64,000 nucleotides of DNA from Schmidtea polychroa (taxonomy: Eukaryota): positions 79,918,001 through 79,982,000 of the forward strand of contig CM097886.1 of assembly GCA_044892525.1 (NCBI GenBank), given 5' to 3'. Both the position numbers and the translations under genes were made by a program. Positions 1 through 64,000 of this stretch are shown here, piece after piece. The notes beneath the pieces were generated by a model. That model worked only from the letters and a program-made list of their open reading frames with translations, was not told where the DNA came from and did not search any database. Numbering within the stretch: the stretch's first letter is position 1; every line of letters begins with the position of its first letter.

Positions 1-1301
1 TATTTAAATTCTATATTAAATTATATCATATTATATTAAATTATATTAAATTAAATCAATTAAATGTATGACCAGTAATTACATTAATATTAATGATTAT
101 CACGCCTCGGTGTTTAAATACTCTAGTAAACGGCACAATTTTGAAGTTGTTATAAAAATAAATGCTTGAAGAAGACTTGAATTTAATTGCGTCTAACAAA
201 ATACATGCAGACTTTCGATATATAAAAATGCGTTACTGAGATACGTTTCATAATAACTTTAGTTTAGACAATTTTGAGGAAAAAAATGTGTTTTAACATT
301 TATTTTTAAAGAAACTACGTTAAATTGTCATGAAAATGATGAAATGTCATCGTAACAATTATTTTTGAGTTAAAAATTAAGTTAATTAGAATTTCTGATA
401 TTTGTTTTAGAAATGTTTTCGAAAAATAAAATTTTCACTGTTGATTTAATTATTTAATTATAATTCAAAATATATCAGACTTACATTAGTCTAAATAATT
501 TCAAAATAATTATAAAAATAATTTATAATACAAATGTTGACTACAAGTAATATTTAAGAACTTGAATAATAAAAATTTCATTAAAAATATATTTTAAAAA
601 ATATTGTGATCTTTTTTTATCCAAAAATTGTCTAAAATAGAATTATTATAGAAACGTATCTCAGCGGTGCATTTCGATAAATCAAAAGTTTATATGTATT
701 TTTTAGTATGTGTTGCGCTTGTTTGTAGTTTTTAATTTTTCTACCACTTTTCAGATTTCTAAAGTATAAGATGTATCTGACTGCACTCTTAAATGAGAAA
801 ATCAACGTGAAATCAAAGTAAGTATGTATGTTTCTATGTAAGATTATTGATTTTTTGGTTATATTATAGGAAGCGGTTCTCAGTGGCGTTTGGTGTACAT
901 ATGCCAATGGGCGCACCCACACATACAACGTAATACAACCAACAAAAAACTGTACAAAGTTATTTTAGGGTTATTAAATAACACCCTGGGAGTCGAATCG
1001 ATGATTTTCAGCTTAATAATCACCGACCAGCTGTCATATACCCAAAAATTATATAAAATCATATTTCAAACCTTTAAATTAATTAAAAGTAATTAATAAT
1101 AAGTTACAAACAAAATATATTTCTGCATAAGTGGTGAATAACCAATAGTTGGTGTACACACCAACCACCATTAATGAAACCGTATCTCAGCGGTTTTTGG
1201 TGTAATAAAAAATTAGGGTGGCAGTCAAAGTATTAAATGATTTCATAAATGAATTTAATACCCTTTTATGTTTTAATATTTTATGGCCTTTCGAAAACTA
1301 G

Positions 1302-1780
1302 GTCAAGAACGATTTCGATCAGTGACAAGATCTTACTACCGAGGAGCAGCTGGGGCGTTATTAGTGTATGATATCACAAATCGTTCTTCATTTGTAGCAC
1401 TTGAAAAGTGGTTAGCCGACACAAGACATCTAGCTGATCCTGATGTCACAATAGTTCTTGTCGGTAATAAATGTGATCTTGAAAATAATCGCGAAGTAAC
1501 AAAAGCGGAAGCTGAAGAGTTTGCCAATGAAAATAATCTTTTATTCTTTGAAACTTCAGCTTGTACAAGTGAAAATGTCAATGATGCGTTTATAAATTGC
1601 AGTCGTACGATTTTGTCAAATATCGATTCGGGAAATCTCGATCCAGATCGAGTAGGATCAGGAGTTCAAAGTGGTTCAGTTAAAAATTTAAGCTCCACCT
1701 CAAATAATCAACCTGGAAAGTATCGTGGAAAATCTTTGACGGCTGAATTAAAAAATGCCACAGCCGAATGTCAGTGCTAA
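1302..1780 (+). CDS. Rab4: Rab GTPase (Rab4-like), last coding exon; earlier exons lie upstream of the window
   Basis: [35 protein letters not shown] motifs and C-terminal CQC prenylation motif. Acceptor AG at 1300-1301 gives a phase-1 junction into (WDTA)G-GQ, so the ORF-track Met at 1283 is intronic. RSVTR..ALLV favours Rab4 over Rab14/Rab2. Confidence 0.8.
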
Positions 1781-3460
1781 TTAAATTTAGTGTTTTTCTT
1801 CCATAGAATCTCTATTATTTTAGTTCACAACGGCAACGTAATCATTTTTTCATAAAATTTTACTCTAATTCTTTCCATGTGTTATGTTTATTTTTTGCTT
1901 TATTTTTTATATATTTGACTTTTAGCCAACTGAAATGAAGCAGTGTTTATGTACATAAATATTTCAATGTTTTAAAGTAAAAATATCGCAATTAATATTT
2001 TCCAAAATCTCAAATTTTATTTATTGGAGTTCAAGTTAGTTGGAGTACCCAATGGAGAGTCCCACAAGCCTTTTAGTTAAACGGGTAATATTAATTGTGC
2101 TCTAATAAATATTTGTTCTGGAAACTGAAAATTCTAAGTTGTGCTTTAAAAGGATTTAAAAGATTTACTTGTTATATTTTTCTTAAATTTTTATATATTT
2201 CCCAAAAAATTGCGTAAAATAGCCACCCTTTATTAAAAAACTAATTTTATTATAAATCTACAAATAATAATGGTTCATTGTGTTGTGATTGGTAAGTTTT
2301 CATTTTTGGTTATTATAACTTCATACTTAATCCGATGACAGTGCAACTATTATAAAATACATATTATAGCGTGTTAAAAAATGTATTTAATAATAAAGAG
2401 TTGGTTACACAATGCTGTATAATGTCAAGCAATTGGCTTTGTAACATTATGGATTAATCTTGGACTTGTGGATTGAACTGCACTAGCTGCATCACTGGAA
2501 CTGCAGAATAAAACAGTGCAAATTGTTACCATGTTCATTCATTCTATTTGACTCTGTTTCATCTTAACAGAAAACATATGGCGACATTAGAGATTACAGG
2601 TGTGGCAGAAAAGTAATTTAAAGATTCTTGAACTTGACGAATCTGTTTATAGAAAATGAAAATAAAATATAACAAGAATAAATATTTTTTTAGATGTGCC
2701 ACAGAATTTTTTTTAATTTAGAACACCGTAACTTTGAGTACCCATGTTCTGGATTGTTATGGGGTCGAGAGATTTGGCTCGAACTTTTTCATTAAGAATA
2801 CATCTAAATTATATAATCCATCAATGTTTCGCAACAAGACTTTTGATATTTTTCTTTTATCGTAAGTTAAAAAGTGAAAATTAATAATTTAAAGACAAAA
2901 GTTCTAAAATATTTTTTTACGGATGTCTAACAGTAAAGATTTCTCTTCGAGTCAGGTAAGTATACAATATGTGATGTGATTTCCAGTGTAGCAGGTAAAG
3001 TATGAAATTGAGTTGAATCAGCAATATTATGTTACAAAAGATTTAGTATTTTGTCGCAATTATTTCTGTATTTCTTGTTGCTTTACGTGAATTTTCAATC
3101 CTCGAGACTTTCAAGCGTTGTGTTAATAAATAAGATTAACCCGTTTGGGTTTACACATTGTTTTTGCCAATGTTGATGATGCATGGTATACATTTCTTAA
3201 TTCTATTATAAAGATGGTTATTTCTATATGAACTCGAGTAGACTGCACCTGTTAGTTGATGTTACCTGCTTGAATTGTCTCTAATTCTTAAATTATGTGT
3301 CCTGTTTAAAATTTTACTAAAACCTTATATACTGGAAGATGAATATATTACATTATATTAAAAAATTATTTGCAGTAGCTTATATCATGATCACTAGCAT
3401 TTGGTCATCTATTCACAGGTGTCAGTTTTTCAAATGATCTAAGAACTTTTCATGTAAGCC

Positions 3461-5650
3461 TGTTGAAGTGAATCGAATAATAGGTTTATTTCAAAATTTT
3501 ATTCTGTGAATAAATGAGTTTACTAATACAATTTTAATATTATTAATTTCTTAATATTATTTCATGTCCTCCTCTAGCGCCCATTCTCCCAGTGTTTGCG
3601 GGGTCTATGAATTTAATTGATCTTTTAAAGCTCATTTTGAGAGGCAATAATTATAACTTCTTCTGTCTGATCGTCATTCATGACCGGTGTTTCATCTAGT
3701 GATAACGGAATTTTCTTCTCCGTTGTCTCATATAGACCTTTTGAAGATAGATGGTTGTTACTTGCTAATTTCATGATCAGATTGTAGTAATGACCCATGA
3801 TATATTCCTGTCCTTTGGCATGAGAAAAGTCTGAAAATAGGTGTCATTAGTTAAGCCAGATTTGTAGTCCACAACTTCGCCTTTCGGAATAGAGGTATTA
3901 TCGGTCTGGGTATTAGTTTCCCAAAAATTATTTCTGTTTGGGGCTTACCTTCAAAATCAGCAGATATTCGATGATAGAATAGCATCTTTTGAAGGAATTC
4001 GTCAAATTCAGTATGGCATTGAATTACCTTCCGACATTTTATAGCCCTCTTGATAGTTTGAACTGCTCGTTCAGATCTGCCATTTACCATTGGGAAGAAT
4101 GGTGGATATTCCATTTTACGGGCTCCTTGGTTCTCTAACCAAGACATCAATTCGTTTAAAGTGAACTTCGGTGCGTTATCCGTTAAGACACATTCAGGGA
4201 TACTGAAGCGCGTAAACGCTGTCCTCAGATATTTGATAATACCGGATGTGGTCTTCTCCGTTCTAAAGACTTCAATCAAACCCGAAACCGAGTCAACTAT
4301 AATTCGAATGTTGGCCTATGCCAAATCAAGATATGCTCGTTCGAACGGTTAGCATCGGCCATTGATGAACTGTTTTGATTGGATTTTTGAGCACATTGAA
4401 CAAATTTCTCAATGTTGTTTGTCAAAGCTAGCCACCATGTCACCGAGCTCAACATCCTGTAAGAAGTTTGCTCTCCATTGTGTATTTCCTTGTGGATTAA
4501 ATTTCACGAAATCTCACGGGAATGAACATACAGCATCTTTGAATTTAAGTCTTGACATGGCATTCGCGTGTGGGATCTGTGCTCCCGGAATATATGTTAT
4601 GTCATAGTCGTATTTCATCAGTTGTATTGCCCATTTTGTACCCGTGCTGAGACTTGTATTGGGATTGCCCTGTCGCTTCCAAATAAATAATTCAACGGAC
4701 AATAATCGGTCTGAATTAAGAATTTTCTTCCTAGAAGGAAATGACTCAACCTGGTTACAGACCATACAACATCTAAGGCTTCTCTTTCTATGTTTGAATA
4801 ATTACGTTCTGCTTGGCTCAGAGTTCGGGAAACATAATTCACTAGATAACCTTCTTGAGTTAGAACTACTCTGATGGCGTTCAAGGTTACGTCTGTCGCC
4901 AGGGTCACTTCTTTTTCAAGGGAGTACGGTTTCACTACCGATGATCGGATAATTCCTTCTTTATTTGGTTGAAACTTTCCTGACATTTCTCCGTCCAAAC
5001 AAAAATACTATCTTTCTTTCTCAGGCTGTTCAAAGATGCAATTTTGTCCGATTATTTGGGAATGAGTCTATCAAAATTATTTGTTAGTCCGATAAAGCTT
5101 TCTACTTCTTTCTTATTCGTAGGAAGAGTGATGTCTTGTAATTTACCTACCAACTTATCCGGTTGAATACCTTGACGAAATATATTGAACCCTAAAAACT
5201 TAATTTCATTGACGTACTCAATAGAATTTTCTTTATATAGTGATTTTATTTTAGGTGTTGCTTGACTGCGTCTAACCGTTTTTTTAATAAAACATCATTC
5301 TCTCCCAAAACCAGGACGTCACCTTGGTATATAAGGATCCCTTTAATAACTGATAAAATTTCCTCCATGGTTCTTTGAAATATCGCCGAAGCATTTTTTG
5401 TCCCTATCTATAGGCGATTTTCTCTGATGAATTAATAATTGATATTTGTCGTGCCTCTTTATCAACCATGATTTTCCAATAGGCCACGTTTCGCATTGGT
5501 CTGCATTTTTGAGATCCATAGGTGGTAATCTTGCTCGTGATGACATTAGAGTTAATTGAATAATAAGTTTATTTAAAATTTTATTCTGTGATTACATAAG
5601 TTTATTAAAACAATTTTAATAATATTAACTTCTTAATATAATTTTACCTG
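3461..5650 (-). mobile_element. Internally deleted, degenerate Ty3/gypsy LTR retrotransposon
   Basis: Minus-strand fragments: gag-like start (ATG 5519), RT motif decayed to IYQGD (~5310-5340), RNase H (TDVTLNAI, ERNYSNIEREAL), integrase (LTDNAPKF, NGRSERAVQTIK). ~90-bp direct repeats at ~3475-3564 and ~5558-5648; PPT AGAGGAGGA (3575-3567) just before the left repeat. Confidence 0.85.
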
Positions 5651-6314
5651 TAAAGATGATTGAGTTCACATACATTATAATGGTCAATTTTATGAATCCT
5701 CAAGGTATATAATACATAACTAACTGTAGTGCATCAAACATATACATTTAACTATATTTGTTAAATTTTACCAAGATTTTTAAAGTAAACTTTTCAAATG
5801 AATTATCAATATAATATACAAAATTTATTTTTTATAAATACTTACAATTTTCATTGCCAACTTTATTTCAAAATGTATGCAAAGCACAGCAATTTCATCT
5901 TTGTTAAAAATCTGATTCATCCGAAGATATATCATTTTTATAAGTCATTAACAGATTATTGAACATGGAATTGTTTTACTTCTATATCCGATTCATAATC
6001 AAGTCAAGTTCTTTATATATTTTTGCCTTATAAGTATTCAAATTTATCGAACGGAAATATAAAATATGACAATCTATGATAAAGTGGCTCGTGAATATGA
6101 CACTGCTTTAACTTTATAAATTAGACCGATAATCGAATCAACTTCAATCTTCCGGTTTTTAATGTATTCATGTTTTATCAGTGTTCGTCTAATGGAAATA
6201 TCAGATTGCATTTCAAATTCAAAAACAATCACCAAACAATTGTTAAAATTATCAATGAGTTGTATGTTCAAACACTAACTCTTTGAAACAAGAGATTCAA
6301 ACCATGAAATAAAG

Positions 6315-7190
6315 CAGGCTTGTCCAACCCTGCGGCCCAAAATATTATTAAATTATTATTAATGCCTTTTTAAATACAATTTAAATATATTTTTATGCTA
6401 CTTATCTTAAAGCAACAAATTTTTCAATTATTCATTTTCTTTAACGATGAAAGATTCATAAAATCGTTTAAAATAATTGTTTATTCAAACATGTCCCATG
6501 TAAGTTAGTTAACTAACTCGACCTACATTAAATAATTAGAAGCACTACCCGCCTTATACTGTGTTCCATGTGTGCCAAACATCCGTTGTACAATTGTAGT
6601 GTTTACAAATACTTTACACTGTAAAATTTACAGTATTATTTGTAGTATTTTAAACTGAACTGATATTACAAAAGACAGTGTTTTTAATAATTTAGCAGAT
6701 ATGTACTTATTCCTCATTGATTATTTATTGTATTTTAAATTAATATCTACTTTCTTTTTCTTTTAAACTAATGCAAAAATAAGAAAAATTAACAAAGAGG
6801 GAAGGATAATCAAAGAAAAGTGGACAGATGGTTACTTTTTTGTCGAAGCAAATATTAGGGACCTTTGCTTGTTTTATAGGGATAATTTGGCAGTTTACAA
6901 ATACTACAATATAAAAAGACATTACACGACAAAGCATGCTACAAAATTTAGAATGTATCAAGGAATGTGACGTAAAGATAAGATAGTGGAACTGCGAAAA
7001 AGTTTATTATCTCAACAAAAATATTTTAAAAGCCTAACAACTCAAACCGATTCTTTCTGTAAAAGCTAGTTATGTGATAGCAAAATTGATAGCCAAAAAA
7101 ATCAAAATCATTTGTCGATGGTGTGTTTATAAAGATTTGTATGGAGAAAGCGTTAGATATAATTTGCCCTGAAAGAAAAGAGGATTTTTT
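6315..7190 (+). mobile_element. hAT (Charlie/SPIN, GTF2IRD2-like) transposon 5' remnant
   Basis: TIR-like CAGGCTTGTCCAACC at 6315. From ~6771 a decayed frame reads GRIIKEKWTDGYFFVE..YNIKRHYTTKH..LLSQQKYF..ASYVIAKLIAK..ICPE, with a stop and frameshifts. Confidence 0.75.
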
Positions 7191-7397
7191 GCTCCTCGGA
7201 TGGCGTCATTGCTGACCTCAGTTAGGTTTGTAAGAAAGCCAAAGTTCTCATGAATGTCTTCATATGCGTGTAGGTATTTTATTTATTATTTCACCACGTA
7301 ATTTCCTCATGTGTCCATACGTATCCAACAGGCCTTTCGCTCGCTCTGTTATCTAGAACGGTTGTTGTGGTAACACTTATATGTCAATTATTCTTAG

Positions 7398-10300
7398 TGT
7401 TGGGCTGAGTCGAAAACGTAATTGGCCAAAAATAGAAAAATAAGAAAATAGGACACTAAACATAAAAAATAAATAAACAAAATTAAGAATAAAATAGAAT
7501 AGGATATAAGAAAAATAATAATTAGGAGATAAGAATGAAAACAACAAATAAAAATAGGAAAAATTAAAATAAAACAATAAATTGACGAATAAATGATGTA
7601 AAATTTAATAAATAATAAGGAAATTAAGGAAATAAATAGAAAATATATTAAAAATAAGGAAAATAAGGAAAAATAACCAAAAAACGGGAAAAAATAAATT
7701 AAAGTAAATTAGCGGTACTCAATTTTGATTGGTCCGCATAAATAAAAAATTGGTATATAAACCGACGCCAAAATCATAAAAATCAGTGTTAATCCAAAAA
7801 CTTACTAGGTACCCGACGATAGCAGATTCGTAATCAATTCAAATTCAAGAGACGACTAACAGTAGGAAACTTTATTCAAAGAATTACAGGATTCTAAATC
7901 AGCAAGCCGATTTTAAAAGGACGATTCCTATTTTCGATTCAGCCTAATTTGATAATTCGATAGTAAGGAGATTTTATATTTTTACTTTGTTATCTTACGA
8001 GTCATTAGTATTCATGAATATATGATTTAAATTTTTAAGTTAACCTAATCTCCTTTCATTTGGTCCGTAATAATGATTTTTTAATCTAAATGTCTAAAAG
8101 TATTTTATTCGTAATAAATGATTTATGACAGAGTTTTATGATGAATATTTTTTATTATTGTTTTCATGGTTTTAACATTTATGAGTAACGTGGTGTTGAG
8201 ATACTCCATGTCATGGTGTGAGGTGCCTTTGGGAGCTCAGCCGGTGGACATGGAGTTTTCCAATCACGCAGCTAGATTGGGCCGTAATGTGAAGGCTTCT
8301 TCACGGGTCCCATCGCTGAAGGACTTAAAATTCAATCGAGACAGATTCGAGGAAAAATGAAAATATGAGCTTCACAATGACTGAGCGAGTCTAAAATCTT
8401 CACCTCTACAACAACTTCATAACTTTCGTATCTGAACGATCTAGTAACATCATCGACAATAGATTCAGGTCTTCTAAATGCCGCTATTAAAGCATTTCCT
8501 CGTTTCACAATTTGGCATTCACCTTCGGTTTAACAACGAATTCGGTTTTAGCGTATTTCTTTTAATAGTAGAATCACCATAAATTAGAATGCAACATTAT
8601 CATAAAATCCAACTAAGAACAAACGATATATTTAAGAAATTTCATGTAAAAGTAAAACTAATTTTGAACCATCTGCATACAAACCAGAATAAGAAGATTT
8701 CGTCGTTTACCTTTCGAACCGAGCATCATCGACCAGCTAAGTGTAGTAGAGATATCCAGCAGACTTTAATAAAATCCAACAATAGCGATGAGATGTTTTC
8801 AATTTTCCACGGTTAGATAGACATTCGCACAGCATAACGAAATCCAACTCAAAAATTCCAAATCAAATTTTCATGAGATAGGTACATGTACCGATATGCA
8901 AATACGTGATAATAGTTCCAGTGGAAAAATGCATATGTGGATACACAACAGCGATAGCACCGAGATTAGGAAACGTAATTAGGTGAGAATTTTCAGGTGT
9001 CTCATCCATTAGATTAATTCGCTATGATACAACGTGGTAGCGGTTGAATCAGTAACGTACAATCTCCATGAGAAATTCCACCCGGCGAGTAGTGGTTAGT
9101 TGCCACCATGTAGATAACAATCATCGGATTAACGCTAGTCATAGATAACCGTTGGCGGGTGGTTACATATGCAGATTCAGAGATTTTTTCGAACTTGCAA
9201 ATTTTATACTTGTAATTGATAATTAATTCTATAGATTAAGTTTTTCGTATTAAATAATTTTCTTTTCATAGAATGATCATAGGAAATAATTTTTGTGGTT
9301 CATTAAACGTGATCTAACATTTTTAAGAAAACTTTATTATAACTAATTACACTTAAACATTGAATTTCTTTTCCAACACTAATGTATTACTTTCGGTAGG
9401 TAAAGGTATATCTTGCCGATTGATTTTCTTGTGAATAATTAATTCAGATAGTATAAATATTTGTTCATCTTGTTACTCAATTTAGTTTCTTTTTCGGTAA
9501 TGAGATCTGGTACAACTAATAACCATTGGTGTCGAAATAATGATTTAACGAATTTAGTTCATCTCATTTAGTCCTGCCTTTCCTTTATAGACATCCTAGA
9601 TGATCCCAAATACAAGATCAATACTCAAACCCTGCTTTTCCTGCTCCGATAAGAACGTAGTAATCAGTGATCTTCAAGCTCAGGTAGGGCGCTATAAGAA
9701 AAAGATAGACGAATTAGAAGGGACATGGTTTAGTCCCACCCATATGAAAGAGATTCAGAAAAAACTCTATCGTAGTGAGCATTGTCAGGACGCTCTAATC
9801 TCCGAGAGCCGATCCCAAAGGAGTCTGATCAAGGAACAGTCTGAAGCCCTGCATAAGATGTACCTGCAGGCAGCAACCACCAGAAAGAATGTTAACATCC
9901 CCATTCGGGAAGCCGATGAACTATTTCCGGCACATCATGATACCTCTGTCGAATCGCCGTCATCTTCCAAAAAAGCTTGTCGATAATGTGTCGAAACTCA
10001 ACTTTCGGCGAAACAACCAGATGTCGCCTTCGTCGGAATCAGTCAGACTCCACCCGCAACCACTTCTATGCGCGCAGCACCCCCGAATAATCTATCAGTC
10101 TCGAAACCGAAACGTAAGCAATTATCTCGAGCCGAACGCAAAAAGAGGCAAAAGGAACGAGCGACCGCGAAGCAGCCTGAACGAATAGCTCCTACAACTA
10201 AAGTCACCGATCTACCTGTCATAGTCGATTTAACGACCGGAACCCCAGGGCGAATAATTTCGGCCGCTGGAGTGGCGTGGGAGGAGAATGCCTCTGAATT

Positions 10301-11002
10301 CTTCGACCTGGAAGAACTGTTAGCTGCAACATAGTGGGAAAAATAATGACTCCCCCATGGAATGACCTCATTCTCCAGAGAAACACGAACGAACTATTCG
10401 CGTTTTCTGTTTTGTGTATCTTTCGTATTTTCGTAACTCTGTTGTATAATTCCTCGAATCACCTTGTATATTAGTGTTGGAAACAAAACATTTTTGTATT
10501 AATATAATTTTAACCTTTTTCTCAGTATAATGAGTTCAGTGTGAGATTATAATTAGTATTAACTGTTGTCGGGATGTGAAAAGCATTAGTCAGTTTGCGA
10601 TCCAAACGAATGGCATTACGAAGGGGTGAGGAAATGAATAGACATAAGACCTTCTATCGGCCATCAGGGATGGGAAGTCGAGGCCTCAGTAAGAAGTAGT
10701 CCTAAGGCAGGGGCTCACCTGCTTACTGGTGTCTCGCCGGCATAGCACAGTTCCAACGTGAGGAGATTCACGGGTGCTATGTTGGAGTATAGGTTATGTG
10801 CGGGTTCTGCTCAGGGTTGACAAAATTAATGGCGGGTCAAGTAGGAATGACATTCATCCCCTAGGTTAACAGTAAAACTAAGGATGGTCAACTGAGTAGT
10901 GCCCCAACATTAGTTATCTAATAGTTTGTTCTAAGATATGTTTTTAATTCAGCAAAAAGTCCATCGTATTTAACACCTACTGTAATAACACAGTAATCAA
11001 CA
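7398..11002 (+). mobile_element. Probable solo LTR (3.6 kb) of a giant gypsy family related to the element at 45885+
   Basis: Termini TGTTG...CAACA with TAG(T) on both flanks. It shares with the 45885-51470 LTR the start TGTTGGGCT plus an A-rich tract, an internal ORF with EGTWFSP, the motif CCTTCTATCGG and a covarying hairpin. No PBS or internal genes follow. Confidence 0.65.
9600..10334 (+). pseudogene. LTR-encoded coiled-coil ORF (244 codons) with one in-frame TAA at 9984-9986
   Basis: ORFs 9600-9986 and 10068-10334 are in the same frame and the interval is open after a single TAA. Motifs ELEGTWFSPTHMK and KPKRKQLSR match ORF 50610-51068. Confidence 0.7.
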
Positions 11003-11317
11003 TAGTAGAAGTTTTAAGCTTGAATTTTTTGTAAAAGCATAATATGCTACTCTAATTTTATTTTTAATTTTAAATTTTTGGGGCCCCGCTTTAGCCCGAT
11101 CAGCCCCCTATATCCGCTACTGAGTGCAAAAGTAATTGCAAAAATGAAATTACATGTAGAATATGAGGAGTTTTTGTATTAAAATAATGGTATGAAGTTG
11201 TGCATGTTTGATTGTATGTTGATATTCTTGCTTATACATTAATTATTATTTTTAGAAACTCAAACAAATTAACGTTATAATTTGTTTTAATAATATTTGT
11301 ATTTTAAGATAATAAAA

Positions 11318-11630
11318 ATGGATTCGATTAAGACCCATAGCTCTCTGGCTAATATGTCGACCACGAATGGAAATTGTATCAAGCCACCAGAAACATATGA
11401 CATGGATTCAGATATGGAAGATTTCATATTAGAAACGGAACGATTTTTCATCAAAGCTTTTCTATCAATCAATGCAACGAAGAAATATCAATTTTTATTT
11501 TTTGAGTTGACAAATGGAACATTATAAAGAATGAGAAAAGCTTTTGCTAAGAACAGAAGTTTTATCAATGATCTCAACGAAGCGGTTACTTATCGTCAAG
11601 TAAATGAGGCAAATATAATTGAAAAATAAT
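11318..11630 (+). pseudogene. Possible retrotransposon gag N-terminal remnant
   Basis: KPPETYDMDSDMEDFILETERFF resembles the start of a gypsy capsid; broken by frameshift and stop. Confidence 0.35.
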
Positions 11631-12309
11631 TATACTTTCACTATCAATTTTTATTTTTTTACAATGGTTATCCATCACATTCCGAGCAGTATGTATAAAC
11701 TCTTATAGCATGATTCCTTTTTCAGTACCTTTTTCATACTTCATTTTACCTCAAACAAAAAAAATTCTTGGCCTCCTGGAAAGTTTTCTTAAAACATGTT
11801 AACCACAAATATTGTTTATGCATTTATTATATTCAGTATTTCAGTTTTGTCGAATATAATTTTTGTTTATTTAGAAAACTATAATGTCTTTTTTTAATTT
11901 CATTTTCTCCTCACACTGAAAATGTTCAGTAAATAATCTTAAAATTTCGTAAGAAAGCAAGATAAATATATCAGTGTTAAAAATGAAAGCTTTAATTTCA
12001 CTGCCATGTTGTTTGTGAATTTAGCTTAATGTTGTGTTTACACGTTTCAATATCTTTTCCCACTCGGTTTATCTAGATCATAATATTATATAATAAAAGA
12101 TGTAATATTGAAATGATTTGTTTATGAATATCTTATAGAATAAGGTTTAACGAATTTGCAGGAAACGTAACCCATCAAAACACGAGTCACCAAGGATGAA
12201 TAAATAACTAGACGACCTACCTAAGACGGAAATATGAATATATTCATAAAATATAACCAAAAATCTTCTAATACGACATGGTAATATATTTTGATTTAAT
12301 TAAATTTCA

Positions 12310-12437
12310 CTAATGTGAAAATGGCACATAAGAGGTTTCAGAAGTGAATTTTCTCACTATCCCTTGCTGTGTAGCTGTAGCTATTAAGTCTCCACTCTCC
12401 GTCGATATATATGAAATATTGAGAGTTAGTGCTTCAT
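12310..12437 (-). CDS. ACOT8: ACOT8-like exon 6 (last)
   Basis: Acceptor TTATTTAG; NEALTLNISYISTESGDLIATATQQGIVRKFTSETSYVPFSH-stop. Confidence 0.85.
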
Positions 12438-37200: not shown

Positions 37201-39489
37201 GGTGTTACACATAGCACTCAGATTGTACTCGATCTGGCTGCGCCTTATCTAAATAACGGTAGAACTGTTGTTACTGATAATTTCTACACGTCTAGGTCGT
37301 TAGCTAATGCATTGATAACACAGCAAACTCATCTTCTGAGAACTCTTAGGAAAAACCGAATTGGTAATCCTACTGAAGTCACTAATTCTAAACTCCGAAA
37401 GCATGAAGTTATAGGTCGAGAGAATTCAGGCATTGTAGTAGCTAAATAGAGGGACAAGCGAGAAGTTCTTATGTTGAGCACAAAGCACGACCTAACAGAA
37501 GTTCGAACTGATCAAAACAAATCGCAATAATGAAGATATCATAAAACTTCAAATGATAATTGATTATAATTTTGCCAAATCAGGTATCGATTTATCTGAC
37601 CAGATGGCTAGCTATTTTACGCCTTTACGCAGAACTATTCGCTGGTATCATAAGATAGCATTTGAGTACCTTCTGAGTACAGCCGTTGTAAACGCTCTTA
37701 TTTTATACAAAATAAGTAAACCAAATATAAAAATAGCTGAATTCAGAATTTCTATTTGTGAATCCCTTTGTGAAACATCAATTTCGTCAGTATCCGTTGT
37801 AGTACAACGTCCTCCAGCTAGACGGCATTTAATACAAACGTATACCGCCAGAAACAACCGAAATAGAATTATACGTAAAAGGTGTGTTGAATGCTACAAA
37901 CAATTGCAACAGCAGAAAGGACGAGAAGAAGCAACAAAAAAACCAAAAGAGTAACAACTTTTTGCAGTGGATGTGAGGATAATCCGCCATTATGTACAAA
38001 TTGCTTTAATAAATTACATTAATTTTTATTTTATATTATATTTTATTATATTTCATATTTTCTTTTGTTTTGTTAATTTTTATAATACAAATTAATGAAT
38101 TTTTATGTTTGAAATAAAATTTTTATGATTGTAATCTTTTCGTTTTTCTCCATTTTGTTCCAGCTATACTTCTAAATGTAGATGTAAACCATAACAAAAA
38201 AACCTTAATTTACTTTTATCAAGGTGCCACTGTATATAAATAAACAGTTTAAGCCCACTGACACAAGAAAAACTTGATTATTCAGTAGTATTATGTATGT
38301 ACCGCCGGCGCTACACGTGGAATATGTATAAAAATGTACTGTGTACTGCGGGCGGGGCATATGGCAGTCAACGTGTTAAGCTGATGAATTATCGTGAACA
38401 CGTGTAAAATTATGTTAATTGTGTTTAGGTGTGCTTGTAGATGATTGAGTGTTTAGAGGATTTTGTTGAACCCAGCAGAGTCACCTTTAAAAATGTTTCG
38501 GACAACTGGGGTGATTTTATGTGAAGTATTCCGAGTTTCAACGAAAGAAAAACTTCACGGTATGCTTGTCTACTTTTCATTATCGAAACGAAAATATCCT
38601 AAATTTAGTACAAGAAAGCAGTTATCGCGCATATACACCAGCCGCCCATTAGAAAATAGCACCAGTGTTTCGATCCCTCGAAATGAGTTTCCACGCAGCT
38701 GGGCGATAAGTTATCGCGAATTTATTGATTTTTAAGTGCAAAAAGTGCAATTTGTACAATAAAACTATCATTATTGATTTAAGAGTGCAGAAATTGTGCA
38801 AAAATCATTATTAAGTTTATAAAATGTTATGAAATTATTGTATGCTTAAATAATGAAAATTTACTTAAGACTCCTGCAAAGATTGTGAAAATTAGCATTA
38901 ATCAAACAAATTTCACAATTGAAAATTCATTTTTATAAAATGGAGAATTTTCTATTAAATTAAATTTTAGGAATTTACCTTGAAGGAGTTTTTAAAATTT
39001 CTTCAAAATCCAATAATTGTTTGATATTTGATTTAGGCACAAATTTAGGAGTAAATTTTAAATGTTTGGATTTTTCAGGAGCTTTGAATGACATCGAAAT
39101 ATTTGAGATACTCACATCGTTTTGCTTGACGGACAGGAGTAATTTTCTAAAGTTTTTGCTTTCAACTTTATCTAATACTTCATAATTGAGGGAACTATTA
39201 GGAACACCTTAACTTGTTTGTAAGTAAATATTTTCATCATTATGTTTTACCTTTTCTCAGATAATACACATGTATATTGTGAAGAAAGAAATTTTCAGGA
39301 ACTATATTATATCCCACAGAAATTCCTTGACCCACAACTAAACCCCCAAACAACTGTTTCTTATTAAAGCTACCAGCAACCAGGCCTCTAAAATTTAATG
39401 TATATTTTTAATTATTAAAATAAAACCAACTGGTAAACTGTATTGCTCAGCATTTTTAATTTAAATATAGATTCGATAATGTTTTTCAT
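12310..39489 (-). CDS. ACOT8: Acyl-CoA thioesterase 8 / TesB-like (double HotDog), 6 exons, 300 aa: complement(join(12310..12437,26249..26449,30235..30383,38979..39207,39251..39387,39431..39489))
   Basis: Spliced by hand with GT-AG sites and consistent phases; 903 nt = 300 aa + stop. Motifs LFGGLVVGQG, LHNIHVYYLRKG, AFLSDY, SSLDHNIWFH and GDLIATATQQGIVR match ACOT8 LFGGQIVGQA, VHSLHCYFVRAG, AYISDY, VSLDHSMWFH and GVLAVTCAQEGVIR. Confidence 0.9.
12862..14198. mobile_element. Non-autonomous TIR DNA element, superfamily unresolved
   Basis: TIRs GAGGCCGTCCATTAAAGTACGTCA versus rc GAGGCTGCCCATAAAGTACGTCA; TAT on both flanks (3-bp TSD candidate). Confidence 0.7.
13247..13830 (-). mobile_element. 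Possible solo LTR nested in the TIR element
   Basis: Abrupt composition change to a purine-rich minus strand; AATAAA near the 3' end; ends in TACA; the 5' TG is not clean. Confidence 0.35.
14452..16375 (-). mobile_element. Tc1/mariner DD39D (plant-mariner-type) transposon, degenerate
   Basis: 30-bp imperfect TIRs CTCCCTCTGTCCCATAATACT..., TA left flank and CA right flank. N-terminus RKLIYEDLLSEIDNGILKRGAY..VSIQTV. Catalytic QDNATPH...NSPDMNILDLGYF with 39 residues between D2 and D3 (one is a stop). Confidence 0.9.
16990..17686. repeat. 21-bp minisatellite (TTGAATAATAAATTTATAACC) with ~258-bp higher-order block; resumes briefly after the Polinton (~25754-25797)
   Basis: Read directly; a variant unit recurs at 17231 and 17489. 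Confidence 0.95.
18527..18598 (-). ncRNA. TIR copy of tRNA-like Pol III unit 3
   Basis: Reverse complement of 24839-24910. Confidence 0.55.
18576..18845 (-). CDS. 89-aa coiled-coil ORF in the TIR (copy 1), unknown function
   Basis: ATG-initiated and identical to 24592-24861. Confidence 0.65.
   Translation of the reverse strand: MDELKERMRNELNEVKHKRMKRREEEPLEYIKELMVDNEKYRHFYMKAVDVADIRLKKMKQLQERVKELESIIYSLKNDKNPILDSAVG
18961..20809 (+). pseudogene. Protein-primed family B DNA polymerase (pPolB), 5'-truncated at the TIR boundary
   Basis: LKFIDSLNF, GIYPYDY, NIRGGVS, YIDATALYS, KILNNSVFGKT, MDTDS, KGI motifs. The N-terminal region is absent; the frame begins inside TIR sequence. Confidence 0.92.
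20800..21317 (+). pseudogene. Polinton packaging ATPase (FtsK/A32-like), lacking Walker A
   Basis: Walker B LVIFDD and RGRHNNCNVIYISQ present; no GxxGxGK(S/T). It abuts the end of pPolB, suggesting a deletion junction. Confidence 0.85.
21329..22727 (-). pseudogene. ZnF + parvovirus-type PLA2 + RVE integrase fusion; frameshift at ~21800
   Basis: CETC..H..KKH; HNYTRPGT..DQAALKHDIAY; WSADL, VIDLYTRFA, CDKGTEF, (frameshift) VERLNRTLK; C-terminal KFKIGDRVRI..FYNNELQK. Confidence 0.9.
22757..24049 (-). CDS. Polinton/adintovirus major capsid protein (double jelly-roll), intact 430 aa
   Basis: Size, context and motifs NNFFPNLFS..L.LG..IE...PG, LFGFLQNY, RPRYILIGF are typical of Maverick capsids. 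Confidence 0.8.
   Translation of the reverse strand: MNNINLKIQEKNKLNLDYNKEFTHEIKKNDVLKISPTSGSIANLNRMGDIVFQSLQTSNPIDICNAKLYYKIELEIEANKDITLENNFFPNLFSNMRLKLGSSEIETVLHPGVYSTMLNFILTGCDYKNEYGELTGWIPDVNKGDLDKDGLDVNHGYHKRAELYKSKKFEGYFELKHLFGFLQNYNRILHNVFIEFICNRVEGDKRLFYGAVDTKAKLKLSTLELHIPEWTLNPHSEIKLLERLNSNKSINVNYLNRICSEFSMTEGSTYSIKVANLAYRPRYILIGFKEVDSSFQKNNNLFIQKIGVDNLKTIQIQLNSSYYPINRMEFNIENNENIFPYLNYIETCYDFKVEPQLSLKDFKNLYSIFCINVSDQDDRLAINNVDVTLHVTKDSNFKAKVYTLILEEKKIEMKLYGGKISIIENFRGDS
24106..24178 (+). ncRNA. tRNA-like Pol III unit 1
   Basis: A box TAGCGGAGTGG at +8 (24113); GGTTCAATT with T at +54 (24159); T7 terminator 24181-24187; cloverleaf stems poor. Confidence 0.5.
24349..24421 (+). ncRNA. 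tRNA-like Pol III unit 2
   Basis: A box TAGCTTAGTGG at +8 (24356); perfect T-arm ATGGG-TTCAAAT-CCCAT with T at +54; T8 terminator from 24422; anticodon and acceptor stems do not pair well. Confidence 0.65.
24592..24861 (+). CDS. 89-aa coiled-coil ORF in the TIR (copy 2), unknown function
   Basis: Identical to 18576-18845. Confidence 0.65.
   Translation: MDELKERMRNELNEVKHKRMKRREEEPLEYIKELMVDNEKYRHFYMKAVDVADIRLKKMKQLQERVKELESIIYSLKNDKNPILDSAVG
24839..24910 (+). ncRNA. tRNA-like Pol III unit 3 (in TIR, overlapping the end of the 89-aa ORF)
   Basis: A box TAGCGCAGTGG (24846); B box GGTTCAAATCC (24889) plus a second GGTTCAAAT (24873); T9 terminator from 24913. Confidence 0.55.
26249..26449 (-). 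CDS. ACOT8: ACOT8-like exon 5
   Basis: AG/GT sites, phase 1/1; LIAFLSDY..SSLDHNIWFH. Confidence 0.88.
26652..26862. mobile_element. hAT-Charlie-type MITE (211 bp)
   Basis: Imperfect TIR CAGGCCTATACAAC / rc CAGACCTGCACAAC; flanks ATTTAGAT and GTCTAGAT (6/8 match, NTCTAGAN-like). Confidence 0.7.
27073..27198. repeat. Foldback inverted repeat (126 bp)
   Basis: Perfect 17-bp outer (AAGAGGAATTCCATTTT) and 15-bp inner (TTGTACATTCATTTA) complementary arms. Confidence 0.85.
28260..28800 (-). pseudogene. Merlin (ISXO2/IS1595-like) transposase remnant
   Basis: Decayed frames MQQRGILHNPRMC, a G.G.QVEI(N)E.LF-like block and SMIDSYTPEFMWKR (cf. YL.EFMWRR). Confidence 0.55.
29300..29800 (-). pseudogene. 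pogo/Tigger transposase remnant (CENP-B HTH)
   Basis: EMEKVLLLWIDDQTSHNVPISQSLIQSKSLTLF. Confidence 0.7.
30235..30383 (-). CDS. ACOT8: ACOT8-like exon 4
   Basis: AG/GT sites, phase 2/1; FPFMLTPVDP..MSYWFTLKPDI. Confidence 0.85.
30672..30831. mobile_element. 160-bp MITE with 26-bp perfect TIR
   Basis: TATAAGGTTTGAAAAATTCGAAGGTT and its reverse complement. Confidence 0.75.
31024..31147. repeat. Foldback element, 49-bp imperfect arms
   Basis: AAGCTTAAAGATTATG...TTTTTGATATTCA paired with TGAATATCAAAAAC...CTTCAAGCTT. Confidence 0.8.
31149..31212. repeat. (TA)n(TG)n microsatellite
   Basis: Read directly. Confidence 0.95.
31534..31820. repeat. Tandem duplication, ~148-bp period, 2 copies
   Basis: AATCGATG..GTGATATGAAAAG..CACCGAGAAAGAG at 31534 and 31682. 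Confidence 0.85.
32169..35591 (+). mobile_element. hAT (Tip100/ZMYM1-like) full-length transposon
   Basis: Perfect 8-bp TSD CCTATGTG (32161-32168, 35592-35599); imperfect 13-bp TIR CAG.C.CG.ATTA; subterminal CGTAGGCCCTAGGCAC repeats. Confidence 0.95.
32810..35378 (+). pseudogene. hAT transposase with one stop (34016-34018) and one frameshift (A-run ~34723-34730)
   Basis: WLIYS..CYIC, LPFRG, DSTPD, SYDNA, CAAHSLNL, ETRW, ERSFSKLKRIK, RLSALTLLSIE. Confidence 0.92.
35975..38375 (+). mobile_element. piggyBac transposon, full length (2401 bp)
   Basis: TTAA TSD both sides (35971-35974, 38376-38379); 14-bp perfect TIR CACGTTGACTGCCA. Confidence 0.97.
36307..38022 (+). pseudogene. piggyBac (PGBD4-like) transposase, disrupted
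   Basis: VDESM, TDNFYT and GIDLSDQ catalytic motifs; Cys-rich tail (CVEC..CSGC..LC..CF..LH); TAG at 37447-37449 and frameshifts. Confidence 0.92.
38979..39207 (-). CDS. ACOT8: ACOT8-like exon 3
   Basis: AG/GT sites, phase 1/2; LNYEV..NFRKLLLSVKQND..SFKAPE. Confidence 0.88.
39251..39387 (-). CDS. ACOT8: ACOT8-like exon 2
   Basis: 43-bp introns on both sides; QLFGGLVVGQG..HNIHVYYLRK. Confidence 0.9.
39431..39489 (-). CDS. ACOT8: ACOT8-like exon 1
   Basis: ATG at 39489; MKNIIESIFKLKMLSNTVYQ resembles the TesB/ACOT8 start; phase-2 donor. Confidence 0.8.
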
Positions 39490-42449
39490 AATAATGATTT
39501 ACCTTGAATGAAAAGTTTAATATTATTACTAAGTATTCTGAATGTATTGTAAACAATTTTACTGAATTTTAATATTATAAATAATAAATTTAGATTTTTA
39601 ATTTGTATTTCAAAAATTATATATATTGAAACAAATCTTGAAACAAAACTGCATATAAATAATTACTGTTTATTATATATAATGTTTATATATACTGTTT
39701 ATTATTTATTATAAATTATATTATATATTAGAAACATCTCTATTACATAAAAGTATTAAAATAATTTTTAAATGGCAAAGTAATTGATGTAATCACTCGA
39801 CTTTATGGGTGGTCTTTTGCTGTAATCGTGCAAAGACTTCCGTTATATTTGAAAGAGATAGCAAATGCAAGTAAATTATAGAACAGTTGAAAAACAATTG
39901 ATTAAATTAAAAAATGACAATGGAAATCTAACTGATAAGCCCAGAAATTCGAAGAATGACGCAAAAACATTGTTAAGGAAAGAAGAAGCAAAATGAATAT
40001 ATTATTAATTTCAAGTATAGCTTGATTGTATTGGCAATAAAGGTATTCGTAATAAACTTAGTTGATGATATCGATAGCTCCTAATTAATGACCAAGAGTT
40101 TTAAAAATTTTAACTATAATGTTCTGATAGAATTGTCTCAGTATAAAAAATAAATTTGTTTATTTTATTAATAAATGTTGAATGAAAAAAACAAAAGTTA
40201 TATTTGATGATTTTAATCAGTTCATTTTAAAAGAATATAATATCAAAACATTCAATGTGAATTTAGTTCAACAGGATCTTTTAAAAGTTTGTCATAGAAA
40301 ATGCAATTCATTTGAATTTACTGATTTGAAATAATAATTTGTTACTAATCAATATAATCTCTTCGTAAATTTGCAAACTCCCTATTTAAATGCAATGTAC
40401 CCATTAAAGTGTCCTATATAAAGATGTTACGTATAAAATTTCGAATATTTTATATTGTATTGTGAATTTTAGGGATCAAGTTTTTTTAAATACAATTCAA
40501 ATTAAATTTTTCTGAGAAGTTCTTACAGAAAAGTGGTGCTTAGGTCATATCTTAATATCGATGCCCTTGGATGTGTATATTTCCGTCCTGGATTTGGCCG
40601 TTGAATAGTTTTCACATTGGTTAGAGAAAGGATCAACTATCCCTCCTATGGAAACAGCCTTTTCTAAATATCCCAATCATAAAGTGAGGTCAGTCACAAA
40701 AGAGGCAAATAAGTGGATTAAAAACACGTGATTTTGAATTGTTTACTTTATTTAAAAATGAAAAAATTAAATATAATTTAAATATAACCAAAAACGAGCA
40801 AATCTCTCTGTGATATATGTGATGAAAGATTCAATTGAAAATATCATGATCCACAAGTTGTTTAAAGATAGAAACTAGACCTTAATGTTTTACTGATCAT
40901 TCTTTGTTCCTCACCTATCGAAACCGAAACAAATTTATTAATTGATGTTTAACTTTTCTTTTGGTTAGAAATTTTATAATTGCAGCACAAATATCGTGTT
41001 TTGTAAAAGGTTTAATTTTTTTTGTTATTATTGAGGTCTCACTATTTTTAGATTCCTAACAATACTGGTTCTTATGTAAATTAATTTGGACGATGTCTTG
41101 ATATAAATATTTTATTAAATATTCAAAATTACCGATTAAAATTCTAGTTGTACAAGATTTATCTTCGAACTATTCGCTTTGATAATAACCTACAAAAATT
41201 CTTGCTACTTATGTTTTGTTAAATGTTATGTAGTGCGTGCTGTGTAAAAATTACTGCAATTGAAAGGTTTGTGAAACGTTTTTGTCTCTATCTGGTTTTA
41301 GTTATTTCGCAGGATTTACCTTTGAAAAAGTTCTTCAACGCTGATTTTTAGGCAACAAACTGAATTTTTGCTTGGTTTTTATATTAAGATTTTTTAATAT
41401 AAAATTTAATAATTTTATTTTTGGTCTTTTAAAATATATTTTATTGCGTGCTGTATTAAAATGATTGCAATAATAATTCTATTTCTTGTTATAATATTTC
41501 TACTAATTAATCAATTTATTCGTAATGTTTTATTTACTTAGTACTGTTTTGTTAAAATATTAAATATATAAAAATATAATTATACAATAAAATTATACAA
41601 GAAATTACTATATAAAATATATCCCAAAACCATTTATTAAAGAAAAAAGCTACTCATTAAAAAAAATCGTCATTTGTCAGTTAAATATATACAAGGTTCT
41701 GTAAAAAATTGTACACAAAGCGAAAATAATCAGAATAAGCTATACACCATTAATTAAGATTAACACAAGGAATAGTCAATTGTCGATTAATTATATACAA
41801 GATTGATAGCTTGATGACTTTTTGACTGCTTAATTTGGTTCTTTGATCTTTGATTTAGTTCTTCATTGTCTCACCTCAGCAAATACATTTGCCCTGTAGC
41901 TTCTAGGCACTGTCCTATAATACTTATTTAAAACTAACGTGGTAATGGGCCTACCCTCATCATTCAACATCATTGAACAACTTATACTTTGTTAACTTAA
42001 TTCAGAAAGTGGCATTCAACCAGAGTTGAATGATTTGCAACAAAATGAAAATGTTAAAGTAAACTTTATGAAGTAGAAAAGGAAGAGAGGCAGTTGAAAA
42101 AGATTTAGCAAAATGACAACATCCAATCAGATGTTGCTATGGAAAAACACATAGAAGCTGACTATATCTCCGAGTCAATCCTATACATTGATGATGCACA
42201 TGAGATTAAAATATGATTGATGAAGTCGCATAATGTATTATAGACACAGATAATGATGCTGAAAGTTTCTCAAACCAATTCATCTGTAATTATTTTTCAC
42301 GATGTTGAACTAAAAATTTGATAAAGTGTCAAGGTTATCAATAATATCATAGCAGATGTGCACAAAGATGATAACTCATGTACCACACATATTTCAGAAC
42401 AAAGACATCAAGACTTTCATTAACCCATCAATGGTGTAAGCGTCAATCT

Positions 42450-43060
42450 GCTTCCTGGAATGTGATTAATCGGCCATGGTTATTTTATTCACTACATCAA
42501 TAATACATCAATTCATTTACTGCTTGAGTGTCGACTTTTGCTGCCTTCTATTCACGAATCATTTACAACACGGAAAGGGCAGAATGAAGGATATTTCGTG
42601 GAAAAGGTATTGATGCTAGAGTACAGGTTCAAATACAATCTGAAAAACAAAGATAGAAAGATGTTTTGAAACTAGTACCTACTTGAATTGAGTTCTTAGT
42701 ATCTCAAAATTTGGCGCTGCGTGGTCACTGTTATAATCTAAAAGATAATTACAAATTAAATATTGTGAACTGTCTCTCTTCTCGATCCTATTTTGTTAAA
42801 CCCCGTACAACATGTCAAATTCAAAATCAGTTTTATATATTTCTTTCTTCTACATTCAGTAAAAAAAATTTTTTTGCCGGGAATGTTTCTTAGGCTATAC
42901 TTTTAATATATCAATGAAATTGTAATAGCTTTATAATTATATTATGACTGATAATGATTATGTTTCGCTTGCAAACAGATTATGTAATTGCACGACGGTG
43001 CCGCCGTTGACGCAAATTTGAATATTTTGCCCTGAGCACCAAATATCTTCGCTACGCTTT
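42450..43060 (+). mobile_element. Degenerate hAT remnant
   Basis: FLVSQNLALRGH (cf. FLA.QNLAFRGH); end motif CGCTACGCTTTTG resembles a CAGTGGCGTAGC-type TIR. Confidence 0.5.
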
Positions 43061-43426
43061 TGGTTATAAGGGTAGATCAAGAAATATATTTTCGTGATTT
43101 TAGTTAATATGATTGGTTAACCAATCCTAAAAGCAATGAAGATGCAAATAAACTAAAAATATTTTTTCAGTGAAACAATAATAATAGTAATAAGCAAAGA
43201 ATTTTAATTCAACAAATTAAAATTATTTTTCTGAAAAAGTTGTTAGAAGTTGATAAATAGTTGATAAATACCCATAGTTCAATTAAACAACTGTAATGTA
43301 ATTGAATTCGATATTATGCTGAATCAAATTAGAATTAATAAATATTGTTTATTATTTGCAGTTTTTCATAGACGTCAGGGGATATTAGTTCACAAATATA
43401 AATACTGGCTTAATTTAATGAAACCC

Positions 43427-43501
<75 letters not shown>
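43427..43501. repeat. (AAT)25 microsatellite
   Basis: Read directly. Confidence 0.98.
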
Positions 43502-44427
43502 CATATAAATACTAACTAATTTATTCTATCTAATCAACCACTTTAAATTTTTTTGCAAAAGAAAAGCTTGAAATTAGTAACCTAGGTTTAGTAAGCTAAA
43601 TTTTAAACATGATTGAGCTCAGGAAACTGCAAGTCTTTTGACGTAAAGAATACATAACATAAAAATTATACGAAATATTTATATAAATTTTGGCAACGGT
43701 AGATATTTATTTCTGTGCAAAGCTTAGTTAATAAATATATTTTTATTTATTTATTTATTTATGAGAATTCGCTAAGCTCAACAAATCTGATGTATTTAAT
43801 TATATGTCTTTCGTGTACTAATTATTTATAAATCTAACCAGTAGTATAATTGTATCTTTTAATTATTTTTTTTAAATAACAGACTTCTCAAAAAAAACTG
43901 AGTACCCCTAGCTATGTGGATACTTGCAAATCCTACTTACTTACTGTTGCATAATATGTTTTCATTATGTGTGTGTATATATCCTCACAATGTTATGTTT
44001 CTTTTAGTTAATGCGTTATTGTTGATTTTTTTTCAATGTATTTAAACAAATTGAGAAGCTCTGAGTTTTGCCATCACGACATTGTCGCCGAAGCCGATAT
44101 AAAAAATGTTATGTCAAACTGTGAATAAATTAATCATAAACACACTGAACTAGATAAAACAGAAAACTGAATAGTAAAACTATTTTTAAAATAAAAATTG
44201 TAACAACCATAGTTTAAACTTGGCTGGATTTCATTCAGTTAAATATGAAATTAGTAACTTAATTAAAATTGAATTTATATGGTTTAATTTATTTTTGTTT
44301 AACTGAATCATTAACGAATACTTGTTTGAAGAAAAAATAAGTTTGTAGTTATTAACTACTTATTAGCTAATCTTTTTTAAATCTTCAACTATTGATATTT
44401 TCCTTTATTAATAGTTTATATGATAAA

Positions 44428-45216
44428 ATGCAGCTTCAGAATCATATTTATGGAGATATACCATTTATAAAATTCGAATTTATATTCGAAATGAGAGGAG
44501 AATTAGCGAAATTTTTTATCAATAATTCTATGATTAAATCTATAGAAAATAAATCCAATTGCAAAATAAATTTAACTAAAAGAATACTGAATCGTCAAAT
44601 AGAAAATTTCCCATGGACTAAATATCATATTTTGGAAATTATATCGAATAATGAGAGAAATATCAAAATCTGCAATCATTTACTGGAGCGAGCAATTCCT
44701 CTATATAAGAAAAGAAAACTTTATAAAAAGCGTAGCAATGTCAGCATTTTTACCAATGAATTTCATCCTGATAATACCGATCTCTATTATCCAACTCAAA
44801 GAACTGGTGTACTTTCTGGACAATATTGCGAGTTAGAGTTGAATAATATTTTATCATGCGAAAATAGATCCAGCGAATGTTGGGATTTTCCGTGGAAGTC
44901 TACAAATTCAGAACAAAGTGGCTGTTATATACCTCAGCATTATGATAATTTTGATTCCATTCGTGCTGTTTATCCTGATTTGATCAATTTTGAAGATCAT
45001 TTTAATCCCGAGATCGAAAATAGTGCCTGTCCGAAGCAATCTTACTGTGAAGTGAAAACTCACTGCCTTTGTGATATTGACCCTTTAACGGGGCTTCAAC
45101 ACAACAATAAAACGAAACGCATGAAAGTTAAATATAAACCAATTAAATCCAGACGCGGTGAAACTGATCAAAAAAATGATTTGATAAAAAATATTATTAA
45201 ACATCTTATTAAATAA
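44428..45216 (+). CDS. Intronless 262-aa ORF with a degenerate KH-like domain and Cys-rich C-terminal half
   Basis: Long open frame in AT-rich DNA; AATAAA overlaps the stop. FEFIFEMRGELAKFFI..IKSIENKSNCKINL..LEIISNNERNIKIC fits type-I KH periodicity, but the GxxG loop is absent. Confidence 0.6.
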   Translation: MQLQNHIYGDIPFIKFEFIFEMRGELAKFFINNSMIKSIENKSNCKINLTKRILNRQIENFPWTKYHILEIISNNERNIKICNHLLERAIPLYKKRKLYKKRSNVSIFTNEFHPDNTDLYYPTQRTGVLSGQYCELELNNILSCENRSSECWDFPWKSTNSEQSGCYIPQHYDNFDSIRAVYPDLINFEDHFNPEIENSACPKQSYCEVKTHCLCDIDPLTGLQHNNKTKRMKVKYKPIKSRRGETDQKNDLIKNIIKHLIK

Positions 45217-48149
45217 AGTGTTTTTTTTAAATAATAAATATTACATTGAAACCGTGTTGAAAATTTTCTTCGTTCAAGTTACAATTAATTTTGGGGTTTG
45301 GATTTTATTTTAAATAATTAATAATTTTTATTAATTTTTATGTAATACAATATTATTGGTTAACACTAGATTTACGGACTGAGCCAATTTGACTAATTTA
45401 AAATTCTTTTGCTACATATATATAATACTGATTTACTATATTTTGAATGCATATGTTGGATTTTGGATACCTCATGAAATATAGGTCAATATTAATTACT
45501 CTCCTCTATCGACTCCCTCATTTTTTTTATATCGAATTAGGTATACCTATTTTTACGGCTATTTTTACCTGTAAACCTAGTGTTAAGAAGTCAAATTATT
45601 TATGCAAATATATCGCGTTGCATGTGATAAAAACTTTATTGAGGTGTAATGCCAAGAAAATATACAAAGAAAAATGAGAAATCATTCCATATAAATTATT
45701 GTCAGATTTTATAAGAATTAATGGATATTTCACATTTTAAATAACCCTAATTTCTCGCGTATAACCTGCACCTAATAAATTTCAATAATTTCCATAAAAG
45801 GTAAAATTTTTCACTTATAAACCACACTTAGGTACTTCCGTGTTATCTTACCCCCAAAAATTAAATTATAAAATACAATTAAAATGTTGGGCTAGAACTG
45901 ATTTCTAGACCCAAAATACTAATTGTGACTGAAACGCGTAGGTACACAGCAAGTAAAAAAGCACCAAGTATAGTTAAATATTAAAACCTACACCAAATAA
46001 ACAATATTAACTAAAGGAGAAAGCAACAAAAACATAAACAAAGAAATTAAACAAAATTATACAAAAGCAAGAAGTGATGCAAAAATCTAACTCAAAAATA
46101 ACCAAATAAACACAGAGTTACAAAAAACAGACTCGAATAACTTAAAAGACGATAAAAACAGTAAAACATTCCAGAAAAACCCAGAACATTCTATAAAAAT
46201 GGCGATGACCATCACAAAAGTTATCTAGAACAACAAAAGTTAAGGAAAATAAATAAATTAGTATTAAAAATAAAAAATCTCAAAAAGAATTCATAAAAAC
46301 ATCAGTTAAAATAAAAATTAAATTAAAAGTAAAATAGAATGTTCTGGAACCGTTCCAAATCCATCATGGACGTAAAATTAATGAAAAATAATTAAAAAAT
46401 AAAAATATAAAAATAAAAACAAAAATTATTGCACAAAAATTGCCATTAAAAATAGCAAAATCGTAAAATAGAAAATTCTGGAATAAATAGAATTCGAGTT
46501 TGTTTTAATGCATCAATACATACACGTGTACAAAATAGGTATATATACTGACGCGTTTCAGTCAGAATTAACCATTATTTTATGCCAAAATTTTTGTGTC
46601 AACAAAATATCAACAGTGAGTACGATTGATTCATTTTATCTATTATTATTTTATTTTATTATTATGTATTGTTGTCTCAACTATGTTAAGCTATTAAAAT
46701 GTTTTATATTTTGAATTTGTTTAATTAAAGTTTTTTTTTGATGTACGAATGTTCAACGGCGTACCGGTATTCCTGCGTCGTTGTTCAGTCCTGCATTTAA
46801 TTTTTGAATTCGATTTCACATGCACACATACATTATTTATATTATACTAATCACTTATTATATGGCTCTTTTTGTGTTCGGGTCCTTCGGAGGTCGAACT
46901 ACTTCATGGTCCTGCCATGGAGTTAGGTCGAGGAAAACCTCCGCCTGACTCTTTGTATTTATGTAAGGTCGACCGTAAATGGTTGACTCAACACATAACA
47001 CTAAGGTTTGTGGAAGTGGTCACAGTGGGGCCATGGAAGCAATATTCTTCCCGACTCATTACGTAATATACAATTAAACTCAACACTTAAAATTCTGAAC
47101 AAATAACTCCACACTAAGGTCTTAATCTGAGTAGAACTCATACTTAAATTAACACAATTATACAAATCACAGCAATGTAGATGGTTGATCAGTTATGCTT
47201 AGACATATGCCGAATTGGGTTTTCGTAACAGTCGTTTATAGTAATCAGAGTAATGGAAAGGTTAAAGATATTCGGCATACGTGTAAGTATAACATAATCT
47301 GGTTAAGTCTTCGAATCAATATAACTGTAAATATTCCGGACCCCAAAAATTAAGTTGCGAAATCCCATCTTAACATACTTATAAGTACTCGGTTGTAATA
47401 ATCTTTTATGTTGATTATAAAACTACAGGTGATAAATGACTATGTCGTTGTAGGTACGAATTATAGCCAGAGAATATAAATTAGGAATTCAGAAATTGAG
47501 GTATAAATCGGGAATGGTAATGACCAATCTCCTAATGTAAAAAGTCAATCAACTTGAAACTAGTTATACATAGATATACTGCAACTCTGAAGTGATAAAA
47601 CGATACCCAGAAATCGGTAAGACAATGTTGATAATAGAAAGGGAAGTTAGAAAGAAGTATACCAAGCTGACCAAAAATTAGAACTCAAAAATATGAAATT
47701 ATAAATTAGGAATACCGAATTACAAATTGTAAATCATAAAACCTAAAATTTTAAATCAGAAAATATAAAATCATAAATGGTAGAATATCGGATTATAACT
47801 TATAAGATATAACATTATAATTTACGAAATATAAATGGATAAATTATAAAATATGAAATTTTTAATTGTAAACGATAAAATTATAAATTATAAAATATCA
47901 ATTCCTAAATTACAAAATATAAAAATTATGAATTGCAAAATAAAAATTTATAAACTATAAAACTTAAATTTGCAAGTTATAAAATATAAATTTATAAATT
48001 ATAATTACCTATAAACTATAACCACCTATATATTACTTAACAAAATGGTATAAATATAGAGTATGAAAAAACTAGAATTAATACTTAACTTAGAAATTTC
48101 GAAATATATATAGTTACAATAAGCTTGCCTCTAAGTACAAAAATCCCTT

Positions 48150-48850
48150 TAAGATTATAAAATAACTGTAAAATTATTGTAATTCTTAATATCATCACTA
48201 GGATTTCTATTAATATTACTAATATTATTAGTATTACCATTATCACTAGTATCATTATTATCCCTATTCGTATCATTATTATTACTATTATTGCTATCAT
48301 TATTATTAATATGATCACTATTATTATTATTATTATTACTATTATTACTATTATTATTGTTATTATTGTTAATATTATCACTANNNNNNNNNNNNNNNNN
48401 NNNNNNNNNNNNNNNNNNNNNNNNNNNNNNNNNNNNNNNNNNNNNNNNNNNNNNNNNNNNNNNNNNNNNNNNNNNNNNNNNNNNNNNNNNNNNNNNNNNN
48501 NNNNNNNNNNNNNNNNNNNNNNNNNNNNNNNNNNNNNNNNNNNNNTTATGATTATTACTATTATTAGTATTATCATTATTATTATTATTATTACTACTAT
48601 CATTATTAATATTATCATTATGATTATTATTACTTTTATTATTATTATTATGATTGATATTATTATTATTATTAACCTCGTTATCATTACTACCCTCATT
48701 ACGACCATTATTATTACCATTATCCTTATTATTATTATCGTTACCATGGTTATTATTGTTATCCCGGTTGTTGCTATTAGTACTATTAACGATAAGTTAT
48801 ATACGACTTGACTAGTATTATTACTAATACTGCCCTTAATATATATAATT
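48150..48850. repeat. (ATT/ATC/ACT)n low-complexity tract with an assembly gap (~48383-48545)
   Basis: Read directly. Confidence 0.9.
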
Positions 48851-49952
48851 TAATTGTAGATAGACATATATATATATATATATATATATATACTTAGTCA
48901 TGGTGGAATATATTAGTAAATGCATAAATATTATACTGATTATATATTATCATTATTACTACTTATAAAAATCAATATCCCAATCTGATATTGATTTTAG
49001 GATTTCCCCAATAAATTAAATATAGAAACAACCCTTTGAGCCAATCAGAGGGATCAGAATTCGGAAAAACTATTTTTAGCAACACCCCCCCCCCCCTCTG
49101 GGAGAATGTTACCATTATTCAAGCCACCTAGGGATGTGAATAAGGGGGTAGGATCAGCTATGCAAGTTAACACTGAATATATAATCAAACTTAAGTTTTA
49201 TCAAATCAACCTAAACGAGAAATTTTATTCATCAAATTGCCTTGAATAATAAAGTACTGTACACCCGGGTTATAGATGCCAAGCACCATGATTTTCACCT
49301 AAGAACGAGAAGCCGAACTCCAGGAGCTGAATCTCTAACTCTCCAGCTGAAAAACGATCGCCAAATTGTCCCTAAATTAAACACATACGATGAAAGAATA
49401 AATTACCCCAAATGCATAGACGATGATTTTACCACTTATAACGAATACAACCAGGGGAAGAGTAAGTGGGCAAGAGACTGAGCTCGTCACTAGTACCCTT
49501 CGCCTGACGTAATCGCATTTAGTGGAAATATTCACATCTACAGAAAATTACCTAAAATTTCCAAAATTTTAACTTATAAAATTCAAATTACCAACTAGTG
49601 GTAAATAAATGACGAATGATTAAATCAATAATTTAAAACAAAACCATTTTTTTTTGAGATTTTCGGATCGGGTATGGATTTTCTGATGTTAACACTTAAC
49701 TCTAATGAATTTTTATTTAATTAAAAAGTATATCAATAGATTAAATAAAATTTGGTCATGTGAGGAGGATTTATATTAATTATAATAAATTTAGTAGTAT
49801 AATAAATTTAGTAGTATAATAAATTTAGTAGTATAATAAATTTAGTAGTTAAGTACTATTGATTTTGAACAAGAACTTTCTGTATGTTTGTTATGACATC
49901 TATTTATAAGCCACGTTGGCTACGAGCGGGCCTTAATATTCATATTATAGAC

Positions 49953-50318
49953 ATGTCGCAATCGAGCTCTAGCAGTGACGAGGGTACTGACCATCAGACG
50001 ATCACCCGTCTCCGGACCCGGTACATCTGGCACCATATACATCGGTGGGGTCAGGGAAGGGACCTGGACTGCGCAAATAGAGTGATCCGGACGGGCCCCG
50101 AAGTAGATGCCCCGGCATGGGTGAAGGTGGAGCCGGGGAATAACCGGTAACAGGAGGCCCGAGATCAAGCAGCCTGGGAGGTGGAAGCCGCTCAGATGCG
50201 ACTCAAGAAGATCGAGATGCAAATCAAGGCGGAAAAGGAGGGAGTGCCTCTGGAAGAATTGGAAGAGGTCGAGGCACACCCGAGAAAGAGGGGGAGGCCC
50301 CGCAAGCACCCCGCGTAA
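49953..50318 (+). pseudogene. LTR-encoded ORF A (121 codons, one in-frame TAA at 50148-50150) ending in an AT-hook
   Basis: The frame stays open past the TAA: QEARDQAAWEVEAAQMRLKKIEMQIK..PRKRGRPRKHPA. Followed by AATAAA at 50441. Confidence 0.65.
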
Positions 50319-50609
50319 TTGTGGGAGGACAATTTGCTCGACATTGACAATTTGTTTTTATATGAACTAATTATTAGGAATCTGCTGTGTTTATTTTATC
50401 TTTTAATTTTGTATTAATAGACGTCGGGTGTTTATTCTCGAATAAAGTATTCTTAGGTGTTTTGTAAATCATTTGATAGATGGGGGGGGGTATAAGGATG
50501 CCCTAGTAGGAAATGTTAAGATTAATTCATTGATTTTAATACTTATTGTCCTAACTTTATTGTTGGGTGTAATGGGAACTAATGAATTTCCTCTTTAGTG
50601 TACAAGTTA

Positions 50610-51068
50610 ATGGAAAATCTCCGGAAGGATCGGGAGCAGGCCCAACACCAAGTCGACGAATTTCGGATCCGGGTGGACAAGTTGAAGGGAAAATGTCGAG
50701 ATTTCGAAGGGACCTGGTTTAGTCCCGAAGCAATGAAAAAGAAAACCGCCCAGATCCTCCAGCTGCAAACGCAGGCCGCCCAAGACCAAATGGAAATCCG
50801 CGCCCTGAAGCTACAGGTGCGGGCGCTCGAAACTGAGAAAAACGAGCAGTTGGTACAAGGGGCTATAGCCAGACAAATACGGCCACTGGCTGTGGACCTC
50901 GCAACTATATATCCCCCAGCCGCTGAAAATAAGCCCAAAAGGAAACGGCTTGGCCGAAATATTCGGGAAAAATTGAAGAAAGCTAGGCTGGCCGAATACG
51001 AGCGGCAAGCAAATTCGTCACCAGCAGCCACGACGGAATTGGCCAGTCCTACCAATAAGCCTGTTTGA
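50610..51068 (+). CDS. LTR-encoded ORF B (152 aa), coiled coil + basic motif
   Basis: FEGTWFSPEAMK and KPKRKRLGR shared with the 9600-10334 ORF. Confidence 0.75.
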   Translation: MENLRKDREQAQHQVDEFRIRVDKLKGKCRDFEGTWFSPEAMKKKTAQILQLQTQAAQDQMEIRALKLQVRALETEKNEQLVQGAIARQIRPLAVDLATIYPPAAENKPKRKRLGRNIREKLKKARLAEYERQANSSPAATTELASPTNKPV

Positions 51069-51474
51069 ACTTATATTCGGTTTTAGGTGTTTTGTAGTAT
51101 ATTTATGTATTGTTGTAGTCTTCAAATAATATGTTCCTTGTTAAAATAATGCACATTTTGTAGTGATAAAATAATGACTAGTATAGTTTATGATTGCCTG
51201 GAAAATGGGAGTTTGTGCATAAGGTTGGGAAAACAATTTTGATAAAGGGACCTGAGAAATCGGACACACACCTTCTATCGGTAGTCCGTGAACCCATGGA
51301 GTACTCGACAATTATAGTGCTTTGATGCGCTCACTTTTTGCGAGTACTCAACCCCTTGGTACAGTACCAACGTTGATTACTCAACGGGTACCAAGCGGAA
51401 ACCAACGTTGTATTTTGGGTTACGCTGGTAACAGCACTCAATCATTCAACCACCAGTAACCCACCATACAAATT

Positions 51475-51492
51475 TGGGGGCTCAGCCGGGAT
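51475..51492 (+). promoter_or_regulatory. Primer-binding site complementary to the tRNA-Pro 3' end
   Basis: TGGGGGCTCAGCCGGGAT(TTG); 16/18 identical to the canonical TGGGGGCTCGTCCGGGAT. Confidence 0.9.
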
Positions 51493-52189
51493 TTGCAAAT
51501 TTAATTGGTGAAAGAACCCGAGAATAGATATAATGGAGAGAGTAAAAGCTGATATAAAGTAATATGCATTCAAGATTGAGCAAATTGTTTTCCCAAACAC
51601 TTTAACTTAGTACATGGATATGTGAATATGATAAAATGTATATGAAATGTTTAAATGAGTGATTGAAGTTTTAAAGTGTGTCAACATATGAATGTATTAA
51701 AAGTGAGTATGAGAGTACTGTACGAATAGCGTAGTAATAGAATGAAATGATAATAAACGAAAATTAAAACTAAAACAAAATATAGGAAAATTGTAAATAT
51801 TAACGATTAATAAAATGTAAATATAAAGAAATAATCAAAATCTAAAAAATAAGGAAAAAAGGGGGATAGCACGCTAATAAAAACAGAACAAATGAACAAC
51901 GTAATTAAACTTAATCAGAAAACGCGTAAAATAGGGCGATAACGAATGGGATATGGGTTATATATAATTAAAACGATTGTAATAAAGTCACAAGATCATG
52001 AAAGAATTTGCGCGGGATAGAACATTAAACAGAGGGAGACGGGGTTGTTAAGAGTGATAAGTAGAAGGTAAAGGTTTATTGAAGCACTAATGAAATAAGG
52101 TGCTCTGGATATTAGAGGGAAAATGATAAAGGGGGAAATGACGCGGAATATTAATAAAAAGAGAACTTTAATTAATAAATCTTAATTAG

Positions 52190-52672
52190 ATGGAATCAAC
52201 CGGCTACATTATAAAGAGACTCGAGAAATTCGTAAATTTAACACACAATTCGCTACAACGACTAAATCGCAAAGCGGACCAGTTGGTGAAAATCCAAGAC
52301 GAGATGAGCTTGAATCCAAGACCGCAAGCTGAGGAAATATGTGTAATGATGAAAATAGCAACACCAAATGCAGAATTGACCACTAAAAGAGTTTATCAAA
52401 TTCAAAATTTACGATTAGATGATGCCAAATTTAACATCAAATGGCAGGAGATAATGATGAAAATGGAAACGATCGAGGAAGAAATTAAAGAAACAATCGA
52501 ACATCAAGTTAAAGATTTTAGAAAATGCTTCATATGCAGAACCAATGAAATACGAGTAATGACGATCCCATGTGGTCATTTATGCTACTGCGAGAATTGC
52601 GCAGAAAAAATTAAACGATGCAACGTATGCGATACGAACGTGAGAGAAAAAATTGTAATATACCTCCCGTAA
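52190..52672 (+). CDS. Coiled-coil + C-terminal C3HC4 RING (IAP/MDM2-type), 160 aa, in the element leader
   Basis: CFICRTNEIRVMTIPCGHLCYCENCAEKIKRCNVCDTNVREKIVIYLP-stop; no BIR domain. Confidence 0.88.
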   Translation: MESTGYIIKRLEKFVNLTHNSLQRLNRKADQLVKIQDEMSLNPRPQAEEICVMMKIATPNAELTTKRVYQIQNLRLDDAKFNIKWQEIMMKMETIEEEIKETIEHQVKDFRKCFICRTNEIRVMTIPCGHLCYCENCAEKIKRCNVCDTNVREKIVIYLP

Positions 52673-53299
52673 GGAGATGTTGTCAAATAAATTTCTTGTG
52701 AATGAATATGGGATGATAAAATTTTTAAATTATATTAAAAAATCCATTATAGCAACCGAAAGGTATAAAACATACGATGAACATAGACATATAAAGGACA
52801 CAGAATACGTTAAATAAATAGACAAGCAACACAGCAATTAGAACTAAAATCAAAATTGAATGCAGGACTGATCATAGTCGTATGAATGAGCTGATCGATA
52901 AGATCAGTACGATTTTTACTTCCAATTTTCTTTTCTTCCTGTTTTATTATTTTGGCATAGAGTGATACGACAATGAGGGGATGACAAGTGAATCGTCCTT
53001 ACGACACTTGCCCGGATGGGGAAATCCTGATCACCCTGACGAGAGAATGTAGTAGGATCCATCGCAAATGTTGGGGAGTTTCTGTCGAGTGACTGATCAC
53101 CACTTGTGGGAAATGAACGAACGCGATTATTATATTTGTTTTGTCTGGGAGACTGGGGTTGACTAAAAGGGTGAATAAAAATAGAAAAATAGAAATAAAA
53201 ATTGAAAAACGCGCGCTAAATGTTAAAAATTTAATCCGAGAGCAGCTGCGGATTTGAAGAAACCGTTTTTGGACTTCAAATCAGATGAGAAATAATGAT

Positions 53300-53906
53300 T
53301 TTTCCCTAGCGAGTGATGAGGCACCCGAGTACAGCGGCTAACCACCGGACTGTAGTGTCCAGGAGATTATCAGCCAAGGGACTGATGATGCTGGATCACC
53401 CTATACAAAAACCCGGATACCACACCGAGTATTGGGCGCACTTTTTTTGAGTTGCTAGCGGGACTTGATACAAAAACCCGGAAGGCTAGCGAGCGAGAGA
53501 GACCCAGTTACCTACACCGAGTATTAAGGAGCCCAGTGAAACGGTTGTGAGATACGGGTCAACCCGTAAAGGACTCGTACTCAACAGGCAACCAAGATTG
53601 GACCAGTTGTGAGGCGGGAGACCGAGAGTCAACTGCATATCCAATTTCCTTTTATCTTCACTAGTCGGGAGATCTGGTTCATCACTTTTGAGAATCAAGA
53701 TCGAGGCGATTAGGCATTTCCATGTTTTTTAAATCCTGATAGATAGGATGTTTTTTTTTCTTCGTGATTATTGCTAGCAGGGGTCGGTACAAAACCCGGA
53801 TGCCCACACCGAGTACCGATAGGCCCAGTGAAACGGCGATGAGATTAGAGTTACCGGTATTAGACTCTTTTCAATAGGCGGCCAAGAATTGAGCCAGTTG
53901 TGAGGC
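53300..53906 (+). repeat. Degenerate leader repeats (TACAAAAACCCGG / CACCGAGTA / CCCAGTGAAACGG / CCAGTTGTGAGGC blocks)
   Basis: TACAAAA(A)CCCGG at 53404, 53469 and 53788; CCCAGTGAAACGG at ~53532 and ~53824. Confidence 0.8.
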
Positions 53907-54073
53907 CTCAGCAGATTAGGAATTTGAGTAGGAGGAGCCTTAAATTTTTAATTAGTCCGAAAGCCAACTGTCAACTCAATTTAATCGCGGTAGGGACGAT
54001 AGTAGAAAGCGTCGAGGGGTTGAAGAAACCTCATTTAGGGCATTTGAAACCGGTCAGGGACCGAAGACCGCGA

Positions 54074-54522
54074 ATATGGCGTAATGGTTTAAAAGCCCAG
54101 GCGTCGAGGAGTCGTAAAAGACTTCAGATTATGATTAAACCGGCCGGAAGCCGATGCCGACGTGGAGGTCTAATAAACCAAAGCGTTGATGGGTAATAAT
54201 GGATTATATGGCGTAATGGTGTAAAAGCCCAGGCGTCGAGGAGTCGTAAAAGACTTCAGATTATGATTAAACCGGCCGGAAGCCGATGCCGACGTGGAGG
54301 TCTAACAAACCAAAGCGTTGATGGGTAATAATGGATTATATGGCGTAATGGTGTAAAAGCCCAGGCGTCGAGGAGTCGTAAAAGACTTCAGATTATGATT
54401 AAACCGGCCGGAAGCCGATGCCGAACTGGAGGTCTAACAAACCAAAGCGTTGATGGGTAATAATGGATTATATGGCGTAACGGTGTAAAAGCCCAGGCGT
54501 CGAGGAGTCGTAAAAGACTTCA
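54074..54522 (+). repeat. 132-bp tandem repeat, 3.4 copies, with degenerate flanking units
   Basis: ATATGGCGTAA at 54074, 54206, 54338 and 54470. Confidence 0.95.
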
Positions 54523-55440
54523 TGAGATTAAAATGAGTTGATTAAACCGGCCAGGGAGCCGATGGTAATTGAGTGAAATAATTTAAATGAAATAGGAGAG
54601 TAGATTGGACCGGTCAGGGAGTCGATGATAAATAAATGTAGATGCAGAGGTCGCGCGAACCAAAGCATCGATGAGTAACTATGAAATTGATTAAATTGAA
54701 ATAGATTAAGTGCGACAAATATGTAAGGAGTAAAGGAGAATTATGATAAAGCGCCGGCGCAAGAGAAAATAAAACCAGTTTTTGGAGGGGAAAAGCGAAC
54801 GAATAGATATTAGTTGAGTTACTGAATTTATTTATTAATGATATGTGTACTTTGATATTTCTATAATTGATATTATATTTGATAATTATAAAAGGGATAG
54901 ATAATTGATGCGACTATATAGATAATTGATATGAGTTATAGATAATTTAAAATCGACTTAAAATCAAAATGGGGCGAATAACGAGAAGTGTAGAAAGTTA
55001 GAAAATTTGAAGCGAAGGAACAGTAAAATAAAGGGAAAATGGGAAGTAAATGAAGGGTTTAATAAAGAGAATTTATGATATGTACTAGAGGTGTTAATTA
55101 TTTTAGAATAAAGCAAACAATTCAGAAAGAAATCAAAGAAATCAAGAAAGCAATAGAAATCAAGAGATCTAGAGAAACCAATCAAAAGCAAGGAATCAAA
55201 GAACTTAATAAAATTAGAGAATTATAAAGATTAAAAAAAAAAAAAAAGCGAGACAATAATCAGAAAATCGAAGCTCGATCGACTAAGTAGAAAATTTATC
55301 AAAGGATATTAAAAGGAGGAAAAATTGATAATATAGCTAGCCGAACCAGACGAAAAAGTAAGGGAAACCTCAGTTTATTAGAAAAGGAAGAGATAGAAAG
55401 AGCCAAGAAAAACAGAAAACTACACAAGAAACCAGCATCA

Positions 55441-57537
55441 GTGGAAACAGCATTTGAATCCGACAGTTTAACTAACGAATTTGAGAACAGCGACGATTTC
55501 AAACGAACCGAATTAGATCCAATAAGCGACGTCGAATCAACTGAAGAAGAGGAAAATATATCCGAGACAACAGAGATAACCGTACTGTGCCAAGAGATAA
55601 TGTCGGACGGAAACACGAACGAACCAAGGGTAACGGACCCACCGGAAACAAGTAATGTGCACGTCAACATTGGAGAATTCAGAGAGAAATTTCGAGGAGA
55701 GCCATTCGATGGAAATATAAACCAGCTAGAAACATTTATAAAAGAATTTGAGGTATACATTACGATATGTCACTGGCCAGACATAGTCGTACGAGAACGA
55801 ATACCCCTATATCTAAAGGGAAGCGCCCAAGACGTATACTTGGAGGCGAAATGTGATGCAACAAAGTTGAGAACGTGGAAAGAGATCAAGGAGTTTTTAA
55901 TAAAAACATTCGGTACCGAAAAAGAAGGAAATCGAAAAATGTTAGACTTCCTGCATCGAAAGCAGAAATATAACGAATCCAACGCACTGTACGCATGCGA
56001 ATTGAGACGACTAGCACGAGAAGCCTTCGATTCAAATCAACCAGTTCCGGAAGACAAGATAATAGCCGTATTCGTAGATGGCATGAAACGAGAGGATATA
56101 CGAGCAACCTTAGGATGTCGAGCACCAGAGACGCTGGAAGAAGCACTAAAAATAGCCAACAAATGCGAAACTTACCTAACACCAATACAAGTAGCAGCAA
56201 TGACAGCAGCTCCAGCAGCTCCAGCAACAACAACAACCACAAACAACCAAGTCAATAATGCAAATCCAGTAATGAATCAATTCATCCCAGGATCGCAACA
56301 GTTGTTCAAAACCCCACAAACGAGAAACCAAGACAATGGAGGTAATATTCAAAATTTTACTAATAATTTCAGGAACAACGACAATCGAACGTGCAACATA
56401 TGCCAACGATCAGGGCATTGGAGCAATGAATGTTATAGAGCAAGGATGTGTCAAAAGTGTGGGAGAAGAGGCCACACGGAAACCATCTGCAGAGGTCCCA
56501 CGATGCCTACGGGCAGAGGAGGAACTAGAACCTCCTACAATTGCAACCAGCCTGGACACATGGCCAGAGAATGCACGATGAGAGCCAAACCAAATCAACC
56601 AGGATCAAACAACCCAATTCAGAACACGCAAATCAACCTCATGCAGGAAATCGAACAATTAAAGGATATGATCCAGCGAATACCGACTAATAATCAACAA
56701 CAACGAATCAACATGATGCAGAGCACCGAAGAAATCCGGAAACAACCAAGTAAGCAACAACAAGACCAACAACGAATCGAATGGCAAAGGTTACAAAACG
56801 AAGAAGCCAGAGAAATTCAAGAAAGATGGAAACAACGGGAAGCGAATCCCGGAAGAATAAATATGATGAGGTTAACAAATAAAGAGGAATCGCACACTGC
56901 GGAGCAGTGTGTTAACAACGAAGGGAGTGATCTGATAAAAACGACGAAAGAAAATGAGATTGATCCACAGACAAAATTGAGCAGCGAAGAGAAAATACAA
57001 TTGATTAAAGAATTTACCAAAGAGGAGAAAGAAAGGAGACAAAAGAAAGATGAGAGCCAAGACGAATCAAAAAGCAATGAGATAGTTACAAAAAATCGAA
57101 TTCAGAGGGTACTACTACAAAAAATCGAAGACAGAATCAAAAACGAAAACCCTACATTAACTAAGGAACAAATCAAAGAAAAAGTGAAAGAGCATTGGTT
57201 CAGGAAAAATGAGTGGTTCGAAAAGAAAGAACCACATACCAAAGCTAAAATAAACATGTTGAGACAAATGCGGAGTGATCAGACGGATCAGGAAGATGAG
57301 AAAAGTGAGGTGAGTAGCCTGGGAGGCGAATTATTTCAGTCAAGTGAGGAAAACAACGAACCGAAAACACCTCCAAACAGTGAAACACCTCAAAGTAGTG
57401 ATGAGAGTGAAAATGATGACATAAAATCAATGATAGAAAAAGATGATGAGGAGATATTTGAGGAAATTTTCGACACAGTAACAGAAATAGAGCGGAATGA
57501 GAGCTACATCAACGAGCTAACATATAGAAATGCGTAA
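55441..57537 (+). CDS. gag: Gag (capsid + three CCHC knuckles + long acidic/Gln-rich extension); first in-frame ATG at 55600
   Basis: FRGEPFDGNINQLETFIKEFE capsid start; CNICQRSGHWSNEC, CQKCGRRGHTETIC and SYNCNQPGHMAREC (third knuckle C to S) at 56392-56574. Confidence 0.92.
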   Translation: METAFESDSLTNEFENSDDFKRTELDPISDVESTEEEENISETTEITVLCQEIMSDGNTNEPRVTDPPETSNVHVNIGEFREKFRGEPFDGNINQLETFIKEFEVYITICHWPDIVVRERIPLYLKGSAQDVYLEAKCDATKLRTWKEIKEFLIKTFGTEKEGNRKMLDFLHRKQKYNESNALYACELRRLAREAFDSNQPVPEDKIIAVFVDGMKREDIRATLGCRAPETLEEALKIANKCETYLTPIQVAAMTAAPAAPATTTTTNNQVNNANPVMNQFIPGSQQLFKTPQTRNQDNGGNIQNFTNNFRNNDNRTCNICQRSGHWSNECYRARMCQKCGRRGHTETICRGPTMPTGRGGTRTSYNCNQPGHMARECTMRAKPNQPGSNNPIQNTQINLMQEIEQLKDMIQRIPTNNQQQRINMMQSTEEIRKQPSKQQQDQQRIEWQRLQNEEAREIQERWKQREANPGRINMMRLTNKEESHTAEQCVNNEGSDLIKTTKENEIDPQTKLSSEEKIQLIKEFTKEEKERRQKKDESQDESKSNEIVTKNRIQRVLLQKIEDRIKNENPTLTKEQIKEKVKEHWFRKNEWFEKKEPHTKAKINMLRQMRSDQTDQEDEKSEVSSLGGELFQSSEENNEPKTPPNSETPQSSDESENDDIKSMIEKDDEEIFEEIFDTVTEIERNESYINELTYRNA

Positions 57538-60500
57538 AACTTATAACTCAAGTATACCAGTGTGAAGGAGGTATAATAACGGCAGCATGGAAAGATTTAG
57601 CAACAAGATATAAAGAGAAACTAAAGGAAGCAGGCCCAGATCAATATCAGTTAAGTATTCAACACCCCGAGATTCAGATACAGACTATTGAATTAAAAGG
57701 AACAAATACCGATGAACTGTACAACTGGGTACAGGAAAAAATGGGAACGAGCCATAAAAATAAACAATTATATGTCGATGGTTACAAAGTTAAAATGGGC
57801 ATACATTTGGTAGATGCGATGATATGGCCAAACGAAACTAACATCTTAACCTTAGAGAAAACCAGAGACGACGAATCAGTGGCGGAAATGTTCCAGAAAA
57901 TCCAACAAGTGTTTAACAATGAAGTGGAACCAGAATTGGAAAAGATCGAACGAAAAATAATGAAAGAAAACCAAATAATCTTGGTTAAACAAGCTATCGA
58001 TCAGGCAAGAAAATATATTAATAGACTGAGAAAAAGATGGCCACAACTAATGAAACAATTTGTCAAAGACGTACGAGACACAGAAATTATGAGATTCGAA
58101 GATAAACGAGCGACAGAATTGATATCTAAATACGGAGAATACGAGAGAACCAAATGCGAACGAGAAACGATAAAAATAAAGGTGAAGTTGCCAAATGAAG
58201 AGAAACAAATAATAGAAGTTGACCCCGATTGCCAAGTTGACGAGTTAGTGCAAATCATAGATCAAGAGATCATCCAAAAAGCTCGAGAAAATAGTGAGGA
58301 TGGAATGATCGAAGATGTGATAATAATGTACAACCGGCATATGTTAGAAAGAGGAGACCGAACTGTAATTTACGAACTAGGAATCTGGGAAGATGGAGCC
58401 GTCATCAATATAATCGCGATGGATGAACCATCGGGTGGACACAAAAACGCCACCAAAACCGATCAACAAATCAAGAGATTCCAATGGGGAATGAGAGCCA
58501 AGATGGATCGAATAATAGATATTTATAACCATTGGCTAAAGGATGACAAACTAAAACTAACACCATTCAATGACGAAGATTGCAAACTGATACCGTGGAA
58601 GAAGGTGTGGATCGAAAATGAAGTTCGATGGGATTGGGAGCAGCAAAAGTTGGAACCAAATTGGATAGATAATATACCAGAAGAGATCGCAGCAGTATGG
58701 GTAAGAGAGAAACCGATCGATACTTACCAGGATATATTACCACAAGAATTCCAAAATGAATTACAACCAGGAGAAGATGAGGAGATACGAGAACCGGTAA
58801 GGTTAGCACCATTCACGTGGAAAATTGAGAATTGGATGGAAAAGATAAAATTAGCAAAAAAGGAGAAAATCACACGATTAGTAAGCCCGTCGTTCTACTC
58901 AGGATTAGGTGAGTACAAGATGAAATTGCGAATATACCCGAACGGAGACGGGGTAGGAAAAGGAAGTTATGTGTCGGCATTCTTCATCATCTGCAAAGGG
59001 AATTATGACGGCAAGGTACCATGGCCGTTTAGCAGAAAAGTGACGATAGCGATTGAACCACTGAAAGATAGCCTTAACATACATAAAGAAACATTGAAAC
59101 CAGATCCAAGGAGCGCCTGCTATCAACGACCAACAACATCAGAAAATATCGCTTCAGGGACACCTAAATTAATACGTCTAAATTACATTGAGAATGAGCA
59201 GTCAATATTTGTGAAAGACAATGCTATCCAGATCAGAGTAGAAGTTGAAACAGAACAAGAAATGAACCAACGACTGAACATACCAGAAAATCAACCGAGA
59301 ATCTGTATGATGAGGAGAAGACTGCTTGATTCAGGACATCTGCCAATAGACGCCGACGCAGATGAGGAAGAAGCAGCAACATTGTTGGAAGCACAAAAAT
59401 GTAAGGAGTTGATGGAGATATTACAAAACGGTGCGAAAAATCGTCGACGAGCGGTGGTAGAACTAGCAAAATGGGTAGCCAAATCATGCAAAAGGATTCA
59501 AAACCTACGAAAGATCGTTAAAGCGATTGAAGAATATCGACGGGTATACGTATGGTACCCTGAACAATTTGGTGAAATCATCCGGAAATGGAAACAACAA
59601 GAGTGGGCCGAAAACTCACCTGAGAAATATCAACTAAAAATATTCTTGCCAGATTTTGAACCAATGGAAAAGGAATTCTACACAACAGCCAAGGTCAGGG
59701 AAGTTAAAAAGAGAATACCTTATGAACTCCCATTCCACTTACAACACGAGGGACGATCATTAGACGACGATATTGAGATTGGTGTGACACCACTCCAAGG
59801 AGAAATTGTGAACAGATTAACGGTGAGTAAAATTGCAGGTAGAGAGTTAAGGAGAAGAGAGATAAAGCAAAAATCATCCACCCAACAACCAGGAAGTTTG
59901 GACACACCAGAAGTTCCAAATGCGGTTAGTGAAGTGACGATCGAAACAACGGGAGAAGACGAAATACTAGACGAATTACAGGAGATAGTAGAAGCAGGCG
60001 AGATTATGAGAGCATCGCAATCGGGAGATCTATTTATCGACGAAGGTGAACCAACAATTGATGATCTAGATGGATTTGTATGTGCGCAAAGACAACCAGT
60101 GGAAACGACAGAAGCCGAGACGGATTTAGATAATGTGGGAGGAAGTGCCAATAAAGATGTAACCACAACCGATGAATGGAGTAACTGGAGAGTAGATCCA
60201 GGAGCGACCACGTCAAAAGATACAACTTACAATCCGCCAAAACGGAAAGAAACCGGAACGGCTATGGATCGACGAACAAGAGGAAGACCAAAAACAGATA
60301 AAGCAGAGGTGGAACCAAAATCCAAAATTCAAGCACAAATGGAACAGGTAAAAACTAAAATGGATAAACTAAGCGCATTAGTAAAACAAGTCAAAGTGAA
60401 AACAAATGTCCGGGAACAAGGGACACGATGGATAAACGACTTATTAGCTAACATGTTAGCGTTAGCAAATCCAGATGTGAAAAGAGTAATGAGGAAGGAT

Positions 60501-60929
60501 CATATCCCGACCGAAGCCAAACAATTATGGGCGGTATTGAAACCGATAATAATGAAAATCATGGATAATAAAATTCGATTAACGTTAAAGGATCCCGTGG
60601 AACTCAGATTAATTGTGGAACATCTGTTAAGCAGATCAGAAGACCAAAATCGATATTTAGTGGGATTAGCATATTTGGTGTATAACGTCATTGGTCAATA
60701 TAAAAAACGAATGCCAAAATATAACGCAACTGGTTACGAATTCACAGTAACAGAAATAATCAAACGATCAATAGAACCATATATACTTGAACAAGGGGGA
60801 TGGAGAAACTTCATCGAATCAACTGGGAAGAAAGATCAAACGGAAATGATGCAAGCAAAGTTACGCGATTTGCTAACTGAATTCGAAGGAACAATCAATA
60901 TGAACGACCCAAGAGCAAGCCGAAAGGGA
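57528..60929 (+). CDS. Accessory polyprotein region: UBL1 (57645-57854), UBL2 (58170-58415), TRAF-C/MATH (58809-59246), UBL3 (59628-59825), Bcl-2-like (~60429-60830)
   Basis: The frame is open from 57528 and overlaps the end of Gag. TRAF motifs FTWKI, SPSFY, RIYPNGDG, WPF..KVT, QRP..N.ASG.P; BH2-like IEPYILEQGGWRNF; ubiquitin-like strand/helix patterns. Confidence 0.85.
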
Positions 60930-63144
60930 ATGAATGCCATAATAACCACGATATTGATATGGATGATGTGTATCAAGGGAACGGAGTCATTTGCAGTATA
61001 CGACTGCGACAACATAAAAATCCATGAGAAATATTCATTAAAGGATACGGAAGACTGTAAAGCGGCAAACCCAAGAAAATTACAAACAGTCATGGCATCA
61101 GTTTCGTATAACGTATATCAAGAAGCAGATTTCATCAAAACCATGGTCCAAGAGTGTACAGTAAACCAGAAAGATATTCGCACATCACTGCGGTTCATCC
61201 TCACACTCAACAATCATAGAACCGGGATTGGAATCGACAGTAATATTATTATCAAGAGAGGAATGTGAGGAAGGATTTCGATCGGGGAGAATTCACTTAA
61301 GACAAGGGATTGAAATTGCTGCAGAAGCAGGAAAAATAAAAACGACTCGCGTATATACGGCAGGCAGAATAACCAAAGGGGATGGAACATGCGAGACGGG
61401 AACATACACCCTGAACGGACAGCTGGTTAGTGGAGTGGTCGTAATAGAAAGTTACGAAGCTAAATTAGAAAGATATCAAGGTTATTTCGACCCTGACACG
61501 CAAGCAATGAAGAAATACCCAAGTTGTCTCGCATCAGATCGATCATGTTCAACCGGAATGTCAACCCTGGTATACCACGCAGATCAGAAAGTATGTCGAC
61601 TAATGTTACTCAAAACGGCAATATTCGAGGAAATCCAAGGGAAAGTGTACAGTGAACCAAAAGGAGCAGCAGAAAGACGAGCGATGGAAGAATTGAGAGC
61701 AAGGAAAGGATTCAGAGAAGACGTAATAACATCGAAATTGGAATCGGAAGTAACACCCACAGCGATAATCTCCAAAGATGATGGAATAGGAATGAGATTC
61801 ATAAAGAACAAAATGGTGAGTAAATGCGATGAGATGGTGATCAGTACCAATTATAAAGGGATCTACTTGTCGCGGAGAACCCTAGCAAATGCAGTCGGAA
61901 GACTAAGCGAAAAAGATGTCAAATTATATTTATATGCTAATAATAAGATGGATTTCTTATATCACAGAGGATTAACATCCACGGAAAAAGTCTACCATGA
62001 TCTGTTAAGAAACGATTGCCTGCTCAACAAAGAAATATTGAGAACGAAATTAGCAATGGCGATTACAAATCCAGATAACGCAATCCCGTTACTACCATTA
62101 CAGGAAGGATATTTCGGACGAATTGTAGGCGAAGTGATGTACACCTACCAATGCAAGAAGATAATGGCAAGATTGCCGGAAAACCCTACAATACCAAGGG
62201 ATAAATGTGCAAACGAACTCGAAATCATTCACGAAGGTAAACCCAGGTTTGTGCAAGCAGTCACCAGGATAATGAACCCGGCAGGATTTCAGCCAAATTT
62301 GTTTAATTGCAGTAATGCATATGGACCAATGTATGAGGAAGAGGATGGACAATGGGTTCAATTTCCAAGTAAAACAATCGTAGTAACACCCAAGAAGTTC
62401 GGATTGACGGAACTAACAACAGAACTAGAGTTCAAACCGATAGACGTATCCCAGAGTGGATTATATACACCAAAAGATCTTGAATCAGCAAGAGCCCACA
62501 TGTTATTCCCAGCACAAAGACAGGCGATCTTATCAAATATAGTGACTATTTCTGGAGGAAATAATTATGGGGAGAGCCCAAATTACGAGCTACTATTATC
62601 ACCAAGTCACTATCAACAGGCAACAGCAAATATGATGAAGGCTATGTGGGGTCGATTTTTGGTATTCGGCCAAATGATGGCAGGGATACTCGGAATCATT
62701 CTGATAATACAAATAGTCAGAGTGATACTAACTCAGATGCTAGCATGTTTTGATATTTATAAACGCGAGAGAAAAGTAAATTGGAAACTTGCAATTGGAT
62801 TCTTACCGTTCTTAGCGAAGACAATGGTGCTGCATGGACACTCAAAGGATATCCATCGAATAAAGAGATTGTTGAAAATATTAACGCAAATGAAAGGGAC
62901 AGACGAAGAAGTCGGACGTAAGTTCAAAGTAATAATGAGATTAGAAGCAGAAAGAACTCAAGAGAAAGCGAAAAGAACCGGGAAGTGGAAAAGGTGGATG
63001 AACCTCAGACGAGACGATGATAGTGATGACAATGATGATTTCGACGACGATGATAATAACCAAGGAGGAGCAATGTTGATAAACAAAAACCCAACCACTT
63101 GGGAAAACGAAAAAATGAAACCATGGGGATCACCATATTTATAG
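60930..63144 (+). CDS. env: Envelope glycoprotein, chuvirus/mononegavirus-like; 1-nt frameshift at ~61164
   Basis: Internal signal MNAIITTILIWMMCIKGTES then FAVYDC. The +1 correction gives ECTV-TRKIFAHHCGSSSH. LYLYANNKMDFLY, GYFGRIVGEVMYTYQC, C.NEL, TRIMNPAG..C; TM segment ~62656-62740. Confidence 0.85.
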
Positions 63145-64000
63145 GCACCAACTAATGGACCAATGCGACGACCAGGAACAATGAGAGAACGGATAAGAAT
63201 GGGAACCGCAAGATTACCCATACCGAACATTTATCCAACAGCTTATGAACCAAATTGGGCAGCAATGGATCCAACGATGATCAAACAGGCTAAAAGTGTA
63301 GAACAAGAAGTGGAGACACGAACGATCGGGGTATTGCAGACACCAGCCGGACCATCATTAACCATCACGGTTGAAGTAAACGGAATAGAAATGGATGCAA
63401 TGATTGATACCGGAGCGAATATCTCAGCAATAAATATGAATATGCTACCAGGTAGACTATGGCCATGCATCGAGGAGACAACCATGGATGTAATAACATG
63501 CAGCTAACAATCCATAGCGGTAGTAGGAAGAGTATGGTCAACGATCGAATATAAAGGGGTTAAAGTTACAACGTACCTCGCAGTCATTAGACAGCTAAGC
63601 GTATCATGTATAATTGGAACAGATGTAATGCCGGAATTATTGAAGGAAATTGTGATTGATTTGAGTTCCATGAAATTAAAAGATAAAACTGGACAGATAT
63701 GCACAATGAGAACAGAAGTGAGATGCTCCGAAAAAATGATAATACCAGCACGTACCCAGACAATATGTTATGTCAAGGTCGATAACGAAGCCAAAGGAGA
63801 TATGATATTTGAACCAAGTCAAAAATTCGAGAAGAGAAGAGAGCTGCCATTGGCAAGAGAAATTGTCAGTATAAATGAGGATAACGAGATACCCATTAAC
63901 ATCACCAATTTTGATGAGGAAGATAAAGTAATCTACGAAAACGAGAGACTTGGAAAACTCACACCAATGATGAACATTGAGCTGCCGGAGATAAAAAGCG
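63145..64000 (+). CDS. pol: Pol 5' end: aspartic protease followed by a degenerate dUTPase-like spacer; in-frame TAA at 63505-63507
   Basis: AMIDTGANISAI and, after the TAA in the same frame, CIIGTDV then IPARTQTICYV..LAREIV..IPINITN. Same frame as Env across the TAG at 63142-63144. Confidence 0.88.

Follow-up and report, generated by a model that had tools for sequence, protein, structure and literature searches.

A conserved gene within the long terminal repeats of giant planarian Gypsy-type elements and its possible role in the control of element RNA

In MMTV sag, HIV nef and foamy virus bel2, the coding sequence is situated within U3, ahead of the promoter of the long terminal repeat (LTR), and requires an upstream promoter. 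Rex and Rec are retroviral counterparts of Rev with RNA response elements of their own. For the Gypsy element Cer1 of C. elegans, the portions of the source used here describe CERV, a novel nuclear protein that is made from a spliced mRNA, has a coiled coil and a basic NLS, and is needed for the export of unspliced genomic RNA; it comprises 517 aa, is encoded internally by exons shared with Gag, and contains a Cys loop, a ring-forming domain and a candidate NES (PMC10309623). Planarians, in turn, harbour the giant Gypsy-like LTR elements Burro/GYPSM1 (PMC6431247, in the sections consulted).

The two LTRs and their host elements

The window analysed here comprises 64,000 nucleotides of Schmidtea polychroa DNA, and all features given below lie on its forward (+) strand. 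A sequence-only reading had claimed two LTRs in it, and both proved to be real. LTR-A (7398..10909; 3,512 bp and not 3.6 kb as first given) has TG...CA ends and is a solo LTR, since the 4-bp target-site duplication TTAG is found on both flanks; elsewhere in the genome, the same family-A LTR flanks a gag-env-pol element. LTR-B (45885..51466; 5,582 bp, in agreement with the earlier 5.6 kb) is the 5' LTR of a family-B element and is followed by a primer-binding site (PBS; 51475..51492), which we take to be tRNA-Pro-like and which has 1,063 exact matches in the genome, compared to 0 for the reversed control. Its 3' partner, which is split by a nested 5.9-kb insertion, lies 37 kb downstream, with an identity of 99.6-99.9% and the target-site duplication AAAA; LTR pairs are spaced by 30-31 kb in family B where no nested insertion is present, and by 26 kb in family A.

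According to Pfam, the host element of LTR-B starts within the window with a RING ORF, a Gag with CCHC knuckles, MATH, a fusion glycoprotein and a protease (52190..64000, running past the window), and continues beyond it with RT, RNase H, integrase, ankyrin, a TRAF finger and BIR-RING, such that an env-like glycoprotein is placed between Gag and PR-RT-RH-IN, with MATH, ankyrin and BIR in addition. Judged from this domain order, the element is a Burro-type giant Gypsy, a call made at the level of the type and not for one of Burro-1 to -4. The family-A element has env, RT and a TRAF/MATH ORF, and no BIR was seen in it. The earlier description of two divergent families applies to the LTRs, which share only short patches of DNA similarity (at best 44 nt, across the WFSP codons), but not to the RT cores, which are 90.4% identical.

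A protein family under selection within the LTRs

All four motifs quoted in the sequence-only reading are present, at 9708-9746 and 10104-10130 in LTR-A and at 50700-50738 and 50931-50957 in LTR-B, and the WFSP/KPKRK proteins to which they belong comprise 150-250 aa. The claim that a single open frame holds both LTR-A motifs had to be dropped for the window copy, as its ORF (9600..10334; about 250 aa in open copies) is broken by an in-frame TAA at 9984-9986 that separates them. The family-B member is ORF-b (50597..51068, with the acceptor AG at 50597-50598). LTR-B carries a second gene overlooked in the sequence-only reading, ORF-a (49953..50318; 121 aa), which is recognised by its dN/dS, contains a stop at 50148-50150 in the window copy and ends in an AT-hook-type motif, PRKRGRPRK, at 50280-50306; RKRGRPRK is invariant in all six aligned sequences, and the Pfam AT_hook score lies below the cut-off (E 0.17).

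In blastp, the A and B proteins match at 22% (E 8e-8) with a score of 87, which none of 3,000 shuffles reached (maximum 73), and profile-profile comparison with hhalign gives a probability of 94.9% (E 4.8e-8). The match thus exceeds chance, and the ORFs of the two families are homologous. A third pol-bearing family (C) also carries the gene, and 19 of the first 30 LTRs with a PBS have it. With identities of 51% for the LTR protein versus 98% for RT between A and C, and of 24% versus 90% between A and B, the protein diverges along with the LTR and far faster than RT; its motifs persist where the DNA alignment is lost. Family-A and family-C proteins end in an acidic, hydrophobic tail that family B is without; in A this tail is LxxLL-like, and shared variants leave 19 of its 39 columns unchanged; that of C is similar.

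The proposal of a selected, many-copy protein family inside the LTRs is supported, with dN/dS at 0.06-0.12 and thus not near 1. Individual estimates are 0.08-0.12 for the family-A ORF (65 distinct copies), 0.10-0.12 for ORF-b (61 copies) and 0.20-0.24 for ORF-a (52 copies), values that are biased downwards because the copy sets were partly chosen by protein similarity, and from which 2 of the 80 family-A loci and 7 of the 88 ORF-a loci were dropped. Selection on the sense frame is found in three families. Variants common to several copies have N/S ratios of 0.44-0.55 and private variants ratios of 2.1-3.4, the Fisher tests taking variants as independent. By these counts selection is strong but works during replication, with inserted copies decaying neutrally. 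The idea that every solo LTR would spread the factor is accordingly only half right: the cassette is carried, but selection ends after insertion, and among 28 family-A copies selected by DNA, a lenient test finds 12 broken and a stricter one 14. In the solo LTR-A of the window, the ORF contains the stop noted above and is not followed by an AATAAA, and the donor is degenerate.

The most constrained part is a basic helix, residues 177-195 in a low-confidence model, where shared N/S variants number 2/27 in B and 10/46 in A, compared to about 1:1 or more in the linkers. The family-A protein model contains helices only (pLDDT 61, pTM 0.24), and that of ORF-a reaches a pLDDT of 68 and a pTM of 0.31. 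Among near-length proteins, no homologue of A, B or ORF-a was found at E<=0.001. A search of 1.84 billion representatives returned one match, an unnamed metagenome protein of 157 aa that shares 47% identity with ORF-b across 102 aa and lacks the acidic tail; a scan of metagenome contigs yielded 205 pattern matches, 0 of them confirmed, and the best Atlas score, 0.83, is a lead at most. Pfam, PDB sequences and Foldseek against PDB and viral structures gave nothing at E<=0.001 for the LTR protein (low-confidence model), relatives of Rev, Rex or CERV included, neither a known DNA-binding fold nor a host-like domain being found in the fold and Pfam searches, and a leucine-rich export signal is not conserved among 25 proteins scanned (absent in 10 of 12 family-A proteins, scattered elsewhere). 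The family thus stays as unrecognised as it had appeared from the letters, with no named homologue in the libraries searched and a single unnamed metagenome relative.

Predicted transcripts and conserved RNA structures

The predicted promoter and leader of LTR-A (7728..7810) consist of a CCAAT box (ATTGG, 7728), TATATAA at 7754 and a donor at 7809 that is degenerate in this copy; the block recurs in 11 of 14 stretches, and 10 of those 11 have AG|GT at TATA+53 to +59. A pyrimidine tract with an AG acceptor (9575..9590) precedes the start codon, and this AG lies 5-10 nt upstream of the ATG in 59 of 62 distinct copies. In LTR-B, the corresponding block (46523..46621), conserved in sister LTRs, contains CACGTG, TATATATA at 46540, an ATG at 46582 and the donor GTGAGT at 46616, and is predicted to include a coding leader exon. 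In 14 of 17 LTRs (truncated copy L187 excluded), spanning four exon lengths, the leader ATG and the donor are separated by a distance of 1 mod 3, a phase that fits both acceptors; the rule is broken in the other 3, and two more leaders contain a stop that is common within a subfamily. The acceptor AG of ORF-b is kept in all 63 copies, and that of ORF-a lies 2 nt upstream of the ATG in 38 of 40. Since the Y/F-K-L codons between the ORF-b acceptor and the Met vary mostly synonymously and the Met itself is replaced in 13 of 63 copies, ORF-b would need an upstream coding exon. Overall, a conserved TATA and donor are found 1.8-4 kb upstream of the ORFs in families A, B and C, and these cis donors make spliced-leader trans-splicing, which we also considered, unnecessary, if still conceivable.

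Three sequencing runs, which we guess to be of RNA, gave contigs over portions of both ORFs of LTR-B, two of these contigs bridging the ORF-b acceptor unspliced; among the joints listed for these runs, none is a GT-AG joint, the stretch compared having excluded the leader. A loose end at 50594 was rejected as a splice, being a genomic subfamily variant, and copy L157, joined near the acceptor, was rejected as an intron loss, being an imprecise deletion.

The predicted intron of LTR-A contains a conserved twin-hairpin RNA (8183..8321) supported by covariation, with compensatory changes in 12 of 48 pairs and 97% of cells paired (0 of 500 shuffles). Near the 3' end of LTR-A lies a second structured RNA (10641..10787; 8 of 44 pairs compensatory, 0 of 500 shuffles), the profile of which finds matches in all five families sampled (A to E), weakly so in B and E. 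Its family-B version (51271..51395; weak profile match, E 0.002) lies in a region that is 90-95% conserved among B copies, and an alignment reveals a further conserved block, hairpin-like by eye, in the predicted intron of LTR-B (46872..47055). Rfam gave no match near threshold for either LTR, twin hairpin included, and families B and C, both of which have the LTR protein, yielded no sequence match to the twin hairpin. Families D and E, of which two copies each were followed, have near-identical LTR pairs and a gag, and are without RT, env and the LTR gene; both keep the 3' hairpin, and D also keeps the family-A twin hairpin. A gene that is present in pol-bearing families and absent from pol-less ones that keep the LTR hairpins shows the pattern of a trans-acting factor, although the hairpins of such derivatives would fit packaging or priming signals equally well.

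A putative regulator of the element's own RNA

From our point of view, the best explanation, to which we would nevertheless give somewhat less than an even chance, is that the LTR gene product acts in trans in the nucleus to regulate the RNA of its own element, namely as a switch of the Rev/CERV kind that favours full-length unspliced RNA; the nuclear or regulatory role inferred in the sequence-only reading is in any case plausible. The LTR promoter would fire about 0.4-0.7 kb into the LTR, and a leader of 25-45 nt would be spliced to the acceptors ahead of each small ORF, such that a short LTR transcript with a spliced leader would yield the protein early on. Its long kinked helix could then oligomerise and its basic helix bind an LTR hairpin, and the bound protein would allow the 30-kb RNA to get past the donor, the acceptors and the poly(A) signal in the 5' LTR, or to exit the nucleus. 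Keeping the gene within the LTR would tie the regulator to its target as LTRs diverge or get swapped. In favour of this reading speak the sense-frame selection in three families, the constraint on the basic helix, the splice anatomy, the distribution of gene and hairpins among the families and the divergence of the protein with its LTR; against it stand the lack of a conserved export signal, of a twin-hairpin match in B and C and of homology to Rev, Rex or CERV, as well as the exceptions to the leader phase. It is doubtful, but conceivable, that planarian giant retroelements evolved a self-contained module within the transcribed portion of the LTR. This module would combine a promoter and a leader exon with an RNA switch and a new protein, Rev-like or of the antitermination type, that recognises the hairpin of its own family; regulator and target would move as a unit, solo LTRs would number in the thousands as potential expression cassettes, and pol-less derivatives would exploit the protein in trans by way of the hairpins they keep.

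It is highly improbable that there is no protein at all and that the frames and motifs merely reflect GC-richer DNA, a gene on the antisense strand or RNA structure. The in-register antisense frame also has a low dN/dS (0.19-0.36), but stops common to at least 5 copies occupy 16, 5 and 5 columns in the antisense frames and none in the sense frames, third codon positions are 2-5 times more variable than second ones, and both the shared N/S ratios and the survival of the motifs beyond DNA alignability argue against it; as far as such tests reach, the antisense stops and variant ratios largely refute this reading. A protein that acts on DNA has to be taken more seriously. Foamy virus Tas, Tat and plant VANC are the proteins with which such a self-activator or anti-silencer would be compared. 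It is possible, if unlikely, that the LTR protein, in family B jointly with ORF-a, attaches to the LTR from which it derives and either stimulates transcription or protects this LTR against PIWI-guided silencing; Burro RNA is reported to rise upon loss of SMEDWI-2 (PMC8532177). Import into the nucleus or nucleolus may be all that the basic helix serves, and the acidic tails of A and C and the AT-hook partner of B would suit a DNA-level activator better than an RNA switch. The conservation of the LxxLL-like tail, the invariant RKRGRPRK, the co-divergence of protein and LTR and the loss of the gene from pol-less derivatives all agree with this, while the missing tail in B and the metagenome homologue, the lack of a known DNA-binding fold and the sub-threshold AT_hook score speak against it.

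One could also imagine, though we regard this as rather improbable, a host-directed or particle-associated accessory protein that resides in the LTR simply because these LTRs grow by taking in sequence. Most internal accessory ORFs likewise begin right after an AG, several of them are coiled coils and others TRAF or BIR-RING, and absence from pol-less derivatives fits any product supplied in trans; moreover, the Burro1 BIR-RING gene is reported, second-hand in the passage available, to protect stem cells (PMC13465017). Such a role would leave unexplained why the gene is retained in the LTR in all three autonomous families, why the K/R-rich helix is the most constrained part and why no host-like domain is present.

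The RNA-regulator reading provides a concrete candidate for full-length RNA control in a 30-kb, heavily spliced retroelement, the host elements being reported to be active, to occur in abundance and to benefit planarian stem cells. With the gene downstream of the LTR promoter, solo LTRs would not be inert scars and may express a nuclear protein. Once its function is solved, a family without named relatives would represent an additional kind of retroelement regulator, one outside vertebrate retroviruses and nematode Cer1.

Among known systems, the host element resembles Burro/GYPSM1 in its size (>30 kb), Gag CCHC knuckles, MATH, env between gag and pol, RT-RNase H-integrase, ankyrin and a BIR accessory ORF, and differs in that the sections consulted name no LTR ORF, leader splicing or hairpins, for which an earlier annotation is possible (PMC6431247). 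Compared by description with CERV, as far as the cited portions go (PMC10309623), the LTR protein would likewise be a novel nuclear product of a Gypsy element with a predicted spliced mRNA, but is smaller (150-250 aa), LTR-borne, without a conserved NES and without homology in the searches made, its function being predicted. With Rev (for which we rely on the same portions of PMC10309623), Rex and Rec it shares a predicted fully spliced mRNA, a basic helix, predicted oligomerising helices and a predicted structured RNA retained only in unspliced transcripts, and it shows no sequence or fold match to them in the searches made (low-confidence model), lacks a conserved NES and is located within the LTR, RNA binding being predicted. 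Like sag, nef and bel2, the coding sequence lies within the LTR and is hence doubled at both ends. The parallel drawn earlier with Sag, Nef and foamy Bel goes no further, since the ORFs described here begin only after the conserved block of TATA and donor, which is predicted to be the LTR promoter. They would accordingly not belong to U3, and a solo LTR would hold the whole cassette.

Host elements and neighbouring features

The element carrying the second LTR considered here, element B, is a Burro-type giant Gypsy element that encodes a RING ORF, Gag with zinc knuckles, MATH, a viral fusion glycoprotein, RT, RNase H, integrase, ankyrin, a TRAF finger and BIR-RING (Pfam), which is the layout given for planarian Burro/GYPSM1 in the accessible part of PMC6431247. 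Its 5' LTR (LTR-B, 45885-51466) is followed by the primer-binding site (PBS) and is 99.6-99.9% identical to a partner LTR 37 kb downstream, interrupted by a 5.9-kb nested insertion. This insertion (~4330-10000 of L062, a genomic stretch beyond the window) is a Gypsy element of ordinary type that has gag and pol ORFs. LTR-A (7398-10909) starts with TGTTGGG, ends with CCCAACA and represents a solo LTR, since TTAG flanks both its ends; its own element type is related to element B, with env, RT and a TRAF/MATH ORF. The host element itself is of an already known kind.

LTR-B further contains a tandem array of 22-nt units and a long microsatellite of (TTA)n type (47696-48850), and a 3-nt array was present in 7/7 sister LTRs checked. 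Between PBS and gag, the leader holds 3.4 copies of a 132-bp unit that are 98% alike (54074-54522). Most internal accessory ORFs of both element types (window 52190 and two further genomic stretches) begin 0-3 nt after an AG, which suggests a single leader for many genes, and their phases are not all compatible with the family-B leader.

The window also comprises a Polinton-like element (17687-25753) with 1.3-kb perfect inverted repeats, ORFs for DNA polymerase B, an A32-like ATPase and a double-jelly-roll capsid, and a 21-nt tandem array at its left end. Two broken transposase genes lie side by side, namely a DUF4371 gene (32696-35378) and a DDE_Tnp_1_7 gene (36274-37954), which we take to be hAT-like and piggyBac-like, respectively. 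Also present are the final coding exon of a Rab-type GTPase (1277-1780) and, just upstream of LTR-B, a 281-aa open frame with no Pfam match (44371-45216).

The LTR protein family and selection

It had been proposed from the sequence alone that both LTRs encode members of one selected protein family. The four motifs underlying this proposal lie where the sequence-only reading placed them, but the two in LTR-A are parted by an in-frame stop (9984-9986); most sister copies of the family-A ORF have frames of ~250 aa. The likeness between the proteins of families A and B is real (blastp E 8e-8; 0/3,000 shuffles; hhalign 94.9%).

Selection is likewise borne out, as pooled dN/dS is well below 1, with values of 0.08 for the family-A ORF (65 distinct sequences among 78 copies, where synonymous sites approach saturation and the median of 591 pairs is 0.12), 0.12 for its family-B counterpart ORF-b (61 distinct of 88) and 0.24 for ORF-a, a second LTR-B ORF with an AT-hook-type motif (52 distinct of 81). 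Out-of-register frames gave 0.99-2.5. The in-register antisense frame was also low, yet carried shared stops in 16, 5 and 5 columns, compared with no column in the sense frames of the same copy sets. In family C, the third pol-bearing family, 3/6 pairs showed 0.06-0.09 and the others were saturated. Variants common to at least three copies had N/S ratios of 0.55, 0.44 and 0.48, whereas private variants reached 3.4, 2.1 and 3.2; selection therefore acts during element replication and not on inserted copies. Among 28 family-A copies chosen by non-coding DNA, 27 lack a following PBS, so that most are solo or truncated, and the ORF is broken in 12.

The protein model, of low overall confidence, predicts a long helix (residues 15-98) kinked at WFSP and, beyond a disordered linker, a basic helix (177-195). 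Basic helix and helical core are the most constrained regions and linkers are near neutral. The A and C proteins additionally have a CxxC motif and acidic tail, both absent from B; family B possesses ORF-a, in which RKRGRPRK is invariant. The LTR proteins showed no conserved export signal.

Position in the LTR and distribution among families

In families A, B and C, a TATA block is conserved 0.4-0.7 kb into the LTR and followed by a predicted splice donor, and no comparable block was seen between ORF and LTR end; the ORFs are therefore likely to lie within R or U5. As sag and nef are U3-encoded, the parallel with such ORFs drawn by the earlier reading is not supported by these predicted positions. 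Every LTR ORF begins directly after a pyrimidine tract and AG. In family A, the AG-ATG distance is variable (5-10 nt in 59/62), fitting a non-coding leader. In the predicted family-B leader there is an ATG, separated from the donor by 1 mod 3 nt in 14/17 LTRs (12 open, two with a stop); two of the remaining three have phase 2 with stops and one has no ATG, several of the 17 being near-identical. This phase would fit both ORF-b, whose predicted acceptor is kept in 63/63 copies and which shows mostly synonymous variation in the codons preceding the Met (missing in 13 copies), and ORF-a, with an AG 2 nt upstream of the ATG in 38/40. In 10/13 copies the family-A stop is followed by a poly(A)-type hexamer, which the window copy lacks. 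In families A and C (window ~7785-7860 and eleven other stretches), a 25-nt leader is repeated ~50 nt downstream, the repeat matching each subfamily's own leader.

Two LTR RNA structures, neither with an Rfam match, show compensatory changes exceeding shuffles and slid controls, although related sequences can exceed such shuffles. The twin hairpin, in the predicted intron of LTR-A, occurs in families A and D only, and the 3' structure, near the LTR end, in all five families (weakly in E). The twin-hairpin loop region (8231-8248) is PBS-like (~14/18 bases by eye), which may reflect chance or a tRNA-interacting site.

In the 781-Mb genome, which has four very large contigs and presumably belongs to a planarian, each LTR-protein search gave at least 150 scored matches from ~6,000 first-look candidates, which are lower bounds and not copy numbers. 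The motif match extends beyond the two window copies: among the first 30 of 1,063 exact PBS matches, 19 LTRs carry the gene within their last 1.5 kb (two of family A, 11 of B and 6/7 of C, with RT in 3/3 followed copies of C). The remaining eight family-D (1.6 kb) and two family-E (5 kb) LTRs gave no match. In two copies each of D and E, with internal regions of ~11-12 kb containing gag and LTR ends 99.9-100% identical, the gene was absent throughout and tblastn found neither RT nor env. In D (six stretches), the gag ORF lies ~9 kb downstream of the PBS; E (four stretches) is a pol-less derivative of family B that kept the RING and long Gag ORFs and lost both LTR-B ORFs. The gene hence accompanies pol and env and has been lost from dependants that moved recently, which would be expected of a trans-acting product. 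Core protein identity is 51% for A-C and 24% for A-B, with RT identities of 98% and 90%, and the only homologue found beyond this genome was a single unnamed metagenome protein.

Possible functions and known systems

The LTR genes are real, selected and unnamed, and we infer their function. The literature searched on Burro or LTR ORFs, including the accessible parts of PMC8532177, PMC13465017 and PMC11410931, yielded no description of them; prior annotation is possible in primary Burro papers or PMC6431247 Fig. 2A. Production and export of a 30-kb unspliced RNA would have to succeed even though the element has a strong predicted donor close to its start, numerous acceptors, and a poly(A) signal within its 5' LTR. 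If the default spliced RNA encoded a small basic protein, this could secure the unspliced RNA, and we tentatively favour such a regulator of Rev/CERV type, by analogy, without regarding it as probable. That the protein is instead a DNA-level activator or anti-silencer is somewhat less likely, and a host-directed accessory role slightly less likely again.

According to the accessible text of PMC10309623, Rev and Cer1 CERV meet the export problem by a small basic protein from default spliced RNA. Cer1 is reported as sister to an env-bearing flatworm element in the accessible part of PMC13524379, in which a word search found neither Burro nor LTR ORFs mentioned. On the tests run, the LTR protein does not belong to the Rev or CERV families; its likeness to the regulators of complex retroviruses would, by inference, lie in the mode of working.

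Follow-up and report, generated by a model that had tools for sequence, protein, structure and literature searches.

A covarying, bulged RNA stem near the 3' end of Burro-like planarian LTRs and its possible part in primer tRNA selection

The stretch of Schmidtea polychroa DNA analysed here (64,000 nucleotides of contig CM097886.1; hereafter the window) carries the same small RNA fold near the 3' ends of two LTRs, and the question raised by this locus is what such a fold is kept for. Two 41-nt strings had been singled out in an earlier note, and both are present in the window. As that note had proposed, each copy folded alone forms an 8-bp stem, an 8-nt bulge, a 6-bp hairpin and a single G, with folding z-scores of -3.27 (copy 1) and -2.73 (copy 2) against 200 shuffles each. 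Four stems are predicted before a tRNA-Pro primer site, and the motif is the third of them (H3); its two copies are defined by sequence, fold and covariation as follows.

10741..10781, + strand: motif copy 1 (stem H3); stem 10741-10748/10774-10781, bulge 10749-10756 (CCAA at 10753-10756), hairpin 10757-10772, single G 10773
51355..51395, + strand: motif copy 2 (stem H3); stem 51355-51362/51388-51395, bulge 51363-51370 (CCAA at 51367-51370), hairpin 51371-51386, single G 51387

The two sites had been taken for the paired LTRs of a single element. They belong instead to two families with almost no alignable DNA in common, one represented by a solo LTR and the other by a full-length element.

7398..10909, + strand: solo LTR of family A, bounded by comparison with two other family A copies and by its flanks
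7728..7790, + strand: predicted promoter of this first LTR, conserved in all 3 family A copies aligned
45885..51466, + strand: 5' LTR of a full-length family B element, a 99.6-99.9% match to the downstream LTR
50610..51068, + strand: ORF B, LTR-encoded, 152 aa, with an EGTWFSP motif and an Arg/Lys-rich stretch
55291..63507, + strand: start of the polyprotein region (Pfam), in several frames in this copy

The solo LTR has TG...CA and inverted ends and a 4-bp target duplication (TTAG), and the primer site is absent downstream. Its predicted promoter consists of a reverse CCAAT box, a TATA box at 7754 and initiator-like bases near 7783; the family B promoter was not located. A second structured RNA lies at 8190-8310 in the same LTR, and a primer-site-like string at 8230 proved to be part of another hairpin, with no conservation as a primer site. 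The family B element spans about 38 kb with LTRs of 5.6 kb, the 5' one enclosing an N stretch (48384-48545). Its 3' LTR lies beyond the window and holds a nested insertion, which is included in the roughly 37 kb to the end of that LTR; a 4-bp target duplication, AAAA, is common to both LTRs. Contigs of runs guessed to be RNA cover parts of 48600-56000, one of them from 51163 to 51389, with strand, start and end not readable.

By domain content and size, the family B element appears to be a Burro-like giant Ty3/gypsy element. The polyprotein region encodes zinc knuckles, MATH, a fusion glycoprotein and a protease inside the window, and RT, RNase H, integrase, ankyrin, a TRAF finger and BIR-RING beyond it (Pfam). 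The PR-RT-RH-IN order, the fusion glycoprotein between gag and pol, the MATH/ankyrin/BIR cargo, the length above 30 kb, the multi-kb LTRs and the target duplication were all found. In the available part of the published account, Burro (GYPSM1) of planarians likewise combines Gag zinc knuckles, MATH, a mononegavirus-type fusion protein between gag and pol, PR-RT-RH-IN, ankyrin and BIR, and its polyprotein has 4,873 aa, as compared with a single 4,791-aa frame in many copies here (PMC6431247). That part covers proteins, and neither LTR RNA structure nor a primer is in it (PMC6431247). The Arg/Lys-rich stretch of the ORF B protein occurs in both families, the first LTR containing a broken homologue at 9600-10334. 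ORF B matched no Pfam family and nothing in the atlas at 0.9 or above; when ORF B and the MATH family served as protein queries, the matches were confined to close family B copies or host genes.

The motif is real: selection has kept it as a cis-acting RNA structure close to the 3' end of the LTR. Alignment started from 51 distinct strings, of which 6 (indel or decayed copies) were dropped and 4 re-anchored. Across the remaining 45 distinct sequences 98.1% of 630 stem cells are paired, as against 25-47% in slid controls, and both sides have changed in compensation at 11 of the 14 stem pairs. On a tree of 94 distinct copies, constructed from their upstream flank alone, true partners changed on the same branch in 29 of 40 possible cases, whereas shuffled partners gave a mean of 8.4 and a maximum of 23 in 20,000. 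The proposal that the stems differ yet pair, made from two copies, thus holds far beyond them, including in the tree-aware test. The fold lies on the coding strand of the element, since G-U cells far outnumber A-C cells (26 versus 3, in 43 distinct cores of 13 pairs). The bulge had been written AGUWCCAA. Positions 1 and 5-8 of this consensus change 0-1 times on the tree and stand, whereas positions 2-4 each change 4-5 times; the fixed part is A-n-n-n-C-C-A-A, and ACCA, ATCA, ATGA, AGGA and ATTT all occur before CCAA. The closing pairs C-G, C-G and U-A are invariant or almost so, and the apical loop varies freely with no shared palindrome.

Genome-wide, 4,557 exact-pattern copies of the motif were counted. 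In the LTRs of Burro-like Ty3/gypsy elements it falls within the final 250-280 bases. The shared upstream word CCTTCTATCGG, an 11-mer with 4,916 exact copies versus 123 for its control, was confirmed to start at 10650 and 51271, 91 and 84 nt ahead of the motif. Together with its neighbours the motif forms a four-stem cassette, for which the family B coordinates are given.

51261..51288, + strand: stem H1, conserved CUUCUA loop, CCTTCTATCGG at 51271-51281 (first LTR 10650-10660)
51290..51295, + strand: GAACCC linker, complementary to the T arm of the tRNA (5' strand), putatively PAS-like
51299..51349, + strand: stem H2, conserved internal loop around GCUCAC (51329-51334; first LTR 10713-10718)
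51408..51471, + strand: stem H4, long predicted hairpin closing at the LTR end (first LTR 10802-10904), from single-sequence folds
51475..51492, + strand: primer binding site, after an 8-nt spacer (51467-51474), complementary without mismatch to the 3' 18 nt of host tRNA-Pro

The linker is found in families B, C and D and is missing from family A. H4 was folded from single sequences in 10 copies from four families and in both window copies, and as predicted it would leave no more than about 12 nt between the base of H3 and the primer site. The primer-site string has 1,058 exact copies (control, 0), from which 90 loci were drawn by taking the first 100 in the list and setting aside 3 tandem copies and the final 7. 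The motif stands upstream of the primer site in 87 of the 90, always at a distance of 112-173 nt. A structure search that left out the bulge sequence passed 82 of them, with CCAA in 82 of 82 and the opposing G in 81 of 82; among the 8 misses, 5 keep the CCAA bulge, 2 are cut by insertions and 1 is unrelated. With the LTR protein motif as a third anchor, the motif was recovered in 26 of 30 cases, 24 of them with CCAA.

The cassette likely lies after the predicted RNA 3' end, i.e. in U5, because poly(A)-signal hexamers are concentrated 200-290 nt ahead of the bulge. They occur there in 27 of 36 family A copies, as against 5/36 and 1/36 in flanking windows. This placement is firm only for family A, because the hexamer is sparse in the other families (10/20 in B, 5/21 in C, 0/8 in D) and absent from both window copies.

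We hypothesize that the motif helps to select or hold the primer tRNA-Pro(UGG) for reverse transcription, a reading that we put forward tentatively and at rather less than an even chance. The primer-site complement fits the UGG and CGG types of host tRNA-Pro alike, as both have the same 3' 18 nt, and therefore only a second contact could distinguish them; they differ at the anticodon wobble base and at one T-loop base. A tRNA-Pro(AGG) gene was not among the matches listed, and the comparison thus covers UGG and CGG. CCAA has one Watson-Crick match in tRNA-Pro(UGG), namely the anticodon loop U33-U34-G35-G36. According to our hypothesis, RNA would be transcribed through the 5' LTR, H4 would bring the primer site beside H3, and tRNA-Pro would anneal through its 3' 18 nt. 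The anticodon loop could then dock on CCAA of the H3 bulge, and in three of the four families GAACCC could capture the freed T-arm strand, so that the elements would be ordered PAS, A-rich loop, PBS, as in HIV-1.

The exact pairing between CCAA and the anticodon loop is possible but, in our judgement, unlikely, and several observations count against it. The match comprises 4 bases, and among random 4-mers 20% find a pairing partner in the free part of the tRNA. The opposing G can take one of the bulge C's as its partner: across 10 folded copies, the two C's are unpaired with a probability of about 0.3-0.7 in nine and of 0.03 in the tenth, and such pairing could explain the conservation of both C's without any tRNA. 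No lineage has changed to CCGA, though tRNA-Pro(CGG) fits the primer site. The accessory matches should be read with similar caution. GAACCC forms 6 Watson-Crick pairs with the T arm, as do 1.2% of random 6-mers, and among the control tRNAs (Lys(UUU), Arg(CCU) and Arg(UCG)) it also fits tRNA-Lys(UUU) and tRNA-Arg(CCU), so it is not Pro-specific. CUUCUA can be matched to the D loop if 2 G-U pairs are allowed, and 22% of random 6-mers reach a similar G-U-tolerant match.

Every element with both motif and primer site has the identical primer site, so that bulge and anticodon offer no covariation. Changing the first or third base of the triplet gave 137 and 27 pattern matches, versus 4,557 with CCA. 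No multi-copy family with another triplet was seen, the changed matches among those listed looking like single decayed copies, and a primer site followed 0 of 49 such matches checked, versus 4 of 30 copies picked by H1. A search for the same LTR end and spacer with a different primer site gave 16 places, none a genuine family with the motif and another primer: they consisted of Pro sites with point changes, a single broken site and unrelated DNA. In a compact relative that carries an envelope gene, sampled in 10 stretches upstream of env, the U5 is short and there is a different primer site, which we take to be Trp-type. The motif model had no match inside its own LTR, and two strong matches near it proved to be neighbouring LTRs on the other strand. 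In an old decayed family (copies L128-L142) the bulge is unchanged and the primer site is absent. The supplement of PMC13524379 gives no primer tRNA for its six Schmidtea elements.

The strongest alternative is that H1-H3 form a protein-binding site on unspliced RNA, either a packaging signal for Gag or a Rev/Rex-like export element for the Arg/Lys-rich protein encoded in the LTR, and we regard it as a serious possibility that nonetheless falls well short of probable. The near-invariance of the closing pairs suggests a compact fold that may be read by a protein, and together with the invariant opposing G it points to a shaped pocket; H2 has another conserved internal loop, for which the tRNA offers no match. 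A basic stretch is present in ORF B of both families, and the motif would occur only in RNA reading through the 5' LTR, as is the case for such signals. Nothing ties a protein to the motif RNA, however, and the structured RNA at 8190-8310 is another candidate target for the basic protein. Packaging differs in its usual place and loops, retroviral signals lying mostly downstream of the primer site with G-rich loops exposed.

A partner for CCAA also exists within the RNA itself. The last spacer base and the first primer-site bases spell UUGG, and CCAA could pair with it, mimicking the CCA end of the tRNA and closing the primer site until priming. We consider this improbable. The duplex would equal that with the anticodon in energy (about -3.5 kcal/mol), which also tells against the tRNA pairing; U precedes TGG in all 90 spacers except that of one unrelated locus (L346), and H4 would place both sites together. 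The match is nearly automatic, though, as every primer site begins UGG, there is no covariation, since neither side varies, and the primer site takes other partners in predicted free folds.

That the four-stem block is a self-cleaving ribozyme or other catalytic RNA seems very improbable. Its near-invariant loops do sit on covarying stems, and retroelements often bear small ribozymes, but no Rfam family matched. At the gathering score only a tRNA was found in the window, and with four family representatives at E <= 5 there were three weak matches, 0 of them inside the cassette. Compared by eye with the HDV type, the H1 loop lacks the conserved G and family C lacks a P2 partner; cutting in U5, moreover, would sever the template of the first DNA strand. 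The reading of the motif as a TAR-like element recruiting a transactivator to the nascent transcript, prompted by a bulged stem-loop within an LTR that encodes a basic protein, can be dismissed almost entirely, because TAR acts at the very start of the transcript and has a conserved apical loop beside its bulge, whereas this motif lies about 2.95 kb downstream of the conserved CCAAT/TATA/initiator-like block predicted as the family A promoter, downstream of the basic protein's own gene, and its apical loop is unconserved. Dimerisation, also suggested earlier, finds no support in the variable apical loop, and GUAC is found in some bulges only.

The proposed selection of the primer tRNA has its closest parallel in HIV-1, where, in the available text of the sources, the A-rich loop pairs with the anticodon loop of tRNA-Lys3 and the PAS pairs with the T arm (PMC11251516, PMC13191261). 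In both systems a four-base word upstream of the primer site complements tRNA positions 33-36, here in a predicted loop with partial exposure, and a T-arm complement lies further upstream, in like order. The planarian word differs in being a fixed bulge, set in a stem of its own 112-173 nt upstream of the primer site and kept across families without alignable flanks, and whereas the HIV-1 contact is isolate-dependent and, in the parts of those sources available, was shown experimentally, the planarian one is a proposal from sequence. HTLV-1 is primed by one tRNA-Pro(UGG) isodecoder although its primer site fits all tRNA-Pro types, so that selection needs something more, and its contacts outside the primer site are stated to be unknown in the available part of that source (PMC11251516); we claim no homology to the planarian motif. 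RNA-tRNA pairing beyond the 3' end also occurs in the LTR retrotransposons Ty1 and Ty3, where the available text describes bipartite, split sites using the T and D arms, whereas the planarian elements have an undivided 18-nt site and would add the anticodon as a further contact (PMC5371799).

The specifier loop of T-box riboswitches similarly presents a codon-like triplet followed by a purine (here CCA, then A) in an internal loop. Measured against the available description of the bacterial T-box, the planarian motif has no GAA/AGUA S-turn across the loop, no elbow platform and no UGGNACC antiterminator (PMC11404447); AGUA does occur in the motif, on the same strand, before the triplet, and is variable. 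The boldest form of our hypothesis is that a T-box-like codon reader evolved independently of bacteria in an animal retroelement. The stem would show the anticodon of tRNA-Pro(UGG) a proline codon, CCA, with an A after it, neighbouring loops would take the D loop and T arm, and the U5 RNA would cradle the whole primer and pick one isoacceptor among several whose 3' ends are identical. We think this distinctly unlikely, and offer it as speculation.

In the literature on Burro and planarian LTR elements, primer sites and anticodon or A-rich loops we found no account of the motif, although the original Burro description (Grohme et al. 2018) may cover LTR features. The extra tRNA contacts of HIV-1 vary by isolate and are debated, and the choice among tRNAs with identical 3' 18 bases is, in the available text, open even for HTLV-1 (PMC11251516). 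If a protein reads the bulge, the motif would still be a cis-signal not yet described for the largest known LTR elements, though of an expected kind. With a bulge fixed across very divergent families, a short RNA and two natural tRNAs, these elements would make the question of primer choice testable outside retroviruses.

The bulged stem whose 8-nt bulge ends in CCAA is a real, selected RNA motif. Both strings pointed out in the earlier note were located in the window sequence, at 10741-10781 (site 1) and 51355-51395 (site 2), and each gave the described shape on folding (z = -3.27 and -2.73, respectively). Moreover, CCTTCTATCGG is common to both sites, 91 nt upstream of the motif at site 1 and 84 nt at site 2. 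Each site lies inside an LTR, as had been proposed, but these LTRs represent two families with almost no alignable DNA between them (A at site 1, B at site 2, of families A-D of Burro-like giant Ty3/gypsy elements). The suggested Rfam check gave no match at either motif site.

7398-10909: solo LTR holding site 1; its ends are TG...CA and it is flanked by a TTAG duplication
45885-51466: 5' LTR of a full-length element, holding site 2; the partner 3' LTR is outside the window
51475-51492: 18-nt primer site complementary to the 3' end of host tRNA-Pro, preceded by an 8-nt spacer

The core pattern had 4,557 genome matches versus 0 for the control. Across four families, the 45 distinct copies compared had 98.1% of their cells paired, and 11 of 14 pairs had changed on both sides. 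Because related copies inflate plain pair counts, changes were also counted on a tree built from the upstream flank only: for true partners, 29 of 40 possible changes shared a branch, whereas shuffled partners averaged 8.4 and never exceeded 23 in 20,000 shuffles. Stem covariation, first noticed between two copies, is thus borne out by both counts. G-U cells exceeded A-C cells in the motif stems (26 vs 3), which assigns the fold to the plus strand and makes RNA its likely form. When loci were chosen by primer site, 82 of 90 passed a blind search, one that took no account of the bulge letters, all 82 with CCAA; the remaining eight comprised five that retain the bulge, two interrupted by insertions and one unrelated. 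Among loci chosen by an LTR protein motif, the fold was present in 26/30 and CCAA in 24 of those 26.

The elements carrying the motif are of an already known kind. The site-2 element codes for zinc knuckles, MATH, a mononegavirus-type fusion protein, protease, RT, RNase H, integrase, ankyrin and BIR domains, the layout given for planarian Burro elements in passages of an earlier report (PMC6431247); judged by this element alone, the host is likely a planarian. A RING-finger ORF (52190-52672) stands between the site-2 element's primer site and gag. The 3' LTR of the same element, beyond the window, contains a nested gypsy-type insertion, compact and ∼5.9 kb long (L092 ∼4300-10000 and the start of L093). 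A second conserved structured RNA, with a UUCG hairpin, lies within the site-1 LTR (8190-8310) and is common to families A and C; in the window copy it bears, at 8230, a chance likeness to the primer site. The window also holds a Polinton/adintovirus-like element (17687-25753) with inverted ends of ∼1.3 kb, encoding protein-primed polymerase B, packaging ATPase, double jelly-roll capsid and an integrase with a phospholipase A2-like domain, and including a weak tRNA-like match (24349-24421), as well as broken hAT-type and piggyBac-type transposase genes (32696-35378 and 36274-37954).

The bulge had been described as conserved, together with the opposing G. This holds for position 1, positions 5-8 and the G, but positions 2-4 vary: the tree has 5, 5 and 4 changes there, compared with 1, 1, 1, 0 and 0 at positions 1, 5, 6, 7 and 8. 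The constraint is therefore A-n-n-n-C-C-A-A, with the opposing G (kept in 81/82 of the loci chosen by primer site and passing the blind search) and closing C-G, C-G and U-A pairs. Patterns barring CCA had 137 and 27 genome matches; among those listed (100 of 137; 27 of 27) they were, where readable, scattered variants of known families, the exception being one repeated string without the hairpin. A primer site lay downstream in 0/49 CCA-barred matches checked versus 4/30 copies chosen by an upstream 11-mer, a contrast confounded by age, old copies being mostly solo LTRs.

The motif is H3, third among the four predicted stems of a cassette that precedes the primer site.

H1: predicted stem with a CUUCUA loop
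GAACCC linker: found in families B, C and D, absent from family A
H2: predicted stem with a conserved loop around GCUCAC
H4: long predicted hairpin, closing at the LTR end

Some 2.95 kb upstream of the motif, family A has a conserved CCAAT box, TATA box and initiator-like bases, and 27/36 of its copies have a poly(A) hexamer 200-290 nt before the bulge (B 10/20, C 5/21, D 0/8, families being assigned by a simple rule). With the predicted promoter far upstream and the hexamer before the bulge, the cassette is thus likely U5, most clearly in family A, and, given the predicted RNA ends, genomic RNA would carry it at its 5' end alone, next to the primer site. A splice-donor-like GUAAG, which follows the predicted poly(A) signal, directly precedes H1 in families A, C and D (10642-10649, altered in the window copy) and is absent from family B. 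U1 binding acts in poly(A) control in some retroviruses, and GUAAG could serve such control.

The host's UGG and CGG types of tRNA-Pro have the same 3' end, complementary to the 18-nt site. Their genes stand in long tandem arrays, as do other host tRNA genes, including Lys and Arg (L124-L127, L143-L150, L360-L389); the UGG array has a 475-bp period and 1,555 matches to the 3' motif, the CGG array a 442-bp period. The spacer between the LTR-terminal CA and the primer site (51467-51474 and the primer-site loci) is 7-8 nt, nearly invariant within families and part of the H4 base, longer than the few bases found in most LTR elements.

CCAA has a single Watson-Crick match in tRNA-Pro(UGG), U33 plus the anticodon, while GAACCC complements a T-arm strand. 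CUUCUA fits the D loop too, two of the pairs being G-U. Primer annealing would free the T-arm strand that GAACCC matches, and CCAA would pair with U33 and the anticodon. HIV-1 shows the same order: its sites contacting tRNA-Lys3, namely PAS, A-rich loop and PBS, follow one another as the T-arm word, anticodon word and primer site do here (PMC11251516, PMC13191261). From these matches and this order we therefore read the cassette, tentatively, as a primer-engaging U5 domain; exact CCAA-anticodon pairing is on the unlikely side. However, GAACCC fits other tRNAs as well and is missing from family A. Against the anticodon pairing, 20% of random 4-mers find a pairing partner in the free part of this tRNA, the same UUGG occurs with the same energy at the spacer/primer-site junction, and the opposing G can pair with one bulge C; against the D-loop contact, 22% of random 6-mers match free tRNA with G-U allowed. 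Among the relatives and variant patterns searched, we found no motif-bearing family with another primer in which the triplet could be seen to track the anticodon. A compact envelope-bearing relative (L203 5448-6836, L208) has ∼1-kb LTRs without the motif and another primer site, presumably Trp-type; part of this site then recurs downstream as short repeats.

A protein-binding role, with Gag or the Arg/Lys-rich LTR protein as partner, is nearly as likely as a primer-engaging domain, though itself doubtful. The TAR-like and dimerisation readings of the earlier note are not supported, nor is a T-box, each lacking a defining feature.

For a structured U5-PBS domain that makes extra tRNA contacts, retroviruses, Ty1 and Ty3 offer precedents (PMC5371799). 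The motif is apparently undescribed; a survey of literature on planarian/Burro LTR elements and anticodon contacts, which stopped short of the original Burro description, yielded no account of the fold. Its interest would grow if the codon-anticodon contact were true.

Follow-up and report, generated by a model that had tools for sequence, protein, structure and literature searches.

A young, broken giant Ty3/Gypsy copy, very probably of Burro1 type, with signalling modules that may keep its host cell alive

The closest described system is Burro1/GYPSM1 from Schmidtea mediterranea (Jurka 2007 and Grohme 2018, via PMC6431247), for which the available text of a 2019 review (PMC6431247) describes a 4,873-aa ORF1 encoding a Gag with three CCHC knuckles, a MATH_TRAF_C domain and a BCL2-like motif, with a Ubi2/SUMO-like motif between the latter two. 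According to the same text, the Env of Burro1 lies in frame between BCL2 and the protease and hits mononegavirus fusion proteins; the element also carries PR-dUTPase-RT-RH-IN, ankyrin and BIR regions, and proviruses that interfere with apoptosis and ubiquitination have already been proposed. An anti-apoptotic role has been attributed to the Burro1 IAP (B-IAP; Lee, Poulet, Allikka Parambil and van Wolfswinkel 2026), as cited in the accessible part of PMC13465017. Errantiviruses such as Drosophila gypsy, contrasted with Burro1 in the review text (PMC6431247), share with the locus described here a Ty3/Gypsy Pol joined by a fusion protein acquired from a virus, but encode Env as a separate ORF after Pol; the present Env belongs to the Monjiviricetes type and lies in frame, after Gag and ahead of the protease.

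The DNA analysed, referred to as the window, is a stretch of 64,000 nucleotides from a planarian-type AT-rich host, in which a young giant LTR element of Ty3/Gypsy type fills positions 45,885-64,000 with its left half (Table 1). The start proposed in the original prediction proved exact, with a TG terminus at 45,885 opening a 5.58-kb LTR that is 99.6-99.9% identical to the 3' LTR (found in L002/L003), after which the AAAA of the 4-bp target duplication recurs. Such duplications are present in five of six other copies, whose LTRs measure ~4.32 kb. The element totals 42,530 bp, or ~36.6 kb without a nested 5.9-kb element, and in other copies LTR starts are spaced ~30 kb apart (2,585 candidates); like Burro1/GYPSM1, it is thus longer than 30 kb and of high copy number. 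A search beyond the window end, advised in the original prediction, found RT, RH and IN in that order, and the best PDB match of Pol was Ty3 Gag-Pol (5e-119; best retroviral chain, 1e-34). The element therefore has the TG...CA ends, short target duplication and PR-RT-RH-IN order of Ty3/Gypsy, with an RT nearest, on a best-match basis, to the Ty3 type. We conclude that it is very probably a young copy, now broken, of a giant Ty3/Gypsy element of Burro1 type, likely from a planarian, and that its family encodes one polyprotein of ~4,790 residues whose signalling modules likely keep the host cell alive during replication.

Table 1. Features of the element within the window (positions of the whole stretch).
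Feature	Position	Strand	Evidence
5' LTR, 5,582 bp, TG...CA ends	45885..51466	+	preceded by AAAA, 4-bp target duplication
Short LTR ORF, 88 aa	49884..50150	+	
LTR ORF, 152 aa from ATG, charged, helical-looking	50610..51068	+	
Primer-binding-site-like TGG-led 18-mer, 8 nt past LTR	51475..51492	+	sequence
160-aa ORF, C-terminal IAP-type C3HC4 RING	52190..52672	+	zf-C3HC4_3 3.4e-12
Tandem repeat in leader, 132-bp unit, 3.4 copies	54074..54522	+	
Gag, capsid and CCHC knuckles	55600..56580	+	Retrotrans_gag E 7e-7; Ty3_capsid 1.4e-6; zf-CCHC 3e-10
Break 1, frame change	57520..57540	+	50%-identical relative P0001 reads across
UBL1, possible ubiquitin-like domain (weak)	57648..57866	+	
UBL2, ubiquitin-like domain	58161..58425	+	first Atlas hit ubiquitin family, 0.92
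TRAF-C/MATH domain	58812..59255	+	MATH_2 2.5e-27; best PDB match TRAF3, 4.5e-30
UBL3, likely ubiquitin-like, between MATH and Bcl-2-like	59619..59823	+	
Bcl-2-like domain	60420..60830	+	BH2-like GGW retained, BH1 NWGR lost
Hydrophobic segment, predicted Env signal peptide	60930..60974	+	hydropathy
Env, mononegavirus/chuvirus-type fusion glycoprotein; anchor 62,686-62,730	60975..62800	+	PF24664 (Monjiviricetes_fusion) 1.1e-59
Break 2, frame change near 61,165	within Env 60975..62800	+	
Break 3, premature stop	63142..63144	+	
Aspartic protease, DTG motif	63355..63660	+	RVP 8.7e-5
Break 4, stop, splits protease	63,505	+	open in 10/10 comparison copies
Conserved domain between PR and RT, position of Burro1's dUTPase-like motif	63691..64000	+	

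The polyprotein runs in the order Gag, UBL, MATH, UBL, Bcl-2-like, Env, PR, RT, RH, IN, ankyrin and a second pair of membrane segments, and its four hydrophobic segments fall in the expected order. Between the first ATG (55,600) and the beginning of RT lie ~2,860 codons, against ~2,800 predicted, and the four lesions anticipated there are present, namely, frame changes near 57,530 and 61,165 and stops at 63,142 and 63,505; two more breaks beyond the window end (L001 near 2,470 and at 2,845) bring the total in this copy to six. The homologous 300-nt stretch is uninterrupted in 8, 10, 9 and 10 of 10 other copies for breaks 1 to 4, respectively, fractions that are biased high since these copies were taken from the top MATH matches, several of them for long frames. 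Because the homologous stretches are mostly open, the four breaks are specific to this copy. Of 150 copies scored, 60 have a frame of 4,770 aa or more around MATH, and in 43 of these it measures exactly 4,791 aa, as compared with 4,873 aa in Burro1. Intact copies thus have the single ORF1 of Burro/GYPSM1 (~4,800-4,900 aa), which is broken in the present copy; with its polyprotein interrupted, this copy would at most be transcribed or complemented.

The predicted Gag is borne out by its capsid and knuckle matches; of the three CCHC knuckles known from Burro/GYPSM1, a motif scan located two in complete form (56,392 and 56,449) and one that is degenerate (56,533). The predicted signal peptide and glycoprotein likewise held, in the form of hydrophobic segments at 60,930-60,974 and 62,686-62,730 and the Monjiviricetes_fusion match; the first segment lies where this model begins in relatives, and Env found no match among PDB sequences. 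As in Burro1/GYPSM1, this mononegavirus-related Env is in frame between BCL2 and PR, a BCL2-like motif (preceded here by a weakly scoring candidate for the ubiquitin/SUMO-like one) stands ahead of it, MATH_TRAF_C lies within ORF1, and PR, RT, RH, IN, ankyrin repeats (Ank_2 1.3e-8) and BIR (8e-17) are present, the last two past the window end and the BIR within a BIR-RING gene. The expected protease has a retropepsin match, and the domain between PR and RT is conserved at 28-30% identity in a second family; HMMER gave no Pfam match for it, nor was there one in PDB, the Burro1 dUTPase-like motif having come from HHpred (PMC6431247). For the Smc-like coiled coil of Burro/GYPSM1, the candidates are an ORF of 533 aa and stretches of charged, helical character, with no Smc match in Pfam. 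The original prediction was sound in its anatomy and right to name Burro as the comparison to make, but its statement that the combination was not recognisable fell: domain order, in-frame Env, BIR and the apoptosis idea had been published for Burro1/GYPSM1 (PMC6431247), and a match with a described architecture was what the prediction itself had set against its novelty.

Whether the element is Burro1 proper was approached with three published BURRO1 oligos (PMC8532177), which have no match, with up to 4 mismatches, in the window or in 29 loci; an exact search of the genome with the forward primer also came up empty. Since the primers match neither the element nor, where tested, the genome, we named it Burro1-type rather than Burro1. 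Strict membership, that is, identity to S. mediterranea Burro1/GYPSM1, would not appear to hold with these oligos as its sole proxy, and the label rests on the published description and the oligos. The primer failure would also fit a separate, undescribed family of giant elements that merely resembles Burro1, as would the UBLs ahead of MATH, the full-length TRAF ORF, the RING-only ORF and the second membrane protein, which do not figure in the available text of PMC6431247. However, a primer for a host gene, published in the same table as the oligos, likewise finds no site in the genome with up to 2 mismatches, which points, weakly, as this is one primer that may span an intron, to a related host species rather than to a new family. 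Moreover, the domain order is the same as in Burro1 and the ORF length nearly so, reports place Burro1 across Dugesiidae and in land planarians, and elsewhere the relative P0001 has this UBL-UBL-MATH stretch too, 50% identical, so that we consider a separate family very improbable.

Regarding the cargo, the predicted TRAF-C domain is clear from its MATH and TRAF3 matches, and the three predicted ubiquitin-like domains fared unequally. UBL2 is fairly supported, by a sub-cut-off Pfam match (OTU1_UBXL 0.0013) and a pooled profile that retrieves ubiquitins. UBL3, at the position of the Ubi2/SUMO-like motif of Burro1, scores weakly (8.7 bits with a profile made from foreign relatives, versus a shuffled maximum of 3.2) and is unfolded in a model of pLDDT 39. 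UBL1 was not upheld: it is missed by a profile built without it (leave-one-out), and shows a beta-beta-alpha-beta, beta-grasp-like element order in a model of pLDDT 39. The two AlphaFold2 models obtained, from shallow alignments and with pLDDT of 40 and 39, were not taken as proof. Single-sequence Pfam and PDB searches gave no UBL above cut-off and no Bcl-2, and none of 1,940 candidates yielded a homologue of the UBL1-UBL2 stretch among shorter proteins. The predicted Bcl-2-like domain was recovered with a family profile reaching Bcl-xL at 2.6e-7, built from the segment and eight relatives, two picked by a Bcl-2 search and six by a sequence search with the segment; the segment of this copy alone has no Bcl-2 match in Pfam, and, among 11 relatives retrieved by sequence, four show Pfam Bcl-2 matches that stay below cut-off.

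Outside the main frame, the predicted IAP-type RING ORF was confirmed; it has no BIR match in Pfam, in which it differs from B-IAP, and its 160-aa frame is open in each of the 150 top-scoring matches, out of 3,633 candidates. A separate full-length TRAF ORF occurs in 10 of 10 copies examined, which rules it out as a subfamily extra. Large DNA viruses bear anti-apoptotic genes such as vBcl-2 and baculovirus IAP, and the analogy previously drawn with such toolkits is sound, as Bcl-2-like and BIR-RING cargo is here also carried by a selfish element and may act alike, with the difference that it belongs to a retroelement polyprotein.

Purifying selection spans the whole polyprotein, Env and all cargo included. 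From 11 copies, giving 45-55 non-independent pairs, pN/pS was 0.09 for Gag, 0.16 for UBL1, 0.12 for UBL2, 0.22 for MATH, 0.05 for UBL3, 0.08 for Bcl-2-like, 0.04 for Env, 0.01 for PR, 0.04 for RH-IN, 0.13 for ankyrin and 0.19 for the post-ankyrin ectodomain, and 0.13 and 0.16 for the TRAF ORF and BIR-RING, respectively. Constraint on the linker that separates UBL3 from Bcl-2-like is like that on the cargo (0.12), and low pN/pS is therefore no proof of a cell-death function. The in-frame cargo (UBLs, MATH and Bcl-2-like) might no longer act on cell death and, being part of a reading frame that the element needs, be kept as a spacer, a membrane tether or an aid to folding, leaving the separate IAP gene as the only anti-apoptotic one. 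The linker value agrees with this, but an excess of synonymous over nonsynonymous change needs selection on residues, beyond the frame alone. The BH1 motif is lost, although viral Bcl-2 proteins often keep their function with diverged BH motifs; and a second family that retains Bcl-2-like and Env yields no MATH match, whereas MATH here still reaches TRAF3 at 4.5e-30 and the junction of Bcl-2-like, signal and Env is seen again in relatives that are 22-30% identical. Despite B-IAP being the only function found reported in the source texts available, we regard such inert cargo as unlikely.

In the explanation that we prefer, cleavage of the polyprotein would yield capsid, envelope, enzymes and the signalling modules that likely keep the host cell alive. 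The chain is predicted to thread the ER membrane four times, at the Env signal, the Env anchor, a second signal after ankyrin and a last anchor, which would place Gag, the UBL-MATH module, UBL-Bcl-2-like, Pol and ankyrin in the cytosol, with Env and a second glycoprotein facing outward. Signal peptidase and the element's own protease would release the parts, and the Env signal segment may remain on the Bcl-2-like domain, serving as its tail anchor. The BIR-RING protein would inhibit caspases, a role reported for Burro1 in the available source text, while ubiquitin signalling of the TNF/NF-kB type would be the target of the TRAF, MATH and RING proteins.

The second glycoprotein is suggested by a signal-ectodomain-anchor unit that closes the polyprotein after integrase-ankyrin. 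Its ectodomain has 6 N-glycosylation sequons in 375 aa, versus 1.6 expected from cytosolic parts, and 13 cysteines conserved in 10 of 10 copies; it gave no usable Atlas hit and no Pfam match above cut-off. A second family, 44% identical in Pol, ends likewise, with a 202-aa ectodomain and 5 sequons. Compatible with the preferred explanation is an infectious endogenous virus, whose Env would fuse particles into other cells while the second surface protein attaches or targets them, allowing spread between cells. Env being among the most constrained parts and the same terminal unit closing two families both fit such a virus, and the provirus idea is already in print (PMC6431247, available text); yet the two ectodomains are not significantly alike (pairwise E 0.011-0.014), and an in-frame Env puts Gag and Pol at opposite ends of a membrane-threaded chain, so that particles need not follow. 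We entertain infectivity tentatively, as possible but somewhat short of an even chance.

A bolder form of this idea, which strikes us as doubtful, would see Burro-type elements as two-glycoprotein viruses made as one membrane-threaded polyprotein, with a chuvirus-like fusion protein before Pol and, after integrase-ankyrin, a second surface glycoprotein whose tail ends in a PDZ-type motif. Their signalling kit (a full TRAF, an extra MATH, two or three UBLs, two IAP-type RINGs, Bcl-2-like and ankyrin) would keep stem cells alive and mute defence while particles pass from cell to cell. The architecture and the anti-apoptosis idea being already in print, little is added as discovery. What is added is that the family is young and largely intact in this genome, with 60 of 150 scored copies full-length, and that Env and cargo are under purifying selection; given these intact frames and this selection, particle formation and the roles of Bcl-2-like, TRAF and the second membrane protein merit testing. 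A stem-cell model animal provides the setting for the question on infectious particles raised by the 2019 review.

The motif RI[NCF]M[ML], defined on this copy, occurs at 8 places, several at domain junctions (shuffle mean 0.04). As a protease site it was set aside, to be kept as a lead only, because a looser form is not enriched in 10 relatives (none in 7; at best 14 of 300 shuffles). Of the ORFs within the LTR, that of 152 aa gave nothing above cut-off in Pfam. Past the LTR, the primer-binding-site-like 18-mer presumably resembles the 3' end of tRNA-Pro.

The four breaks that the original prediction placed in the polyprotein frame (ORF1) of this copy, near 57,529 and 61,164 and at TAG 63,142 and TAA 63,505, are present in the sequence, and two further breaks past the window, downstream of the integrase core, bring the total to six. 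Ten other copies were picked by hand among the best MATH matches, several of them because their frames are long, and so form a biased sample; the stretches corresponding to the six breaks are uninterrupted in 8, 10, 9, 10, 9 and 10 of them. Among the 150 MATH matches that were scored (1,559 candidates), 60 sit in an uninterrupted frame 4,770 residues or longer, and for 43 of the 150 the frame is exactly 4,791 residues. P0001, a protein from another source with 50% identity, is continuous across the first break. Therefore, the open frames in other copies, together with P0001, indicate that a single polyprotein is a family trait, and that this copy has decayed.

Gag gave a Retrotrans_gag match (7e-7), with two complete CCHC knuckles and one degenerate; MATH matched Pfam (2.5e-27) and TRAF3 (4.5e-30); Env matched Monjiviricetes_fusion (1.1e-59), with no match among PDB sequences; and the protease matched RVP (8.7e-5). 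The order continues past the window with RT, RNase H, integrase and ankyrin; among solved structures, the best relative is Ty3 Gag-Pol (5e-119). The dUTPase-like motif reported for Burro1, a call made with HHpred, gave no match here using HMMER. In P0010, P0005 and P0009, related proteins from other sources, two to four tandem aspartic-protease-like stretches occur downstream of Env.

The Bcl-2-like domain had no match in Pfam or PDB when this copy was searched alone. With the post-MATH part as query, 11 related proteins were retrieved, of which 10 match at the start of Env and four have sub-cut-off Bcl-2 Pfam matches. A nine-row profile including relatives reached Bcl-xL at 2.6e-7, all 60 matches listed being Bcl-xL or Bcl-2; in the alignment, the BH2-like GGW is invariant and the BH1 NWGR motif is lost. 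As for the three ubiquitin-like domains (UBLs) claimed previously, UBL2 has fair support; leave-one-out profile tests point weakly to UBL3 and gave zero support for UBL1. A pooled profile of hand-picked rows matches ubiquitins, a result that is partly circular. Structure models were of low confidence (pLDDT 40 and 39). Elsewhere in the genome, apart from host Bcl-2 genes, short Bcl-2 matches that are nearly identical to one another occur by the dozen at scattered places, in frames of 152-180 aa of which many end with TAG. Other repeats likely carry them; three examples that were fetched had no match to the ORF1 polyprotein.

Within this 781 Mb genome, where the window occupies G000:C2:79,918,001-79,982,000, the partner LTR was found within the next 25 kb, at 99.6-99.9% identity (6 substitutions in 5,427 aligned bases). 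Both element ends are flanked by AAAA, and five of six other copies examined have 4-bp target duplications, the sixth joining internal sequence in a tandem-array-like manner. The total span is 42,530 bp because an ordinary Gypsy element, with a short target duplication and younger than the Burro-type copy, splits the 3' LTR. A search with the LTR's first 621 bp retrieved 2,585 candidates; all 40 scored matches were 99-100% identical, often in pairs about 30 kb apart. LTRs measured in six other copies are about 4.32 kb, and this copy therefore has a longer LTR variant. The element may be primed in an unusual way, as the stretch directly before the 3' LTR holds no clear polypurine tract and the primer-binding-like site stands 8 nt away from the 5' LTR. 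Six ORF1 breaks and a TRAF ORF deletion are many for an LTR difference of 6/5,427 bases (window 55,291 to L001:5,631, the latter fetched beyond the window), possibly reflecting LTR homogenisation or a defective template.

Coordinates of the element and neighbouring features (L002 and L003, stretches fetched beyond the window)
Feature	Position	Remarks
5' LTR	window 45,885 to 51,466	
Ordinary Gypsy element, 5.9 kb, in 3' LTR	G000:C2:79,996,327-80,002,243 (L002:4,327 to L003:about 1,240)	Gag, PR-RT-RH-IN in three frames
Stretch directly before 3' LTR	L002:2,891-2,934	polypurine tract not clear
RING ORF	window, at 52,190	160-aa frame
Accessory ORF, 341 aa	L002:1,548-2,573	two hydrophobic segments, cysteine cluster, coiled-coil look
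ORF, 281 aa	window 44,371-45,216	directly upstream of insertion; weak KH match, E 0.059
Inverted repeats, 1.29 kb	window 17,687-25,753	99.4% identical
hAT-like transposase frame	window 32,696-35,378	broken (by inspection)
piggyBac-like transposase frame	window 36,274-37,954	broken (by inspection)
Rab-family GTPase exon	window 1,277-1,780	by inspection

The RING ORF, which has no BIR match, is open in all 150 best-scoring matches. Downstream of ORF1 there follow a 153-aa ORF, a TRAF gene, a BIR-RING gene and coiled-coil ORFs. The TRAF gene begins with a RING-like part that matches TRAF6 and TRAF2, followed by zinc fingers and MATH. An internal deletion breaks it in this copy; a frame of 487 aa is uninterrupted in six of the 10 copies fetched and, counted by hand, in some 116 of the 150 matches scored. 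ORF1 ends in a second hydrophobic pair around a post-ankyrin stretch of 375 aa, with 13 cysteines and six N-glycosylation sequons, versus 1.6 expected from the cytosolic parts. A second family in the same genome, 44% identical in Pol and with frames of some 3,050 aa, likewise has a Bcl-2-like domain and Env, and closes with a signal-ectodomain-anchor unit whose last letters are SSLV; ORF1 ends in ATLV in nine of 10 copies. By their letters, both ends may be PDZ-binding motifs. The 341-aa accessory ORF, with zero families over cut-off, possibly encodes a third membrane protein.

LTR transcription, priming, reverse transcription and integration are established for the Ty3/Gypsy group. Here, transcription would start from the LTR, with priming at the site after 51,466, reverse transcription, and integration with a 4-bp duplication. 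The four hydrophobic segments would thread the polyprotein through the membrane, with two ectodomains outside and, on the cytosolic side, Gag, UBL-MATH, UBL-Bcl-2-like, Pol and ankyrin; signal peptidase and the element's protease would free the modules. A recurring junction motif, RI[NCF]M[ML], is a candidate protease site that failed when tested out of sample on relatives. The Env signal segment, some 33 residues past the Bcl-2-like core, may serve as its membrane anchor. Judging from family functions, the BIR-RING product would block caspases, and TRAF, MATH, RING and ankyrin would act on ubiquitin-dependent signalling.

Pairwise pN/pS among 11 copies, a biased sample of non-independent pairs, was 0.01-0.22 over all parts (Env 0.04, Bcl-2-like 0.08). 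Since the linker also gave 0.12, these low values show the protein to be important for the element, and say nothing of cargo function. Codon differences private to this copy (21 nonsynonymous, 27 synonymous) give a ratio of 0.20; thus, most of them predate its decay.

The original prediction did not recognise this domain combination and proposed comparing it with Burro; the architecture matches that already in print for Burro1/GYPSM1 of Schmidtea mediterranea, whose description includes the matching domain order, in-frame Env, BIR and ankyrin (PMC6431247). The observation is thus real and most parts are well supported, yet the element belongs to an already described kind. Compared by description and oligos, it is best called Burro1-type, not Burro1; it has the main architectural features of that kind and probably works like Burro1. 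Proviral interference with apoptosis and ubiquitination has been proposed (PMC6431247), BURRO1 is described as abundant and active (PMC8532177), and Burro1 B-IAP is reported to protect stem cells, in a family spread across freshwater and land planarians (Lee et al. 2026, as cited in PMC13465017); Burro is also mentioned in PMC11410931 and PMC13238120. Three BURRO1 oligos from PMC8532177 had no match to this element, the forward primer no exact match anywhere in the genome, and a host-gene primer from the same source none at 2 mismatches, which weakly suggests that the mismatches reflect a related host species. A second membrane protein or whole TRAF gene in Burro elements was not found in the literature surveyed, mostly by titles and abstract openings; the Lee 2026 and Grohme 2018 supplements may cover them. 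That Burro-type elements are infectious viruses with two glycoproteins seems to us rather doubtful.

Upstream of the element, by the look of their translations, the ORFs enclosed by the inverted repeats resemble a protein-primed DNA polymerase, packaging ATPase, integrase and capsid, suggestive of a small Polinton/Maverick-like element.

Follow-up and report, generated by a model that had tools for sequence, protein, structure and literature searches.

The envelope glycoprotein (Env) encoded near the end of the window is placed before pol in a giant, probably Ty3/gypsy element of Burro type, and in unbroken copies of the same genome it is fused in one open reading frame to Pol as well as to Gag. 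"The window" refers to the whole stretch of 64,000 nucleotides that was analysed (Schmidtea polychroa, assembly GCA_044892525.1, contig CM097886.1, positions 79,918,001 to 79,982,000, forward strand). This layout, Env before pol and in frame, is real in the family yet already published. The Env is under strong purifying selection, is predicted to have a class III fold (herpes gB/chuvirus G-like), and is best explained as a class III fusion protein, carried in the Gag-Pol frame, that probably fuses the budding particle with a new cell.

The element is about 36.6 kb long (5.9-kb nested insert excluded), with an internal region of about 25.5 kb; its parts are given in the table. The 5′ and 3′ LTRs differ by 6 mismatches and 3 gaps in 5,428 aligned bases, and AAAA is found on each side of the element. 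GC-rich, coding-like stretches of the LTR are found at 49,950-50,330 and over the 160-codon ORF, for which a Pfam search gave no clear match. The primer-binding-site-like sequence may resemble a tRNA-Pro site. The three CCHC knuckles of Gag are located at 56,392, 56,449 and about 56,536. In the accessory block, the MATH domain (58,812-59,246; MATH_2, E 2.5e-27) is preceded by a ubiquitin-like region (weak OTU1_UBXL match, E 0.007-0.01); the BCL2-like region carries a BH2-like motif at 60,780, and its top PDB matches are to Bcl-xL, weak (E 0.45 over the BH2 motif). Beyond the window lie the reverse transcriptase (RT), RNase H (RH), integrase (IN), ankyrin repeats, a second membrane protein, TRAF-like and BIR-RING ORFs and the 3′ LTR. 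Pol has the order PR-RT-RH-IN (PR, protease) with Integrase_H2C2 (Pfam). BEL/Pao domains, including DUF5641 or Pao, are absent from the Pfam matches of the element, and no Pfam match is listed for the PR-RT linker, where a dUTPase-like domain was sought. The cargo comprises RING, MATH, a weak BCL2-like region, ankyrin, zf-TRAF with MATH, and BIR-RING.

Table. Features of the Burro-type element. All are on the + strand where a strand is given; L001 is a sequence beyond the window.
Feature	Position	Strand	Remark
5′ LTR, 5.58 kb, TG...CA	45885..51466	+	match to the 3′ LTR beyond the window
AT-rich microsatellite block inside the 5′ LTR	within 45885..51466	+	
160-codon ORF in the LTR	50,586-51,068	+	found in both LTRs
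Primer-binding-site-like sequence	51475..51492	+	8 bases past the 5′ LTR; sequence only
Upstream accessory ORF with RING finger	52190..52672	+	PF13920, E 3e-12
Leader tandem repeat, 132 bp, 3 copies	54074..54522	+	
Gag: three CCHC knuckles, coiled/acidic region	55600..57537	+	zf-CCHC, E 3e-10
Accessory block (ubiquitin-like, MATH, BCL2-like)	57528..60929	+	
Predicted internal Env signal peptide	60930..60989	+	11-residue hydropathy 2.35
Env ectodomain, 547 aa in unbroken copies	60990..62631	+	14 Cys
Membrane-proximal helix, single TM, weaker amphipathic stretch after it	62632..62832	+	TM at about 62,674-62,730
Env tail and linker to the protease	62833..63360	+	
Aspartic protease (DTG) and PR-RT linker	63361..64000	+	MIDTG at about 63,400
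Second signal-ectodomain-stalk-TM protein	L001:3848-6631 (about window +67,900 to +69,630)		beyond the window

Further ORFs are found downstream of the chain (L023:5586-10000; L021:984-4573): zf-TRAF with MATH, BIR-RING, coiled-coil, and uncharacterised ones, of which a 153-aa ORF has a pN/pS of 0.08. The insert nested in the 3′ LTR (L021:6327 to L022:3236) is a 5.9-kb LTR element without env; its own LTRs are 99.5% identical and it is bordered by a TTCGG duplication. Elsewhere in the window are found: an exon of a Ras-family (Rab-like) GTPase (1,277-1,780); a Polinton/adintovirus-like remnant (18,893-24,058) encoding a type B DNA polymerase, an A32-like ATPase, a PLA2-like protein with an integrase, and a double-jelly-roll protein; and two transposase remnants, one DUF4371 (32,696-35,378), presumably hAT-like, and one piggyBac-like (DDE_Tnp_1_7; 36,274-37,954).

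The initial annotation had described an internal signal peptide, an AxYDC start, an HCG.xSH motif, a conserved Cys pattern and a TM anchor, located between the accessory block and the protease. All of these were recovered. The mature start FAVYDC is found at 60,990, directly after the signal-like stretch, and HCGSSSH at 61,186. The ectodomain Cys are retained in 106/114 to 100% of the aligned rows (116-row alignment), far beyond chance. The MATH/BCL2-like block lies 5′ and the MIDTG of the protease 3′. The window ORF 61,165-63,144 matches PF24664 (Monjiviricetes fusion glycoprotein) with an E of 1e-59. The ectodomain carries a single N-glycosylation sequon; a furin-type site (R-X-K/R-R) was sought in it and is absent.

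The statement that Env is in frame with Gag holds for the family and fails for the window copy. This copy shifts frame where Gag passes into the accessory block (about 57,528) and once more inside Env (61,165-61,253, between AVYDC and HCG.xSH). It also has a premature stop in the Env tail/linker (63,142-63,144) and a stop in the protease (63,505-63,507); the full chain cannot be encoded by it as assembled. Sister copies were taken from a DNA search of the same genome, in which 40 of 582 Env candidates were scored (all 96-100% identical) and 19 copies were used for comparison; the first-look numbers of candidates (Env, 582; PR-RT, 847; second protein, 438) are not copy numbers. The frame is open from Gag to the Env signal in 7/19 sister copies, from the Env TM to the protease in 14/19, and from Gag through Env and PR to RT in 6/19, which gives the gene order of intact copies; in the remaining ones the positions of the breaks differ from copy to copy. 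The end of Env at 63,144, as initially annotated, is thus a premature stop, which 14 of the 19 sister copies read through. The frame runs on in unbroken copies, so that the normal product joins Env to Pol in addition to Gag, a point absent from that annotation. The open frame extends on through RNase H, integrase and ankyrin repeats; from IN through ankyrin to the second signal it is open in 11 of the 18 downstream stretches. Open frames of 3,311 aa and 1,813 aa are found in overlapping stretches of the same copies, from which ORF1 is obtained by arithmetic as about 4,790 codons, stop to stop. In the window copy (55,291-64,000, with L001), ORF1 has at least five breaks although the LTRs differ at just 6/5,428 bases: either a defective template was copied in trans, or these are assembly errors. 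Spliced joints were surveyed in contigs of 7 runs (guessed to be RNA or of unknown type): in two listings, of 15 and 14 joints, there is not one with GT..AG ends or one by which Env would be cleanly removed. The contigs are short; the survey is therefore no evidence against splicing.

The fold of Env was predicted with AlphaFold2 from the sequence of an unbroken sister copy and the 116-row alignment (pLDDT 89.1; pTM 0.71); the membrane-proximal and TM segments are helical in the model. In a Foldseek search of the PDB, all 37 listed matches are herpesvirus gB (best E 9e-15); the TM-score of the monomer model against solved gB is only 0.21-0.43, which counts against the preferred explanation. 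In BFVD, chu-like glycoproteins and their kin take the top places, with a best E of 4e-39 and a TM-score that reaches 0.64. A sequence search of the PDB with Env gave nothing relevant (1 match, E 1.4). Taken with the PF24664 match, these searches bear out the assignment to chuvirus-related class III glycoproteins made at the outset, at the level of a predicted fold.

Selection was estimated as pairwise pN/pS over the 19 copies; the values are descriptive, because the copy pairs share history and are not independent. They are 0.048 for the Env ectodomain and 0.069 for the Env TM, 0.017 for PR, 0.024 for RT, 0.093 for Gag CA, 0.21 for MATH and 0.10-0.21 for the cargo domains. Env is under strong purifying selection, nearly as constrained as RT.

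The membrane topology of the chain was read from hydropathy. In the 3,311-aa frame, the Env TM is the only 19-residue window above 1.4 (2.53); the stretch that follows it is only weakly hydrophobic here (1.28) and in most relatives (up to 1.71), with 1.44 in a named chuvirus G. A shorter hydrophobic core precedes the mature start xx[YF]DC in all 18 polyprotein Envs examined. One strong TM between Env and PR implies an even number of membrane passes and hence a cytosolic Pol; the simplest reading would be signal in, stop-transfer out, Pol left in the cytosol. The polyprotein with internal signal and stop-transfer helix proposed in the initial annotation agrees with these values. A similar order (capsid, internal signal, lumenal fusogen, stop-transfer helix) is found in the structural polyproteins of alphaviruses and flaviviruses, whose fusogens are of class II. 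The likeness is one of topology only, the fusogens being unrelated, and flaviviruses are closer, since there the enzymes follow in the chain.

The proposed life of the polyprotein is as follows. A chain of about 4,700 aa would begin in the cytosol as Gag and accessory domains. The internal signal would thread Env into the ER and be cut by signal peptidase (judged from hydropathy and motif). The TM helix would stop transfer, so that PR-RT-RH-IN-ankyrin would be made back in the cytosol, tethered to the tail of Env. Near the C-terminus, another signal and TM would export a second type I protein. During assembly, Gag and Pol would be released by the protease of the element, after which trimers of Env would merge the membrane of the particle with that of a neighbouring cell (stem or germ). 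It counts against this model that a 1:1:1 output of Gag, Env and Pol is unlike retroviruses; splicing or regulated processing might lie concealed behind it. Several relatives (P0007, P0010, P0011, P0012, P0013, P0016, P0019) have two or three aspartic-protease domains; one of these directly follows the tail of Env, and P0007, P0010 and P0011 have one after the integrase. These extra proteases may release Pol from membrane anchors.

Instead of fusing particles with new cells, Env could serve intracellular assembly: it would hold Gag and Pol to the ER membrane, and particles would bud and re-enter within one cell or cross cell contacts, none being released as a free infectious particle. In favour of this, both Gag and Pol are tied to membrane segments by the layout, Env has a single sequon and no furin-type site, and the chain ends in TLV in 17/18 downstream stretches. 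A mere anchor would, however, need no intact fusogen fold, whereas constraint close to that on RT extends over the entire ectodomain and its 14 Cys; this explanation is considered doubtful. Far less probable still is that Env is a non-fusogenic cargo (e.g. a superinfection blocker) or a decaying passenger. The element is rich in host-modulating cargo (MATH, TRAF-like, BIR-RING, ankyrin) and the window copy is broken, but the pN/pS of Env is below that of every cargo domain, and signal, ectodomain and TM are retained together in relatives at 28-42% identity.

In the initial annotation, Env was taken for an independent capture, which is read here as a recent acquisition of a chuvirus gene by this planarian element alone. 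Chu-like G are indeed the best BFVD matches, and the G of Tacheng tick virus 4 is among the sequence matches (E 2e-36). Much closer matches are however found among other polyprotein Envs, at 28-45% identity and E values as low as 1e-147. A search of representative proteins with Env gave 991 proteins at a threshold of E 0.001, and 40 at the stricter 1e-30, the best being long chains; PR and/or RT follow Env in the same chain in 16 of the 30 database relatives scanned. In a FastTree phylogeny (124 of 162 rows, midpoint root, one named chuvirus row, most rows unnamed; rows covering <450 profile positions or spanning >=800 residues were dropped), a single clade (SH-like 99) unites 19 polyprotein Envs and excludes the Tacheng tick virus 4 G and a BEL-type Env; four of the 19 rows (P0003, P0014, P0015, P0017) have no Pfam protease match after Env. 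The layout is also common to two other families of the same genome (L040-L049), with Env about 34% identical; one of the two agrees by eye with Smed_errantivirus_2. An ancient acquisition is likewise argued for in the main text of PMC13524379. Env falls in a probably old polyprotein-Env clade, and sequence comparison makes it unlikely that this family alone acquired it recently; a separate chuvirus capture into this element alone is given very little credence.

The initial annotation took such envelopes to be confined to the 3′ side of pol; this is outdated, because elements with env before pol are described in the main texts of PMC6431247 and PMC13524379. In the former (2019), the planarian Burro has Env in frame between BCL2 and PR, called the first such case, with an internal region up to 25 kb and an ORF1 of 4,873 aa; its Env is given matches to mononegavirus glycoproteins and an HHpred link to gypsy Env (F-type). 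Burro-1/GYPSM1 are giant gypsy-like planarian LTR elements, for which PMC6431247 cites Grohme 2018 and Jurka 2007. The element studied here resembles them, as judged from the published description: it has an internal region of about 25.5 kb, a total above 30 kb, one long ORF (about 4,700 aa, against 4,873 in the published element), three CCHC knuckles in Gag, MATH, ankyrin and BIR domains, a putative BCL2-like region, and Env in frame between that region and PR. Unlike in that account, the fold search gave class III here and the gypsy-Env link was not reproduced; a second membrane protein after the integrase, not in its text on Burro, is present.

PMC13524379 (2026) describes, in its main text, gB-type GAG-ENV-POL errantiviruses in Nematoda, Bryozoa and Platyhelminthes, six of them in Schmidtea mediterranea. 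The order is read there as a rearrangement in long-standing gB-type lineages, and the entry mechanism of elements with gB-type envelopes is called unknown. Shared with these HSV/gB-type elements are the gB-like ectodomain flanked by signal and TM before POL, the multicopy state and the lack of a required furin site. With Smed_errantivirus_6, 42 of the first 59 aligned ectodomain residues are identical (about 70%, counted by eye). GAG, ENV and POL are treated as ORFs in PMC13524379, the words 'polyprotein' and 'in-frame' being absent from its main text, and no LTRs are listed there for the Smed elements; LTRs were found here.

With the G of Chuviridae/Jingchuvirales (PF24664), Env shares the xx[YF]DC start, HCG.xSH, 14 Cys, a single TM with an amphipathic stretch, and the predicted class III fold; unlike Env, chuvirus G is a free-standing ORF with an N-terminal signal, is 20-25% identical and falls in a separate clade. 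Anakin, a BEL/Pao element with a chuvirus-like glycoprotein (PMC7642597; cited in PMC12440569), likewise has a homologous glycoprotein in an LTR element, but behind pol; here Env precedes PR, and no DUF5641 or Pao domain is found. The BEL-type match P0065 also has an internal Env signal; its Env comes after the integrase-end domain DUF5641 and is on a different branch of the Env tree.

The second membrane protein follows integrase and ankyrin in the same frame: second hydrophobic signal, Cys-bearing ectodomain of about 360 aa, Thr-rich stalk, TM and a TLV tail, which by consensus is presumably of PDZ-binding type. Its pN/pS of 0.09-0.34 indicates purifying selection. A signal and TM after the integrase are found in both sister families of the same genome and in 4 of the 5 database relatives with such a tail (P0007, P0009, P0011 and, least clearly, P0022); the tail of P0010 lacks this layout, and P0023 ends at the integrase. 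For comparison, the RT-IN spans served as 7 controls, in which there is one hydrophobic stretch of this kind. The post-integrase proteins of the sister families and relatives have no BLAST likeness to the version of this family. A search for homologs of this protein over 1,815 candidates, 997-3,173 aa in length, gave none at the E 0.01 threshold, Pfam and Atlas searches gave no match, and there is no BFVD match at E 0.001. The single-sequence model is poor (pLDDT 49.5) outside residues 211-307, which are modelled as a generic beta-sandwich (best Z 8.5). For the version of a sister family, fibronectin-III clusters were obtained at 0.84-0.88, a lead only. By analogy with gD and gH-gL, which act on gB in herpesviruses, it is conceivable, as a tentative proposal, that the two proteins form a two-part entry machine in which the second would bind a receptor or dock at junctions and trigger Env. 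The second protein may be new: it is not mentioned in the main texts of PMC6431247 and PMC13524379, whose figures or supplements may mention it.

Added here to the published accounts are a predicted class III fold instead of the 2019 gypsy-Env link, RT-like selection on Env, and a topology that would leave Pol cytosolic. Being young and numbering hundreds of copies, the planarian elements offer a place to ask by what route retrotransposons with gB-type envelopes get into cells, and the second membrane protein provides a testable lead on this question.
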